Assembly: GCA_905178155.1 (NCBI GenBank) | Contig: CAJINV010000001.1 | Span: forward strand, 3,153,675 to 3,217,674 | Origin: Amoebophrya sp. A120 | Lineage: Eukaryota > Protista > Dinoflagellata | Length of the DNA stretch: 64,000 nt | Direction of reading: 5' to 3' | The notes under the pieces: model-generated | Database searches by the model: none | What the model was told of the DNA's origin: nothing | The model's input: only the letters and a program-made list of their open reading frames with translations | Shown: positions 1-64,000 of the stretch, piece after piece | Numbering within the stretch: the stretch's first letter is position 1 | How the letters are laid out: the number at the start of each line of letters is the position of its first letter | Position numbers and translations under genes: made by a program

Positions 1-505
1 TTCCTCGTCTAAAGTCTGCTCTGCATCTGCGGACGGGATCTCGTTCAAGCGCAGGGCCTGCTTTATTGTCTCTTCGGCGCCGGCAACGTTATCTTTCGCT
101 GTTTCCAAAGCGCTCTCTGCGGTCTTTGCTGCGGCCTGCTTTGCTTCCGTCGCTTCCGTCGCGGCCAGTTCCTTTGCCTGTGCAACTTGTTGCTCCGCCG
201 CCTGATTGGGTTTTTTTGGATTAACGCGTTTAGGTTTCAAGTAGGCCATCATCAAACGATCAACACGAACATCATAATTTCTTTAAAATCATCAGCAAAA
301 CGAAACCAAATCGGAACAGAAGAGTTGTACTTAGAAACAGACACACAGCCTGTGATTCATTGCATTATTTGCAAGTGAAAACATCGAAAGTCTGTACCTT
401 GACTTCTTCAACCGCTGCGGTTGCGGTGTATTTTTGCTCCTCTACTGCTTGTTCCGCGTTGGCGAGCGCGGCGAGCGACAGCACAACACCGCGTTTCGCG
501 AGCAT
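1..505 (-). CDS. Partial (runs off the window) Ala/Glu-rich coiled-coil protein with possible signal peptide; 2 exons visible
   Basis: Exon 505-398 (MLAKRGVVLSLAALANAEQ...EEVK) joins in phase through GT-AG intron 202-397 to exon 201-1 (AAEQQVAQAKELAATEA...). Confidence 0.7.
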
Positions 506-1402
506 TTTGCCTCCGTGATCTTGCGTCGATACCAAGAACAACTAAAGTTAAAGATGACAATTACGTCGCGGAATTAGTTATTGTACGAAGTGGATGGAAT
601 GTCAAGCGATGAAATGAAGAGAAATCAATACAGTGTAGTGTGTTTGGTATGAAAGGCCACAGGTCAAATGGGGGTAGCTACACTACGAGCTCCACGTCTC
701 TTCATCTCAAGGGCCCTGCTTGTGCCTGTTCAAAAGCGTATGTTGTAAGGAGGCAAAGATGCTCATAGAAAGCCTGAGGAACGAACAGGCTTCTTAGGCG
801 GGGTCGAATATCATTCAACACCAAATGAGAACGGAAACACCGATATGAAAATGCTTCAGCTTGTTTTCATCTTGTAAGCAGTAGCTAGAAGACCGAAGAA
901 GTTAGTTGTATGCCTCTCCGTAGCTAGTACATGTAGCGCTTGGCATGTTTGGGTCCTCAGCAGAACGGATACAAAAAGAATTGCCTGCCAGGAAGTGTAC
1001 GAAAAAACAACCGACAGCTTTTTGCTTTTCCAGTCACAGGAGAACGAAGTTCACACAGTTATTTGTGCGTTGTTTGTTTTGGTTTGGGAAAGGACGACAC
1101 GATAGCATCGGAGAAGCACGACCGACGCGGCGATTTCCGCTTTTCTCGTCGTGAAGATCGTTCGACCGATGTTGATTTCATTTCCATTCGCACGAAGAAC
1201 GAGCTGTATCTTTAGAAAGAGCACTTACTTCCACTCGCGTGGCCGTGTGCCTATTGCGAGTTACGAAGGGGTATGATTTGATTTTGTCGCTTGGTCGTCA
1301 TTTTGCGAATGCGCTGTCATTGATTTGTTTGTAGTGGTACAGATATGGAGGTCGCTGGTCGTACGAATAAATTTCAGGAGACTGCTCCGACATATATGCT
1401 TT

Positions 1403-4400
1403 TCAGCCCACGAACCCTGGAGGAGGATCCCAGCTACTTTCGCCCGTGAGCGTATTAAAGTAGTAAAAATCCCCGTCTTCGGTCGCGTACTTCCCCCAGC
1501 CCGGCTGCAGCTGCTGTTCGGGTGCAGAGTCTTGCTGTGCAGCAACCTCAACTTGATGTTCCGGCTGTGCAGTTGGTTGCGCATGCTGCGTACGCTGCTC
1601 TTCTTGCAGATGATTGGTCTGCGCTGTGGCTGTTGGTTGTGCGTGTGTCGCTAAATACTCCGCCGCTCTTCTGTCGGAAGTCTCCAGGAGGTGCTGGGTT
1701 GGATCAGAGGTGAAACTTTGCTGTGGTTGCGGCTGCGACTGTGGTGCAACGTACTGATTACTATGGGTTGCTGTACTCTTACTATAGGAATCGCCTACTT
1801 GGTAGTTATGAAAGGTTGCGTTCGCCGAAGATGCCGAAGATGCTGGTCCACTGGTCGAATAATGCTGCTGCTGCTGATACCTTTGCGTAGTATCCATGCC
1901 GACGACCTGTTGCTGTAAAGACGACGCCGTGGTAGACACCCCTACCCCTTGCTGTGCTTGCGGCTGAGATGAGGATGAGGATGTCGTTGCAGCTCCTGAA
2001 TCAGTTAGGAGGGATGAAGCATTGGCGTACGAACTACTACCGTGGCTCTGGACCTGAGCCTGGGCTTGCTGTCCGTAGCCGTAGGTGCCTGCTGCCTGAG
2101 AAGACGTTAGCATCGACGCTGGAGCGGGAAGCGAAGAAGATAGAGTCGAAAAAGCGGTAGTTCCACCGGTAATATTTTGAGGCACAGAAGACGGAAGGTG
2201 AACCATGTCAGAGGACGTCGCCGGTTGCATATGATCGTACTGCTGGTGAAACGGAACCGTGGAAGTCGCGGCTGTCGCGCTCGCGTACCCGGTCTGCCCG
2301 ACAGAATTCGCATGGTTGCTTTGATTTGTCGCTGTATACGATGGCGTTGCATCTGCTAGTACAGGCTGTTGGTAAGATCCGTACGCTGGTGCATTCCGCA
2401 TCGTCTCCTGCTGCTGCGATAATTGCTGTGGTTGTTGTAGCTGCTGCATGTCGGCACGACTCTGGTGTATTTGCTGAGCGAAGGCTGCCTGCGTCGACGC
2501 CATTGCAATCCTTTGGTCGTCATCTGGCGTTTTCGTTTTCGTTTTCGATGTGGAGGCCGAAACACAAGCAGAGGTCGTCAGTTCGTCGGTTGAAGCAGCA
2601 GCTGCTGCTGCTGCGGGGGGCACTACAAGACCAGGCACCTGTAGAATACCGGGAGCGGCTGCAACTGCGCTGTCAGGAGGACCTTCTTTGTGCTGTAGTT
2701 CCCTCGCTTGTACTGCAGCTGTCGCCACCAGTGGTTGTTCCACGATTCTCTTTCTTTCAGGCTCTAAAATCGCGGCGAGCAGGGGATCTTCATGATCAGT
2801 GGTAGCAGCTCTTGACGACGGACCGAATTTATCTTCGGTCGAACTTGCGTCCGCAGTTGTGATCTTCTTCTGCGCGGATGACGCCGAGGATAGGCTCAAC
2901 CCACCAAGCGTGCCACCAGTAGTAGTGACTACAGGTCGTTGCTTGCTCGTGGTCTTCTGAAGTAGTAGATCTCCTTCTGCGGCTGCAGACTGATCGCCTC
3001 GCTGGTGCGTGGTGCTGTCGCTCCCGGATGTAACGTCGTTGTTCTGCTCGTCATCTTCGTCGATTTTCCTTTCCGTCGTTTCCTGCAGCAACGACACCTG
3101 TCCAGCCCCAGCGACGTCCTTTGACGGGGACGCGGACTTTGACCCGCCTTTAGTACTTGACGAAGCCCCACCGCCCGACCCCGCGGTGACCTTGCTGAGG
3201 CTCGACTGAGGGATCATCACTTCTGAGACGTGCTGCAGCGTTTTTCTGTCCAGTTTCGTTTTGTCGAACAGATCTTTGAAGAAGCTTGATAACAAGAATT
3301 CCTCTCTTTCGGAAATGCTGCACTTCTCCACTCCGCCCGCGAGCAATTGCCGCATCAGCTCGCTGCTGTCCTTCTGCGCGACCTGGAACAAATTTCCCAA
3401 AGTCGTGTGGTACTTGCGATCTGCCATACCCGCGATCGCCCGGATCGCCTCCTCCTCTACCGGCGCCATGTACTTTCTCGTCTCCGGAACTTCGTCGTGG
3501 AGGAGGGTAATCAAGTCCCGCAATTCGCAAAGCCGCGACTCGACCTCCTCCTCAGAGAGAGCGTTTAGTGGCGTGGCGGTCCGAAGTTCCTCGATCGTGC
3601 GGGATGACAGTGGCCCAGCGGGCGTGTTGTCCACCATCTCGCTAGTGGTATCGATTGTCATTCCGCCTTTTGGCCTAGTCCTGTCGTTGGCGGAGCTCAC
3701 CGAGGTCTTGCTGGGTGCGCCACCTTCGCCTTCCGCCCGAGGTTGGTTTAAAAGGTGGTGGGCACCAGCTAATTCATGACTTGACGTCCTCACACGGTCT
3801 GCAACATCGAATTCAACAGTTTCGTCGTCTGTCCCGTTGGAAGTAAACGACACGGGACGAACACCAAGTAGGTCAGACGTCGATCCCAAGTGCTGTGTCT
3901 TCTCGTTTGATGATGTTCCAGTCGTAGTATCTGCATCTCCTCGCATAATTTTTGCGACTTTCATCCTCTGCTTCGTGCTCCCGGACGATGCGTGATTCGC
4001 GGCGAAGCTCAGCAGCGAAGCGCTGCTCCTGTTCGCGCTCGTGCTCATTGGGGTTAGAATGCTGCTGATTTCGTCCACGTTTTGCTCCAACAGGTCTCGC
4101 CGGAGCTGCTCCACTTCGACACAGAGAATCTGTATGTGCTCCGTCAGTTCCGACTCGCGCAACCGGGCGTCTCGTTTCCGTTCCAACAACTCCTGCTCCA
4201 ATTTCCAGTAACCGAGTAAATGCAAATCGCATTGCGCCTGCAGATTCCGCGTTTGGCCCCGTAGCGCGTCAATTTCCAAACTCAAGCTCAGTTTCTCGCG
4301 GTCGACTTGGGTCTTTTGCAGTTTCGCGATTTCCTGCTTCAGTTGCCGGTTTTCCTCAGCAAACCGATTCAACTCCTGCTCTTGCATCTTCAGTAGATTC

Positions 4401-7400
4401 TGCGTTACTTTGTTCCCTGGACCTTGCTGCGCAGTGGTCATGGCCGTTGCGCTCGCGAAGCCGAAGCTGGAGGAGGAGGTTGTAGTGGCTGTGGCAGATT
4501 GATTCTTAGAGTTCTTGTCCTGCTTCTCATCGGCTGCATTTTGACCGGTTGTACTAGTGTCCTCGTCGTCGTTGATGAAGACAGCAACCATCGCCCGACT
4601 GATATCATCGATCACGCGCACTAGCGCTCCGGGTGACGTTTCTCTCAGCATCTCTGGCGTCGCCGCACTGGACTTGTTTCCCGCTGCTGATGATCCTTTG
4701 GATGAACCAGATATTGAGATTTCCACGCTTGCAGCGTTGTCGAACAAAGCCTGACTTTTGCCTTGTGCAAACTTGCGCAGAAAGTGGTTGAAATCTTCCA
4801 GCCCGACTTTCGTCGTAATCAGCTCCATCAACTGCCTCCCCGTGACCGCTCCACTCTCCGTTTGCCCGGCTGCTGCTGTACCGGGGCTGGATAAGTGGCA
4901 AACTATCAGCCCGAGGACGACGGCAGAGGCGGACCGGAATCGGTCAGGAAAAGTTTCCTTCCGCAGAATGCCGAGAATCGCATTTAGGTGGAGGCTGGAG
5001 TTGGTTATTTCGCGAATCAAGGGCATCAGTGAAGAGGGTTGTTGATTTCCTTGATGCTGTTCGGCCTGGCTGTAGGTCGTGCTACTCATCCTGGTGATCA
5101 AAAACAGAAACTTCAACACGTTGTGCAACACGAAGAGCGTTTGGGAGCTGTGAAGTTCCTCTTTCTCTTCGTGGGACAAAACCTGGGCGGAATTCTTCTC
5201 CTGTTGCTGGATCAGGGAAGAGAAGTCACGGGTTTTAATTCCGGAGGACGTGGCTGCTGCAGCAGCAGATACAGTCGTCGCATTCGCACTTTTGATAGTA
5301 CCCGGACCCTGAGACTGTGCCGAGCCCGCACTTCCCTTGCTCCCGGAAGCACCTTCGCTGGTCGACGCTATAAGCGGGAACCTTTTCTCCGGAAACTCCG
5401 CATCATTTGCGATGCACTTGGACCACCGCAGACTCGCGGTTACCTTGTCGATCAACTTTCCTCGGTTCGTTAATAACCCAAAAAACTTCTTCCTCACCTC
5501 TTGTAACTGCGTCTTCCCGACAATCGCGGTCAAATAGCTGAGCCACTCCACCGCAAAGTAGCAATTGTGCGTGCTTCGAAACCAGACATCCATGTCGCAG
5601 CGCTCCAAATCCGACAGAACGCGGATCACCTGTTTCCCGCAGGGCGTGACGACGACGCCGTCGACTGCCGTTCCGCTGGAATTTGTGAACGTGTCCGCCA
5701 GATACTCGGCTGGGAGGTCAAACCGGACCACCAGCTTCTCTAGCACGACGAACCGCAGTTCTTCGGGAAGTGTTTCGTCAAACACCATGTGAAACCACCA
5801 CTCGTAAGCGGGAACGTCCGAAGCGGTTTTGGTGATGCGAGCAGCTGTAGATGAGGACGAACTGCTTTTCGTCTTTGCTGTTTGGCAAAACTCTTTGTAG
5901 TACTTCCCCCCCAAGACATACGCAAACACGGTTTTCTCGTCGGCAGTTGGCGCAGCAAACCTGGTGGAAGAATTGATCCCCGCAACGGTGACGCTGTCGT
6001 TGCTCGAAGCCCTGCCTCGGTGAAAGGCACTGTTGTCTTCCTCACTCTGCATATTGACGTCGGAGGAGTAGGTGCTGCCCAGGCTGTCTTTGCGAGCAAC
6101 CGCTGTTCCACTACCTTCGAGAGTTCCGCCCACCCCGCCTTTCGGCATGCCGGCCACCAGTTTCGACAGGAGGTGCACAGACCGCAGCAAGAGGTCATCA
6201 CCGCTGCGGAACACGCCCGTTTTCTTGGACAGCATGGGGACGAAGCGCAAACAGAACCGTCTCGTGTCGTCGAAGCGACCGAAAGTGCAGGAAGTGTTGG
6301 TTTGCGAAGTTGCGTCGTGATCTGCGTAAAACAGTTCCACGATGTTCAAAATCGAGGAAAAAACCCGGGTGTCCGCTTCCTTCACGGTCAGCAACTGCTC
6401 GCACTTGTGGACTAGTCTATCCGCGGTTTCGTGTTGCTGCCGGAGGAATCGCCTGGAGACTTCTTTTCCTTCTCTGATCAGCAGCTCCATGGTCTGCAAA
6501 ATGATCAGCGACGGCTGCTCATTCCTCAATAACCACTGCTGCCCCTCGTGCGTCTCCTCAATCCCCCGGAGCAGAATATCCACGCCTTCCTCGAAAACCG
6601 CCCCCGAGCACATGTCCGGCGAGTTGGTGAGAAAAATCCGTAACAGCGAGATCGCCAAAACGCAACTGCGCTTCTGCCGGGAAATTTCGTCCAAGTCCCC
6701 CGATTCCCCCGACATATTGTCAAACCCTGCGAGCGCGAGCAAAACAGAAGCGGAAGCCCCAATTATCGGGGCAGGATTTATTCCAGCACCACCATCTGCA
6801 TTTTTGCCCGTCGCGGAAGTTGTAGATGATGTTGAAATCCCACCCACGTCGCACGCGCGCAACAACCTGGTCAGGTACTCGGGTTCCTTCCGGAAAAACT
6901 CTTTCCCAAATTTCTGCGCGCACTGAACGCTGTTCTCCGATAGGGTTAGTAATAACGGAATGTCCAGAAGCTTCAACAACGCCTCCCCACACGAGCTCGT
7001 GATGATTTCGAAGAAGTACCCCCGGTCCTCCTTTCTCGTGTCCATGATGGTGCGGACGACTTGATGCAGCACGGAAATCAAATCCTTTTCCAACCGCAGG
7101 CGCTGCGGCTCCTCGAACGATTCCGCTAAACTCGCCCATGGATTCTCCGCGACGAACTCTGGCGTGACGGGCTATGGAACTCCACAGCTCCGCGTTCCCC
7201 TCATTTGTGTTGCATGAACAGCAACACAAACGCTGGCAAAGATGCAGCTTTTGCATGACAACTTTCTAGAGGAGTGTAGTGCTGTTTTGGATTCCGGAAT
7301 CTGTCATGCAAACAGTGCTAACGGGCAAAAGGTGGATTTGGGATTTTGCATGACAAATGAGAGAGAGGGGAGTTGTGCACTTTCATACGGGCTCGCGCAA

Positions 7401-8072
7401 CCGGACCAGTTGATGCAGGATGACGCTGAGAAGTTTGACTCGCATCGGGTCGTTGGCGAGGACCTCCACTGCCTTCGGGTTATGGGGCTCTCAAACGTTA
7501 CATTCTCAACTGTTACATGATTTGTCATGCAAAAACGCTATCACTTTTCACAATTTCAAACCTTCTCCGCATGACAAGTTCTCGACACGCTAGATAGCAT
7601 TGTAATCTGCTCCAAACCTGTAATGCAAAAGGAGCAAGCTTTTCCCTTTCACTTTTGCCATTCTTGCATTACAAATTTCATGTAACAGTTGAGAATGTAA
7701 CAGTTGAGAGCTCCATACGGGTACGTCTCCACATACGCCCGCAGCTCGCCGACACCTGGTAGATATTTTTTGAAAAGGTAAAAAGTAGAGTCTCTTTATT
7801 CAGTTGTATCACGGTCATCCCCCTTGCTTTATCATCATGTTACGGTTCTTTATCTGAGAGCGAAATATGTGAGTTCAAAGTGCGGTAGGTCCAACTTCAA
7901 CGCGACGATTTTCTATACCGAATAACCATTTCTGGGGCAGCCGCAGGACGTGCAATATTCGGTCAATTTCCTCGGGAGAATCTTGCTCGATATCCAGCAG
8001 GACTGAGGCTTGGTCGGCAAATTTGTCGGCGACCTCGCCGAGCTTGTCAACTGCTTTGAAAAGAAAAGTCAT
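1403..8072 (-). CDS. Large protein (about 2000 aa): helical/ARM-like N-terminal region, coiled coil, low-complexity region, C-terminal WW domain; architecture loosely like a Uso1/p115 tether
   Basis: The 1896-aa ORF extends upstream via GT-AG intron 7756-7918 and two introners, giving MTFLFK...QKWLFG-VGELRAYVETYP-KAVEVL...LREP-VTPEF...RLEKDL in frame. WW motif LQPGWGKYATEDGDFYYFNTLTGESSWDPP. Confidence 0.8.
7173..7387. mobile_element. Introner (215 bp, degenerate TIRs, 5-bp DR CGGGC)
   Basis: TATGGAACTCCACAGCTCC.../...GGAGTTGTGCACTTTCATA; CGGGC at 7168-7172 and 7388-7392; removal restores host frame. Confidence 0.85.
7481..7717. mobile_element. Introner family B (237 bp, about 40-bp TIRs, DR CGGGT)
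   Basis: TATGGGGCTCTCAAACGTTACATTCTCAACTGTTACATGA with inverted copy at the right end; CGGGT at 7476-7480 and 7718-7722; same TIR as 30696-30930. Confidence 0.95.
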
Positions 8073-8738
8073 TGCGTTTTTTTCCGTTGGTCAGAAGTAG
8101 AAGCAGCTTAGACCTGGGCGGGTGTTGACCAAACTTGATACCACCTCTCTAGTCCTGTGACCGAGGGCAGCACTCGGTCGCTGTGAGTCTCCGCATGCTT
8201 CTCGGAGCGACTGCGGCTGCTGGATGGTGGGTTTTTCTGATGGAAACCACGTAGGCGGGCAACAGCCCGCGGAGCACTAGATGGGACAAAGCGGGTTCCG
8301 GTACTTCGTGTCATCTTCATTGTTAACTTTGATTATGGCTAGTTAAAAAGTGTGCTTGATGTTCTTCACGCGGCGTGATCGTAAAAATAAGGAGCGAGAT
8401 CAATTTCGAAAAACCAACAGGTTCGGGTCCATTGACTTTTACTTTGACACAGAACAGAGTGGAGCTATACATTAAGAATGGATCGTGCCGCTGTCGAAAG
8501 CTTTATTCTGAAACGAACAAATATGTGCGTTGACACGCACAAGCACATGAGAATAGGCCGATGATAGCTGACACAGAAACTTTGGTTTTACTTCGTCAAA
8601 ATAGTTGCTGATTGAACCAGGTAGTGGACATCGACATTCATCATTCGGTTCATTGGAAGCCTGCTTCGCCGATTTGTAGCTCTGCGTCGATATTTTCATT
8701 TCATTGAGCCGCTTTCTTTTTGGAAATTATCATACATT

Positions 8739-10175
8739 CTAGATATGGAGCCGTTTAAAAATCTTCGACTCCGGAATCGATTTGCTGGGCATCAAACTCT
8801 CACAACCTGCAACACCACCACGACTATCGTCTGCGACGGTTGTTTCGTCTGTACTGTGTGCCGCCTCGACGATTCGAATGGCCTCTGCAACGAGTCCCGG
8901 AATGATCTGCGCAAGCGCCTCCGTGTTCGTATGCAATGCCGGGTTGCGGTTGGCTTCCAGTAAAAAAACCTTTCCATCCTCGCCAAAAAGGAAATCGCAG
9001 CCGAAAAGTTGAAAACTTCCGAGGTGATTCGGGTTCACCTGTCCCTGGATGATTTCTGCAAGGCCCTCCATCGCGATTTGCAAGCCCTTTTGGTACTGTT
9101 CTTGTACTTGATGTTGACGTTCTTTGCTGGTGCAGAAAGGAATGGTGGTGTTCAAGAATTTTGTATCAAACACCTGGACCAGATCATTCATCTCCACACT
9201 ATACTGCTCCGCGCCGAGGTACTCCCTTTGCACCCTTTGGTTCGTGATGTGCCGCGCGGAGGTCTCCAGATCGGTCAGGTCGAACGGACAAGCACAGGAC
9301 TTGAGGTACGCTACAGGGACGACCGGTGCTGCACCTCCAGGGTTTTTCTTTCCTGCATCTTCTTCAAATGGACAGGCGTAGTAGGCCAGAAAGGGTTCCA
9401 CTCTAGCGACCAGCAGGAAAACACGCACGTCGAATTTGCGCTGTGAAGTCGTTAAGAGTGGTGTCTGCAGGTACTGCTGCACGATCCCCGTGGGCTTTAT
9501 TTTCAAGTTATGGCTCATCTTCGCCGACGAGAATTGGTCTTTCAAAAATGTCACAAGGTTGTCGAAGTTGGAAAAAACCTCAATTCCCTTGCCACGGTTG
9601 TTGGTCTGCGTCTTGTAGATCCAGTGGGAGGAAGATTTTTTATTTTCGTGCGCGCCCTCTTGACCGTGAATTTTAACGAGTTCTTTCTCCTTTTTCTTCA
9701 AGACATCCGATACCAAGAAGGTGGGGAGGTACCAGGGCGGAAAATCTTCCTTTGACAATTCCGTCTTCGTTTCTGTCGAATCGGTGCTGACGTTCCTTTT
9801 CTGCCACCACTGGCTCACGCTCTTCAGCATGCCCTCTTTGGTCCCAATAGAGACGCCATGAAGCTGGTTAGCGAAGCGAAGGTTTTTGTTGAGACCACCT
9901 CTTTGTCCCACCAGTACGCTGAAATCCACTGCGAACGCATTCTGCGCCCACTGAAAGACAGGTGATGAAGAAACGCCGTCCTCTTTCAAGGTACTGTCCT
10001 CCTCCGCCGTCTTTTCCTTTTCCTCGATAACGCCTCGTAGAAAGTTGCCTGTTTCCCGTCCCAAAACGACAATATCTTTGTATCCGCGGCTCCGAAGAAT
10101 TTGCTCGATCAAGCCCGGGTTGTTGTCTTTGGCAATGCGGCACAGGCCCTTTCTGTCTCCAGTCGACGACGGCAT
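8739..10175 (-). CDS. Tubulin-tyrosine ligase-like (TTL/TTLL) ATP-grasp protein
   Basis: Motifs WIYK...RGKGI, IVQQYLQTPLL, RKFDVRVFLLV, HITN, FQLFGCDFL...LLEANRNP. Confidence 0.9.
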   Translation of the reverse strand: MPSSTGDRKGLCRIAKDNNPGLIEQILRSRGYKDIVVLGRETGNFLRGVIEEKEKTAEEDSTLKEDGVSSSPVFQWAQNAFAVDFSVLVGQRGGLNKNLRFANQLHGVSIGTKEGMLKSVSQWWQKRNVSTDSTETKTELSKEDFPPWYLPTFLVSDVLKKKEKELVKIHGQEGAHENKKSSSHWIYKTQTNNRGKGIEVFSNFDNLVTFLKDQFSSAKMSHNLKIKPTGIVQQYLQTPLLTTSQRKFDVRVFLLVARVEPFLAYYACPFEEDAGKKNPGGAAPVVPVAYLKSCACPFDLTDLETSARHITNQRVQREYLGAEQYSVEMNDLVQVFDTKFLNTTIPFCTSKERQHQVQEQYQKGLQIAMEGLAEIIQGQVNPNHLGSFQLFGCDFLFGEDGKVFLLEANRNPALHTNTEALAQIIPGLVAEAIRIVEAAHSTDETTVADDSRGGVAGCESLMPSKSIPESKIFKRLHI

Positions 10176-10732
10176 GGTCGCGAGCGAACCTATCTTTTTC
10201 AGGTCGAGGTCCAGCGGTGGAAAAGAAAAAACTACAGGTAGTCAGGTACCAGGGTTGAAGCGGCAACAAAAGCAACACCTTTTTCTTCTTTTAGTTTTCC
10301 CGCTCTGTACTTTAGCCGTCGCTCCACGACAAGATTGTATTTCCGTTTTGGTTTTGAAAGTCTCTCGTACACTCTTTCCTCTCCCATCTGTCGCGCCTGT
10401 TTGTACTATTGTATTATCCCGAAAGGAAATTTGACGACGATAGAACAGCTTCTGCACCATTGATTCGTCCGTTCTTCACACAAAGTAACAAGAAATCTGC
10501 ACAGCAAAAGCTCCTGAGTGACAGAGGCAGAAAAAAGGCAATACAGGAACGTCAGATAATTAACACCTCCTGGCTCATTATATGCGCGTTGATCATTCTT
10601 TCTCATCTGTGCACATGTGCAAATTAATCTCCGAAAAAGGCGAAAATCGTCACAGTCACTACCCAATGAATATGAAGTTGCAGGATCGTTCACCATGATA
10701 CCGTTACCGACTCGTCAACATGATCTTGCTCA

Positions 10733-13381
10733 CTATATCCCGACATGAAATTTCGGTGCCTTGACTCCGTACGGCCATGCTTCCTTCGTCGGGTTGTCCC
10801 AGTGTGGGTCGCACATGGTCATGTTTTTCTTCACAAACTCGATTTTTTCCCGCCAACTCTGCCCCCCGTAGATCCAGTCGCCGATGTACTCCTCCCGCCA
10901 GGAGTGCCAGGGCTGGTGCAGCGAAAAGCAGAGCTCCTCGTCGACGGGGAGGTAGATTTGGTACGCCTGCTGTATCCGGTCCCGGACGAGGCTGTTTTCC
11001 ACAAACACAGCGTCCATGCCGTTCATCATGATCAAACTGTGCGTTGGCCGCAGCAAATCCACAAACGCCTGCAGACTCGCGCCGATGAAGTGTGGGTGGT
11101 TTTTTCGTAGCGCCAGCTCCCGGAACCGCCGGAGGTTGGTGGCGGAGAGGCTGGCCGCGTCCTTTTCGGTCGTCGACGCGTCTTTGGTCGCGTTCAAGGC
11201 TGCGGCGATGCGAATCTGCTCGAGGGTGATGGAGGTTGCGTCTTCGTTATTTTCCAGATGTTCCATCGCTTTTTCCAACATGTCCTCGGTTTTGACCAGT
11301 GTTTTCTTCAGCTTCTCCGCCTCACTCGCTGCGTGAGACTCGATGGTCTTTTCCGCCCGCGGCGCGTATTTCGACCAGAAGCGGATGGGCGGGGGAAAGA
11401 CGCCCTGTATTTCGAGCACGTAAATCATCACCTTGGTGTTCGTTTTTCGCGCTTTCCTCTCGACTTTCTCCGCGATTTCGTAGTCCCAGGAATCAATGTC
11501 GATCTTCACGATCTCGATGATGTTGGGTTCTTGCGGATTCTTGATGGTCTTGTCTACCTGGTTTTGCACTTTTTTTGCATTTACTTCTTGTTCATCCGGT
11601 GCACTTCCAGTTGAAGAGGATGATGAGGATGCTACTGACGCTGATGTCGCCGATGGTTCTTCCCCACCAGTCGCTGCGAAATACCCCGTTTCGTCCATTT
11701 GCTGGTCGATACTCTCCGGAGTCACCCCCGCAACCACCACGTCAACAAAGTCCCCGGCGTTTTCCACGCAAGCAGCAGCGTCCACCGGATCTAGCTCGTA
11801 CCCATACCCCTTCATTTTCGGAAAAGCCTTCCCCTTTGACAAAGACGTCACGTCCGCATCCTTGCCCTTGTCGAAGAACTCCCACAGCGGGTCTTCGTCG
11901 TCACACCGCCCGCAGCCGAAATTGAGAAATCGCCCGTTCTTTAAGTGATCCGGCACCCCGATTTCACGTAATCGTTTCAACGAGCGGTGGTGGTGTTTTC
12001 GCCGGATTTCTTCAATCTCCTTGATCTTCCCGGACTTGTCGTCGATGTCCTTGTCAACGAAGCTCGGACAGAAACGCACCGAGTCTCGGGTGACGCGCGC
12101 TGGCGGATACTGCTTGATGGTCAGACCAGATTCTTTTGACTCCGCCCACACCGCGGTCGGGATTGACTTGAGATGTTGCCGCTGCTTTTTCCGGGCGGGA
12201 GTTTCTAATTTCACTCGCTGGGGCGAAAACCAGGACTTTCTGTCCCAGAGAGCGACAGAAGTTTGCAGCAGCTCCTGTTCGGCATCATAGGGATGACTCT
12301 GTTGACTTTCGCTCATTTTTCCGGCGGAAGGTAGAGCTACAGAAGCGGCAGCAGCAGTGTGAGCATCCATGATCAAGTTCTTGTCCACAGAACCAGATGC
12401 TAATGTTGACACTGTCGCATTATCTCCTCCAGCAACTACACCCCGTGCCCGCAATATTTGTTGTTCCAACGCGGCCAGCGCGGCTCTGTAATCCTTCCAC
12501 TTTCGTAAATACGAAGCGTCGCGCAGGTAGTTGAGGAAGTACTTGTGTCTTTGCGTTGCGTTCCAGCTGTCCAAGTCTTGCGACGCCGTGAAGTCGAGCC
12601 AGCGGAAAAACAGGTCGCGCTTCACCTGTCCGGCGTTCTGTAACGAGCAGACCCCCCGGACCTCGTCCTCCATGTTCTTGCCGAAAAACTTGATCATATC
12701 GTTGAACACGTACGTGATCCGTGCCCGGGCGCCGACGATCGCTTTATCGAACCCGGTCGCATTCCGGTGCGGCCCGCGCATGCACGCGGCGAGCGGGTTC
12801 GGCTCGGCGCCTCGCTCCTGCATGACGGCCCGGTGCTCTGGCGTTTCTGACAAAAACGCGTCCGTCTGCATCAGGTCAGAAGAGAAGCCGAAAGCGGCAA
12901 GACGAGATGAACTTTTGTTTTTCTCTACTTCATGCAAGGAGATTTTCGCCAGATCCACTTGCCGGAGCTGTGCCGGCAAGTCAGCATTGTCCCACCTCGC
13001 ATTTTCCCTGTTTACCTTAACCTGCTCGGTTTTCGTGATGTTTTTCATTTGTGGTGCCCCGTGGTGGCAAATTTTGCGCAGCCGGTCCCACTGCCACACC
13101 TCGCAGCTCCGTTCCAACAAACAGTCCTGCTCGCATTCCGCGCCTGATTTCACGTCGTTCACGGGCATTTTCCACCGCGTAATCTCGCTCGACTCGTCTA
13201 CACACCAAAACCCGTCGAGATGAACCATCACGCCGGCATGCGTGCTCCAGCGGTCCTTGATGATGGCTGGGTCTTTCATTTTGAAAAAAGACTTCGACAT
13301 GTAGGAGAAGGCCATGGCTCGCCGGATCCCGGACCAGAGAAAATCCCACAGGGAGGAAAGCAACAGGAATGGAACTCTCAT
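10733..13381 (-). CDS. Putative FkbM-like SAM-dependent methyltransferase with N-terminal Cys-rich (PAN/apple-like) segment
   Basis: 882-aa ORF; FLNFGCG, GYGYELDP, IVKIDIDSWDYEI, VLEIQGVFPPP, GASLQAF, DAVFV pattern; CEQDC..CEVWQW..C. Confidence 0.55.
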   Translation of the reverse strand: MRVPFLLLSSLWDFLWSGIRRAMAFSYMSKSFFKMKDPAIIKDRWSTHAGVMVHLDGFWCVDESSEITRWKMPVNDVKSGAECEQDCLLERSCEVWQWDRLRKICHHGAPQMKNITKTEQVKVNRENARWDNADLPAQLRQVDLAKISLHEVEKNKSSSRLAAFGFSSDLMQTDAFLSETPEHRAVMQERGAEPNPLAACMRGPHRNATGFDKAIVGARARITYVFNDMIKFFGKNMEDEVRGVCSLQNAGQVKRDLFFRWLDFTASQDLDSWNATQRHKYFLNYLRDASYLRKWKDYRAALAALEQQILRARGVVAGGDNATVSTLASGSVDKNLIMDAHTAAAASVALPSAGKMSESQQSHPYDAEQELLQTSVALWDRKSWFSPQRVKLETPARKKQRQHLKSIPTAVWAESKESGLTIKQYPPARVTRDSVRFCPSFVDKDIDDKSGKIKEIEEIRRKHHHRSLKRLREIGVPDHLKNGRFLNFGCGRCDDEDPLWEFFDKGKDADVTSLSKGKAFPKMKGYGYELDPVDAAACVENAGDFVDVVVAGVTPESIDQQMDETGYFAATGGEEPSATSASVASSSSSSTGSAPDEQEVNAKKVQNQVDKTIKNPQEPNIIEIVKIDIDSWDYEIAEKVERKARKTNTKVMIYVLEIQGVFPPPIRFWSKYAPRAEKTIESHAASEAEKLKKTLVKTEDMLEKAMEHLENNEDATSITLEQIRIAAALNATKDASTTEKDAASLSATNLRRFRELALRKNHPHFIGASLQAFVDLLRPTHSLIMMNGMDAVFVENSLVRDRIQQAYQIYLPVDEELCFSLHQPWHSWREEYIGDWIYGGQSWREKIEFVKKNMTMCDPHWDNPTKEAWPYGVKAPKFHVGI

Positions 13382-14104
13382 TTTTTTTTTGGAAGAAAAG
13401 AAAAGAACGGCTAGTACAGAAGCTACTCTAGAAACTTCTCAAAATGTAAGCTGCCATAAAACTTCGACTCCACTGAACGAACAAGATTTCTATAAATCTC
13501 TCAAAAAATCCCCAACCCCTACATTACCGCTGCAGAAAAACCAACGCTTCAACTTCGCCGCGGAAGGGCACACAGCCTAAACCGGCTCGGTGCCTCCCCG
13601 TTCTCAGGACTTTTGATTTTGATTCTCAATTGTGCCAATCGTCATTAACTCCGTACATTTTTGGGCAGACAGACAAGTTGTGAAAATTGTCAGTACGCAG
13701 CGGCAATGGAATCTTACACATTAGACGGAGTGGTTATTCATTTTCAGTATTGTAAACGCGAACGAAGTACAATGACCTCGACCGGTAAATTTCGAAAAGA
13801 TAGAATTCGGAACTGTATTCTCAACGTAACCCTAAGCAGTAGTATGTATGATGTGTTTTTGTGGTCGGAAAAAAGGCTTAATGTGAAAAAGGAAAAGCTA
13901 CTTGCTTCTAATTTTTGTATTGAGTTGTATTCGTTTCGACAGATGATGCGAAGAGTGTTTAGTCCTTTCTAGCTTCAAAATGATCAAAAGGATCCAAAAC
14001 GGCAACATGGAAACGGTTTTTTTTTCTTCTGGGTGAAAGTTTATTTTTCATCAGATGCTGGTAGTGGTTTCGGAAGAAATTATTCTTCTCAAAGTACCTC
14101 AGTG

Positions 14105-17100
14105 TCAGTACAACAACCTGGCTCCCCGTTCGTTTCGCGGTGTTTTTCCCATGAACAGTGGGGGGTCTTTCTTCTCGTTGTAGGCTTCGTAGACTTGCAA
14201 CTGGAAGTCCTCGAAAAGGTCGTTGCATCGCTTTCGCCCCTCATCATCTTTCTCGAATCCGGCTGTGGCGGATGAGCAGGGAATGCCGAAGGACGCAGAG
14301 AGAATCGCGGGGCTCGTTGAGCGCGCGATGGGTTCGCAGTGGATCATGCATCTAGGCGTGTGCTGAATAGTTGTGTGCTGCACACAAGACCTTCTACGCT
14401 GGTATTCCTGCGGCATCACCCTCGATGCGCTTCCAGTTCCATTCCACCTTCTGGTCTGCTGTATCCGCTCGCGACGCATCTCTCGCAGCTTCCTGTTCGC
14501 GAGTCTTACGGCCCGCATCCTGGACTTTGAGAGGGTTCTTTGCATTTTCATCGGTCGTTTGTCATTTTTGGCTAAAAATTCCGCCACCTGCGGGTTTTCT
14601 CGGTCGAACTGCGCGTGTTGCTCGGGAGGAACGGGGACAGAAAAGGGCCGGTCTACTTGCTGTTGAGCGTCATCGCTGGAGAAAGGTGTCTCTCCTGAGG
14701 CTGAGTCAGAATCTTTATCCTCGTCCGCGGCGGCACTGCTAATCTGTTCATCACTCGTCTCGGCCATGTCGCTGCCCGAAGCGTCGTATGGTTCTTCTTC
14801 TTCTTCGCGTGGTGCTCGTAGTTCTGCTGTGTTCCTTACAGACCGTCCGCGGGCAGAGAGTTTCTTTTTCTCTCGACTCCTCCCTGCTCCTGTGGGTGGG
14901 CTGTAAGGAGCAACTACAGAAGTAGTTGGTGCATCAGGAGAACAGCAGCTATCCCACGGCGCGAATAACTCCGGCATTTGTTCTGTTATCAACTCTTGCA
15001 TCGTTTTATCCATGTCCCGCCCACTGCAGCCGCAAACCCGTTTCCGCGCCCGGAACATCTCCAGCGGGGAAGAGGCTACACAGTTCGGAGAGTAACACTT
15101 GGGACCGATGGAAGCCAGTTGCAACACGTCCCGGAAAAACCGGTAGACTAGATGCTGGCAACTGTTGTGCGCCATATGGTAGCAACCGTTGCTTTGTGGG
15201 GCGGTGTCTTTATTACGCTGCTGCTGTTGCTGCTGCGGGTGAGGACTACCGTTTGTTCCTTGTCCTTGGCTCTTGTCATGATTCCCCTGCTGCGCCACCT
15301 GGCGGATGAGATCCGGTAGTCTGTCCATCTCAATTTCTTCTTCACCAAATGAAAGCGCATCGATAGCTGCAGCGGAGGAGATACAACTTGGCATCTCTTG
15401 TGGCAGCTCAGGCTCTTTGAAGTACCCGGCGATCTTTGTTTCCTGCAGAAACCAGGTGAAGAACTTTTTCTTATCGAGTCGCACGCCATCGTACCGCAAA
15501 TTCCGGCTTAAATACGGCGGCAGCCACTCCATCGGCGTGACTTCCTTCGCCTGGGGGTAGTGCAGAAAATCGGTCTCGAAAGCCTCCGCGCGCTGGAGAA
15601 ATTCCTGTTCCTCCTTCTTCTCCATCTCCCTTTGAATCCGGCTCTGTTGCCAGGAAAACCGCGGATCGGCGTTTTTCTTCACGGTGGTGTCCTTCCTACA
15701 GCCGTGCGGTGGCGACCTCGTGACGACCACCTCGCCAGAAGCGAGCTTCTCGATTCTGACACTAATGATCTCTTCTTCAATCTGCTCAAAATCCTCGATG
15801 CTACGGGGGAGGGTCGTGTTCAAATCATCGTTGAATTGTTCTTCGTTTTGCTCCAACGGTTCTTTTTCGTTCTTACTCTCCTTCAACTTCGCCTCCGTCA
15901 TTTTTGTGCTGAACGCCTTAGGCGGTGCCGGAGCTCCTGCGAGCTCCCGATGCTCCGGAATCGGCTCTACCGGCGGCGGGGAGGCAGATTCAAAAGTAGC
16001 TTCGTCACTCCCCATCGCAGCAGCACCTGATTGCGCCTGCCCAAGCAGGATCGAGTTGGATCGGCTGCGACAATTGTAGTCCGTGCTGGTTGCCACAGTC
16101 GAGCAGGTCGAGTTGGACCGAATGCGCAGGTCCCGCAGCTTCTCTGAAATTTCTTCGGTGGTAACCAAGACCGCGTCCTCTCCGTCCAACAAACCATTGT
16201 CCGATTCGTCGGTGCCTGGTTCCTGTAGCAGCTCTTCGGAACGTGCGACAGGAACAGCGGGGAGAGTTGTTGCACTTGTTACGCCAGTTGTTGCATCTCC
16301 ATGTTCATGTTCCTCTTTCCCAGCACCAGTAGCAGAAATGGAGGCGGAACAAGCAGGCTGAACACTCTCCGTCTGTAGTTCATCTCGCAGTGAACCACCC
16401 TCCTCCTGCCTTTTCTCCTCCAACATCTTGGCGACGTCTGCCTGGCTCAGCAAATAACGCGACTCCCCGACCATAGGGTCCTTCATTTCCACGTCTTCCC
16501 TTTCTTGCGTGAAGACCGGGGAGAAAATCCCCGTGGATGTGCGAAACTGCAGGATCAAGGCCCAGTGAAAAAGTTTCGATTTGTCCTGTGCGGACACCAA
16601 CATGTTTCCCAACCCGGATAGTTGTATCGGCGAGGCGATGATTTTCGCGCTGGTTAGCAAACCCGTGTCTACTAACTCACCCAACTCCTTCGTCGACATG
16701 GGAAACTGCAGATTGTGCTTCGTCGCATTGGACTGCGGCTGGCTCCCGCTGGTGGCCTTCGTTGCCCGGATGAGAGAACTCTGGTTCGGATCATCTTCGG
16801 GGTAGTTGTTAAAAGAAGTGTTGACGCCGGAAATGTTTCGGCAAGTGGCGTTCAGTCGTTCGCAGAAGGATGCAGTGCATGATGCTGGTGCACCGGTGGC
16901 ATTTGCATTCGCATTGTAATCAACAGCATTACTCGCGCCACTCGCTGCGGCACCACCGGCGGTCGCTCCAATCAAGCCTGCATCCTCAGCCAGCTCGACG
17001 ACCGCATCAGCCGCGCCGCCGATGAAGCTGAGATTAGTTCTGGGTGTGATGATTGGGACGTGATTTTGCCGACTTGCATGTGCATTGCCAGGAGCAACGA

Positions 17101-18241
17101 CACCACCGTCAGTCACCGGTCTGCTCCCCGGTCTGTTCGTTCCGAGCGCTGCGAAGTAGTCGTCAACCACGTCGAAGCGTTGTGCGAAATCATGTTCTGC
17201 CCTCACTTCCGGCGGCTCGTCCCCCAACACATGATCTTCGTAAGCACCACCCGTAGAAGTTCCTCCCATGGCGATCCACGATTCGCGTGCATCCCGCAAA
17301 TAGGCCTGCACCTCTGCATCCGTCTTCGGAATCCCGTTCTCCAGACTCTTCTTCAATATGACCCGGTATTCATGTAATCTTTGTTGCGGACACCGCCTCA
17401 GCCGCTGCTCCGCCCGCCGGGCCAGGCGCAAGCTGTTCGCCAGTAGTTGAGGGTCATCTACTTGCTGCGCTAGCTCGGCAGCTACAATGTTGTCCAGAAT
17501 CGTGTCAAAGTCGTCGTCTGTTGGACCGTTATTTGCAGGACCACTCTGCCGGTTCTCCATGGTGCGGGACGCGAGGAGGGACTTGTGGTGCAGTCGCTTC
17601 ACACGCCCGTTAATTCCGCAGGTGAACAATAACACCAAATCCTCATGCAATCTCAGAAACATCTCGGCCGTCTGGGTCATAATGCTGTTGCCCGGAGTCG
17701 GGTTTTGATTGTTGTGCTGGTCCTGGTTGTGGTTCGACGAGTTATAATTTGTGGGCCTAGCCCTAGGTGAAATCAGTTGCTCATTATTTGCGTTCATCAG
17801 CAAATCTCCAGCTCCACTTCCCAGTGCCCCGTTGCTGCCACTTGCGCTTCCCCCTGCAGCTCCTTCGTTCGACGTTGTCGTTGTTATACTTTTACCACCA
17901 GAAGGAGCCATGCTAGTATCCATGTCCTTGTCTAACCCAGCAGGTCCTCCTGCTCCGAAGGTCGGATTATGGTGAAGCAGCAGCGCGACGTCGTCATACG
18001 CTCCCAGCTGTGCCAGCACCTCCGGCGAGTACAACTCTCTGCTTTTGAATCTGCTCATGGTCTTCGCTGAGTGCGGAGGTACCACGGCTCGATGGTGTCG
18101 TGGTGCGAACTTGCTCCTCAGCGGGCCGTTGCTTGTTGTACCACCTAATGTCCTCCGGGTGGAAAGCGTAACTGCATCGCTCTCCTGACTGCTGAACAGG
18201 AGGCCCGCGAGCAGCACGCTGTGAAAGAAAAAGCGGCACAT
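14105..18241 (-). CDS. 1378-aa signal-peptide protein, possibly with a split permuted-papain (PPPDE/LRAT-like) catalytic core
   Basis: Uninterrupted ORF, hydrophobic N-terminus; FHWALILQF and YHMAHNSCQHLVYRFF motifs. Function call is tentative. Confidence 0.7.
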   Translation of the reverse strand: MCRFFFHSVLLAGLLFSSQESDAVTLSTRRTLGGTTSNGPLRSKFAPRHHRAVVPPHSAKTMSRFKSRELYSPEVLAQLGAYDDVALLLHHNPTFGAGGPAGLDKDMDTSMAPSGGKSITTTTSNEGAAGGSASGSNGALGSGAGDLLMNANNEQLISPRARPTNYNSSNHNQDQHNNQNPTPGNSIMTQTAEMFLRLHEDLVLLFTCGINGRVKRLHHKSLLASRTMENRQSGPANNGPTDDDFDTILDNIVAAELAQQVDDPQLLANSLRLARRAEQRLRRCPQQRLHEYRVILKKSLENGIPKTDAEVQAYLRDARESWIAMGGTSTGGAYEDHVLGDEPPEVRAEHDFAQRFDVVDDYFAALGTNRPGSRPVTDGGVVAPGNAHASRQNHVPIITPRTNLSFIGGAADAVVELAEDAGLIGATAGGAAASGASNAVDYNANANATGAPASCTASFCERLNATCRNISGVNTSFNNYPEDDPNQSSLIRATKATSGSQPQSNATKHNLQFPMSTKELGELVDTGLLTSAKIIASPIQLSGLGNMLVSAQDKSKLFHWALILQFRTSTGIFSPVFTQEREDVEMKDPMVGESRYLLSQADVAKMLEEKRQEEGGSLRDELQTESVQPACSASISATGAGKEEHEHGDATTGVTSATTLPAVPVARSEELLQEPGTDESDNGLLDGEDAVLVTTEEISEKLRDLRIRSNSTCSTVATSTDYNCRSRSNSILLGQAQSGAAAMGSDEATFESASPPPVEPIPEHRELAGAPAPPKAFSTKMTEAKLKESKNEKEPLEQNEEQFNDDLNTTLPRSIEDFEQIEEEIISVRIEKLASGEVVVTRSPPHGCRKDTTVKKNADPRFSWQQSRIQREMEKKEEQEFLQRAEAFETDFLHYPQAKEVTPMEWLPPYLSRNLRYDGVRLDKKKFFTWFLQETKIAGYFKEPELPQEMPSCISSAAAIDALSFGEEEIEMDRLPDLIRQVAQQGNHDKSQGQGTNGSPHPQQQQQQRNKDTAPQSNGCYHMAHNSCQHLVYRFFRDVLQLASIGPKCYSPNCVASSPLEMFRARKRVCGCSGRDMDKTMQELITEQMPELFAPWDSCCSPDAPTTSVVAPYSPPTGAGRSREKKKLSARGRSVRNTAELRAPREEEEEPYDASGSDMAETSDEQISSAAADEDKDSDSASGETPFSSDDAQQQVDRPFSVPVPPEQHAQFDRENPQVAEFLAKNDKRPMKMQRTLSKSRMRAVRLANRKLREMRRERIQQTRRWNGTGSASRVMPQEYQRRRSCVQHTTIQHTPRCMIHCEPIARSTSPAILSASFGIPCSSATAGFEKDDEGRKRCNDLFEDFQLQVYEAYNEKKDPPLFMGKTPRNERGARLLY

Positions 18242-19479
18242 ATTTCTGTCGCGCCGAGCGGCTCCTTGTTGGATGATCGTAGCAAATTTTCAAATAGAAT
18301 TCAGCTTGCAATATGAATGGCTTGTTCGGTCATGTCGGCGCATTCTATTGTATAAATCTGCTTTAAGTCATGCTCTTGAGTAACGAATGCTACATCAGAA
18401 GTCAACGATGCTGCAAGCACACTCGCGAAGGCTGGTTGGTATAATCGCTGTCGGAGGGTCCGTCGAGACAGATGTGATGATCAAAAAGGAAATGGAAAAC
18501 GAGAATCTTCAAAAGTCGAAAGAGGGAGAAACAAGTAGAAGCAAAACAATGCAAAAAATAATCAAAGAACTTTCACCGTGAGAAGATCAGATTCTTGATC
18601 TAGTGGAATCTCTATGTATCTGAATCGGACCGCTGCGAGCTGCGACGAAAAGAAATAAAGGGTCTTCAACAAAGCAAGATCTTCTTCAGAACATCACGGA
18701 ATCGCTTTTCACTAAGATTCCAGGCGGCACTTTCCGGTAGAACTCTGCATTTTCTTTTTGTCGTAGGTCGCGGAAACTTTACGGAGCTCCATCCATGCCT
18801 GCAGGAGAAACGCGGTTAAGTCTCTGAGATCACTGAAACGCGGTTTGTTCTCACCAGGGGAAATGTCGTTTTTACTAGCCGGGCGGCCTTGAACTTACTT
18901 TGTATACAGTTGCGAGGAGATTCATTTCCTACGTTACGTAGCTAGTAGAGGGCGCCGCTCTACAGTTACGTTATCCACCAGGGAAGAAAGAGAACGTGTC
19001 CATATTGGGTAGCGCATGAAAATTGCGGGTAATTTTCATACAAATTTTGTTGTATACAGATTAAGCTGAAGACTCTTCGTGATCATATTCAAATTCAGAG
19101 GTGGAGTTCAAGTTCAACAACAAATAACTCAGTCGTTACTTGTAGTTTGTTCGTGGTCCACCTCTTTGAAGCCATGGCATGGGAAGATTGAGAGAAGACC
19201 TACGGAGCAGGTAGGCTTCCATGGTGCGGGAAGATTGTTGGTGTCAAAACATTCTACAGGGATGTTGGTGCAGCTGCTGGAGGTTGTACTCAGTCATGCT
19301 ATACCGGGTTCTGTTTTTGTACATAAGTATAAACAAACAAGAACTAGATCTACATAGAGGAAGTCGCGATTGAAAAATTATGTACAATAATGCGCTTTCG
19401 AAAAAAGATACCAAAATTCTGATTTTTTACTTTCGGTATACTAATCTGCTTTTCGCCTCCTCGCCACCATCCTCCATCC

Positions 19480-20633
19480 TCACGCGTCTGCCCCGCCGGC
19501 GGCGCCTCCGAGCGCTAGAATGCCGCTGAGGGTCAAAAAACCCATGACGACGAACCGTGAGCCCTCGCCCAGCACCTTGACCTTCGCGTTCAAGAGGCCG
19601 CGCAGTGATTCCCACGTGGTTTTCGGTTCCACAGTGACGATGGCGACCTCACCACCGATTTCCGCAATTTGGAACAGCTCTGGCGCGATGGCGGTAATCT
19701 TTCCCAGGCTCTCCACGGTCAGACTCCCGTGAACCGGGATCTCGCGCTCCCTGCCCCGCTGCTTCATCCACGTGCGGATACCTAGCGTTTATTTGGTTTC
19801 AGATTTCTTTTAATTTTCGAAGCATTTCGTGAGGTACTACTACTAGACCGTGGACAGACACAAAGTCAGAGTAATTATGCCTTGTTACATGTATAAAGCG
19901 CATATCGTATTATAGGTGGCTGTATTTGAAAAATACATAAATATGTTCATGTTATTCAGTCGCAAGAGATAGAGATACACAAAAAACTGTTGTACCTTCT
20001 GGCAAATCTGAAAGCAGCACTGGAGACCACGTTTCGTCGAAATCGGTGCTACTTATGTAGCAGGCCGGCTTCATTGTCACGGATTTCTCGTCCACTTTGG
20101 TGATTTTGTGGCTTCCGATGAGAGGGAACCCCGAGACCTGTTTGTTGGTGTGCTTATTTTCGCATTTGTTTTCATTGCACACGGACAAGCTACAACGAGC
20201 TCCTCATGCAATTTACTTTTTTTTTACTTTTTCGATGCAAAACTACACAAAAAAATGCTTTGATAGCAAGACCTGCTAGCTGCATCATTCACAGACTTGT
20301 TCCAACCACAACCAAAAAATATACTCGTATGCTTTTCGCTTCCTCGGGGGAGATGACGGTTCCGAGAAGCGCATTGTTCCCGAAAGTTGTTGTAGCTGAG
20401 GACGAGGATGACCCAGCAGTTTTGGCCACGCCTTTCGCTTCTATGTCCAGTAGTTTTGGCCACGCCTTGACGAGATCCGGTTTGCTCAGCGTCAGAGTGG
20501 AGGATTTGTCAGGGACAAACTCCGCGTAAAGGTGAAGCCCCGTGCAGGAAGGTCGCTGGAAGACGTCGAACATGGAGATCCCCGAATTGTTCCCGATCAG
20601 GAAACCGATCACGGAAACGAGCATAGACAACAT
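19480..20633 (-). CDS. Hypothetical membrane protein, 3 exons
   Basis: GT-AG introns 20138-20324 and 19782-19995 join three short ORFs in phase; hydrophobic segments at both ends. Confidence 0.7.
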
Positions 20634-22168
20634 GTTTTGCCTAGGGTTCTATTGTCTGCAATGCTAGAGATACTCAGGTACGAGGTTGAGTATCGCCTTC
20701 GAGTTCGATCGGGCGTTCGAAAAAAATACACTGCAGGCAAGCGGTAACTGTGACTGTGATGGGTCACTTCGTGTTCGTCTTCATGCTGTGTTGTACTATG
20801 AATGCTCAACAAGTCGTTCGGTAGGCGTTCTACGTACTGCCACAACTACCCGGAGCATAGCTGATGATCACTTACTTTCGTTTTATTTTTCCCGTAAACG
20901 AATACGAGACAAATCGTAGTGATCGAGAGAAATGAATTCTGAGCGAATTCGCTTTTCTTGTACGACGTGCGACGATACTAGATGTTGAGGTTGTACGAAA
21001 TCAATGCGCGCGAAAAATGCCAGCCGTGTGGCGTACGAAAAAGTTTTTACGATGATGCTGTTCTTGGGTGCTATTTGTCAAAACTAGAAAAACGATAGAG
21101 ACTACTCAAGAGTGGAATCTTCCTCTTGTCTTCATACGATTTGGCGCAAAAAGGGGAATGTAACTCAAAAATGGGGAAATGTTCGGATTTTTTCTTCGTC
21201 GAGATTAAGCACGGAGCCCTGGATCTGGAATTCTATGGCACAGGAAAAATGGGACGAAGATGCGGACGAAATCATTGCCATTCGCAAATGGTGCAACGTT
21301 CTTCTCGATTTACAGACTTCTTTTTCTCGTTTCTCTGACTCATCAAGCTTGCTCTACTTTCCATGCGTTTACAAAACACCCATATTTTGACCGATCTGTT
21401 GACTGTCAGATTTAGTGGATCTTCCATCTGCCATTTCAATAACGACATTTTTATCCTCCGATAATTTCATGGCGTGTTCTCCAGCAGATTCAGGACAATC
21501 TCAATGTCTACTTTCCAGAGGACAGACCGATTTCGCGAAAATGAGAGGACCGATCTTCAACTTCCACGGGGACAAAGGGAACAATTACAATACAATTTCG
21601 ACATGATATTGTCTGCGCTTAGGGTTAGGTGCGTACTTACTTGCTCCGCACATTTGTGATTTTTGCTCTACCTCGGCTGGAGAAGGAATCAGGAAGGGAA
21701 AATTTGGCTCTCCATACGAAATCTAGTATTGAATTTTCTGCTTGTTTCAGTTAGTGAAGGGCGGGGGTAGCGCTGAAGCATTTTCTAATTTTGTACACAA
21801 CGAACGACATTCCGATTCTATGAAAAGTACGTCAATAATGCAACTGAAACTGATAAGATATTGAATAAAACCGAAAGTTGTTGTTAGTTTGTGACTAGAT
21901 GACGTCTAACAAGACGATCACGATCGTTTTTTCATCTCAAGCCGCGAAAATTTGTGACTTCATTCTGTTCATTGATAAATCGAGCTGGTTACGGTCGTGT
22001 GGTGTCTGCAATAAAGTGAAAGTAGTTTTTCTTTTTCAAATTCAACGCGAGAGTGTATCGATCTCATTGACTTCATCTCGCAGCAACTGCAATTAATCTC
22101 CTAACCCGCTGATGAAAAGCTATTAGACAACGAAACGGAAACCCTTCAAGCAAGATTGCTGTGGGTGC

Positions 22169-23563
22169 TTACTGTTCAAATCCAGCAGCACTCAGCAAGT
22201 ACTGAAACACGGAGCTACCGGAATCGGTCGAAGGGTCGGCATTGGAGAACTCGGCCTCGTTTGCTGGTTCCGGAGTGGGACACGACGGCGCGGGATTCAC
22301 CAGAGCGGGAACGAACAAAACGATCAGTACCGACAAGACGATCCCGGACCAGAACCCGAAGGCGTAAGTGTTCAACCACTGAAAATTGAAGACACGGGTC
22401 CAGAAGGTTTCCGAATCCACAGCCAGCGTCCCCGCCGCGGAGTCGTCGTTCTCGTCGTCGTGGTTGTCATCGTCCTGCTCCTTCATGTCGCCGTCACCAC
22501 CCTCCACACCATCAACATCGCAGATCGGATCCGTACCTGTGTTTCGCACATGCGCAGTGGAACCTGTTCCACAGCCCGTGTTTCTGGTCTGAATCGGAAC
22601 ACTGGGATTCCGCGTCACAACCCGATCAGTTCCGATGCGCACATTCCGGGTTTCAATTCGGTCCGTTTCGGTACTTGCGTGGTTGGTTTGGATGGTAGGC
22701 ACATTAACACGATTAGTTGTTGAAGTTGATGTTGCGTTGGCATCTATTACTGGGCGATCATTATCCGTAGAAGATGACGAGGCAGCAGCAAGGGACGAAG
22801 ATCCAGCACCGCTTCCACTGGCATTCGCTGCACTACTGCTACTGCTGGTGGTAGAGGTGGTAGTGCTTCTCTTCCTTCTTGTTTCTTTACTGCTTGTTGC
22901 TGCTGCCGCAGACAGCACCAACTTGGGTCTTGCTTTTACGCATGGGTCGAACATAAGAGCAAAACATCCCGATACGGAGCGGTCGAGATAAGACAAGTAC
23001 TTCGAACGAGACTCAAAAAGGCGCTCGTCCAAAATCTTGTTCAACTTCCTTGCTAATTGCTGCAGTTCCTTTTTTTTCTCCTGGAGTAAAGCAACGGCGC
23101 CGCCGTCCCACTTACCGAAAACTCCGATGTTGTGCAGCTCTTTGCCCTTTTCTTCGTTTTCGATGTATATATTCAGGTCAATGACACCATCTGCTAGTTC
23201 CCGACAAAAGGCTCCAGAAGCCGCAAACTTCACGCGAAGAATCCAAGAAGACAGATCCGCCTCCACAGTGGTACTACTGCCTGCACTAGGTGCGAATATG
23301 TGGTTTGTGTGTTTACGTTTTTCAGCCGCGTCTCTTGCGATGACGAGGCTCTTCCTTAATGCTCCATTTCGACGAGCTGCAGAGCGCTCCACTATTTCTT
23401 TCCACTCCGGAGTCGGTCGGATCGTCGACGTCTGGCCTGGTGGCACTTTCTGGTCCACCAGAGCACAAAACTCATCCACTTCACGCAACGCGTCCCGCAC
23501 TAGGTTCAACACGACATCGTCGATCTCGGTGACCGCGAGCGGTTCGGTGTCGGGTTCTTGCAT
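22169..23563 (-). CDS. Hypothetical protein with C-terminal membrane anchor; paralog of 24389-26164
   Basis: 464-aa ORF starting MQEPDTEP; helical domain, S/T-rich linker, TM segment. Confidence 0.8.
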   Translation of the reverse strand: MQEPDTEPLAVTEIDDVVLNLVRDALREVDEFCALVDQKVPPGQTSTIRPTPEWKEIVERSAARRNGALRKSLVIARDAAEKRKHTNHIFAPSAGSSTTVEADLSSWILRVKFAASGAFCRELADGVIDLNIYIENEEKGKELHNIGVFGKWDGGAVALLQEKKKELQQLARKLNKILDERLFESRSKYLSYLDRSVSGCFALMFDPCVKARPKLVLSAAAATSSKETRRKRSTTTSTTSSSSSAANASGSGAGSSSLAAASSSSTDNDRPVIDANATSTSTTNRVNVPTIQTNHASTETDRIETRNVRIGTDRVVTRNPSVPIQTRNTGCGTGSTAHVRNTGTDPICDVDGVEGGDGDMKEQDDDNHDDENDDSAAGTLAVDSETFWTRVFNFQWLNTYAFGFWSGIVLSVLIVLFVPALVNPAPSCPTPEPANEAEFSNADPSTDSGSSVFQYLLSAAGFEQ

Positions 23564-24388
23564 GTCTGTTCTTCAAATCGATGCAAGAAAGTGTGAGGCT
23601 GCGGAACGAACTTGGATTCGTAAAGAGACAGAGAGACAAATGAGGCAGAGAGTATCGATGATTTCTTTCTTACTTTAGCTTCTTGAGTAAGTAAATTGCA
23701 AAAAACATTCGTAGAAAACTCCACCTAAGTCGTCCAAGGCGTGAAACATTGGATTTTGTTTTTGATTGTTGGCACCGTACAACAATTCGATGGAATGGAA
23801 ATCAAAGCTTGTGGTGCTCACCCTCACGAGGATCGTTCATCCATGACTTGATCGACTTATCGCAGTTCTCGAGACGTCTTCATCCTGTCTGCCCAGTTCG
23901 TTGCTTCGTGACGACACGACGAGGAAGCGACAAACACGAAGCGAACAATACGATTACGATTTCGCATAAGCAGTGCGATTCTGATTCCGACACGAGTACA
24001 TCTAGACCGAGGAAAGAAGCAACGATTCGAAATAGAGTCAGGCGAAGGAAGTAGGAGGTGTACTACGAGAGATAAACGCACGAGAAGATCTAAGAAGGAG
24101 AAGCTGCTTTCGAATCGACGACAAACATAGTTGGAGATCTTGATAGAACAGGGCGACTGCTGCATCTTTGAAAAAGTGAAGCTGCAGCTGAATGCGCATC
24201 GATCATGTCACAAAGTACAGTCACTGTTGAACCATCGAAGAGACATCGCACCCTGAACCACTTACAACACTTTCGAAAACTTATTCACGTTCACGAAAGC
24301 CATGATTCCCAATAGTTTTTTTTACTGTTTGGGGGTCTTCCAGCATACCGGGGAGTCACGAATCTGCAATGTGAATGTACATCAAGAT

Positions 24389-26164
24389 CTATTTGGCGGA
24401 GGACCACATGTACGCGATAAACATTCCGAGGAAAATGAGAAACAATGTGAACCCGACACCCATGAAAAATCCGCAGATCATGCCCACGGTGCCGGGAATT
24501 TTCTCGCAGGCACGTTGGAACTCAATATCGGCCTCCTTTTTCGTTTTCCGAGCCTTTCCTACTTCGTCGGATGAGCTGCTGTCTGACTCAGTGTCGGTCT
24601 CTGTATCACTATCACTTTCGTCGCTGTCGTCAGACGCAATCGTGGTCGGAGTAGCACTGTTGCGGGAGGGGGTCACGGTCGTGCTGTCGCAGGAAGTAGA
24701 CGAGCTTTTGCCGCCTCTTTTGCTGGGCGGAGTAGCGAGAACAACAGGAGATTTTTTCGACGATTCGCTCGCCGGTGCACCATTCGTGTTCTTGTTCGAC
24801 GTCGACGCGGAAGATCGAACAGGAGTAGAAGTGGAAGACGCCACAGTCACAGCAACAGGAGTGGTGGCACTACTTGCAACCGGTTCAACTCCAGCATTTT
24901 TGGGCGGCTCCTGCGTAATCTTTTTTCCCAGCAACTTCTCGAGGTGGTTCATGTAGGCAAAAGAGGTCGAGTGTCGCTTCTCATCCATTACGTCCTTTAT
25001 TTTTTGAGACAGGGCTTCTAACATTTTCTTTTTGACGAGGATTGCCGTGACCGCCGTGCGGCCCCACGCAGCATCTGCTTCTTTCGTCGAGTTAACGCTC
25101 TCGCTGTTCACGATCTCCTTTGCAGGGAACGCAAAGCGAAACCGCAAGTCGTCAAGAAACGCTTTCAGCGCCTCCAACCTTAACTGCTTGATACGAGAAC
25201 TAAATGGCTTGTCTACTTCCGATTCGTAAACAACAATGTTCGTGCTGTAACTACTTGCTCGATAGGTTTCGACAATTTCAACGCAGTTCGTTGTGTCTTT
25301 GAACATCACATCCAAGCGACGCTTGATCTCATCCCATGCCGGATATTCAGCGATTGCTGCGCCATTGTTGGGCAGTTTCGCCCACAATTGTTCCAGAAGA
25401 TTTCTCATCCCGACCAACAAATCGCCAATGACGCCGTTGAGTATGTCGTCCTCACTTCCGCTGTTCGTGACACTCGAACTGGCTCCAGTTGTGCAGGGTG
25501 TTGTACTGGGCGGTAAGTTTTGACTCAGATTACTGGCAGATGCAGAGCCCACGGCATTCTGTGAACTGCTGGCCGGCGCCGCGGTCGAAGACGATTTTGG
25601 CAGAGTGATCTTCTTTTTGAGTAAACGCTCGAGGTAGTTCAAATAATCCAGCCGCTGCACGTAGCTTCCGTCATCTAGCACGCTCTTCAGGGTATTCACG
25701 CAGTTTTGCACCTCATCTTTTTTCGTCAATAGCTCTGTAATGGCCACGTTCTCCCACTTGCGAATGCCCAGATCCTTCAGTTGATCCTTCTCCTCCTCAC
25801 TGATGAACGATTCCAAAGCATACGCAGCTCTGCGCGCCTGCGTGGCAAACTTTTGTAGCGCCTGCAGCTTCAAATCGAGCACCCTTCGATCCACGGCTTC
25901 CAAATTTTTACTACGCCCTAGGCACTTGCTTCGAAATTTTTCGAACGTGCTGGCTGCGCGATTGCACGCGTGATACACTTTGTCTGCGCTTTGCAGTACC
26001 ACGTTCCATGGAGGGTTATGGAAGACCCTGAACTGACGAAAATTGACTTTCCGGTGAAGGACTCGGAAAAGCGCATCCACGTCTCCAAACGGAACGACTA
26101 GGACTTTGCCGAGGGAAGCACCATTGTCCGCTATCGAGGGGGGCTCGATATCCGGCTCCTGCAT
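24389..26164 (-). CDS. Hypothetical tail-anchored protein with two copies of a helical domain
   Basis: 591-aa ORF starting MQEPDIEP; internal repeat (YLNYLERLLKKKIT / YMNHLEKLLGKKIT); terminal TM. Confidence 0.8.
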   Translation of the reverse strand: MQEPDIEPPSIADNGASLGKVLVVPFGDVDALFRVLHRKVNFRQFRVFHNPPWNVVLQSADKVYHACNRAASTFEKFRSKCLGRSKNLEAVDRRVLDLKLQALQKFATQARRAAYALESFISEEEKDQLKDLGIRKWENVAITELLTKKDEVQNCVNTLKSVLDDGSYVQRLDYLNYLERLLKKKITLPKSSSTAAPASSSQNAVGSASASNLSQNLPPSTTPCTTGASSSVTNSGSEDDILNGVIGDLLVGMRNLLEQLWAKLPNNGAAIAEYPAWDEIKRRLDVMFKDTTNCVEIVETYRASSYSTNIVVYESEVDKPFSSRIKQLRLEALKAFLDDLRFRFAFPAKEIVNSESVNSTKEADAAWGRTAVTAILVKKKMLEALSQKIKDVMDEKRHSTSFAYMNHLEKLLGKKITQEPPKNAGVEPVASSATTPVAVTVASSTSTPVRSSASTSNKNTNGAPASESSKKSPVVLATPPSKRGGKSSSTSCDSTTVTPSRNSATPTTIASDDSDESDSDTETDTESDSSSSDEVGKARKTKKEADIEFQRACEKIPGTVGMICGFFMGVGFTLFLIFLGMFIAYMWSSAK

Positions 26165-26829
26165 TTTTGAATTTATCTGCTAGTGCCTCGTTCGAGGATG
26201 CCCTGAGTGCTTTCTCTAGCCCTAGAAAATCGCTCACTAAGTAGAGCAACTGATTCAAAAACTCACTTGAATCTATCTTCAGTGATCTGTTTACGCTCTC
26301 CTTCCGTAGAGCTAGAGACTCGGGGCGATCGTGGTCCCGGTGATCCGTGTCAAAAACAACAAAACCTGACCGACTATCGTGGAGTTTGAGAGCATCAACA
26401 GATCTTGATCAATCACAAGCACACGGCAGCGATTAAAAAGGGAAAAACTCGAGCAGAGGCAGAGACACAAAAACGAAATTCAATACGCAAAAAAGATCAA
26501 AATTCGCGCAGCAAACCGGGAAAAGCTGATCGTGCAGCGGCAGACGTTGCTTCTTCTTCCTGTCGCCAGACTATTGTAAAGCGCGCTTCATACCCAATCC
26601 CGTCCGACAAGACGACGTATCATACATCACTTGACTCCGTGTTGTTTATGCGTTCACTGGCGGATCACTCATTTGCACTCGTCTTTGACTTTACTTTCTT
26701 GCTCCCTCGCACGAAGATGTTGCAGCTCTTCATTTTCACGAGTTCTTCTTGGATGCTGCAAGTTGTTCCCTTTGTGCCTTCTTCAGTACCCGTTCGCGCT
26801 TGCGCCTGTTTTTTTTTTTTGTCAGTGAC

Positions 26830-27921
26830 CTAGTGCACAATTGATTTCTTCGCACGCTTGTACAAATTTGCATTTGCGAAATTCATCTGCGAGAAACAGA
26901 TACAGAAACGCATGTGGAGAAAAGACATACAGTACTCAGCCGAGCTGGTCGCTGGTCTCGTGGTTGGTGACCTGCCTCTTGTCCTCTGCTTCACTTCGGT
27001 CGCGGCCATCACTGCCTCCCCCGCTGTCAAGAACAATTTCGGCAATCGCAGCAGTACTGGCAACAGTGCGCAGAACACCAACAGCCCGAACGTCGCCTGC
27101 GCCGCCGGGTCCTCGTAGATTGCCTTGATGAAGAGAGCCTGCACAAACTCCGAGGTGTTCGTCTCTACCGTCACCTCCGACAACGTTTGTCGCAGCATCC
27201 GGCCCGTCATGGGGTAGAGGAGCGCGCCCGGGACGGTCGAGAACGCGGTGAGGAGTGTGAAATAGGAAAAGGAGATGCCCATGGCTGCTTGGCTGGCGTT
27301 GACGAACCAGAAGGGGAAAAACGCGATGTAGCGGATGAAAATAAGCGAGGCGACCGTGTCGATTATGTTGTCCGCGTTTTTGATTTCCCTTTCCATCTTC
27401 TTAAACATGGTGGAACTCGTATCCAAAAAGCTGTGCACGCTGTCCCCAAGGATCAAACGCCAGGAAATGAAGGAAATCATCGCGCCCAGCATGTAGCCCG
27501 TGTAGGCAATGGCGGAGGCGAGCGGTTGCGGGAAGAACAAGCCGGCGCACGTCGCGAGAAAGGTCGCACCAGGCAGGTTGAATCCGACGCACGCGGATTG
27601 GAAGCCGACATACGCGATGGGACCGAGAATCGGGTTTCTCGTTATCATGCCCTCGATCTTCTCCTTGCTGTTCTTCAGTGCGTGAAGTGAAAGTGCGTCG
27701 CCATACCTGACGTACACGAAGGCGGCGAGAGCGAATAACGCGAGGAAACCGAGAAAGCGAAGGAAGAGAGTGAGCTTACTCGATTTTCTCTTGTAGTTCG
27801 CTGGCTCTTTTATCGACCCTTTTGACGCGGTGCGGGAGCTGGTGCTTCTGCTTTTATCCCGTTTGATGGAGGAGGAGCTGGCGCTGCGCTCCATCGTGGT
27901 CCTCGTCTTCGGGGACTTCAT
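26830..27921 (-). CDS. DedA/VTT (TMEM41/TVP38-like, SNARE-associated) membrane protein
   Basis: LPGATFLATCAGLFF, GAMISF, FIRYIAFFPFWFVN, multiple TM helices. The true 3' end may be spliced differently. Confidence 0.85.
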   Translation of the reverse strand: MKSPKTRTTMERSASSSSIKRDKSRSTSSRTASKGSIKEPANYKRKSSKLTLFLRFLGFLALFALAAFVYVRYGDALSLHALKNSKEKIEGMITRNPILGPIAYVGFQSACVGFNLPGATFLATCAGLFFPQPLASAIAYTGYMLGAMISFISWRLILGDSVHSFLDTSSTMFKKMEREIKNADNIIDTVASLIFIRYIAFFPFWFVNASQAAMGISFSYFTLLTAFSTVPGALLYPMTGRMLRQTLSEVTVETNTSEFVQALFIKAIYEDPAAQATFGLLVFCALLPVLLRLPKLFLTAGEAVMAATEVKQRTRGRSPTTRPATSSAEYCMSFLHMRFCICFSQMNFANANLYKRAKKSIVH

Positions 27922-28556
27922 CTTCTTGCCGCTCCTCCCGTTGCTATGATATTGCGGTGGACTTGTTCTCAATAAGACGATTCATTGTGCGAAAGATCAA
28001 TGGATCTAGAGCGGCAAATCCTGCTGCTGCTTCTTTTTCCGTATCAATAGACCATGTGATCATCCAATTTGCGATCCAACGATCTGGTAAATAGTTCATG
28101 GTGCCCGCCATATGTTTCGAGATCAAACACGAGGCCGCGGAACAGAGACGACGATGAACAAAAATCCAAAAAAGTAGAACACAAAGGAACCGGTGGAGCA
28201 GAGAAGAAAACCGATCCCTTGCGCCAGCGTCTTACGACTTCACGTTTCATGGCAATATCTTGTTGTGTACATTCAGCTGCTTCGATACGGTTTCGATCAA
28301 ATTGCGCGTACATTTTGCTGTGAATTCGAAAATTGTTGCTGTGTGCCGTCCTGCGTGCTGCACCAACAGATTTGAAACAAAATGATGTACTTACGTGTAA
28401 ATGGAGATGTATCTGTGAAACGAAAAGGAAAACCTGTCGTGTTTTGCTTACGGGTTTTTGTTTGGGGAGTAGAAGCGAAGTCAGCAGCGCATTCCGCCAC
28501 CGGTTCTCAACAATGATCATACAAATTCAAATTGTGCTCTACCTGTTCTACCTCCC

Positions 28557-31500
28557 TCACTCCACCGTTTTTTTCTTTTTCTTTTTCCCGCCCGTCATTT
28601 TTGTGTACGTCGAAGGCTCACTCTGCTCATCCCCCGCCGCGGACCCCGGTCCACCCGAAAGCGACTGCTGCGACGGGGACCGCGGGCTGGCCGTCGAGTT
28701 GTTTTTCGGCGACATGCCCAGCGGCAAGTTCGCGTCGGACACTTTCAACCGCTTTTCGCCGCCGCCCATGTAGTCCAGCGTGCGGTCGTCGACGATGATG
28801 TAGATCTTGCCCTCCAGCTCCGCCAGCCGTTTCCTGATGGCGATGCAGATCTCCTTGCAAGTCACCAACAGCTGTTCGTTGCTGTGCATGCGGTTTTCGA
28901 ACCGGTTCGCCTCTGTGAACTGTTCGAACGCGATCTTGTCGACGGAATTGTGTACAAAGTTCTCCAGATTCACACTGGCTTTGTATTGCAGTAATAGATC
29001 CACCATCTTCTTGTCCACCTTCCGGCACGCGATCATCAGCGGCGTGTCGCCCATGTCCGGGTCCCGCCCGTCCACCTCCGCGCGGCGGTCGAGCAGGAGT
29101 TTGACCGCCTTCACATCTTGCGACTTCACCGCGTCGAGCAGACAGTTGATCGGCGGCACCATGCCGATGCTGTCCACAAACATCCTGGTGGAGATGCGGC
29201 ACCCGATCTTGCAGGCGAGTTGGAAGAGATGGATGTTGGTGCTGACCCGCGGCTCGGACTTCAGAAATTTCACAACCCGGTACCGCTTGTTCTTCACGGC
29301 GTACCAGATCGCGTCGTGACCTAATTCGTCCGTGTCGAGTGTGATGACCGGGTGAATTAAGCCCGGGGTTTTGTTCAACTCTTGCGACGTCCGGAACATG
29401 GAGGAGGTGGACGTGGTGTGCTTCGACTTGCTGTTACTAGAGGACTTACTGTTGCTGGAGTCGATGCTGCCGCTGGTTCGGTTCATCTTAGACGTGTTAA
29501 TGGTCGTCTGCGGACCTGTTGTACCGAGCGTCTGCGCGCCAGTTGGCGGTGCGGCCGTGGACCCGGTCTTCTGCCATGTTTTATTTTCTCCGCCAAAACC
29601 GCCGATAACGGGTAGTCCCGGCATTGGACTCGCGTTAGTACTTCCGCCACCCGCCGGGGACCGACCGCCGACCGGAGAGGACCCAACGGTGTTGGGCGAC
29701 CGCGCGCCGGGCCTCGCGGGCGTATTCCCCCCGCCGCTCGCCGAGCCGCTTTTCGGGCTGTTGGTGCTGGACCGGTGAAGTGCTGGGCTGTTTCCCCCGC
29801 CGGAGGAGGATCCCTCTTCGCGGCTCTTCGCGAACGCCTGGGCCCGGGCCGTGTTCGGCGCGGGGGTCTTGATCGCCTTGCCCGGGTACTCGCCCATGGC
29901 CTTCATGGAATAGAGCGGCGCCGCGCGTCGTTTCTTCTTCTTTTTCTTTTTCGTCACGTATCCCACAGAAAAAAGCTGGCAGGGCATATTTGTATTGCAA
30001 AAATAAACACAGAAAAATCTGTCATGGGCGACATCGTAGCATGCTATTTCGGGTATGCAATTATTTATTTTTGCATTACAAATACGACCTGCCAGTTTTT
30101 TTCTGTGTGATATCACTTTCACCACCGTGTCGACCACGACCTCCTCCACAAAATCGCCGAAAATCTCGTTCTCGTCGCCGAACATACCGAGTTTCAAGGT
30201 TTTATTCCAGTGATGGGGGCCCCCATCCACCTCTTTCTGGAACCCGGTCACGGAGTTGGTCTTTATGGTCGGGTTGTATGCCGTCGCGTCCACAATGTTC
30301 TGCGGCTCCCACGCTAGGTGGAGCATCTCCGCCCGGCCGCGCAGTTCCGGCTTCAGCTGCACGCCCTCGGTATCAACTGTAAAAATGTCTGGGTCTGGAA
30401 GAATCCAACTTGTCATGCTGATTTTGGATTCTAAAAAAATCTGTATTGCATGAGCAGCAAAGAGAGTCCAATTTGTGCTACACGGAAAGAGCATTTGTCA
30501 TGCGGTCTAGGCATCAGAAAGCCCTCACAAAATCTGTGATGCTAAGGCATGCATCACAGACATCAGGAGTCGTGCAAAATGTGCATGACAAACCCGGTAA
30601 TCTTCCAGACCCAGACATTTTTACATTTGATACTCGGGGAGTTGGGGTCGGGGGTCGGGCGTGTAGAGCACGAGGTCTGGGTTGTCCGGAACCGGTATGG
30701 TGCTCTCAAACGTTACATTCTCAACTGTTACATGATTTGTCATGCAAAATGGCCATAATTCTCCAGACGATCAAGCTGCTTTGCATCACAAATTCTCGGA
30801 AGGCTAAATAGTACTGTATTCCGGATCAAACCTGTAATGCAAGACGCGCAAGGTCCTCCCTCTCACCTATGCTAGTCTTGCATCACAAATTCATGTAACA
30901 GTTGAGAATGTAACGTTTGAGAACGCCATAACCGGCCCGTACATTCTCGGGGGTGGCGGTTCTGGCGGCCGCTCCTCCGGGGCATTTTTCCACTTCATCG
31001 AGGTTGCGGCTTTTAGTTCCAGCTGTTGTTTTTGGGATAATCATGTGCGATTCGCTAGGGGTAGCAGGAAATGAAAGCTGTACTAGATCACCACGAACCC
31101 TCCAGTGTCGCAGGCATCTTCTGCTTTGCACGAAGGAAAAAAAGAATGATTGAAAACCAAACGAAAAAAAAAACCAAATCAAGTTAGTACCCTCTGCTTC
31201 TGCCTGGCCTTCTCTTCGTCTTTGACCTTTGCGATCGTCTGCGAGTACCTGGGCGAGGAAAACCCCGCGGCTACCGCCTCCGCGGCGTCGACCGCCCGCA
31301 CGCCGTGTTTCTGCATCTCGGCGGCGCGCGTTTCCAAAACGGGCGTCTGGAAGTCGTACCGGAACCCCCCGGGTGCTTCCGGGTACATCCAGGGGAAGGA
31401 GTGGAAATCGTACACGATGTCCTTGTTTTGGTTCTCCAAAACCAGCGACTCATTCAGCCACCCGCCGTTGATTTCCGCCTGGCGCTGCAGCAACACGCAG

Positions 31501-31814
31501 GCAATTTTCAACGAATTCGACTCCAAGGCGTACATCAAACAGGTCTGGCCGTACTTGTCGCGACTCTTGAAGCACATCCGCGGCGCGTGGTCGAGGAGGA
31601 AGAGGAAGAGGTCCAGGCACCGGTCTTGGTACCGCTTCGCGGCGAGATGGGCCAAATTCATGTCCCGAATGGGCTCGGTGTGGTACAGAAAACTGATCCC
31701 CTTCTCCACGACATATTGCTGTAACGCGTGGACGACCCATTCGGTGCCGATGCCCTGTTCGATGTCTCGGACGAGTCGGGTCCATTCCGACGGCGGACCA
31801 CCGAGGGAAAGCAT
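28557..31814 (-). CDS. Ankyrin-repeat protein (N- and C-terminal ANK clusters); 1 canonical intron and 3 introners
   Basis: GQTCLMYA, GDTPLMIAC, GHDAIWYAV motifs. GT-AG intron 31023-31190 plus introner removal gives KQR-LELKAATSMKWK...MYGPV-PDNPDL...QLPE-GVQLK...VVKV-TKKK in one frame. Confidence 0.8.
29959..30112. mobile_element. Introner (154 bp, about 49-bp TIRs, DR TCACG/TCACT), in frame and stop-free
   Basis: TATCCCACAGAAAAAAGCTGGCAGG.../...CCTGCCAGTTTTTTTCTGTGTGATA; element plus DR = 159 nt. Confidence 0.9.
30371..30632. mobile_element. Introner family A (262 bp, 32-bp TIRs, DR CTCGG)
   Basis: TATCAACTGTAAAAATGTCTGGGTCTGGAAGA / TCTTCCAGACCCAGACATTTTTACATTTGATA; CTCGG at 30366-30370 and 30633-30637. 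Confidence 0.95.
30696..30930. mobile_element. Introner family B (235 bp, 40-bp TIRs, DR ACCGG)
   Basis: Same TIR as 7481-7717; ACCGG at 30691-30695 and 30931-30935. Confidence 0.95.
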
Positions 31815-32805
31815 GGAGGAGCGTCCAGCGGAAGGGAGCTGCGGCAGTAGAAATTACGCTATCTGCCTCATTTGCTGTTTCTTCAGACTCATATAGGAAT
31901 GAGGGGGCATCAACGTGCAGTCTTGAATTCAGAAAAAAACGAAATCATATATATTATCAATCAGATACGCATTGGCGATGCATTTTTTTCGCAAAAAAAA
32001 CCTAGAGCACTATACAGTGCACTTTCGTGAAAATGGTGTATGTGGTTACATGGTGCAGCGGGTTTGGATGCGGAACCAAGTTTGGCATCTTCATGTTATT
32101 ATCCCTACTACCAGGGTTAGACGTTAGAGGAAGAAATTTCGGCTGCAGAATTTGAACTGAACCAAGGTAAGAAGTTCCCCCGGTAGCATAAAACTATCCC
32201 ACTCGTCAGGACTGGTGAAGGAAAAGTATACACGAATCCAGCATAACGACCCGGTGCGAAGCTTGTTTCAAGAATAACGACATTGAGACCCCTACGCAGC
32301 GCCACGATGATAAGTAATCTGCTTCGAGTTCGACAGGTAAAAACATGCCATTACTTCCTTTCGACGCGATACTCTTAGAATCACCCACAAGCACGGTTCC
32401 CTTTAGCTCTTCTTCTCTCATTCTCATCTTATACGACTATTTCACTCTTCTCTCAGTGTGAGTTTTTAAACACGAGACCAAAAAATAAAAGAGTTCTCGG
32501 CTGCCAGATAGAAGTAGGAGAACAATGTTGTAGCCATAAATGACCAACAAAACCCAGAAAGGAGGGTTTGCGCTGAAAGGAAGTGTCTTCATTCTTGTGC
32601 GCAATCGCCAATAACAACAGCTATTCGAATTTCATCGTGCTTAATCAAATGGGAATGAGGAGTGCAAAACCTGCACTCAAGAAATAAGTAAGTAGTCGAT
32701 AACCTTCAGGCCACGAAATAGTTCTACTGGAGTGCGCGCAAGTGGAATCCTCATCATCTCTTTACAGTTTGTGGATAGGATTGAAGACGTAGTTGATTCA
32801 TTTAT

Positions 32806-35470
32806 TTACAAGTGAGAGTAATCATATTCAATGACAAATTCCGGATAAGCATGCGCTTTGTCAAAAATAACAAATTCCTGGTGCGCCTGCTGATGTGCTG
32901 AGAAACTCCCGTTGTTCTTGGGCCCCGGGTTCGCGATGATGGAATCAAACGGCTCCTGGCTCGCAATGTTTGTCCGCTTAGGGGGCAGCTTTCGCTCGCA
33001 GCAAGTTTTCTCGGTATAGTGCGCGTCACCAATCAGGACCCGCGCTACGATGATGTAAGAGCGCCGCTCCGGCGGACGACGACAATTTCCGTTTCCGGTA
33101 TACTGCATGCTCTTGCACACATTGCTTGCGAAGTACGTGCCTTGTCCGTACAGTCCTCCCGCCTTTGCCTCCCGAAAGTCAAAGCCGTTCTGTAAGATGT
33201 GCTTGAGCCCCTCAGCGCCTGTTCCATGAAACAAGTACATCTCATTCAGATCCCGCTCGAGCTCCATCTGGTGGCTTCCGAGAAGTTGTTTCACACAGTC
33301 CTCCACGGCCGCAGGTATGGCGGGAGATACCAGTGGAGGCTTGATTCCAAGCCTCTTGTGCTCCCGGTGCAGGGTCCGACGGGCTTGTTGGTACTTCTGG
33401 AACAGCGGGTAGTTTTCGACCTGGAAAGCTTTCAACGTCGCAGCTGCGTTCTTCAGTTGAAGCTGGCGGCCAACACGAACTTTATCGATTCCGATTCCCA
33501 TAAAAGGGCATGTGCTGCCACAATGTGTCCCGAATAACGTGCTGGCAAGAGATTCCAGCGTTTGTCGCTTCACGTTCAGGGGAATCTTTACCGCAGGCAA
33601 ATCAGTTTTCGTCCTGCTTCCAGGCTCCAGCAAATCCCGCGTCCAATGCTGTGGTCGGTCAACTCGAACCTGGATGCGGCGTACTTTGTTGGTATGCAGA
33701 TTTGTCTGCGTCATCCCAACAAAATCGAACTCGTACGAAAAATTTCCTATCCGCAGCTGGCAGTGCTCTGACTTCCGCGAAGATGTATTTTTTCCGCTTG
33801 ACTTCCTCGCGAGATCGGTCTGAAACGTCTCGTAGTGGGTGTCCAGCTGGTGACAGACCTCGGGGTTCATGCGCTCCCACTCGTTCCCATTCTGCCATGT
33901 CCAAACCATGTGGTCCCCTCCAGCGGCCTTTGCCGCGATTTCTTTCTGGCTTTTCTCGAGTCGTTTTGTTTCTGCTCTGAGCTCCTCAATCCTATGCTGC
34001 TCCGCGACAAGATTCTTTTTTGCTTCCGCAAGTTGCTCTTGCTCTTGCTGCAACTTCGCGTGCAGTTCTTCTCTTTCTTGATCGATGCGCTCCTTCTCGT
34101 CCGCGACTCGGTCACGACAATCCTGCAGCTTTTTAACTTGGTACTCCATCGCAGTTTTTTCATTCAACAGCTGTGTATTTTCTGCTTGGGACTTCTCCAT
34201 CTGCACCTTCATACCATCCAAATCTGCCACCAGCGCTTCTTTTTGCCGTGCCGCCTCTTGAATCTGTTGCTTCATCGCTTCGACCTCCTCCATGATGACG
34301 CGATTTTCATTTTGCTTCTCGGCCAGCAAGCGACGGGTCTCTTCTTCCTGCTCTTCTGTCTTCGCAAGGGCGCCTTCTAAGGCATCGTTCTGCTGTTGCA
34401 AAGCTTTTTTGTCTTGCTTCAGATTGTGGATGAAGCGGGTCGTGCACTGCTTCTGGTCGGGTGGTGGCTGCTTGTCTGCTTTTTGCAACACTTTGAATAG
34501 ACTCTCCGCCCCCGCCATCGAGCGCGGGCCCACGATGACCGTGCTGTTCTCGATGCTGGTCCCTTTCGAATACGAATGGTTGATTTTCAAGCTCGGAAAG
34601 ACCTTGTCCTTGACGAGACCGCCAATCTCCGAGTCCCAGTACGGTTCGTAGTAGATCGCCCCGATAGCTGTCTCTTTTCCACACGCGTCACGACAGGAAG
34701 CGCAGAAGGCTTGGTGGAAATTGCAGATTATGTCCTCCGCTCTGTTCGACTTACACTCGTTCACCCGAAAGGGTTTGTTCTTCGGAACGTAGACCGGACA
34801 CGTCGCCTCGTCGAGGTCCAGGTGAGAGGACCAGATCGCCATGTCCTTCAGTTGGTGAATTTGCCGCCCACGTAGCAGCACGCCTCCGCACTCGAAACAG
34901 GCAAACGCCAACACGCCGTGGTTGCTCCCGGGAACCGTGTTCGGAAATTGTAGCTGGTTCGGGCCGACTTGCCACAACGGTGACCAACTTGCAGGCTCTT
35001 GTTGCACTAGGTAGCTGTGATGCTGACTGCGACAAAAAAGCGGCAGGATCGGAGCTGCGTGGGAGCTTGAATTGCGTGGGAGCGCTGCTAGATAGCTCTT
35101 TTCTACCGCAGCTTCTCTGCCTTTGCAGCGCCGATGCGGAAACTTGACCACCTGATCTGCGTTGTGAAACGGAAGAGCATGCTGCTTGCTTTTTGAATTT
35201 CTGCAACTCCTGGCTGCACAATTTCAGCGTGGGCGTCTCCGTCTCACCTGTTTTCTCCTCTGCCTCTTCTATAGCGTGCAGTGCATTTAGGTCCTCTTCG
35301 TCAGCGTCTTCGTCGACTCGCCACTCGTCGTCCTCAAGATCTCCGCCCGGACAACTGTCGACATCATATTCATCCCACCGCACCTCGGTCTTGTTTCGAT
35401 TGGTGCCCTTCTGTCGGCTGTACGGACGAGCGTCGTCGTGCTCCCCGTTTTCGTCGCTAGCGTAACCCAT
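32806..35470 (-). CDS. PARP-family ADP-ribosyltransferase with WWE domain, coiled coil and N-terminal CxxC...CxxC (yippee-like) domain
   Basis: YLFHGT, GLYGQGTYFA, SMQY, VARVLIG, QEFVIF..AYPEFVIEY; WWE WTWQNGNEWERM...YEFDFVGMTQTNLHTNKVRRIQ. The acidic first exon (ATG 35470) needs an intron whose ends are uncertain. Confidence 0.85.
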
Positions 35471-35490
35471 TTTTTGTGCCGCGAAATCTC

Positions 35491-35920
35491 CGGGTGTGTA
35501 AGTTTTGCACTGTCGCAAGGAAACGCAATGCGAGCTAAGAGAAGATCGTGCTTTGCTAGAACTTGACGTGTTGGCTCGGGACGAAATTTTTCGGCTCACA
35601 AATGCTCGCTGGCGTTCGAAATCAGCTCCAAAACATAGATTTTGATTTTTCACTCTTGAAGTCTATTTCAGATCTACAGTCTAGCTCCTGAGCAGTGCAT
35701 TCATACAATTTCCTTGTCTTCATTGTTCAAAAAAATCCCAGTGACAATATTACTGCGCAGCGTCCTTCCAGAAAAAACAGATCGAGCTGTGCTCCTCTGA
35801 CACTGAGTCATCGACAACACAAGCAAAAAAGATCTGTGAGAGGATATAATCCACGGATCGCGTTCGTGACACCACAATTGAGGTCGAGCAGACACTTCCT
35901 TGGAATTCGGAAGATAGGGC
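35491..35920. repeat. Non-coding upstream block, copy 1 (paralogous to 38322-38710)
   Basis: Shared colinear blocks, e.g. AGATCGTGCTTTGCTA, TTACTGCGCAGCGTCCTTCCAGAAAAAACAGATCGAGCTGTG, CATCGACAACACAAGCAAAAAAGATCTGT. Confidence 0.9.
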
Positions 35921-36793
35921 TCAATAACTACAGAAGCAATTAATTTGTGTCTACTTAGCTGTTTTCCTCCACTTGCGCACCCGGACGCAAGAACTCATTG
36001 AACACTGGCGATCGCAAATCAGCAGACCCCGATCTGCCGAATGCTAGGAAAAGGTTTTAGTATCTATTTTTAGTTCGGTTCCGTCACAACTGCTTTCTGT
36101 CCTCCTTGCAGTCATTCCAAGAAATCGCCCGGGGAAAACGGCTTCCCATAGGCATCTTGATCTTCTGTGGAAATAGTCTGCGACATAACTCTTCTGAAAA
36201 TCTTTCTCAAAAAGCGCCAGCGGCAATCTATCATGTGTGATTTGCTGTAAACCAAGCAAGTCTCCGAATCGTCTCTTCGCGTATAATCATTGACTTAGTT
36301 GTAAGTAGGAGAGTGCGTCTGCGTGTCTGTCTACCTTTACGCTAAAACTATTCCACATTATTTGATTGTATCAACATGCGGGCGGTGATTCTCTACGCCA
36401 ATCACTGCATTTCAACATTTTTCTAGTCAAAAATCTGGACTTCTATAGGATTTTAAATGGCGGGTTGGCGTATTAAAGGCATTTCGATAGAGCGAATGCG
36501 CCTGCTGTAAAGACCACATGGTTCTGGATTATACTTGTTCAAAAAGTCCACGACGATTGTCGTTGTGGTAGTGTGCGTACGATAATTCTCGTTTGCGATT
36601 GCTTGTGCTCTGTTTCGATTGTGGTGCTCACGGTACTAGCCTGCCTCCCCGTAGTACAACCTTTGATGAACTCAAGTAGACATCGCAACTTATTTCTCGG
36701 TAGTTTTTCGACAATTTATTTCAACAGTTTCTTCCCTGTTCTTCTGCTACTCGAGGAAAACAGCGTGAGCGTCCACCTTTCAACATCAGTAAG

Positions 36794-38168
36794 TCACATC
36801 GCGATTTTTGCCGCTTTCGCCAGCGCCACGATCTCCTTGTCGCTGCGCCATTCTGCTGGAAGTTGCTCAAGTTTCGTGAGGTCCTCGATAGTACTGCCAT
36901 TTGCCGCTTTCTTGCGTAGCAGCCGTTTCATCATCTCCCTCGCGTCTTGCGGCGGGCTTTCTCTGTTTCTCCATCTCAGCGTTTCCACCGCTTTCGCCAC
37001 AAGGACGTCGCGAAGTGTTTTTGCCTCAACAAGTTCGCCGTCCTCAGTTCGAAGTGTGTCGAAAAACCAGTTGCGACGAAGGAACGGGTCCCTCATTAGG
37101 GCCACACCCTCCTCCACCACACGCGCCTGCAGAAGAGGCAGCCGAAACGTTGTAATCTTCCTGACAGTGGACGACGACGTGGACGAGTTCTTTCCATGTT
37201 GCCCAATCGCATTCTCGAGTGCCGTCCGGAACTTGAAGCAGGTAAGTCTGATTTTTTCCCTCCAATCGTATAGTGCGGGTGCGCTGCTGTAGTCTAAATC
37301 CGCCCCTCGACCACCAAATCGACCTGGTACGTTGAGTAACTGCATCCGATGCTCCACATCGAACAAAAACGCCGCTAGAAAGCGGAGTTCGGAATCCTTT
37401 TGTTCCTCTCGACCGTTATTTTTCCAAACTTCGTCTTCGACGTCTCTAGTCCGAACTTTTTTCCCAACATTTTCCGCAGTCTGCTCCCACTTCGCATGAT
37501 AGGCCCGCTCCAGCAGCGACGATGCCTTATTGTGGAACAGGCTCCTGTCAGAATTGGACGAATCCAGACCAGTGTCACAAGTCCTCTTGTGCGCAGCAAT
37601 CGTTTCCAACGCTTCCTGCGCTTTGTAGTCGGTGGAGTCCGCAACGTTGCCCGAGGATACCTTTATGATCTGCTCAAAGAAGCCCCTGGTGTTCGGGCTC
37701 GTGTACCATCTTTTCTTTGCTGGTTTTTTGGCTTTCGGCTTGGGTTCGGCTTTCGCTTTCCCTTTGATCGATGTCTTGATCGAAGTCTGCGTACCGCTAG
37801 TACTTCCCGTGAGGGTACTAGAACTGCTCGCACCCTTATTCAAGAAAAAAACACCATCACAATCACTTTTGCACATTTTTGCAATACAAAAAATTTTGTC
37901 ATGCGCAAAAATGCATCACAGTCAAGACTTATACGCGATTTCCCTTTGTGTTTTTGCAATACAAGAAAAATTTGTCATGCGAGACAAATTTCTGATGCAA
38001 AACCTCCCAAGTGTGATTGTGATGGTGTTTTTTTCTTGCATAACCCTCCGCAACAGGCACAGAACCGCCCTTCTTCGCGCGGACGCCACCACGTCCCTTC
38101 GCCTTCGGCACGGCAGCGGAAGTGGCGAAGAACGCCTGTGTCGTCGCTAACCCGATCCAGAGCAGCAT
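36794..38168 (-). CDS. Hypothetical signal-peptide protein, probable retrogene, interrupted by one introner
   Basis: MLLWIGLATTQAFFA...PVAEG joins ASSSSTLT... in frame after removing 37837-38042 plus one DR. Confidence 0.8.
37837..38042. mobile_element. Introner (206 bp, DR ACCCT)
   Basis: TATTCAAGAAAAAAACACCATCACAATCAC / GTGATTGTGATGGTGTTTTTTTCTTGCATA; ACCCT at 37832-37836 and 38043-38047. Confidence 0.95.
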
Positions 38169-38270
38169 CCTCAGACTAAGATTGGATTGTTTAGTCCGTT
38201 TAAGAAATTGGTGATGTTGATCTAGAAAGCGAAGCGGTGGAAAAACTAGTATACGTAAAAAGTCCTATTC

Positions 38271-38291
38271 CTTGAGTCAAGATGGCTACGG
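38271..38291 (-). other. Relict dinoflagellate/perkinsid spliced leader
   Basis: Minus strand CCGTAGCCATCTTGACTCAAG vs DinoSL CCGTAGCCATTTTGGCTCAAG (19/21); not followed by GT; about 100 nt upstream of the ATG. Confidence 0.9.
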
Positions 38292-38321
38292 GATTGATAG
38301 GCCTAGGAAATGAAATCTAAA

Positions 38322-38710
38322 CGGGAGTGTAAAAAAATTTTGCACGGTCGCAAACGCAATGCGAACTAACAAGAGATCGTGCTTTGCTAAAACTTGTTTG
38401 ATGTGTTGGCTCGGGGCGAGATTTCTCGGTTCACAAATGCTTCCTGGCGTTCGAAATAGCCTAGTTCTTCAGTCGCGAGTTCATACAACTTCCTCGTCTT
38501 CATTACATAATTGTCCAAAATCTTCCCAGTGACAAAATTACTGCGCAGCGTCCTTCCAGAAAAAACAGATCGAGCTGTGTCCCTCTGACTCCGAGGCATC
38601 GACAACACAAGCAAAAAAGATCTGTTAGGCGATGTGATCCAGGGATCGCGTTCGTGAGACCACAATCCAGGTCGAGCAGGCACTTGGAATTGGAATTCGG
38701 AGGATAGGGT
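38322..38710. repeat. Non-coding upstream block, copy 2
   Basis: Colinear with 35491-35920. Confidence 0.9.
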
Positions 38711-39163
38711 CGGGGTCACGTTGTGAAATAAAAATGACTTCTTCTTCTTCTTCACGCAGCACAGTTGTAGCTGTAAATCAACAATAAGCTCGATTTTTTA
38801 GTTCGACATCTTCGCCGTAGTTTTTGCGAACTGGCGAAAAATTGAAACAAGTCGTACTGAGTCACAATTCGGTTCATCGGAAAGACTCCTAATATGTTCA
38901 AGTTCATGCTAAAAAGCGCATAACGATGGAGTGAAACGACTGCTCATGATCCGTTTCGAAACTACTGAAATTCAAGTTCATGATTAGCAATATACATATG
39001 AATTCTGTTTTGCACAGCTTCGTCAAATCTTTCAAAACAAGAGCTACTACTTGTACTTCTACTAGTTTTCATTATTTCGTTTTTGTATCTATCAGTATTG
39101 TAGACTTTTGACTGTTTCCTGCTCGACACTAGTGCATATTTTATATGCTAGTGAAAAACTTAC

Positions 39164-42100
39164 TTAGACCAAACTTCCTCTTTTTGGCTGGCTGAGGTTT
39201 TCCACCTCCGACGTTCTGACGGCCCAGGAGGTTCTTGCGGTGTCCTCCTTCATCTCCTCTCCCGCATCCATGTCTAGATCCCCAGTAGTTGTACTATTTC
39301 GCATCTCCGCCTCGACGGCACGCCCCAGCCCCTGCGACCCGCTCATCCGCCGCGCGCTGGTCCTGTTCTCGTGGGAGGTGGTTCGCGACGCTTGGCCACC
39401 AGCAGTTTTGACGTAGTTCGCGACCATGGATTGCAATTTGGCGTTTACCCACGTCCGCAGCAGCACGTGCATTTCCAGCAGCTTGGTGGCCGTTTCCCGC
39501 CGGGTGCTGGATTTTCGCCGCAACTCTTCGTGCACGACCTTCACGCAGGGCAGCATCCGCTCCACCCGCGACATCCGCTCGCGGTCCTCGAAAAGGTCCA
39601 GTTCCGAGTCCCCGCCCTGCGAATTGTTGTAGTCGCTGTAGTCCGACATCAGGTCCGCGTCCTCGGAAACGGAATTCTGCGAGTTCCGCGTTGCCCAGCC
39701 AAACCGCTCGGTGTGGGTTACCTTGGTGTTTTCAATGGTTTTTGTTCGGTACTGGAGAATGGAGCAAGTCCATCGTGGTAATGAAGTATATTTAGGTTTC
39801 AACTTGCTGCGTCGCCATGTAGTTGTGTTTGATAGAAGTCGTGCAAATAAACACAGCCCCGGATGATGAATTCGAGTCTCCTCCTCGTGGTCGTACTATC
39901 GGACAGATAAAACCAGACCTCCGCACATGCTGAAGTAAAAAACTCATTACCAGGACACTACTTAATACCTCACACCCCGCCACTCGGTTTATCAGCTTCG
40001 CGAGCCAAACCACCAGTTTGGGACGAAAGGCCGCGACCCGTGCAGCCGCTTCAATGTGCGTCTCCAGGCCGTGCTCAACGTGCGCGAGGGTATCCTTCAA
40101 CCCGGGACAAGCCGCCAGAAGCTGTTGCCGCCTGGTTGTTTACGGAGTTAAAGAATGAGGAAAGCGTTAGTGAAAATGTGATGAACGAGATGCTGTGATA
40201 GAGTGGAAAAGGCATCATCATCGTGTGAACCACAATGCTGCGGTCTTTTACTTATCTATGCGCTTGTGCAAGACAAATACCTTCCCTCATCGTGGACAAG
40301 CTCGTGCAGGTCGATGTCCTTGTCATGCAACTCAACCATGCTGCTGATGTCGTCCAATTGCACTAAAACGCTCTGCTTGCCGCGCGTTGCGCGCGCGGAT
40401 CCGGGGGTAGAGGGCCTGAAAAGTTATTGTCTTATACCCGCCAAGAGGAAGCAATGCTTCCGAAGCATGCTACATGCTCCATAGGTATTTTTGCAAACAG
40501 ACACGTACAAAACTAATACACACGCAAATCATAGATTGATAGATTGTGATACAATTGCCCGAAGGCAGCATTCCCTCCGGAGACCGTGGTGCGGTGGCCT
40601 GTTTTCCGTCGCACGCTTGCGCGTCCTGACACCGGCTGCGAACTCCGGGCACCATCGTAGCTGGCCAACATGCTCCTGCATTAGCATTCAGAAGGGATAA
40701 CGATCATTCATGTGTTTGTCGCGCTCGCGGCTGTGGTCTTGTACAATCGTCGTAGTTCTTGATCGATCTCAACAAGAAGAACAAGCAAAAAAAGAAAAAC
40801 AAATCGATCGCTTTTCCCAAAAAACACTGCTTACTTGTGCCTGCCCTGTCTCGTTGTACCCACCTGACCAGCCGCCGCCGCCGAGGGCACTAGTGACAGC
40901 CGAACCCTTTGCGCCGAGTTCGGAGTCGCTTCCTCGCCCCCAGGTAAGACCAGCCTCGCACCAACGCCAGAAGTTTTATGAGAACTACCACCGCCCCCGG
41001 GACTTGCAGGTGCAATCGCACCGCCGGTAGTTGTAGTTGTCGTCTTTACTATGCTAATACCGCTTGTTTGCTCGTCCTTGCTTCCTATCGATTGCAAAAG
41101 TGTCTGGGTCTGGAAGAATACAAGATTTGCGATGCAGGTTTTCCAGATACCATGGCTGATGGCACTTAGGATGAAGGGGGCAGTCCTCAACCAATACACA
41201 TTGGAAGAGGGGACCCCAACCCCCTGGGGGTGAAGAATCGAGGGTGGCATTGACCTACAGAAAAATGATCAACGATCAAAAATCCGCAGGCGAGAACGGG
41301 AAGGATCTTTTCAGACACCGACCCAAATCCTCTGCCAACCACTTCCCTCGATTTCACAAACTTCACTGCCGCGACGCAAGCGAAGCTGACAGGAAGACCC
41401 CGGCCACCCTTCCTCACGACCGAATTCCGAGAGGGATAAATAGTCCCCTCAGATTAGACGGAAGCGAAGGCATAGTCCCGGGGGGCAAGAAGGAATGCTC
41501 CCCCACGCCCTGAAAGCCTGGAAGGCAGACAGGGTGCTCAACTGTGCATAGTGGTTAGCACGAAGAGCTAGGGACGTGAGAGACACCGCGACGCACAACA
41601 ACCCGACCAGGTAACCCAACACTCTCCGCCTCGAGAGCCCGGGGACCAGACAGTTGTGGCAGCAAAATGAGGAAATGCCAGACGACAAGTCGTCAGCAAC
41701 GCCAAGTCATCACCAGCCAACACAGCAAACAGGGACCAGGGGAGCCAGATAGCCAACTGACACACAGCTGGGGGGAAGGCTGAATGAGAGCGCACCGTCC
41801 AAACTGACGAGAGGCCCACAAACTCCAACCCGCACCTGAAACCCGAGAGAGCGGCCCAGACCCCTGAGAGCAGCGAAGACCTGAGCAGAGCCCAAGCAAC
41901 AACGAGGCGCCCCATCTACCCATCCTGACTCCTGCCGGTGGCGAAGACGCTCCAAAGTCAGAGCATCCATCAACGGGAATTTCCGACAGAGGTTAATCAA
42001 CGACAGCACGAGGTTGAGGGCGTGCGGGCTCTTGGAGGAAAAGCCAGCGGTATGAGGAAACCAACATCGTAACAGAGAGAGTCGCGACATGGGCCTGGAA

Positions 42101-45100
42101 GAGCACGCACTGAAACGACCCGAGAGGACAAGAAGATGCCTTCGGTCACCGCGACCAGCAGACCCGCAGCTCGTTCAAAGAAACATCGCTTCGGAGTGAC
42201 GAAGGCCGCACTTCACAGCCGATCCCCGCTGACGGCAAAACTCGAGCTGGAACTCGCTGGCGGAAGAAGAATCGCGTCGAACAAGCAGCGCGTCTCGCTC
42301 CACGCCACCAAGCTTGACCCGCATCAGACTCCCGGCCAAAGAGGGTGAGGAGCGTCCGAAAGCAGCCCGACCACCGCGACGTCGGAGGACGCGAGATCCG
42401 AAGACGCTGCACACCGCGCTAGCAGCACCACCTACTGCACGCCGGCGCCGCTACAAGTACAACATGCACCACGTTAAAAACAGGCTTGGTAGAGCATCCC
42501 ACTGCGGCTTCGGCGTCGGGACGTCAGAAGGCCACGCTGCGAAGGAACCGGCGCACGGGGGACACCGAACGCCGCAGATGGGGCGCCGCTATCACAGCTG
42601 ATGGAGTGGTCCGCGCACTGACACAGATGGGTCAGCCCCGGTGCCCCCGGCAAGAAAAACAGATCGATGAAGACATCCCGAGCACCATCTTCGTATTCAT
42701 CCCGTCAACACCACCACCACCTCCACCATTGAGCCTCAAGACCCGCCCGCACCGAGAACAGACTGCGCAGCACGCTAGACACCACGACTCGTGGCCAGAG
42801 ACGGACATCTTCGTTCCACCACTATGAAGGTCGCGCTCGGAGGGCAGGTCGCCGCTATTAAAGTCGCACGCACTTCGCAGGAACCGGCCAGCGGGGGACT
42901 CCGAACACCGCAAAAGGGGCGCCGCTATCAAAGCTGAAGGTTTGGTCCGCGCACTGACACCGAAGGGTCAGCCCCGGAGCCCCCGGCAAGAAAAGAGATG
43001 AAGACAGCCCAGAATCCCGCGCCGTATCATGTAAGAGCCACGCATTGCCGCTACCAGCGCAGCCGTTGCGACACACCTGAGGTCAGTAATATCGCATCAC
43101 GTTTGTTTCCATGAGGAAAAAGGCCAAAACCAATCTGCTACCACAACAGAACCCAAAGGAAAACCGAGAGACACAATAAAAGTATAAAGTTGGTGTTGGA
43201 GAGAGAGAAGGCGCTATGGACTTATTAGAGCGGGGTAACAAAGCTCCCATAAGAAGTTACCGGCTAACTTCTCATCCACCCGGCCGGGTGGATGAGAAGT
43301 TAGCCGCAGCGAGACCCAGCAGGTCTGGAATGCGAGACCCAGCATGACAAAGATTGAGGTCTCTATCATGCCTTTTCTGCATGAGAAACTCCCTCTCAAC
43401 TTGGTCAAAAGCGGACAGCTTTTGGCACTCACGCAACACAGATTTTTGCATCATTTAGGTTTAGCATGACAAGTTCTAATCTTCCAGACCCAGACATTTG
43501 TGCAGTTGATACTTCCTTCTTGATACGACGTCGTGTGGTCCCCGCTCTCGTCCTCAACATCGTCAGCCGAAAAGTTGTCCACCGCGTCCGCGGGCAGGTA
43601 TCAAATGTAAAAGTGTCTGGGTCTGGAAACTTGTGATGCTGGGTGGCGTCTCATGATGAGGCCAGAAATGCTGGCTCAGCATCACAAGTTTCTCAGCTTC
43701 TAGGTGTTGCCTATTCTGCATGACAAACTGCGTTTCTGCATCACAGAAAAATGTAGCTCTTGGGTAACTTGCATGACATTGGTGGTCTACGGGCAGGACG
43801 TCCCGGTGGCACGAAAGCCGATAGTACAAGTTACTATAAACATGTAAAAAAATATAATATAAAACGAGAAAAAACATGTTTATCAGAGTTATGAGTTGAA
43901 GGAGGATTACCTTGCTATGCACCTCGAGGGAGGACTTGTCTTGGGTAACTTGTCTTGGGTAACTTGCATGACAGATTTAAGAGTCATGCCAGACAAGCAT
44001 GACAAACATGCATTCTTCCAGACCCAGACATTTTTACATTTGATAGGAGGAGTGCACTCGCAACAATGGTCACCTTTTTCGCCGGTGTGTTGGGACTCGA
44101 GGCGCCGCTGTTTATCTTCGGGCTCGTCGCGGAAGTTAGTACGGAAGGATCCTTAATATCTGCTTGTTTGTTGCAGCTCGCGGCGGACGTTTGCCTGCTG
44201 GTGCTGCTGCTGGTGTGTTGGTCCACTCCGAGAACTCCGGTGGTCGTTGTATCTATTGTGAGGGACGAACAAACTGGTGCACCTGGAGCGGTGGTACTAC
44301 TAGCTCCCTGTGTAGCTGCTGCTGCTGCATTTGACGTAGCTAAAAACGTCGTCCCCACATTCGACACGGGTTCCACATCGCCGAGGGCCCGAACGGAACT
44401 TTTCGCGGTCTCGCTTGATGTCTCCGGATGCTGCATGCCTCTAGGATCATCTTTCTCATTCTTTGACAAGCTCGGTGCAGTACTTGCTGCTCCTGCATCT
44501 TCGGACATCATGTTGACAGCACACTTGCCGGGCGGCGGGTCAGTGACTGCTTTTTCAAAATCTTCTCGTCCGGCTTTTTCTATTATAACAGCAGCTCCGT
44601 GGTCTCCTTCTTTGCCCGTGATGTCGGCTCTCGTGTGGTCCTGTCCCTCCTGTGCTGTTGTGCCAGTAGTTGCGCCTCCTGCACCCGAAAGACTGCTCGA
44701 CACTGTGGGTCCCCCTGCTTTACCAAAAATATCACTTCCTTTCCCCACCGAAGTAGATCCAGCCACTGCAACTCCCTTGTTCAACATTCCGTCCTTCCCC
44801 ACACGAGACGGCTTTGAGGACCCCGTTGTAGCAGCTCCTGCCCCCCCGCTGTGGCGCTTGTGCCGCGGCGAGCTGCTGCTGCTTGCTGCTTCCGTCGGAG
44901 GACTTGGCTTCGCGCCGCTCGGCGAGACAGGTACAACTAGATCGCCACCACTGGGAGGCCCTCCAGGTGCAGTTCCTGCGGTAGTTGTGGCTGTTTGCTT
45001 CGCGCCACTTGTCGGCGTCTGCGGTTGCCCTACTACCCGAGACACCATATCCTTACTCGTTCCGACCGTTTGCAGCAGGGTCGTGGAGTCCGCAGCTGCA

Positions 45101-45411
45101 GCCGCCGTCTTTGCCTCTGAAAATGAGCCTCCTGTTCTTTTTGCTGAGGCACTACTTGTTGCTCCTCTAGCTGTTGCAGCAGCTGGAGCTCCTCCTGCAC
45201 CAGCATCATCTTCGCGGGCGTCCTTCGCGGGCGGTAATTTAGTCGGCGAAGTTGCGGACGAGGATGCGGTACCAGCAGTATTGTTCGCAGCATTCTTATT
45301 TGGCGTCACGCCGCTGGAAGAGGCTCCTGCGCCTGTCGAGGCACTGTTGGTAACAACGCCATCGAAGCTCCCCTTCTTCTTCGCGGGAGAAGACGTGAGT
45401 TTCGGCAGCAT
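39164..45411 (-). CDS. Multi-exon hypothetical low-complexity protein hosting two family-A introners and several canonical introns
   Basis: ...VASALL-PADAVDNFSADDVEDESGDHTTSYQEGS-KDEQTSG... is in frame across 43599-44045 and 41086-43511. Downstream GT-AG-flanked exons (SMLASYDG..., PLPPDPRATRG..., RQQLLAACPGLK...) appear to lead to ORF 39164-39802; those junctions are less certain. Confidence 0.65.
42556..42985 (-). repeat. Two 94-nt direct repeats (42556-42649, 42892-42985), candidate structured RNA
   Basis: 11 differences between copies, including a compensatory A-U/U-A pair in the closing stem. Confidence 0.6.
43261..43306. repeat. Perfect 46-bp loopless palindrome
   Basis: CGGCTAACTTCTCATCCACCCGG|CCGGGTGGATGAGAAGTTAGCCG. 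Confidence 0.95.
43599..44045. mobile_element. Family-A introner (447 bp, DR GCAGG/GGAGG), inverted near-copy of 49571-49822 with nested insert
   Basis: Matches the reverse complement of 49571-49822 apart from insert 43779-43952, which is flanked by duplicated TCTTGGGTAACTTGCATGACA. Confidence 0.95.
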
Positions 45412-46254
45412 CTTGTGCTTTGATTCGCTGCAGTGGGTGTGACAGTTAATACGGCTGGACCACAATCACACGATGAACGAGAGGACCAAGGAAATCAGAT
45501 TTGTTGGCCTAGTATTTATTAGTAAGTTCATCTACAAGGTTATACTGTCGCTAGGTACAGCAACCATGTATGGGAAGGGGATGGCGATGGATTGTAGTGG
45601 ACTATGATTGTTCGCCCTCCTTCTTCTGTATGTCCTTCAGCGAGTATTGTTATTGTATAGAAAGGGCATGAGTCAAAAAAGCATCGACCTAATCACTCCC
45701 GTCGTGGTGCGCGATGCAAGTTCCGCTCCGCTCTGGAAAGAAGTTTCGGCTAGTTCAGGTTTATCGCCGCTCCGTGAGAACCCTCGCTTTCGCAAAGGAG
45801 GTACGTTTCTGTTCGGGAATTCGATATTGTAAAAATTATTCTTGTACAGGGTGTATCCGTAGATGTTCCTATGTGGTGCATTTCAGTATTCTAAAATAGC
45901 AAAGTTACATGAATTGCTCTTTCATTTTCTACGCCTAATTTTGACACTTTACAACTCCTCAAAATGTTCCTTGTTAGTTTTGCTAATGGTAAATTTCAAA
46001 TGGTAACTGTCGACTTAAGGTCGCGTCAACGTGTAAAGAATGGTAAATTACTGATATCATTGGTAGCGTTTTCATTTTTGCTTCCGAATCATAATCATGT
46101 ATTGTCTCGTATTGTACATAGCGGTGGTGCAAGTAGTTTCACCTTAATTTTACAGAGGACCACGCACTTTTTTCACTTTCGGTTTCGACGTCTTCTTTTC
46201 GGTCCATAAATTTCCGTTGGAAAAATCATGCTCCGTCCCGTAGAAGCAGCTCTT

Positions 46255-47251
46255 CTATCGGAAGTTCGTAAAGATTCCCCCGTACGGAGCTCGACCGTAG
46301 CCCGGATTTGAGACTGGGTCGTGGAAGTCCCCCGTGTAGCCCGCTTTTGTCCATGGCCTTATTCTATCGTCCCACTTTGCACCGCCCGCACTACGCGCAG
46401 CGCCCCCGCCGGCCCCACACGTTTTGGTTTTCTCGAGCTGATAACCTAAGTAAACGTAAGGTAAACGATTTCTTACAATACATTCAATACCGATATTGGA
46501 TGTGAGTGTACATATCACGTGCGATGTTGAAATGCAATGCGTCAAGACTACGTCGACGGTGGCACGCGGCATCGATCTTCCCCTGTCGATACAAGAGTAA
46601 CTCGTAGACATAGAAGCGTTTTTACAGCACGGTATCGATACCACGATCAAACAAGCACCAGACACCATACCTTTATCTAGTTTGTCCATGAAATATCTCG
46701 CAACATTTGCTCTGGTCAGGGTTAGCTCTGGCTCTGGCTGCAACCACCTGGAAGTATTGACATTGAGGTAGGGCTTGGAGCTGCAGTGTAAGAATTTGAT
46801 GAACCGAATGCACAGCTCATTCTGCTCTTCAAAATATGGTTGGAGGTCCTGTTTGAGAGAGAGATCATTCATCATCATGCTGAAAAAAAATCGATGGTAG
46901 ATACGTATCTCTCTGCAGCAAGGTCGGTTTCATCGCGGAGTTGTGAAACTCGACGCGGCGAAAGGATTTCCTGCTTGGCCGCCTTGACACGGCGCAGTTG
47001 GGCACGGCGGCTGTTAATGGAGGCTTAAATCCCGGTCTCCTGTGCTCCGGTATTCTGTACAGCCGCTCATGGGCCTGATTTTGCGTCTCCTTCCTGGTGT
47101 CTCGCCGATACCAGGATTTGCCATCATCTCCTGCTCGTCTTGTGTGCGCACTGGCACTCCGGCTGGAGGTCGCCGGAGTGGCGGCCGTGGTGGGCATCTT
47201 CTGCTGCACAGGTAGAATTCTAGTTCCTTCCGCGTGAAGGGTCGTAGTCAT
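46255..47251 (-). CDS. Hypothetical protein, probably spliced; C-terminal GYGRAPYGGIF motif
   Basis: Adjacent ORFs 46865-47251 and 46255-46878 can be joined by GT-AG splicing; exon structure uncertain. Confidence 0.5.
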
Positions 47252-48242
47252 CTTGTTGTCGTGGGTCGTCCCCGTCGCGCCTGATGTAGTTTACTGTTGT
47301 GCTGTTCTTTTTCCTTTGGGTTCGATCGTCGTGAAATATTGCAGCGAAGGTGCGTCTGCTGTTCCTCGTTAAATAACGTGTTGATAGGTACCCGATGAGG
47401 AAAATGAATCACAACGCCACACTAAGACTTCTGTGCGTATCTAGAAATCTAGGTCCTCGCCGCTTGAAGATGCGAAGCCAACCCAGGACCTTTCCGACCG
47501 CTGTCACGGCGGGGGCGAAAGTACAGACGCAGACGTTAGCAAGGCACTATGGCTATGCTCGCCTTCGCGGCCAAGACAATTTTCTCGATTTCTGGCTAGG
47601 TGAAGATAATCTCCAAGAACGCTAAAGTTGCATGATCGTGAGTCCAGGGAAGGCAGATTAGCATCAGCCATTCAGTTTGAAACTGCTTATTGCACCAGGA
47701 AAGGCCAACCACCAAGAGATTGGCTCTCACACTCTCTCCCGTTCTCATGGAAATTAGCCTGACACTTTGGACCTTTAGCCCTGTGCTTGGATGCGCAGAA
47801 GGAAAAAAAGTAACAAAATCACACACGTAAATAGTTCTTTCACTCATTTCTCTGTGGGAGGTACACGCATTCCCATTGATCTCCTCGCAGGCAACAACTG
47901 ATAATTGGCATTGGTATTGATTATTGAAGTAAGTAGTAACAAACGCAACGACAGGCAAGAAGACAGCAGTACGGGATTCAGAACCCACAGCACAACCAGA
48001 AGCAGAACCCGACGCACGCAAAGCTTCACTTACCTTTGCCTGCGAGGGGGGAACAACTATCGTGAAGAGCACAACTAGTCTCCAGGAGGTCAAGTAGTTC
48101 ACAGATTATATCGGTTGCCCTCGCGTTATTCGCGTATGAAGTCGATGCGAAAAATATTAGCACTTCTTTGACAACAACTTCAGCGTGAAGAAGAAGAAAT
48201 AGCACAACTGCATGCCAATCCGAAATCACAAAAATGAGCAGC

Positions 48243-49917
48243 TCAGCGCCTGTTCGACAGCTCAGTCAGTTTGTTTTTCACGGTCGTGTAGATGGTCCCC
48301 GTAGACCGATCCGGCGCGGTGTAGAGGTAGGACAAACAATTTGTCTTTCCCTGTGTGATCACGTAAAACAGCACCAGATCCTTCAACATTTCGTATTCCG
48401 CGCCCGCGGCCAATTTTGGGCTGGTAAAAACGTCCCAACTGAAAAAGCAAAACCTGCACTTTCCCCCACACAGCGGGTGGCTCGGGACCGGCTTCCGGTC
48501 CACAAATCGCTCCCACAAGTGCGGGGCGGTGTGCGCCAAGAGGTAGCCAAACACGATTCCGTAGACCAGTTCCCGGAATAAAACCAGCAGGGGCGCAGGC
48601 GGCTTCTTCTTGTTCTTCGCCTGTTTATTCGGCGCCTCTTCAAACAGGTCTTCGAATGTGTCCGGGTTGTTCAGGTCCACTTTATTCGCAGGCACAACTC
48701 CTGACGCGTTTGCCGAGGATGTACTAGATGCGGTGGGGCCCCAGGAGAGCGGGTCGGGGAAGAGTTCGGACGCGGGCGTGGCGAAGAGGAGATTGTAGGT
48801 GATCCCGCGGACTAAAAGAAAATAGCAAAACGTGAGAAACCCGATGGTGTGAAAGGCCCCGTACACGGATCGTGGCGGGTGGTGCTTGAAGTACTCCCGG
48901 TTCCATTCCGCGGCATTGAACACCTTCGTATGGAAGCGCCAGGCTTGAAGTCGACAAAACTGAAATGATTTGTCATGTATAAGATGCAAGGCACGAAGTG
49001 CCTGTCTTGCCGGGATGGCAAGTGAGGCCCTCCATTGTGAGCCTGTTTAGGGTTTGAAATAGAGCTGCGAAAGTAGCAGGACAACAGCAGTCCACCTCTG
49101 TGCCCAAACAGCGCGACGAATTGGATTCCGGTGCTCGGAAAATTTGTCATGCGCCGCTTGACAAGTGGGCTTGCGACTGGTATCGCTTTTATACGTGACA
49201 AACCATTTCACCTTTGACGATTTCAATCCTGACACTCCCATACTTCGTCGCCGCCCGGTACACCTGCGGGTTCTGCGTGCGCAGATTATAGGCCTGCTCG
49301 CCTTTGTATCGCAAGAAAAAGCTGTTTCACTGCGAACTTGTGATGCAGAAAATGGAACGCAGAACTATTTGTCTTGCTACACCTGGAAGACATTGGATTT
49401 TCAAGCGTCTTTTCCCTTGGGAAGCACACATAACAAATTTTCAGTGTCATGTGTAACAAACTTGTGATGCAGATCTTGCAAAATCATCACAGTGAAACAG
49501 TTTCTTCTTGGGATACTTTGTAGTCAAACTTGCACTCGTGCTTCTCCGCAGCCCGGTGCTTGTCGCAAAATATCAAGTGCAAAAATGTCTGGGTCTGGAA
49601 GAATGCATGTTTGTCATGCTTGTCTGGCGTGACTCTTAAATCTGTCATGCACGTTACCCAAGAGCTCCATTTTTCTGTGATGCAGAGACGCAGTTTGTCA
49701 TGCAGAATAGGCAACACCTAGAAGCTCAGAAACTTGTCATGCTGAGCCAGCATTTGTGGCCTCATCATGAGACGCCACCCAGCATCACAAGTTTCCAGAC
49801 CCAGACATTTTTACATTTGATACAAAACACGCCGCCGCAACGGCACTTCTGGGCCTGCGCGAGCAGCGGAATCTTCTTCTGGCAAAACCAGCACACGTCG
49901 CTGGGAAGGGAGGACAT
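48243..49917 (-). CDS. AN1-type zinc finger fused to a membrane domain (possibly DUF962/Mpo1-like); 3 introners
   Basis: After removal: MSSLPSDVCWFCQKKIPLLAQAQKCRCGGVFC-DKHRAAEKHECKFDYKG-EQAYNLRTQNPQVYRAATK-VFNAAEWNREYFKHHP... Confidence 0.9.
48929..49242. mobile_element. Introner (314 bp, about 55-bp imperfect TIRs, DR CTTCG)
   Basis: TATGGAAGCGCCAGGCTTGAAGTCG.../...CGATTTCAATCCTGACACTCCCATA; CTTCG at 48924-48928 and 49243-49247. Confidence 0.9.
49307..49515. mobile_element. Introner (209 bp, DR CTTTG)
   Basis: TATCGCAAGAAAAAGCTGTTTCACTG / CAGTGAAACAGTTTCTTCTTGGGATA; CTTTG at 49302-49306 and 49516-49520. Confidence 0.9.
49571..49822. mobile_element. Introner family A (252 bp, DR CAAAA)
   Basis: Family-A TIRs; CAAAA at 49566-49570 and 49823-49827; splits a Cys codon of the AN1 finger. 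Confidence 0.95.
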
Positions 49918-50604
49918 GGCTTGATCTCCGCTAGAAGGGAAACTAGGAAATGTGTGATAAATCTCTTCTGGCCTTCTAGTTCTAGTTCGACAAAGGAAAC
50001 GTGTAGCAATAAACTCTATGACGAGTGAGGGTAGAGGAAAATGATGTCTTCGCTTGAAACACAACGCAGCGCTCATGGGGTCGGAGGACGTCTGATTTAG
50101 CATTTGAGACTCAACAACGCACGTAGAAAGGCCAAATCCAATAATATGCAAGAAATAAAATTTCTCGAATACGATGTTTTCCGAAGAATGAAGTTCCACT
50201 ACGTTTTTTTAGTAGTACGATGTTGAAAGGCATCATGTACTTACATTCTTTTATTGCACGAGATCACGACCACAACCATGGTACCACAATGGAACACGGC
50301 AGAAACGTATTGCTAACGATCCAACCGCCCAGTTGTTGTAAATGAGAATCTGGTCTTAGTTACTAGCCCCGCATAAAAACAAAACTCGGAGCGTTCGTGC
50401 CTGATTCCGAATTTCACCATTGACAACAACAAAATACTGTGCAGGTAGTCCACCGCTTTATTCCTTTGAGCAGAAACAAAAACAGCTAAATCAATTGAAG
50501 ATTGAAAATCGTTGCACCTCGTCGTTCATTCTTGTTTTCTTCACCAGTACTTTCGCATCACTGCCTTCATCTTTTTCGATCTTATTGTACTTCTGAACTC
50601 ATAC

Positions 50605-51510
50605 TCAACGACCGGTCTTCCGCTTTTTTGCCGCAGGGCCTGAGGAGGTTGCGCCATGCGAAGGTGCAGATGCGGTCGACAACGGAGCGGTCTCGAAGAA
50701 CCACTCATGCGGGTTCCTGAAACAAGAGTAATTCGCAATCGATGTTGTTGGCTCCGCGGTGACATGGCCGGAGCCGAGGGACCTCGTATACAACGAGTGG
50801 GGCTTGCCCGGCACAAGTTTTCCGCACCGCACTACAGTACGCCGCGAACCCGAATCGTGCTCCACAATAACACCTTGGAGATCCACCAGCCCGCTGTCGC
50901 GAGCTGGCCCATACCCATCTTCACGCTCGATGCTATCCAGCGCCGTGCTCTTCGCAGGATCAGAGTCCGCGTTTGCAGCAGCTAGGCCAAAGAAGTCCCC
51001 GAGACGCTCAATGTTCACGAACCTGGGCCCGTTATCGAGATGCAGGGAGCGCGGGTCGGTCGCTTGCTCCGCGGTGCTCCACTGAACGGAGATGATCGCT
51101 CCACAATCTGGGGCAGCCTCGCACGGCACTGGATTGGTCACTTTGCAGTTCTTTTCGGCACGGGTGCCTTTATTGCGATCGATTTCCAACGGCACTCCGT
51201 TCACAGTGATGCTGTTGATCCACTGATGCGGATAGGGTCCACAGGGTGCGCCTCCGAGCGTAAACATCAGCTTGACCACATCGCCTTCTGTGATCTTCAG
51301 GTCCCCCAAAGTTGTCTGCGGTAGCTCGCTGGACGCGACGTGGCGTTTGTTTGCGACTTTGTAACATGCCGGGAAGAAGTTGTCGCTCCTCGCGCGCTGG
51401 ATTACCTGCTCCTTCATTTCTTCAATAGTTGTGGTCAGAGGAAGGTCGAGCTCAATCGTGGCGTTCTTGCGGAACCCGATATCCCACCGCTCGACGCCAA
51501 AGCGCACCAT
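50605..51510 (-). CDS. Ubiquitin-like domain protein with C-terminal extension and NLS-like tail
   Basis: TTIEEMKEQV...TLGDLKITEGDVVKLMFTLGG (Ubl pattern ending in GG); ends PAAKKRKTGR. Confidence 0.7.
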   Translation of the reverse strand: MVRFGVERWDIGFRKNATIELDLPLTTTIEEMKEQVIQRARSDNFFPACYKVANKRHVASSELPQTTLGDLKITEGDVVKLMFTLGGAPCGPYPHQWINSITVNGVPLEIDRNKGTRAEKNCKVTNPVPCEAAPDCGAIISVQWSTAEQATDPRSLHLDNGPRFVNIERLGDFFGLAAANADSDPAKSTALDSIEREDGYGPARDSGLVDLQGVIVEHDSGSRRTVVRCGKLVPGKPHSLYTRSLGSGHVTAEPTTSIANYSCFRNPHEWFFETAPLSTASAPSHGATSSGPAAKKRKTGR

Positions 51511-52569
51511 TTTTCCTCTTGCCGAGTCTATCTGAAGATGGCACTACCAGTAAACTAAAAGGAAAACCCCCTGCAACAGCAACTACTTTGTTCGAAAAAT
51601 AAATGCGCGGATGATAAACCTGCGAATGGCGACAACCCACGGCAAGCGACGACGTCGAGCATACAAATTGGTCTTCAGTTCTCTCAGTCCTTTGTTTGCG
51701 CATGCGATTTTTCCTTAGATAATTCTCTCCAGCCTCGCTCGATTTAGAAGAAGTGGACAAACCGTAACACAACGGCAACGACAACATCGAACGCACGTCT
51801 CTTCGATCGAATTCCCTCGGTTGCTTAACGAGGTTTTTGGTGTTTTGTAGTATGCGTTTTTCATACAATCCTTCCACGAATAAAAATCATGTGTCCCGGG
51901 TTTCATTTCCGCCAACATGCGAAACTAATTTGGTATGGTAAGGCTATGGTAAAAGTTAATTTTGTGAAATGGAGTACAAACATGCGACTATGCAGGGTCG
52001 TGGTTTTTTAGCTAGGTACATGTACATCCATGCAACAATTGCACAAACAATAGATACATTTTTCAAAAGGCCTTTCGAATCTTCCACCAAATACGTTATG
52101 ATGTCCCAGTTGGAATTTCCGCTGGTGCCTATTTTACAAGTAAACGAAACTCGTGCGATTCTTGCAATCTCCTCTTGTGCAAGAATTTTTCTTTTCATGC
52201 AGCAATTGAAATTGAGATTAAAAATTAGTGTAGTATATTCGAATCATAGTGTAAAAATTGAGTTGTGTGTGTGCAACTTTCGTGTGTGTTTTTGTTATTT
52301 TTCGTGTGTGTTTAATTTGTGTGCAATTTCTTCTAGGTAGATGACATAAAACTCAATTATCAATATATTTTTGCAAATTTAGCTGTTAAGAACAAAAGCT
52401 AAATACAAGGAGAGTGTTGTTTTTTTTTTCAAAAGGAAATTTTGCATTTTGGTACTTGGGTAGTAGAGACAAGGAGTTGCTGCGGCTTTAGTTGGGTCTC
52501 AAGGAAAACCTGTCACGGTGTGCAGAGACAGATGGTTGAAGACCTTGCTCGCGCGTTTCAGGATCGTGC

Positions 52570-55307
52570 TCAGTACCCGAAGGTAGTGAAGGCTCCACCA
52601 TGGGCACCGGGCCCGGGCGAAAGTGATCTCGCGCTGCCCCCCTGCGATCTCCTGGGAACCATGGAAAACCTGTTATGTTTGTTTGAAAAAATTATGCTGT
52701 GAAAATAGGCAAAGGCAAAGAAGGTGGGAACTAATGTACTTCTTGTATTATTCCAGCAACACATCATCATGCTTTCATCTATCACTGTGTAAGAACAGAG
52801 TGCTTGACTATACCTTGGTGTGGACATGATGCTGGGATGCGCAAAGCCCACCGTCGTCGGATTCGTGTACTGTCCTGGCCCTGGACTCTGTGCTCTCTTC
52901 GGGGTGGGTCGCTGCGACGTCGCTGTTTTATATTTTATTCAGTCACCGCGGAAGGATCACCCTATGGATGATCGCTCGATGGGAGCATCTCCCACTGCGT
53001 CGCACGAGGAGGCGCCCTGGAAGCACCTACCCCACCGGCGGAGGCCGGTACGCCGAAGCAGCCCAAAGAACCCGGCGCGACGCCTGCGGCCAGACGATGA
53101 ATTTGGGAAACCGGTGCGCCCCATAGACGAAGGCGTAGCGATGACGACGGACCGACCAGTGGCATGTGCTCGAAGTGGAAAGCTTCGAGCGGACAAAAAC
53201 CGATAGCCTCGCGGCCTCGCGTTGCAATGGGATCGGAGGATCAAAGGACAATAAACCAAAGAAAGCCAAGGGCCTTGGCTTGGGAAAAAGTTCGCAAGGG
53301 TAACGGGTTCGAACCGCCAGTGCCAAACGACCCTCCATCCCAAAGCAAGGCGAGACCGCATGAATTCGTATTCTCGCTGATATCGCCAACGTCAACGAGA
53401 ATACAATCAGGGCTGCCAACACTGTCCGTACAACGGATAAACCCAGAGATGCCCAAATCTGTCCGCAAAGCGGATTGGTCTAAACTTTCCGCCGAGCGGA
53501 TGAGATCAAACTTTCCCCCAGGCGGATAACCACAACTTTCCGCACAGCGGATGAGACCAGACTTTCCGACATGCGGATGCGACCAAACTTTCCGCCAAGC
53601 GGGTAAACCAAACTTTCCGCAAAGCGGATGAGACCAGACTTTCCGACAAGCGGATAAAAGAGACTTTCCTGAGGCGGATGGACCAAACTTTCCGCAAAGC
53701 GGATGAGACCAGACTTTCCGACAAGCGGATAACCAAACTCTCCGCAAAGCGGATGAGACCAAAGTTTCCGACAAGCGGATGAGACCAAACTTTCCGCCAC
53801 GCGGATAGCCAAACTTTCCGCAAAGCGGATGAGACCAGACTTTCCGACAAGCGGATAGAAGACACTTTCCTGAGGCGGATGGACCAGACTTTCCGACAAG
53901 CGGAGAAAAAACACTTTCCTGAGGCGGATGGACCAGACTTTCCGACAAGCGGATGAAAAAACTTTCCTGAGGCGGATGGACCAGACTTTCCGACAAGCGG
54001 ATAAAAGACACTTTCCTGAGGCGGATGGACCAGACTTACTACCATCGGCAGGGGCGTTACTCCCTGAGGATAAGAGAGAAAGGAAATAAACTTCAACCCA
54101 GACCGGGAAGAGGTTCACCCTCTCAATCATCTTGTCCTGGCTACCGGAAAAGGGCGAGGCTCGGACATGTATAAAATATCGCCCGTCCAGCCTCAGCCTA
54201 GACTCACAGGCTCGCTAGCCTGCTACTGCCCGGGCATACATTTATTTAGGTGAGGTTTAATTCGGCTTTGCGGATTTACATACTGTGAGTGCAACGACAC
54301 ACTAAGAGCAGTCGAACTATGACTTCACGGGGTGGAAAAAACGAATTCAAAAGCAGTACGCATCTTCCATGCAGGCCCAATAAGGTCTCGTGATATGGTA
54401 TAAGCTCCCGGCCCCGGTGTTGTTGGTCCTGTTTTTTGGAAATAAAATAACGAACCAAATTCAAATCCGCAAAAACAATGAGAAAACACGCAGCTGAGTA
54501 CTGTGCTCGCGAGGGTCAAGAAGCGACACCGATACCGATTTCTATTTCAAAGCGGTTCTTCATACAATTACGATTGGCGTAGTAAACGTCTCCTCCTAGA
54601 AAATTATGAGTCACAAAAATCATATAATTTCGCAAGCAACTAAGAGTATACTCTTGAAATCCTTTGCCCGGCCGTACATGCTGGCTGATATGTCGCTGAG
54701 TGCTGGCTTGAAGGCGTAGGTTCCGGGTCCTGGGGTTTGCGCTCTCCTGGCACTTCCCATAGCGCTGCCGGCGTCGTCGCGACTCGATTTGGAAAACACT
54801 GTTCGGCCGGAGGCGGGCATGGTGCTTGATAGGAAAAAATTTGGCGTGTACGTTCCCACCGATGGCTTTTTGAACGGGGCCTGCGTAAAGGCATCCCGCT
54901 TCTCGTGAGAAAACACGGCGCTTGGAGGTCTGCTATGCCTGTAAAAGTTTATTTTTGATACTTCGAGGGTAGTCTTTTCTTGAGCTAAGCAGCACCGTCG
55001 TACGGGTTGAAGTGAAAAGTACGAGGGAACAAAACTGTGGAGGGAAGAAGGCGGGAGCGAAACGAAACTCCTAATCCAAAGCTCTATCTCTTTGATGTTG
55101 AAACTGAAAGTGAACAAATATGAAAATCCACTGACTGTAGTACCTTGCGTCGACATTGATATCTTGCACGTGATAGCCTCCTGGACCGGGTCCGAGCTTG
55201 TTCCTCCTTGCGGTGACTTTGTCCTCTTCTCTCCCGGTAAGCGTCCACTTTGGCGCCTTCCTGATGTTGCTCAGCGAGGTGCATAACGGCCCCGCTGGCA
55301 CCGACAT
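52570..55307 (-). CDS. SHIPPO/ODF3-like (PGPGxY repeat) axonemal protein, 4 exons
   Basis: GPGPGGY, PSVGTY, TPGPGTY, TPGPGAY and, beyond a proposed 1.7-kb intron (52642-54342), SPGPGAH...TTFGY-stop. The last exon link is inferred. Confidence 0.75.
53453..54037. repeat. Complex minisatellite of about 22-27-bp hairpin-forming units
   Basis: Units such as GACCAGACTTTCCGACAAGCGGAT, CCAAACTTTCCGCAAAGCGGAT and ACACTTTCCTGAGGCGGATG recur in mixed order, more than 20 units. Confidence 0.9.
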
Positions 55308-56806
55308 TTTATCTATAAAATTCGCTACCTCTAACTTCTGCTGTTGTACCTGCTCTTAGAACAAAGTGTGCTGGTTGTTGTTCTGAAGCTGTTTTCAGGA
55401 GAAGTGGCTGATTGTCATAACATCGAATCGATGCCTGAAACAAAAACAATGGAAGCAAGAATCACAAAGAGAAAGCCGATGTGATTAAGATTATGAAACG
55501 ATAAAAGTGAGTAAATTGCATGCTCCACTCAGAAGGTTGCTTGGGGTTGTGGTCTACCTGGATGCTTGTGCGCAACACCTCTCGAAAAGCACCGAAAGAG
55601 GGTTTACTTGTCCTAACCGCGCGGGGCCACAATTGAATTTCTAAGCAAAATTAGTGATGGGGAGTGCCAGTGCTGGGTAATGTCCATAAGATGAGTAACG
55701 CGAAAGCGGGAAGTACTGCATCTCCTGCAACTGTTTTCAGTGTCAACGAGTAGACCATTGCAAAGAGAACCGACGAGCTCCAATGCCAAATCTTACACAG
55801 TGACAAAAAACCAAAGAAACAAAGAGAACGCCAAGGGAAAACAGCTAGAGCTGAGTTCGATGTTGGTGAACGAAAAAACGTGGAGTGAGCGGACGTACAA
55901 ATGTGCGTTTTCTTCGCCATTCGCATTCTTCAGGACGATGAGTGATTTGTACGAAAAAACATCACAAAAAACGACACCGAATAGGAATTGGCACGCGGCT
56001 GCAAAAACTCTCAGCTTGATCAGCACTAGAAAAGCCGAAACAAAAAAAATAGATTTACGACGGTCACCATTTTCTACCATGCGTTATGTGGCAACCTAAA
56101 CGAGGCACGACTGCAAGAGGAGATGCGCAGAACAGTACAAAAAACTAAAAGTAAGCTCAAATTCAACGTCTGAGGTTGTAATTTTCATCTTTCCTTCGCT
56201 TCAACTTCCGTTCGAGGTCGTCGACCTAGCTGCACGAGCGCGTCTGATAACGATAAGGCTGAAGTAAAGCGTTCTAGCGCATCACAACTACCGGTCAAAT
56301 GGTAGCTGTATTCATCATCACAGTGCGAGTCCATTAGTGCTCAGAAAGCGCCGGTGTTCTCCTCCAGGTATACGGATGTTAGGCAGAGGCAGAGCTCACC
56401 CCGTTATATTCAACTTCTCGGTTGTACGACGTTTTGCTAGCTCTGCATGCGACAAGCCCTTTAATATCGTATGTCCGCCACATTTTCTCGCTTTATGTCC
56501 TTAAATAAATTTCGCAGCTCTCGCTGCCGCTGCCCACACAGATATCATCTTCACATCGCAAATCATGCGTCAAATTGTTGATGTTGTTCAAAAATGCCTC
56601 TACAACAAACAGTCAGTGGTCGAGCGTCGATGAATCAATTTTCTTTTCCGTGTTCAAAACTGTGCCACCATGTCGTGCACTTGTTCTGTATAATCCGGAC
56701 TCGTGTCCATGACAGATTGTGAGTTCTTAGGTTATTTGGTTGGTCAGTACTTGAATCACAGCATTATGGAGGAAGAACTAGCATGAAGATCAAAACGGTT
56801 ATTTAT

Positions 56807-59800
56807 TCATTCCACATCGTGCTCCCCGCGCGCACGGTTCGCGCCGAGCAGTCCCGCGAGCGTCAGTGTCAGAATGATGCTGACGCGCCCGAGCTCTGTA
56901 AGTTTGACGACGTGCCGTGTGAGTACGAAGTAAAACCCGTTCCACCAGGGTCCCCTCTCAACCTGAAATGGAAATTATGGAGTCAACGAGCCACTAGTTG
57001 AGCATCGCACAATCGCATATCATATGCGGAAACACGACAAAGTCTTCACCTTGTTCGGATTCGTATAATAAGTAATTCATACCATAGATACGAAGTGAAT
57101 ACGTACGTGACATATTGGACAGAAAATCTTGAAACGCAAGCGAAAAAGTGCAACTATTATACCCAGATAAGGACGAACTCCTGCCCGGTCATCGGCGAGT
57201 ACCAGATTTCGTGCGGAATCCCGGCGATCACGTGGCCCATTTTGTTTTTTTCCACCTGCAGCGCGCCGCGCGCGAGGGGCAACGACTGCTGCCGCGTCGG
57301 CGTCTCGCTGGCCTGCCGCATAATCTTCCGCATGCCCTTCGGGAGCTCCTCGAGCGGAATCATTTTCCAGTCCGGATGGAGCCGCTGCGTGTCGACAATG
57401 CAGGAAGGAGTGACGTGGTACTTCAACCTGGGCCGTTCGTTGTAGTTCAACGAGGTCACGATGGGTGGCACGACATCCTTTCCGACAAGATGTTCGTGTA
57501 CCACTTTTGAAGTGGAGGGAGAAGGTGTCTTCATTGCTGATCTTCTTGACGACGCACTTTGGTCCTGAGCCTGCTTCGAAGGTGTACTCCCTCCAGAGGT
57601 TTTTGTAGTGTGAGAGTTCTCCTCCTTGTCGCCACTCGCGCTACTTTTTGCTGAAGAAGATGCACTCTTGCTGACGCTGATCAGCTCGGAAATCAACTGT
57701 TCTGCGGGCTTTCCGAAAATCGAACTGATGTTGTTTGCACGCAAATCCTCCGCCACCTTTGCGGACCTGGTGGCGTACAGTTTTTCGGTGTTCTTGGACT
57801 CAAATTCATCTTGCTGTTCCTGCTGCTGTTGGTGCGTCTGTGAGGTTTCGGTTTCTGTTTGTTCCTTCGAAGAGGAGGTTGGTGCAGCAGAGTCGTTTTT
57901 TTCTTCCTCGGCGGCGAGTGCTGCTTGTTTCGCCAGCATCATCTGCTCGTGTGCCGCCGCGATTTTTTCGGCCTTCCAGTCTTCCTCGGGACTTTGCCAC
58001 AAGAGGTACCGGCCGATCAGCGGAAAGTTCTGCACATACAGGTGGGAGGCCTCTTCCGGGGTGAGCACGGTGCCGTTTCGCGTCAGGTTGGGGTGCACGT
58101 AGCCTACGCCCTGCACGGCGTCCTCCTGGCGCGCGAAGAACCGGCCGAACTGCAGCGCGACCACCTCGCTCACGTATGGCTGAATCTTCTTCCACCTAAA
58201 ATTGGAAAGTGATCTGGTCATCAAGTCTGGGTTGTTGCTTTTCATTCAACAACTTACTGATTGCATTTTCAGGAATCAATTACTGCACGACGAGCAGCAG
58301 GAGCTTTGGGCTTCTTGTGACTCATGAGTAACAAAGGCAATGCGAATACCTCGGATGCCGATATTTGCTGAGGCCCTTGATGGGTTTCGGGGGCCTGGGC
58401 GTTGCCCTGCTTTGCGCGCTTGGGTTGTACAAATGCCCTCGAAAGTATTTATTCTGAGGCGACGCTGGACGCTTCATCATCTCCTGTGTCGTGCCGTCGG
58501 CATTGGTTTCAACGTTCCTTGTACTGGTAGTAGTAGTTCTTCCAGTATTTGCATTTGGATTTGGAGAAGTTACACCATAATTGCTGCTGTGCTGGTGTAT
58601 GAGCCCCCCGCCGGTTGTTGTGTGGCTCGTGGCTGTTGTCCTCGCGGTCGTATCACGGTGATGTTCTGGGCCGGAGTTGTTGTAATTATGGTCGGAATTA
58701 TTTCCTGTTGATGGTCGTGCGGCTGTTGGTGTTGGTGATTTCCCCGTCTCGTTCCTGTAGTTTTGATGTGTGTGCCCAGGTGCTGCTCCACCAGCTCCAG
58801 AGGTCGTGGTCTCTGACTTTTCAACATCGGGGGCTGCCGCCGACGAAGATGATGTTGTGGCAGAAGATGCACCTCCTCCCGCGGTGGAGGACACTTCTGG
58901 CGCTGATCGTGCTGACCGATCGGAGGTCGCGTTAGAACTTCTAGAAGTGCGCGTCGCGATAGAAGTGCGCGCTTCATCAGTATCCGGATTCATCTGCTGG
59001 TCGTGCCCATCAAGACTTCTGTTATTTTCAGTTTCACGACTGTGCTGGGACTTCACAAAAATCTCTTCTTCGTTGAAAGACGCCCTTCCAGCAGTTTTCT
59101 GGTGATCACTTCTTGTTTTCTCCCCTGTTTCTGGTCTCGCTGGAGCTTCATCTTCTGCTGCACCTGTAGACGGCGCGTGGTCCTCCTCGCGGGCGCTTTC
59201 GTCGTCGTGCTCTCCCATCTCCATCTGCTCGAGGTATCTTTTGTCTTTCTCCCTCTCTTCCTGCTCCAATATCCGCCGCCGCTGCTGTTGCTGTCGCCTC
59301 GCCTCTTGTATCTGTTGCTCTCGGTCGCTCGCGCTCGCCCGACGAGCCTCCTTCTTGGCTGTGGTGCCGGAATTCGAGTTCTTCACCACGGAAACGTCGC
59401 GCGCCTTCTTCTTCACGACGGGCGAGGCACCGAACATCGTCGCTGTGCCGTCCGCAAACTGCAGGAAAATCGCGGCGCAAATATTAGAAACGTCGGCTAG
59501 AAACGTCACGAAAAATTGCGTTGCGTCGGTGAGCTGCTGGGTCGCATACGGGATTATCCAGGCAGTGGTAGAAGCGGTATTTTTTCCAGATGTTGACTGC
59601 TGGCCGGACTGGTGTCTACTTTCGGTTTTTATTTCTTGTGAACTTCCGCTTTGGGATGAAGGTGGATCATAAAAGTCATTTTGTTCTCGTGTAGAGGTGG
59701 CCGTGGTGCTGGTTCTGGTGCTTCTGCTCTGTTCCTCATTTCCTGTGGGTGACATGCCAGCAGCTGGTGCACTATTGTCATTTACATGACCACCAGCAGT

Positions 59801-60477
59801 GTTCCTATACGCGGTAGCACCAGCCGACGCGGTGCTGCTACTTCCACTGGAAGAAGCTGTTGCGGCCATCGTTAGACATCAAGAAGAAAAATCCCTATCT
59901 CCGCTCGCCATATCAAAACGGAAGTCTGTGATGGAGATTTGTGGTCACAGATCAGCTTTGTCATGTTAGAAGGGAAAAGATGCGGACTGTAGTACTGGGT
60001 TGCGTGGGAAAGCCTTTGCTTCATCTTCAGCATGACAGGAAGCAGTGCAGCTGGAGGTGGGAGACAGCATGACAAATTGCCTGCAAACGAGGCCACAACT
60101 GCGGCTCTTGGCCCTCTAGCAATACCAGTCGATTTGCGTACTCAAATACAGCAAAAAAAATTTCGTTTCCGATATGGGGAAGGGTTTTTTTTTCTTTTGG
60201 ATATTAGGTTCCTATTCTTCTCCGCTTCTTCCGCGGCCGCGGCGGCTCGCTTCGCTTCCTGCTTCTCGGCCACGTAGTACTCCATGTCCTGCAGAGAAAT
60301 TTTGTCGACGGCTCGCCAGCAGGTCCCGCTGCGGACCAAGTACCGCTCCGGTGCGGGAATGACCGCGTTCGGGTCCGCCCATTCGACCAGGTAGTAGGAC
60401 CAGTCGTACAGGTGCGAATCCAGCCAGTGATAAAACGCAAACAAGGAACTCCAACTGGCGCCGAAGCCGAAGGTCAT
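56807..60477 (-). CDS. Multi-exon hypothetical protein with low-complexity centre and C-terminal hydrophobic segment
   Basis: MTFGFGASW...KNRNL-TMAATASS (across the introner), ...YRHPR-WKKIQPY (GT-AG), ...EFVLIW-VERGPWWNGF...DVE-stop (GT-AG) all join in phase. Confidence 0.75.
59877..60203. mobile_element. Decayed introner (327 bp, DR TTAGA/TTAGG)
   Basis: Degenerate TIR (CATCAAGAAGAAAAATCCCT..CCATATC vs the inverted right end TATCCAAAAGAAAAAAAAACCCT..CCATATC); internal GCATGACA motifs; removal restores frame. Confidence 0.75.
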
Positions 60478-61271
60478 TGTGGAAGATAGTAATGACGAAA
60501 AGTAGAGGTTTAATGATGAATACAGCGTTCTTGTACAACTTGCGAAGCGCTTGAAGAACACGCTCTTCACATCACGGCTCTGTAGTTCTCGCTTCTACTT
60601 GCAAGCAAGCGCAAGCAGAACAACCTACGAGAAAGCTACGTACAGTTGTAGGCGTCGATATTGATCTACTACCGTAGGAGTAGCAATACACACGATAGTG
60701 GTCGCGTTCATCCGGTCGTCAACGCCCGAAACAAATCGCTATGTGGACGGCCGCTTAGTTGTATCAAGGCCTCGTCCATCAAATAAACCTCGGAAAGATA
60801 GTAAGCACAACACTTGTTCCCACAATCGCTGAAGCGGAAGCCTGCTGCTCAAAAAATAAATCGACACACAATCTTCACACCATTCGGGCGAACTCGCGAC
60901 GCCACAGCGAAAGAAACAAACGCATCATCGTCATTATCGTCTATCGCGCCCTGGGAGGGCGTGCATGCGGTCTATGAACACTCGAGTGTATCTTTTTCAA
61001 AAGAGCACTCTTGTCAAAACGACTAGTGCTGCTGGTGTTTTCAGGTATTGTTTCTCGCAGAAGCTCTCTCCTTATCTTTGGTCGCAGATATGACATAATT
61101 GAAATACACGTGATGTCACGACCCAACGTCGAGATTTTGTTTCCGCGCAAATTGATGACGAGGCGTTGCGTCCGGTTGATTTGATTTTCAACTAGTTACG
61201 GTCGTGCCCTTCTTTGCTAGCTCAAGTTTTCATATAGTAAACGTTCAAGTTTTCATGTTCCTTCTTTTCAA

Positions 61272-63659
61272 CTAGTAAACGTTCAAGTTTTCATATTCCT
61301 CATTTCCACCCCCATTGAAGAACTCCGGATCCCCCTCTCCACCGCCCGCGGCCACAGCCCCACCAGCTCTGCCCTGCATGAAGAGAACACCTCCGATTCC
61401 CACACCGACGAGACCCAGCACGCCACCAACGATCAGCGCCACGGTGCTCAAACCGGCGCCCGTTTCGTCATCCTCGCCCGTCGCCGTTTCCTTCGAAGCG
61501 GCGGCTGGTGCTGGCGCAGCGGTCGTGGTTGTAGTAGGACAAGTTGGGTCCTCCGGGTTCATTAGTTGCAATCCTGATTTTCCGACCGCGGCGCATTCTT
61601 TCTTGTACTCTGCTTTGTTCTCTTCGTAGGATTCTTCCGAGAGCAGTCCAGCGTCGATGAAGGTTTGCAAAATCCCAACAGGAGTGTCCATGGGATTGCA
61701 GTTTTCCATTTTCATGTATTCCACTGCCTTGCACCAACACAGTTGCGACAAGAACGTGCACGCTTCCGGAGTCGTATCTTCTCTGAACGGAGAGAAGGCC
61801 TCGGCATTATGCTTCTCGTCTAGGGAAGAGGTGTCGGTGCATACGCCGCAGTTTTCAATGCACTTCGCCCTGCATCCGTCATCTGTTTCGGCTGTTGCGC
61901 AACCTTCATTACACGACGGCCAAGTCCCGGTAAACCAGGCGTGGTGCTGGTCAGCAATGAGGTTTTTTGCGTCCTGTATTTTAGCAATGAGGTTTTTTGC
62001 GTCCTGTATTTTCGTCATCTCAGAGGCAAACTCGTGATCGCACATGTTCGCGGAAAGCTCGACAAAGATGGGAAGAAGAAGATTCTGAACACTTCCAGCG
62101 GGACCGCAGTTTTGAAACCAGTCCACTTCCGCATCTTTGCAGGCTTGGTCGCTGCTTGCACAGGCCGGATAAGCGAGGCCGAACAAATCGTCGCCGCTTG
62201 AATTCTGGGCGAAACAGTGGGTGAAAAACGTGTTGCACTTTTCCATGCAGGTGTTCACTATGGAAGAACCGCTCTCATCAACCGCAGAGAGACCGCAAAA
62301 CTGATAGAGCGGCACATAGTGGAAGATACACACGTGGCCACCGACCTCGTAATCAGTACAGGCGGCTTCCTTGGCGCTGGAGCCGTAGATGCCTTCTATT
62401 TTTCGGCCGCAGTAGTTCGGGTCCGTCAAGTACTCGGTCCGGTTCGTATCGCGGCAGTCTTTCACACCCGTCCAGCCATTCGTGTACGCAGCTGGGCTTC
62501 TCTTCTGAAGCAGTTGCTCGGACCACGACGAGACCGGGCGCCCGCTCTCGTGTTCTTTCCGCAGCAGGTGAAGACCACTGGTCGCATTGTTCCGCGTAGC
62601 TGCTGCAGGAGCGCCACGAGCCGAGATTTTCCTGGAAGCGATTTTCATCCTCTCCACTGCTGAGGCGATGTCGTCCTTGATGCGTGTCTTTGCCGTGGCG
62701 TTCTTGGTTTTTGACGTCGGCATCTTCCGCATCTCCTGGGAGTTGACTAGTACGGGTAGTTGTGATGTCTCGCGCCCGCGACCGCCGGCAGCATCATGAT
62801 GATAGTTGTCGTTGCCGGTGTTGCTCTTTGCGGTTTTAGACGGCACGACAGTGGGAAAAGCACTAGCCGAGAAATTCATCAAACTCATGGCAGCACTGTT
62901 GGCATTTTTTCCGGTGGTCGCGTGGTCCGACGTCACCCCAGAAGAAGTGGAGGGCTTTAAGGTTTGACTCTCGCCGCTGCTGCCGTCGGATGTGAACGAC
63001 AGCACGGACGCGTTGTAGTGCTGCTGCTGTGCCATGGTACTGGTACTATTTTGTCGTGTGCTAGTACTTGAGGACACAACCTGCTGCGTTTTTTTTGCCG
63101 ACAAAGTTCTCATGATCTCTGGCTCGTTTTCACCCCCCTCTGCGTCGTCCACAATTTTTGTGTTGCCACGCCGCTTGTGCTGCTCCTGCTTGATGTTCTT
63201 GTTCTCCACCAATGCAGACGTTGGAAAATTCGCCGAAGATGAACTTTTAGCCCTGGAAGTACTAGACGACCGATGATCATCTACTTGCTGCTCTTCGCCC
63301 TGGTCTGAATCTTCCTCTAGTCCCTCGCCCTCGGTGAGGACCACCGCATCCGCATCCATCTTCACGCGGCCTCGACCCGAGAATGCGGAAGAAGTCCGTG
63401 GGGATTCAGCAGCTTGTGCCTGGTGCACACCACCAGCAGTTGGCGCAGTCAACGTCGATATCTTCGTCGAGTCCACCGATACATCCAGTGCATACGAAGT
63501 GGAACACGTACTGGAAAATACTAGTAGACCACCCGGTGCTGCGAGGAATCCGAGCGTGGAAAGGATCCGAGAAGGTGCCGACAGCTGCGAACGCTGCAGT
63601 GCACCTGGGGTGGAGCTGCCGTTCGGGTTCGCGTTCATTTCTCCAGGAGCTCGCATCAT
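61272..63659 (-). CDS. Type I-like membrane surface protein with Cys-rich ectodomain and short acidic tail
   Basis: 795-aa ORF: N-terminal hydrophobic stretch, Cys-rich region, Thr-rich stalk, TM (VALIVGGVLGLVGVGIGGVLFM), tail ending YENLNVY. Confidence 0.8.
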   Translation of the reverse strand: MMRAPGEMNANPNGSSTPGALQRSQLSAPSRILSTLGFLAAPGGLLVFSSTCSTSYALDVSVDSTKISTLTAPTAGGVHQAQAAESPRTSSAFSGRGRVKMDADAVVLTEGEGLEEDSDQGEEQQVDDHRSSSTSRAKSSSSANFPTSALVENKNIKQEQHKRRGNTKIVDDAEGGENEPEIMRTLSAKKTQQVVSSSTSTRQNSTSTMAQQQHYNASVLSFTSDGSSGESQTLKPSTSSGVTSDHATTGKNANSAAMSLMNFSASAFPTVVPSKTAKSNTGNDNYHHDAAGGRGRETSQLPVLVNSQEMRKMPTSKTKNATAKTRIKDDIASAVERMKIASRKISARGAPAAATRNNATSGLHLLRKEHESGRPVSSWSEQLLQKRSPAAYTNGWTGVKDCRDTNRTEYLTDPNYCGRKIEGIYGSSAKEAACTDYEVGGHVCIFHYVPLYQFCGLSAVDESGSSIVNTCMEKCNTFFTHCFAQNSSGDDLFGLAYPACASSDQACKDAEVDWFQNCGPAGSVQNLLLPIFVELSANMCDHEFASEMTKIQDAKNLIAKIQDAKNLIADQHHAWFTGTWPSCNEGCATAETDDGCRAKCIENCGVCTDTSSLDEKHNAEAFSPFREDTTPEACTFLSQLCWCKAVEYMKMENCNPMDTPVGILQTFIDAGLLSEESYEENKAEYKKECAAVGKSGLQLMNPEDPTCPTTTTTAAPAPAAASKETATGEDDETGAGLSTVALIVGGVLGLVGVGIGGVLFMQGRAGGAVAAGGGEGDPEFFNGGGNEEYENLNVY

Positions 63660-64000
63660 GGTATGGTGACTTCTTCTGGAAAGTTGCCACAGGCAGCCGT
63701 GACAAAGAGGCCACTCCTCATAGAGTTGTTCAGATTAGCTGCTGGCCTTAATGCAATAGATCGGAAATTATTTCCATACGCTACGAAGAATTTTTGTATG
63801 ATCATGCAACACAATACAATACTGATTCAAAGAAAGCATTCGCGATTTGCGGCCCGAGCCTCACGTAGAGACGAGCGATATGTGTTCCGAAGGGATGGCT
63901 GCGAGAACTTGGATGATGGAACTTTTCAACCTCACTCTTGCGATTTATTCACTCTGTTCCGCCTTAGTGCTCTGCTTCTCACAGCTTCATCGACCTCACT

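Follow-up and report, generated by a model that had tools for sequence, protein, structure and literature searches.

The window, a 64,000-nt stretch of the Amoebophrya sp. A120 genome, contains twelve transposon-like elements, named here by their first coordinate, all within minus-strand coding frames according to a codon model trained on the same window. Every element has terminal inverted repeats (TIRs) and is flanked by 5-bp direct repeats (DRs), which are perfect in nine cases and carry one mismatch in three (29959, 43599, and 59877). Read in the sense direction, all twelve begin with TAT and eleven end with ATA. A gapped TIR scan of the window found eleven of them, while 59877-60203 came from an ungapped scan. 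The gapped scan, which gave no hits with a DR of at least 4/5 in five block-shuffled windows, replaced a looser ungapped scan that proved unspecific (305–330 hits per shuffled window). Together the scans recovered the elements, ends (CAT in the decayed copy), and DRs listed in a preliminary description of this DNA, and its statement that elements with several distinct TIR sequences all lie in coding sequence held as well.

7173..7387, minus strand: introner, 215 nt; perfect DR at 7168-7172 and 7388-7392; in-frame GT..AG alternative; gapped TIR scan
7481..7717, minus strand: introner of family B, 237 nt; shares 80% identity with 30696; perfect DR
29959..30112, minus strand: introner, 154 nt; DR copies differ at sense position 1; would be in frame and without stops when left in
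30371..30632, minus strand: introner, 262 nt; family A; perfect DR
30696..30930, minus strand: introner, 235 nt; family B; perfect DR
37837..38042, minus strand: introner, 206 nt; perfect DR
41086..43511, minus strand: introner of family A, enlarged to 2426 nt; perfect DR reading GGAAG in sense
~41148..43312 (approximate), no strand assigned: insert in element 41086; looks non-coding; contains an internal duplication of 143 nt and, at 43261-43306, a perfect palindrome of 46 nt
43599..44045, minus strand: introner of family A, 447 nt; DR copies differ at sense position 4
48929..49242, minus strand: introner, 314 nt; perfect DR; in an AN1 zinc-finger gene
49307..49515, minus strand: introner, 209 nt; perfect DR; directly past the AN1 zinc finger
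49571..49822, minus strand: introner of family A, 252 nt; perfect DR; within the AN1 zinc finger
59877..60203, minus strand: decayed introner (CAT..ATA on the plus strand), 327 nt; sense 5' TAT intact, sense 3' ATG; DR mismatch at sense position 1

Four elements form family A, two form family B, and six are single types; 43599 and 49571 share 96% identity over 180 nt but are inverted relative to each other. An internal motif, TTGT.ATG / CAT.ACAA, is common to all twelve (33 hits in 5.3 kb versus 5 in 58.7 kb). Of eleven short elements folded, TIR pairing is predicted in nine and folding is stronger than that of shuffled sequences in ten (z −4 to −17), in line with the pairing of TIRs that the earlier proposal invoked. 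The fold of 59877 is weak (z only −0.8). The long element 41086 is a short family-A element with an insert of ~2.15 kb, over which depth in the DNA-like run X5 is 78–124 versus ~45 in the flanks; the insert had no relative among the related loci fetched.

To locate the junctions in RNA, we compared the window with spliced transcript contigs from one sample (runs X1-X4) over 20 kb holding nine of the twelve elements (7173, 7481, and 59877 lie outside), with 15 of 16 joints listed. These are cDNA-type contigs presumed to be RNA, with no library type on record, and we took them as spliced because GT-AG introns are skipped in them. In all nine elements examined, the element plus 5 nt was skipped exactly:

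29959: joint 29953>30113, 159 nt, 4 of 4 runs
30371: joint 30365>30633, 267 nt, 4 of 4 runs
30696: joint 30689>30930, 240 nt, 4 of 4 runs
37837: joint 37831>38043, 211 nt, 4 of 4 runs
41086: joint 41080>43512, 2431 nt, 4 of 4 runs
43599: joint 43593>44046, 452 nt with an ambiguity of 1 nt, 3 of 4 runs
48929: joint 48923>49243, 319 nt, 4 of 4 runs
49307: joint 49301>49516, 214 nt, 4 of 4 runs
49571: joint 49565>49823, 257 nt, 4 of 4 runs

Precise removal with one DR, never at GT-AG, was thus borne out for every element examined: the joints fall at the DRs rather than at nearby GT-AG sites, and the interior of 41086 is not retained, depth being zero across 41229-43229 in all four transcript runs. 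The same contigs also skip six GT-AG introns, one of them (31023..31190) in a gene with three elements, as expected from the earlier remark that ordinary introns occur in some of the same genes. Removal was independent of DR sequence and of the orientation of the element, since 43599 and its inverted relative 49571 were both removed precisely. In the raw RNA runs X7 and X8, element sequence appeared only as fragments from other loci, and these genes were not covered.

None of the twelve elements has GT..AG borders in a product-identical register, and in 43599 and 59877 neither GT nor AG occurs in any such register. To this extent the claim that the two never occur together stands; it missed, however, a frame-keeping pair at 7173 and 41086, G/TAT...ATA/G (slashes marking the element edges), which would add one extra codon. 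At 41086 the skip measures 2431 nt and not 2428, indicating that the in-frame GT..AG is unused. The mRNA of 43599 retains the upstream DR copy, which puts the cut directly at TAT or 1 nt ahead of it, and neither GT nor AG is present at register 0 or −1; this one locus in one sample does not tell the two registers apart.

Coding sequence gives a second view of removal. If kept in the mRNA, 11 of the 12 window elements and 257 of 264 related elements (described below) would disrupt the reading frame. The stated restoration of frame is no evidence for 29959, where ORF 28557-30497 is open also with the element left in, although the element is still removed in RNA. Exon 49828-50208 is 100% identical to the annotated Amoebophrya sp. 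A120 protein P0001, whose sequence fits precise removal of three elements (48929, 49307, and 49571). When 7481 is removed precisely, the product aligns to ortholog P0003 through the junction identically and without gaps. For 7173, the ortholog alignment, gapped at this place, is compatible with either the GT-AG or the precise junction, and the annotated protein P0002 begins downstream of both. Removal of 59877, for whose gene no homolog was found, is suggested by the reading frame.

Relatives of 11 of the 12 window elements occur in another assembly, and summed contig depth in X5 reaches ~2e5 over element-bearing bins versus ~45 in flanks. A 5-bp DR is perfect in 220 and near-perfect in 34 of 284 related elements. 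Among 60 family-A TIR pairs collected with no requirement for a DR, 52 are flanked by a perfect 5-bp DR and 0 by a perfect 6-bp one; a perfect 6-bp repeat occurs in 0 of 279 short related elements. The 220 + 34 of 284 suggest a single 5-bp rule.

Of 330 related elements, 264 could be oriented and 66 were dropped as not orientable. The first T of the sense 5' end has no substitutions versus 8 at its 3' mirror (p=0.008), a post hoc asymmetry at one of three positions tested, in which five of the eight are A>G changes that retain a U.G pair. Control TIR positions have no 5' bias (44 versus 34 substitutions; 7 T>C versus 9 wobble A>G). The third base of the sense 5' end is C in 4 and G in 2 of the 264, like the native +4 position. 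Both As of the sense 3' ATA vary, and a fixed branch A supplied by ATA is accordingly unsupported. We also considered a CNNNG target yielding a selected G/TAT donor and rejected it, as G at sense DR position 5 (86 of 264) is matched by C at the mirror position (82 of 264). Across all equivalent registers, GT..AG borders are available in 11 of the 264, and 92 offer neither GT nor AG. The DR begins and ends with G in 30 of the 264. At the −1 register, 127 of 264 elements would lie between codons, above the expectation of a target-sequence model that applies A120 codon usage to another genome. DR mismatches at positions 1–5 number 8, 9, 7, 9, and 5; as a register test, mismatch position did not separate 0 from −1, and an ortholog check at one position-5 mismatch (L028) yielded no more than the same gene, with its reading continuing into the element.

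The ordinary introns confirmed in the same transcripts are:

31023..31190, minus strand: GT-AG intron, donor GTAC; shares its gene with three elements; RNA-confirmed
39722-39968, 40132-40280, and 40416-40552, minus strand: GTAT..AG introns in the same transcript as 41086 and 43599; RNA-confirmed
46446-46670 and 46748-46904, minus strand: GTAT..AG introns; RNA-confirmed

The native donor is thus GTAT in five of six and GTAC in one of six. In the related assembly, a GTAT donor is present in 30 of the 127 ab-initio introns that lack the element motif, against a background of 4.6% (p~1e-13); the intron model has no +3/+4 term, and 86 of 213 predicted introns were excluded for carrying the element motif. 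The ab-initio gene finder was noisy (41 calls in the window, many intergenic) and served for donor composition only. The TAT end of the elements corresponds to positions +2 to +4 of the native GTAT donor: if the cut is at −1, within the narrowed choice of 0 or −1, N/TAT and native GTAT agree in U+2 and at +3/+4.

The element class is already known, having been published for the A120 genome itself: introners described by Farhat et al. 2021 match, and Gozashti et al. 2025 list a family with a 5-bp TSD and TA/TA termini. Farhat et al. report A120 introners with inverted repeats starting TAT and DRs of 3–5 nt (5 bp in the Fig. S19 legend), non-canonical borders, genes of mixed introns, thousands of copies, and no internal transposase (PMC7789003). 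The window elements come from the same organism and share the inverted TAT repeats, a DR in that range, non-GT-AG removal, and repetition, so the preliminary description was right to name this class, here in the same strain. In contrast to the strictly 5-bp DR of the window elements, DR length varies in that text, which reports "no clear splicing signature" (PMC7789003). In its Table S4, whose classes depend on aligner placement of ambiguous junctions, T at +2 with varied 3' ends characterizes 9/9 predominant A120 non-canonical classes and 9/9 A25 classes (PMC7789003). The families reported for A120 by Gozashti et al. are likewise TIR DNA-transposon introners; family 38 is given as "Ginger, 5-bp TSD, TA/TA termini" with Copia/Gypsy integrase-like homology, and for family 19 a 5-bp TSD was identified manually, whereas among 41 of the 58 rows automated TSDs are 2–6 bp or none for most A120 families (PMC12130899). 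To the description by Farhat et al. (PMC7789003) the window adds a narrowed cut register, a GT..AG that goes unused, the correspondence with GTAT, and an internal motif common to the elements. Farhat figures aside, we did not find in print the unused in-frame GT..AG at 41086, the upstream DR kept at 43599 with a cut 0–1 nt before TAT, the native GTAT donors (5/6), or the invariant sense-5' T with its varying 3' mirror.

The elements are non-coding, transposon-like introners with MITE features (TIRs, constant-length TSD, no transposase ORF). No Pfam transposase domain was present in 12 ORFs of the long element 41086. In 497 kb of related loci, where TIR pairs were compared by length, five were at least 600 nt (longest 1255 nt) and none was seen to be a cognate autonomous element with the same ends; no TIR match was found in viral contigs. 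Both IS3EU/GingerRoot and IS481EU resemble the elements in having TIRs with TA..TA, TAYGG..CCRTA, or TNT..AYA termini (PMC10045372, PMC12730594), and several window elements start with TATGG. The TSD differs, being 6 bp in IS3EU/GingerRoot and ~4/15/25 bp in IS481EU versus 5 bp here (PMC10045372, PMC12730594). Because IS3EU, with TA..TA ends, usually has 6-bp TSDs (PMC10045372), and A120-type elements have the termini but not the 6-bp repeat (0/60 and 0/279), we leave the mobiliser unassigned, in agreement with the initial comparison of the TAY..RTA ends.

How are these elements removed? We lean towards a loosened form of the ordinary U2-type spliceosome that takes N/UAU as donor and sets the acceptor by hairpin distance. 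In this model, an integrase-like DDE transposase encoded elsewhere would insert the elements through a 5-bp staggered cut, and the TIRs would pair in the pre-mRNA, drawing the intron ends together. The 5' cut would fall one base before TAT, so that in either orientation the element gives U+2, A+3, and U+4 of the native GUAU donor, with G+1 dispensable. The 3' cut would be measured ~4 nt past the stem rather than read from AG; by discarding the downstream DR copy, it would rebuild the original coding sequence. In favor of the model, the nine precise skips lie in contigs that also skip six GT-AG introns, and 43599 restricts the cut to register 0 or −1. The GTAT preference of native donors, the invariant first T of the sense 5' end, the T at +2 in the published non-canonical classes, and the excess of elements between codons at register −1 speak for it as well. 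Furthermore, loss of SNRNP27K accompanies +4U donors in yeasts (PMC10581693), and snRNP27 is listed as undetected, while U1 proteins, U2AF, SF3B, and PRP8 are present (tables of PMC7789003). There is a precedent in Fritillaria: a modified U2 spliceosome is reported to splice its non-canonical introns (PMC13326754, PMC11282704). The introns of Fritillaria borealis are likewise MITE-derived with TIR and TSD outside GT-AG, but have recurrent AG-AC and AG-AT ends and a duplicated U2AF, whereas A120 3' ends have no sequence consensus (PMC11282704, PMC13326754).

Several observations are awkward for a relaxed spliceosome. G before TAT is not under selection, so that G+1 and AG would both have to be dispensable, and 92 of 264 elements have neither GT nor AG. 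The in-frame GUAU...AG at 41086 is ignored, although a normal spliceosome should take it, and the donor would sit inside a long stem. Near the 3' ends of the 264 elements no consensus for a branch point stands out. DR mismatches are not clearly fewer at position 5, and unpaired ends have no 5' excess (8 versus 12, with 27 uncalled). Since TA..TA ends are also typical of IS3EU/GingerRoot (PMC10045372), the GTAT match could be coincidence.

The preliminary description favored a second excision system beside the spliceosome, which we now regard as a serious but doubtful possibility. Such a system would combine a structure-recognizing endonuclease with a ligase, as proposed for euglenid nonconventional introns, cutting at the 5' stem base and 5 nt past the 3' base. 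It would account for removal that is blind to orientation, DR sequence, and available GT..AG, and for folds far above shuffles in ten of eleven elements; the motif shared by all twelve could bind a dedicated protein, register 0 is permitted by 43599, and U1 snRNA is reported as undetected in A25 and A120 (PMC7789003). Euglenid nonconventional introns resemble the elements in paired ends, TSD-like repeats, unpaired 3' bases, and coexistence with GT-AG introns (PMC11282704, PMC11170887). They differ in a CAG/CTG stem starting near +4 and in being reported to leave as circles (PMC11282704, PMC11170887). With a separate system, however, one would not expect the element end to coincide with the native GTAT donor, nor the sense-5' T alone to be invariant while the deeper stem is symmetric. 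The spliceosome is near-complete, no candidate enzyme was identified, and the decayed 59877 folds weakly yet its frame demands removal. The TAT match to donor positions +2 to +4 and the selectively invariant sense-5' T therefore favor a relaxed single spliceosome over a second system.

The remaining explanations are far less probable. Self-excision of the hairpin RNA, or a domesticated transposase acting on RNA with 5-nt stagger geometry, is very unlikely: the 0/+5 cut geometry does mirror the 5-bp duplication and removal is set by element ends rather than host sequence, but internal sequences differ between families apart from a short motif, the window has no Rfam match, the 2.15-kb insert leaves removal undisturbed, and the 12 ORFs of the long element yielded no transposase. 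We give slightly less credence still to falsitrons, in which reverse transcriptase switches template across a hairpin flanked by direct repeats and the mRNA itself would retain the elements. Hairpins with short direct repeats are a known signature of this artefact (PMC8240250), and our RNA evidence consists of the single-sample contigs described above. Against it, retention would break most frames, including the zinc-finger motif, the 2-kb interior of 41086 is at zero depth in all four runs, and 43599 keeps the upstream DR with 1 nt shared at the joint, where slippage would presumably keep the downstream copy. Excision from DNA, programmed or frequent, with transcripts made from empty sites, is equally improbable. 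Ciliate IESs are TA-bounded, transposon-derived, and precisely removed with one repeat, and the elements resemble them in these respects. However, X5 contigs run unbroken from exon into elements (44023-49013, reaching 85 nt into 48929; 35762-37864; 38550-41115), they do so at the depth of the flanks (~42–45), and the check for empty sites found no such joint among the X5 joints listed, 481 others standing outside that listing; contigs lose rare variants, and the assembly may itself have been built from X5.

Taking the relaxed spliceosome and its rival together, we consider it probable that Amoebophrya splices these introns without G+1, AG, or an obvious branch sequence, reading only the U at the base of a terminal hairpin and placing the other cut 4–5 nt past the stem, so that TAT-ended, 5-bp-duplicating transposons of up to at least 2.4 kb become scarless introns in either orientation. 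The machine would be a spliceosome with a hairpin-ruler mode or a nuclease/ligase that binds the shared TTGTCATG motif. At issue is the removal of ~65% of this organism's introns, for which a picture of variable splice sites would give way to one geometric rule: cut one base before TAT, discard the downstream repeat, and ignore GT..AG. The rule matters for annotation because GT-AG gene finders misplace these junctions. If it holds, TAT-ended elements would have spread here because each of their ends already contains the core of the host's GUAU donor, and the relaxed spliceosome would show how a transposon family can be neutralized without a scar.

A scan of the window for inverted repeats, with gaps allowed, recovered elements 7173, 7481, 29959, 30371, 30696, 37837, 41086, 43599, 48929, 49307 and 49571 (named by start position), and an ungapped scan recovered the decayed twelfth (59877-60203); five block shuffles of the window gave no gapped-scan match whose direct repeat (DR) agreed at 4/5 or 5/5 positions. 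We regard the elements as a real feature of the window, and the preliminary description of twelve TAT..ATA elements with a 5-bp DR (a perfect 5-mer in nine, one mismatch in three) was confirmed. The host genes of all 12 elements lie on the minus strand. Whatever its terminal inverted repeat (TIR) family, every element contains the internal motif TTGT.ATG/CAT.ACAA (33 matches in 5.3 kb of element versus 5 in the remaining 58.7 kb), often about 30-45 nt from one element end, as at:
7522-7529: internal motif
30410-30417: internal motif
This motif is a candidate transposase or splicing-factor site and would more likely serve a transposase than splicing. Elements are clustered, with three in each of two small genes; the scans located none between 7.7 and 29.9 kb (about 22 kb, including 18290-28000) or between 50 and 59.8 kb (50000-59800).

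Nearly all long ORFs of the window lie on the minus strand, forming a unidirectional gene cluster, with Pfam matches that include:
1403-7168: WW
8742-10241: tubulin-tyrosine ligase
26833-27981: VTT
28560-30497: ankyrin
32809-35223: WWE and PARP
At 53480-53810, units of roughly 25 nt (CTTTCCGC..GCGGAT..) form a tandem array that stays open as minus-strand ORFs (53241-54035 and others).

Contigs from four runs of one sample in a single study, tentatively assumed to be RNA, were aligned to 29890-49889 at 99% identity. The claim of the preliminary description that the element plus one DR is removed precisely was upheld: all nine elements in this interval were skipped at exactly element+5, in all four runs for eight of them and in three for 43599.
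Skip lengths in transcript contigs
29959: 159 nt
30371: 267 nt
30696: 240 nt
37837: 211 nt
41086: 2431 nt
43599: 452 nt
48929: 319 nt
49307: 214 nt
49571: 257 nt
Because the same contigs also skip six GT-AG introns, we consider them spliced transcripts, in which ordinary introns do occur alongside the elements, as first described. Depth was zero inside the 2.4-kb element 41086 (41086-43511), and its in-frame GT..AG (2428 nt) was unused. At 43599 the joint is ambiguous by only 1 nt and retains the sense-upstream repeat, which puts the 5' cut immediately before TAT or 1 nt ahead of it, with the 3' cut correspondingly 5 or 4 nt past ATA. Elements 43599 and 49571, which share 96% identity over 180 nt but sit in opposite orientations with respect to their host genes, are both removed. 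In a check of DNA for empty sites, contigs of a DNA-like run continued from exon into elements without departing from flank depth, and the joints listed included no empty-site joint.

Proteins also match the processed sequence. Exon 49828-50208 is 100% identical to an Amoebophrya sp. A120 protein with an AN1 zinc finger, and this protein equals the product expected once 49571, 49307 and 48929 are precisely removed. Precise removal of 7481 yields an ungapped, identical alignment to the ortholog P0003 across the junction; this alignment has a gap at 7173. Since P0003 shows the gene continuing upstream across 7173 and 7481, the gene call of database protein P0002 (1770 aa) at 1403-7717, whose start sits within the long exon, is truncated.

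The claim that the elements are never GT-AG stood in part: with the junction slid through the DR, no same-product register gives GT..AG in the 12 elements, and 43599 and 59877 offer neither GT nor AG, but a frame-keeping GT..AG pair lies just beyond the ends of 7173 and 41086. Nor is deletion always needed to restore the frame, as 29959, if retained, leaves it open without a stop.

A TIR pattern search of metagenome_contigs returned 149 loci (497 kb); all 80 listed come from JACKZZ01. They have elements in common with the window; flanks were shared in none of the 25 longest matches, and we infer that they come from a relative of A120. Scanned without a repeat filter, 52 of 60 family-A TIR pairs (the family of 30371, 41086, 43599 and 49571) had a 5-bp DR, as did 220 of 284 TAT..ATA elements (another 34 at 4/5) in a scan demanding TAT/ATA ends and the internal motif. 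End homology gave 330 elements, 264 of them orientable by a codon model; if retained, 257 of the 264 would disrupt the frame, an equivalent GT..AG register exists in only 11, and 92 lack GT and AG alike. DR composition is symmetric (position-5 G in 86, position-1 C in 82), so that the G before TAT reflects a weak target preference, and its role as a selected donor was ruled out. Insertion phase is skewed (77/127/60) above the symmetric target-preference expectation, the excess falling on phase 0 in the register cut one base before TAT. Several predicted GTAT..AG introns with the motif and no TIR by scan (L013, L019, L020, L030, L037, L067, L068 and L077) could represent aged introners on the way to becoming ordinary introns.

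We lean toward a relaxed U2 spliceosome as the agent of removal, in which the hairpin would bring the intron ends together and distance would place the acceptor. This preference draws on the donor match, the invariant 5' T and the published intron classes and spliceosome inventory. Six RNA-confirmed ordinary introns have GTAT (five) or GTAC (one) donors, and GTAT is the donor in 30 of 127 ab-initio introns of the related assembly versus a 4.6% background, under a model without any +3/+4 term. Cut one base before TAT, an element in either orientation would offer N-U-A-U, the native donor minus G. Among the 264 elements, the first T at the sense 5' end has 0 substitutions versus 8 at the mirror A of the 3' end (p=0.008, post hoc), 5 of the 8 being wobble-compatible; 59877 shows the same direction within the window, and deeper TIR positions lack such bias (44 versus 34). 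Table S4 of Farhat et al. (PMC7789003) gives T as the +2 base of all predominant non-canonical classes in the two strains, and a near-complete spliceosome in which snRNP27 was not detected; loss of this factor in yeasts accompanies +4U donors (PMC10581693, in part). Against a relaxed spliceosome, G+1 and AG would both be dispensable, the usable GUAU..AG of 41086 is ignored, no branch consensus was seen, and the cut register rests on a single locus (43599).

The second, structure-guided system of the preliminary description keeps its observational core, precise removal without GT-AG, but a separate nuclease/ligase guided by the hairpin, of the kind proposed for euglenids, would be the less likely agent. 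Reverse-transcriptase skipping across the hairpin leaves the same hairpin-plus-repeat signature (accessible part of PMC8240250); such skipping is unable to supply the proteins and is at odds with the empty 2-kb interior of 41086 and the 43599 joint.

Element 41086 is a family-A copy carrying an unrelated insert of ~2.15 kb:
41148-43312: insert, approximate bounds by a 4/5 repeat (CCAGA/CGAGA)
The insert has an internal duplication (143 nt, 85% identity) and, near its right end, a perfect 46-nt palindrome; in the DNA-like run its depth points to 2-3 related copies. No Pfam transposase was found in the long element, and the insert has no Pfam match. About 200 reads of X7, a 2026 raw RNA run, match the element end 43427-43511 at 90-99% identity with other flanks and represent a related element in RNA of another locus or strain. 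IS3EU/GingerRoot transposons have TA..TA ends and 6-bp target-site duplications (TSDs; PMC10045372, in part). Because the elements, with a 5-bp DR, fail the 6-bp test in the related loci, we did not file them there, in agreement with the preliminary description. IS481EU has TNT..AYA ends and TSDs of about 4/15/25 bp (PMC12730594, in part).

The element class is already known. As the preliminary description noted, Farhat et al. 2021 reported these elements in the same A120 genome, with inverted repeats beginning TAT and DRs of 3-5 nt (one 5-bp example), and leave the splicing mechanism open in the accessible text (PMC7789003); the GTAT match may be visible already in published figures or sequence logos. 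Gozashti et al. 2025 give A120 family 38 a '5-bp TSD, TA/TA termini' (PMC12130899, among 41 of 58 rows). A full-text search, with most subscription papers outside its reach, found no publication settling the mechanism or giving the register. With the evidence added here, the question of mechanism is narrowed to a point that can be tested directly.

Follow-up and report, generated by a model that had tools for sequence, protein, structure and literature searches.

Short elements bounded by terminal inverted repeats (TIRs) interrupt open frames in a 64-kb stretch of Amoebophrya sp. A120 DNA (the window, 64,000 nucleotides), and elements whose TIRs had been described as unrelated carry a common short motif in both orientations. 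This raises the question whether the motif is a recognition code shared across element families and, if so, whether it serves a transposase or a non-canonical splicing factor, the two roles put forward in the original prediction.

Judged by their sequence, the elements fit the published A120-type introners of Farhat et al. 2021 (PMC7789003). As far as that text was covered, both have inverted repeats that open with TAT, followed by seven variable bases and then an A-run, short direct repeats flanking the element, a length of about 240 nt, non-canonical splice sites and many families. That paper puts the direct repeats at 3-5 nt; here their length is cleanly 5 bp, since among 173 strong TIR pairs, 130 are bordered by an exact 5-bp repeat and none by an exact 6-bp repeat. 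The covered text describes terminal inverted-repeat and direct-repeat motifs only, with no internal motif, dyad or doublet geometry, or target preference. No description of the motif was found in the literature searched; Roy et al. 2023 (Curr Biol) may bear on its novelty.

We counted 43 exact TGTNATGC sites on both strands of the window, compared to 7.6 ± 2.6 per shuffle (100 dinucleotide shuffles; maximum 14). Forty of these lie within 12 TIR elements totalling 5,284 bp, confirming the presence of the motif in both orientations in introners. The other 58,716 bp hold three (at 35016, 40321 and 56279), which is chance level or lower and bears out the rarity in flanking DNA first noticed by eye, and none occurs in 10 RNA-confirmed GT-AG introns (3,041 bp); the motif is hence concentrated in introners relative to both. 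The extended consensus, AAA(T/C)(T/C)TGT(C/G/A)ATGC(A/T/G), exceeds eight bases and is accompanied by a weak mirror half-site 15 bp further on, such that the full form is a spaced palindrome, TGTSATGC-N7-GCA(TSACA), of which the motif is the strong half. Of the strong sites, 27% have the mirror half-site GCA[T/A] at +14 to +16, compared to 0-3% at other offsets. With the dyad centre at +11, spacings of 31-33 between tandem sites, 45-49 between convergent sites and 16-17 between divergent sites all resolve into one 30-33-bp doublet. The 12 elements, all of which interrupt minus-strand open frames, are given below with the strand of each site; TAT ends were the search criterion, so their sharing follows from the search.

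7173..7387: introner, group E; TSD CGGGC; sites +7206, -7253, +7302, -7348; dyad centres 45, 77, 141, 172 (two doublets).
7481..7717: introner, group G (family B of the original prediction); TSD CGGGT; sites +7523, -7569, +7619, -7666; dyad centres 54, 85, 150, 182 (two doublets).
29959..30112: short introner, group M; TSD TCACG/TCACT; sites +29991, +30020, -30073.
30371..30632: introner, group A, 262-bp type; sites +30411, +30442, +30496, +30535, -30551, -30583; together, 30535 and 30551 make up one complete spaced palindrome.
30696..30930: introner, group G; sites +30738, -30783, +30833, -30880; centres 54, 84, 149, 181.
37837..38042: introner, group I; terminal sites point outward; an RNA-like contig joins 37831 to 38043.
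41086..43511: introner, group A, 2,426 bp, enlarged by a motif-free insert; end sites retained (+41128; -43342, -43379, -43433, -43464); an RNA-like contig with an 82-nt exon bridge points to its removal.
43599..44045: introner, group A, 252-bp type, inverted relative to 49571 and with an insert; seven exact sites; removal inferred from the same RNA-like contig as 41086..43511.
48929..49242: introner, group H, weak array; one exact site; skipped in 4/4 RNA-like runs (319 nt, the element plus 5).
49307..49515: introner, group C; sites +49339, +49370, -49428, +49463; skipped in 4/4 RNA-like runs (214 nt).
49571..49822: introner, group A, 252-bp type; six exact sites; dyad centres 53, 84, 117, 137, 176, 208; skipped in 4/4 RNA-like runs (257 nt).
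59877..60203: decayed introner that by eye looks like group F; its first bases are CAT; TSD TTAGA/TTAGG; the first doublet lies at 62/94 (~55 in intact copies), the second has widened to 37 bp and the sites near the right end are gone; skipped in 4/4 RNA-like runs (332 nt).

The site counts first reported for individual elements hold: six exact sites in 49571-49822, five exact and one variant in 30371-30632, four in each of the family-B copies 7481-7717 and 30696-30930, and two exact plus two variants surviving in the decayed 59877-60203. In 37837-38042 there are three exact sites, or six by a weight matrix trained on the same elements that it scored.

Similar results were obtained beyond the window. 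About 0.5 Mb of sequence was searched across assemblies, at loci chosen via the TIR of one family and with groups drawn by eye; of the 258 elements in the second assembly and the window, 252 contain the exact motif, at 811 sites compared to 21 in composition-matched simulations, and 21 of 22 element clusters carry it. BLAST between the window and the second assembly was empty, yielding no orthologous insertions. With the motif and 15 terminal bases masked, cross-family BLAST returned five pairs only, all length variants or nested pieces, and the spacers within doublets appear dissimilar between families by eye. The TIRs themselves are not wholly unrelated, as had been thought: their interiors are dissimilar, and their ends share TAT, the 5-bp TSD, an A-run (A at 0.64-0.86 at positions 11-15 of the family-weighted end logo, to which groups E, G, H and K fit loosely) and some 11-base haplotypes common to different families. 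Because end features and haplotypes are shared, common ancestry of the families is likely. The elements show the features of MITEs (TIR, TSD, short length, non-coding, many copies). In bins that contain group A copies, DNA contig depth sums to ~1e5, compared to ~45 in unique bins; these values do not represent copy number. The group A TIR had no match in a viral collection, and Rfam returned none at gathering threshold.

The arrangement of the sites follows the DNA helix. We observed 31 doublets where 5.6 ± 2.3 were expected (reached in 0 of 5,000 randomisations), and 13 opposite-strand doublets where 2.8 were expected, with a peak at offset 11 (best-offset null, 0 of 1,000); the 30-33-bp spacing is independent of which half is strong. 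A positional bias from the ends, raised as a check in the original prediction, was also evident: all 13 group-level values for end-proximal inward sites, drawn from 11 of 13 groups (the other two have outward sites only), fall at 33-34, 43-45 or 54-56 bp from the element end. These distances step by one helical turn (Rayleigh R = 0.91 at 10.5-11 bp; none of 20,000 uniform draws was as high). Not every step between sites fits the 10.5-bp grid: those of 18, 20, 39 and 49 depart from it. Among 26 steps in held-out unmasked clusters, seven measure 31-34 bp and two are perfect dyads, and in a held-out family at L020:505-1608 the centres, read by eye, are 54, 86, 140, 173 and 222. The idea that convergent pairs are nested micro-elements with TGT..ACA ends was rejected by eye in the examples viewed, whose flanks are inverted and not direct repeats.

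Variation among 111 copies indicates where the motif has been under selection. Substitutions shared between copies affect the core at 48/3,948 and other positions at 939/11,325 (0.15x), and private substitutions at 77/3,948 and 312/11,325 (0.71x). The private core/elsewhere ratio climbs from 0.31 to 0.81 with sample size, and private point changes in the core run at about 0.55-0.8x those at other positions. Length changes of more than 2 nt are as frequent in doublets (30 in 11,986 bp) as in linkers (35 in 13,286 bp; p = 0.90), and phase-breaking insertions in single copies occur at about 1x, with no depletion in doublets. The private core rate, 0.0195, lies within what TSD mismatch (2.5% per site pair) would lead one to expect. 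Some post-insertion selection on the core is nevertheless possible, since in columns without a shared variant its private rate stays lower (0.0186 versus 0.033 at other positions, p = 1e-4). Decay of the motif at the neutral rate in old spliced copies, which was to count against the idea, is nearly what is seen as regards a splicing role; a transposition role is not refuted thereby. These data also bear on the possibility that the motif is a functionless relic of one ancestral module, duplicated and shuffled, as the end features common to all families and the exchange of some end haplotypes might suggest. We regard this as very improbable, given that motif and spacing persist while spacer similarity is undetectable, that shared variants avoid the core 7-fold, and that the strong half changes sides with the dyad spacing kept.

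How the elements leave RNA was evaluated in RNA-like contigs; what is lost there is exactly the element and a single TSD copy, 5 bp of random sequence, and GT-AG borders are absent. Such removal is documented by four direct joints in 4/4 runs, one further direct joint (37831/38043) and two inferred cases, five of the 12 elements having no listed junction. The runs represent one sample, consist of contigs and carry a guessed RNA label; the same runs also skip 10 GT-AG introns. In the raw-read RNA run X9, each of 200 reads matched only in part. Removal occurs for either element orientation and is independent of array quality.

A role of the motif as an RNA-level signal, be it a splicing-factor site or the arms of an internal RNA stem, could be read from its presence in 12/12 window elements and absence from 10/10 canonical introns, and in symmetric families the end motifs do lengthen the predicted terminal stem. 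This explanation is largely refuted and in our estimation highly improbable. In family F3 (group D), the motifs are sense-only in five copies and antisense-only in four (9 of 14 copies callable, with gene strand taken from open-frame length), and in 24/80 pairs of convergent partners the variable bases are complementary, compared to 24.0 when shuffled. Moreover, a 10.5-nt phase blind to the strong half would have no obvious meaning in single-stranded RNA. The splicing-factor half of the original prediction is therefore disfavoured, because of the single-strand F3 copies, the lack of partner covariation and the continued removal of elements with broken arrays.

Alternatively, the DNA-bound array might also, or mainly, direct removal, with looping joining the TSD copies for co-transcriptional excision or a polymerase jump. 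The exact loss of the element and one random 5-bp TSD in either orientation without GT-AG, the interruption of open frames by every window element, the reduced private changes in the core, the end sites retained by the 2.4-kb copy, and the report that a search for U1 snRNA failed in both A25 and A120 (PMC7789003, covered text) would all agree with this. We nonetheless hold it to be rather unlikely, as 59877-60203, with shifted, broken or lost doublets, and 48929-49242, with its weak array, are skipped in 4/4 runs, doublets are not depleted of phase-breaking insertions, the private core rate lies within the TSD-mismatch range, and the TIRs by themselves are predicted to fold into a terminal RNA stem, including in the decayed copy.

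Taken together, these results suggest that the motif is probably part of a double-stranded DNA binding array selected for transposition and shared across families, rather than an RNA splicing signal. The shared-code part of the original prediction is thus supported and its transposition side favoured, because the geometry is helical and strand-independent and conservation is strongest among copy-shared variants. In nearly all introner groups, the palindromes stand in 30-33-bp doublets at a whole number of helical turns from the element end. In this model, the spaced palindrome is likely bound by a dimeric protein, each doublet would place two dimers on one helix face, and elements would carry one, two or three doublets, their number scaling with length. 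The bound dimers might position the cutting subunit on the TAT end, and the array would help to assemble the transposition complex; candidate binders are the transposase itself, a partner that the elements encode (as En/Spm does TnpA) or a host protein that was co-opted. Positioning on the TAT end could therefore allow one protein system to mobilise families with differing TIR interiors. Among shared variants, positions 16-30 of the TIR match the core in conservation, yet they differ between families, which a single-enzyme model would leave unexplained. Left-right TIR covariation was nominally p<0.05 at 3 of 33 positions, the rest being independent.

The grammar of the array bears on how Amoebophrya-type introners move and how they leave mRNA. 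It may help to tell selection that acts on copying apart from selection that acts on splicing and suggests how many TIR families may share one mobilising system; it offers a pull-down bait and a sharp mutational test (5 bp versus 10 bp insertion), and the doublet signature can be used to find autonomous and decayed elements. It is conceivable, and in our view decidedly unlikely, that one DNA-binding protein reads a doublet code common to all these introner families, builds the transposition complex and also loops the chromatin-bound element such that the transcript loses the element and one TSD. If true, this dual role would amount to DNA-templated intron removal without the usual spliceosome signals and would explain the tolerance of tens of thousands of coding-exon insertions in a lineage reported without U1.

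The insertion sites are consistent with the transposition reading: left of the TSD we found a preference for G at -11 and T at -13, and right of it for C at +11 and A at +13, each about 0.5 (n = 250), and such a palindromic target preference is the pattern expected of a multimeric DNA transposase. The array also spans the whole element interior and not the ends alone, with module periods of about 75, 81-85 or 93-95 bp, and selection on shared variants is compatible with any copying step; it could accordingly act outside cut-and-join, as iteron-like sites for copy-out replication or through a host chromatin protein keeping source copies accessible. This appears very unlikely to us, in that three features connect the array with end processing, namely the helical phase fixed to the TAT end, the 5-bp TSD and the symmetry of the target preference, and no direct evidence of a replicative intermediate was found. 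Neither a transposase nor an integrase domain was detected in a Pfam scan of 90 ORFs (about 0.5 Mb). The longest clean orphan element, with a 238-aa ORF at L020:768-1481, gave two uninformative matches (itself and one relative, 37% identity), and several apparent long elements were rejected as mis-paired ends flanking host exons. A coding classifier scored 21/250 elements as non-coding, a weak measure, as the share of pieces called coding was 70% for exons and 32% for introns.

At Tn7 and Mu ends, RAG 12/23 spacers and the Fis enhancer, several protein sites stand at fixed helical spacing from the cut end, and Tn7, Mu and RAG/Transib produce a 5-bp TSD, with termini TGT..ACA and CAC..GTG. The termini here differ and no 12/23-like left-right pairing rule applies, left/right end distances of 34/42, 43/43, 34/34 and 54/53 all being found. 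CACTA elements produce a 3-bp TSD and pogo elements a TA; neither CACTA/EnSpm termini nor a 3-bp TSD were seen here. Comparable subterminal repeats are those of the Emigrant MITE, bound cooperatively by Lemi1 proteins (PMC1636448), and of En/Spm, bound by TnpA (PMC2613891): in the parts of these papers covered, short internal motifs in both orientations are bound cooperatively by a transposase or a partner and their arrangement affects the complex. There, the motif is family-specific and, in Emigrant, a partial TIR copy, whereas here a single motif recurs across families whose TIR interiors are dissimilar, is spread over the entire element and is spaced strictly by the helix. GingerRoot elements (PMC6839031) share TIRs and TA...TA termini (here TAT...ATA), and have a GC-rich target and no TSD consensus. 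They differ in their 6-bp TSD and 100-150-bp TIRs (here 5 bp and about 20-55 bp). GingerRoot and Ginger are integrase-like DNA transposons; no integrase was found among the 90 ORFs scanned here. Euglenid non-conventional introns (PMC11282704) share a TIR-based terminal stem, TSD-like repeats and non-canonical borders, but their conserved signals (CAG/CTG) lie within the stem, and no internal phased motif is mentioned in the text covered. For A120 itself, Farhat et al. (PMC7789003) report no transposase in the text covered, and in the part of Gozashti et al. covered, mostly 'TIR DNA, Unknown' is given among 21 of 58 A120 family rows; A120 family 38 combines TIRs with ORF homology to Copia/Gypsy (PMC12130899).

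Elements were identified independently of the motif by TAT...ATA ends and terminal inverted repeats (TIRs; at least 14/18 matches), which gave 11 elements in the window; a 12th, the decayed copy at 59877-60203, was added from the coordinates of the original prediction and an RNA joint. Their features, namely TAT...ATA termini with an A-run at positions 11-15 and exact 5-bp target-site duplications (TSDs) of random sequence in 130 of 173 strong TIR pairs, match the introners that Farhat et al. (PMC7789003) described in A120. Scanning with the TIR pattern yielded 149 loci; a single assembly (contigs JACKZZ01...) contributed 148 of them, and the remaining one came from Ga0209788. The family analysis drew on the window and on 59 large loci without mutual overlap (471,564 bp), giving 193 elements in 22 clusters, which were merged by eye into 13 groups; the conservation tests added 80 small loci and non-overlapping parts of two more (258 elements). 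With the motifs and the terminal 15 bases masked, cross-cluster BLAST linked only five pairs, all variants or nested pieces. The ends of groups A, B and D carry 11-base haplotypes (positions 4-14) common to different families, and their left-end and right-end variation is independent, which suggests end exchange; one such haplotype resembles an outward motif copy at position 4.

The window contains 43 sites of the core motif TGTNATGC, compared to 7.6 ± 2.6 expected from 100 shuffles, with 40 sites inside the 12 elements (5,284 bp), only three in the other 58,716 bp and none in the canonical introns (10 introns, 3,041 bp). The feature is real: exact sites are present in 252 of 258 elements (811 versus 21 in simulation) and in 21 of 22 clusters, the sole exception being a 111-bp piece nested inside another element. 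Within the large loci, element-homologous DNA carries 12.0 motif sites per kb and the remaining DNA 0.26; of the 99 sites in that remainder, 41 form clusters that probably represent elements the search overlooked. The original prediction of a motif common to unrelated-looking introner families and rare in flanking DNA is thus borne out, and its counts per element were correct on recount.

A positional bias from the ends was likewise found, as the inward site nearest the end falls at 33-34, 43-45 or 54-56 for 13/13 group-level values; these represent 11 groups, the other two having outward sites only. These sites are helically phased (R = 0.91 at 10.5-11 bp; reached in 0 of 20,000 draws). Tandem spacing of 31-33 (10 of 13 groups) and convergent spacing of 45-49 (6 of 13) both span dissimilar spacers. 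Since 27% of strong sites are followed 14-16 bp further on by a partial mirror half-site GCA[T/A], the motif unit is a spaced palindrome, or dyad, centred at +11. Measured from this centre, every type of pair, whether tandem, convergent or divergent (16-17), resolves into a doublet of dyads 30-33 bp apart; elements of 109 bp typically have one doublet, those of 215-255 bp two and those of 280-320 bp three. The first dyad centre is usually found at 44-45, 53-56 or 64-67 and less often at 30-34 or 39-43. Among 14 representatives, one per group and picked by motif score with spacing ignored (69 sites), we counted 31 doublets (5.6 ± 2.3 expected) and 13 opposite-strand doublets (2.8 expected), the latter with a peak at offset 11. 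In held-out clusters, 7 of 26 steps were 31-34 and two dyads were perfect. Steps of 18, 20, 39 and 49, common in some groups, do not fit the doublet grammar. In L020:505-1608, a TIR element of 1,104 bp whose family is new and was kept out of the analysis, dyad centres placed by eye fall at 54, 86, 140, 173 and 222; its array occupies the left end only, and its interior is GC-rich and repetitive.

The original prediction had proposed a recognition code for a transposase or a splicing factor. All group D sites share a single orientation, sense in five copies and antisense in four (9/14 callable), and the variable base of convergent partners is complementary in 24 of 80 pairs, equal to the shuffled value. 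Around the TSD, itself random, insertion targets favour a palindrome with T (-13) and G (-11) on the left and C (+11) and A (+13) on the right, each at about 0.5 (250 sites). The preference is retained when the large group A clusters are set aside (C weaker, 119/304; A, 155/304). By a weak classifier, 229 of 250 insertion sites look coding, compared to 57% of random sites. Taken together, use of either strand, lack of partner covariation and the palindromic target point to recognition of double-stranded DNA, favouring the transposition side of the proposal, while an RNA signal, as the splicing-factor side implied for elements skipped in RNA, is disfavoured by the first two observations and is the most doubtful reading of all.

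Selection was evaluated in five clusters (111 copies) by comparing the core with other interior positions. In the core, variants shared by at least two copies reach 0.15 times their frequency at those other positions, and private variants 0.71 times. The private ratio rises from 0.31 to 0.81 with more copies sampled and is 0.78 in old and 0.61 in young copies. The core private rate of 1.95% falls within the bracket set by the TSD mismatch in the same copies (2.5% per site pair), and length changes above 2 nt are equally common in doublets (30 in 11,986 bp) and linkers (35 in 13,286 bp; p = 0.90). The private ratio of 0.56 (p = 1e-4) in columns without a shared variant counts against pure neutrality. 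We regard it as very improbable that the motif is a relic. Shared-variant depletion, looser private changes, equal indels and the skipping of broken copies indicate that the array is kept mainly in lineages still being copied. Service in another DNA-level copying step, compatible with such retention, appears improbable. Private insertions in these introns (18 element alignments) are mostly of 3 nt (51/118) or 6 nt (16/118), though no reading frame applies, and only 15 of these 67 are exact tandem duplications; this excess may reflect a mutational bias across the genome, which would bear on the fast protein evolution reported for the group.

Removal was followed in RNA-like contigs from four runs of one sample; the RNA label is a guess, yet 10 minus-strand GT-AG introns are skipped.

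Pieces skipped in RNA-like contigs
48924-49242, element plus one TSD, 4/4 runs
49302-49515, element plus one TSD, four runs
49566-49822, element plus one TSD, four runs
59872-60203, element plus one TSD, 4/4 runs
37832-38042, in another RNA-like contig

One contig joins 44046 to 41080 via 82 letters, equal in size to the exon that would be left if 41086-43511 and 43599-44045 were both likewise removed. Excising element and TSD in silico leaves the minus-strand frame open across 12/12 junctions, and 11 of 12 elements have at least one stop in each of the three minus frames. The exact joints could be influenced by template switching during cDNA synthesis, but the frames require that the elements be removed in the cell. 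Where TSD copies differ (59872-60208 and 43594-44050, at the fourth base in the latter), RNA retains the upstream (5') base; the excised stretch therefore starts at TAT or immediately upstream of it and has the downstream TSD copy at its far end. The decayed 59877 copy (one doublet shifted, one stretched, one lost) and the weakly arrayed 48929 element are nevertheless skipped in 4/4 runs, although partial retention would be invisible in contigs, and the TIR stem folds even in the former. A DNA-guided role of the array in removal from the transcript, which would tie it to this skipping, therefore seems unlikely, and excision from RNA would proceed mainly via the TIR stem.

We consider it fairly probable that dimers on the dyads position a cutting subunit on the TAT end. 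In this predicted binding mode, whose protein and chemistry we infer, each dyad would be occupied by a dimer, two per doublet on the same helical face; the protein could be a transposase, an element partner or one co-opted from the host. The dimers would place the subunit at the TAT end, and staggered joining would yield the 5-bp TSD. No transposase was found among 90 ORFs scanned, nor in the L020:505-1608 ORF, where one was sought. Parallels exist in Tn7, Mu, RAG and Fis. In function the array would resemble the subterminal binding arrays of TIR transposons; it differs from them in crossing families and in its helical phasing. The supplement text of PMC7789003 has no match to the motif strings, 'internal' or 'MEME', and the available part of that paper does not describe the motif; nor do the accessible portions of PMC12130899, PMC11282704, PMC6839031, PMC12005148, PMC1636448, PMC2613891 and PMC11453091. 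PMC12130899, among 21 of 58 family rows, lists A120 families mostly as 'TIR DNA, Unknown'. Within the accessible literature searched, the quantified spatial grammar was not found in print.

A motif-free, GC-rich insert (41140-43306) lies within a group A element and contains a 143-bp direct repeat (42537/42873) and a perfect 46-bp palindrome (43261-43306); it has no Pfam match, DNA depth at 41140-41940 is 112.7 on its contig versus about 42 on unique contigs, and 41634-42967 is without RNA cover. A 1,437-bp canonical intron holds a minisatellite (53453-54037) of about 22 units of 25-26 bp with an internal TCCGC...GCGGA palindrome. Host-gene ORFs encode WW, tubulin-tyrosine ligase, VTT, ankyrin and WWE+PARP domains.

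Host-gene ORFs
1406-7171, minus strand
8742-10241, minus strand
26833-27981, minus strand
28560-30497, minus strand
32809-35223, minus strand

The long ORFs and 10/10 confirmed canonical introns lie on the minus strand, resembling co-oriented gene blocks.
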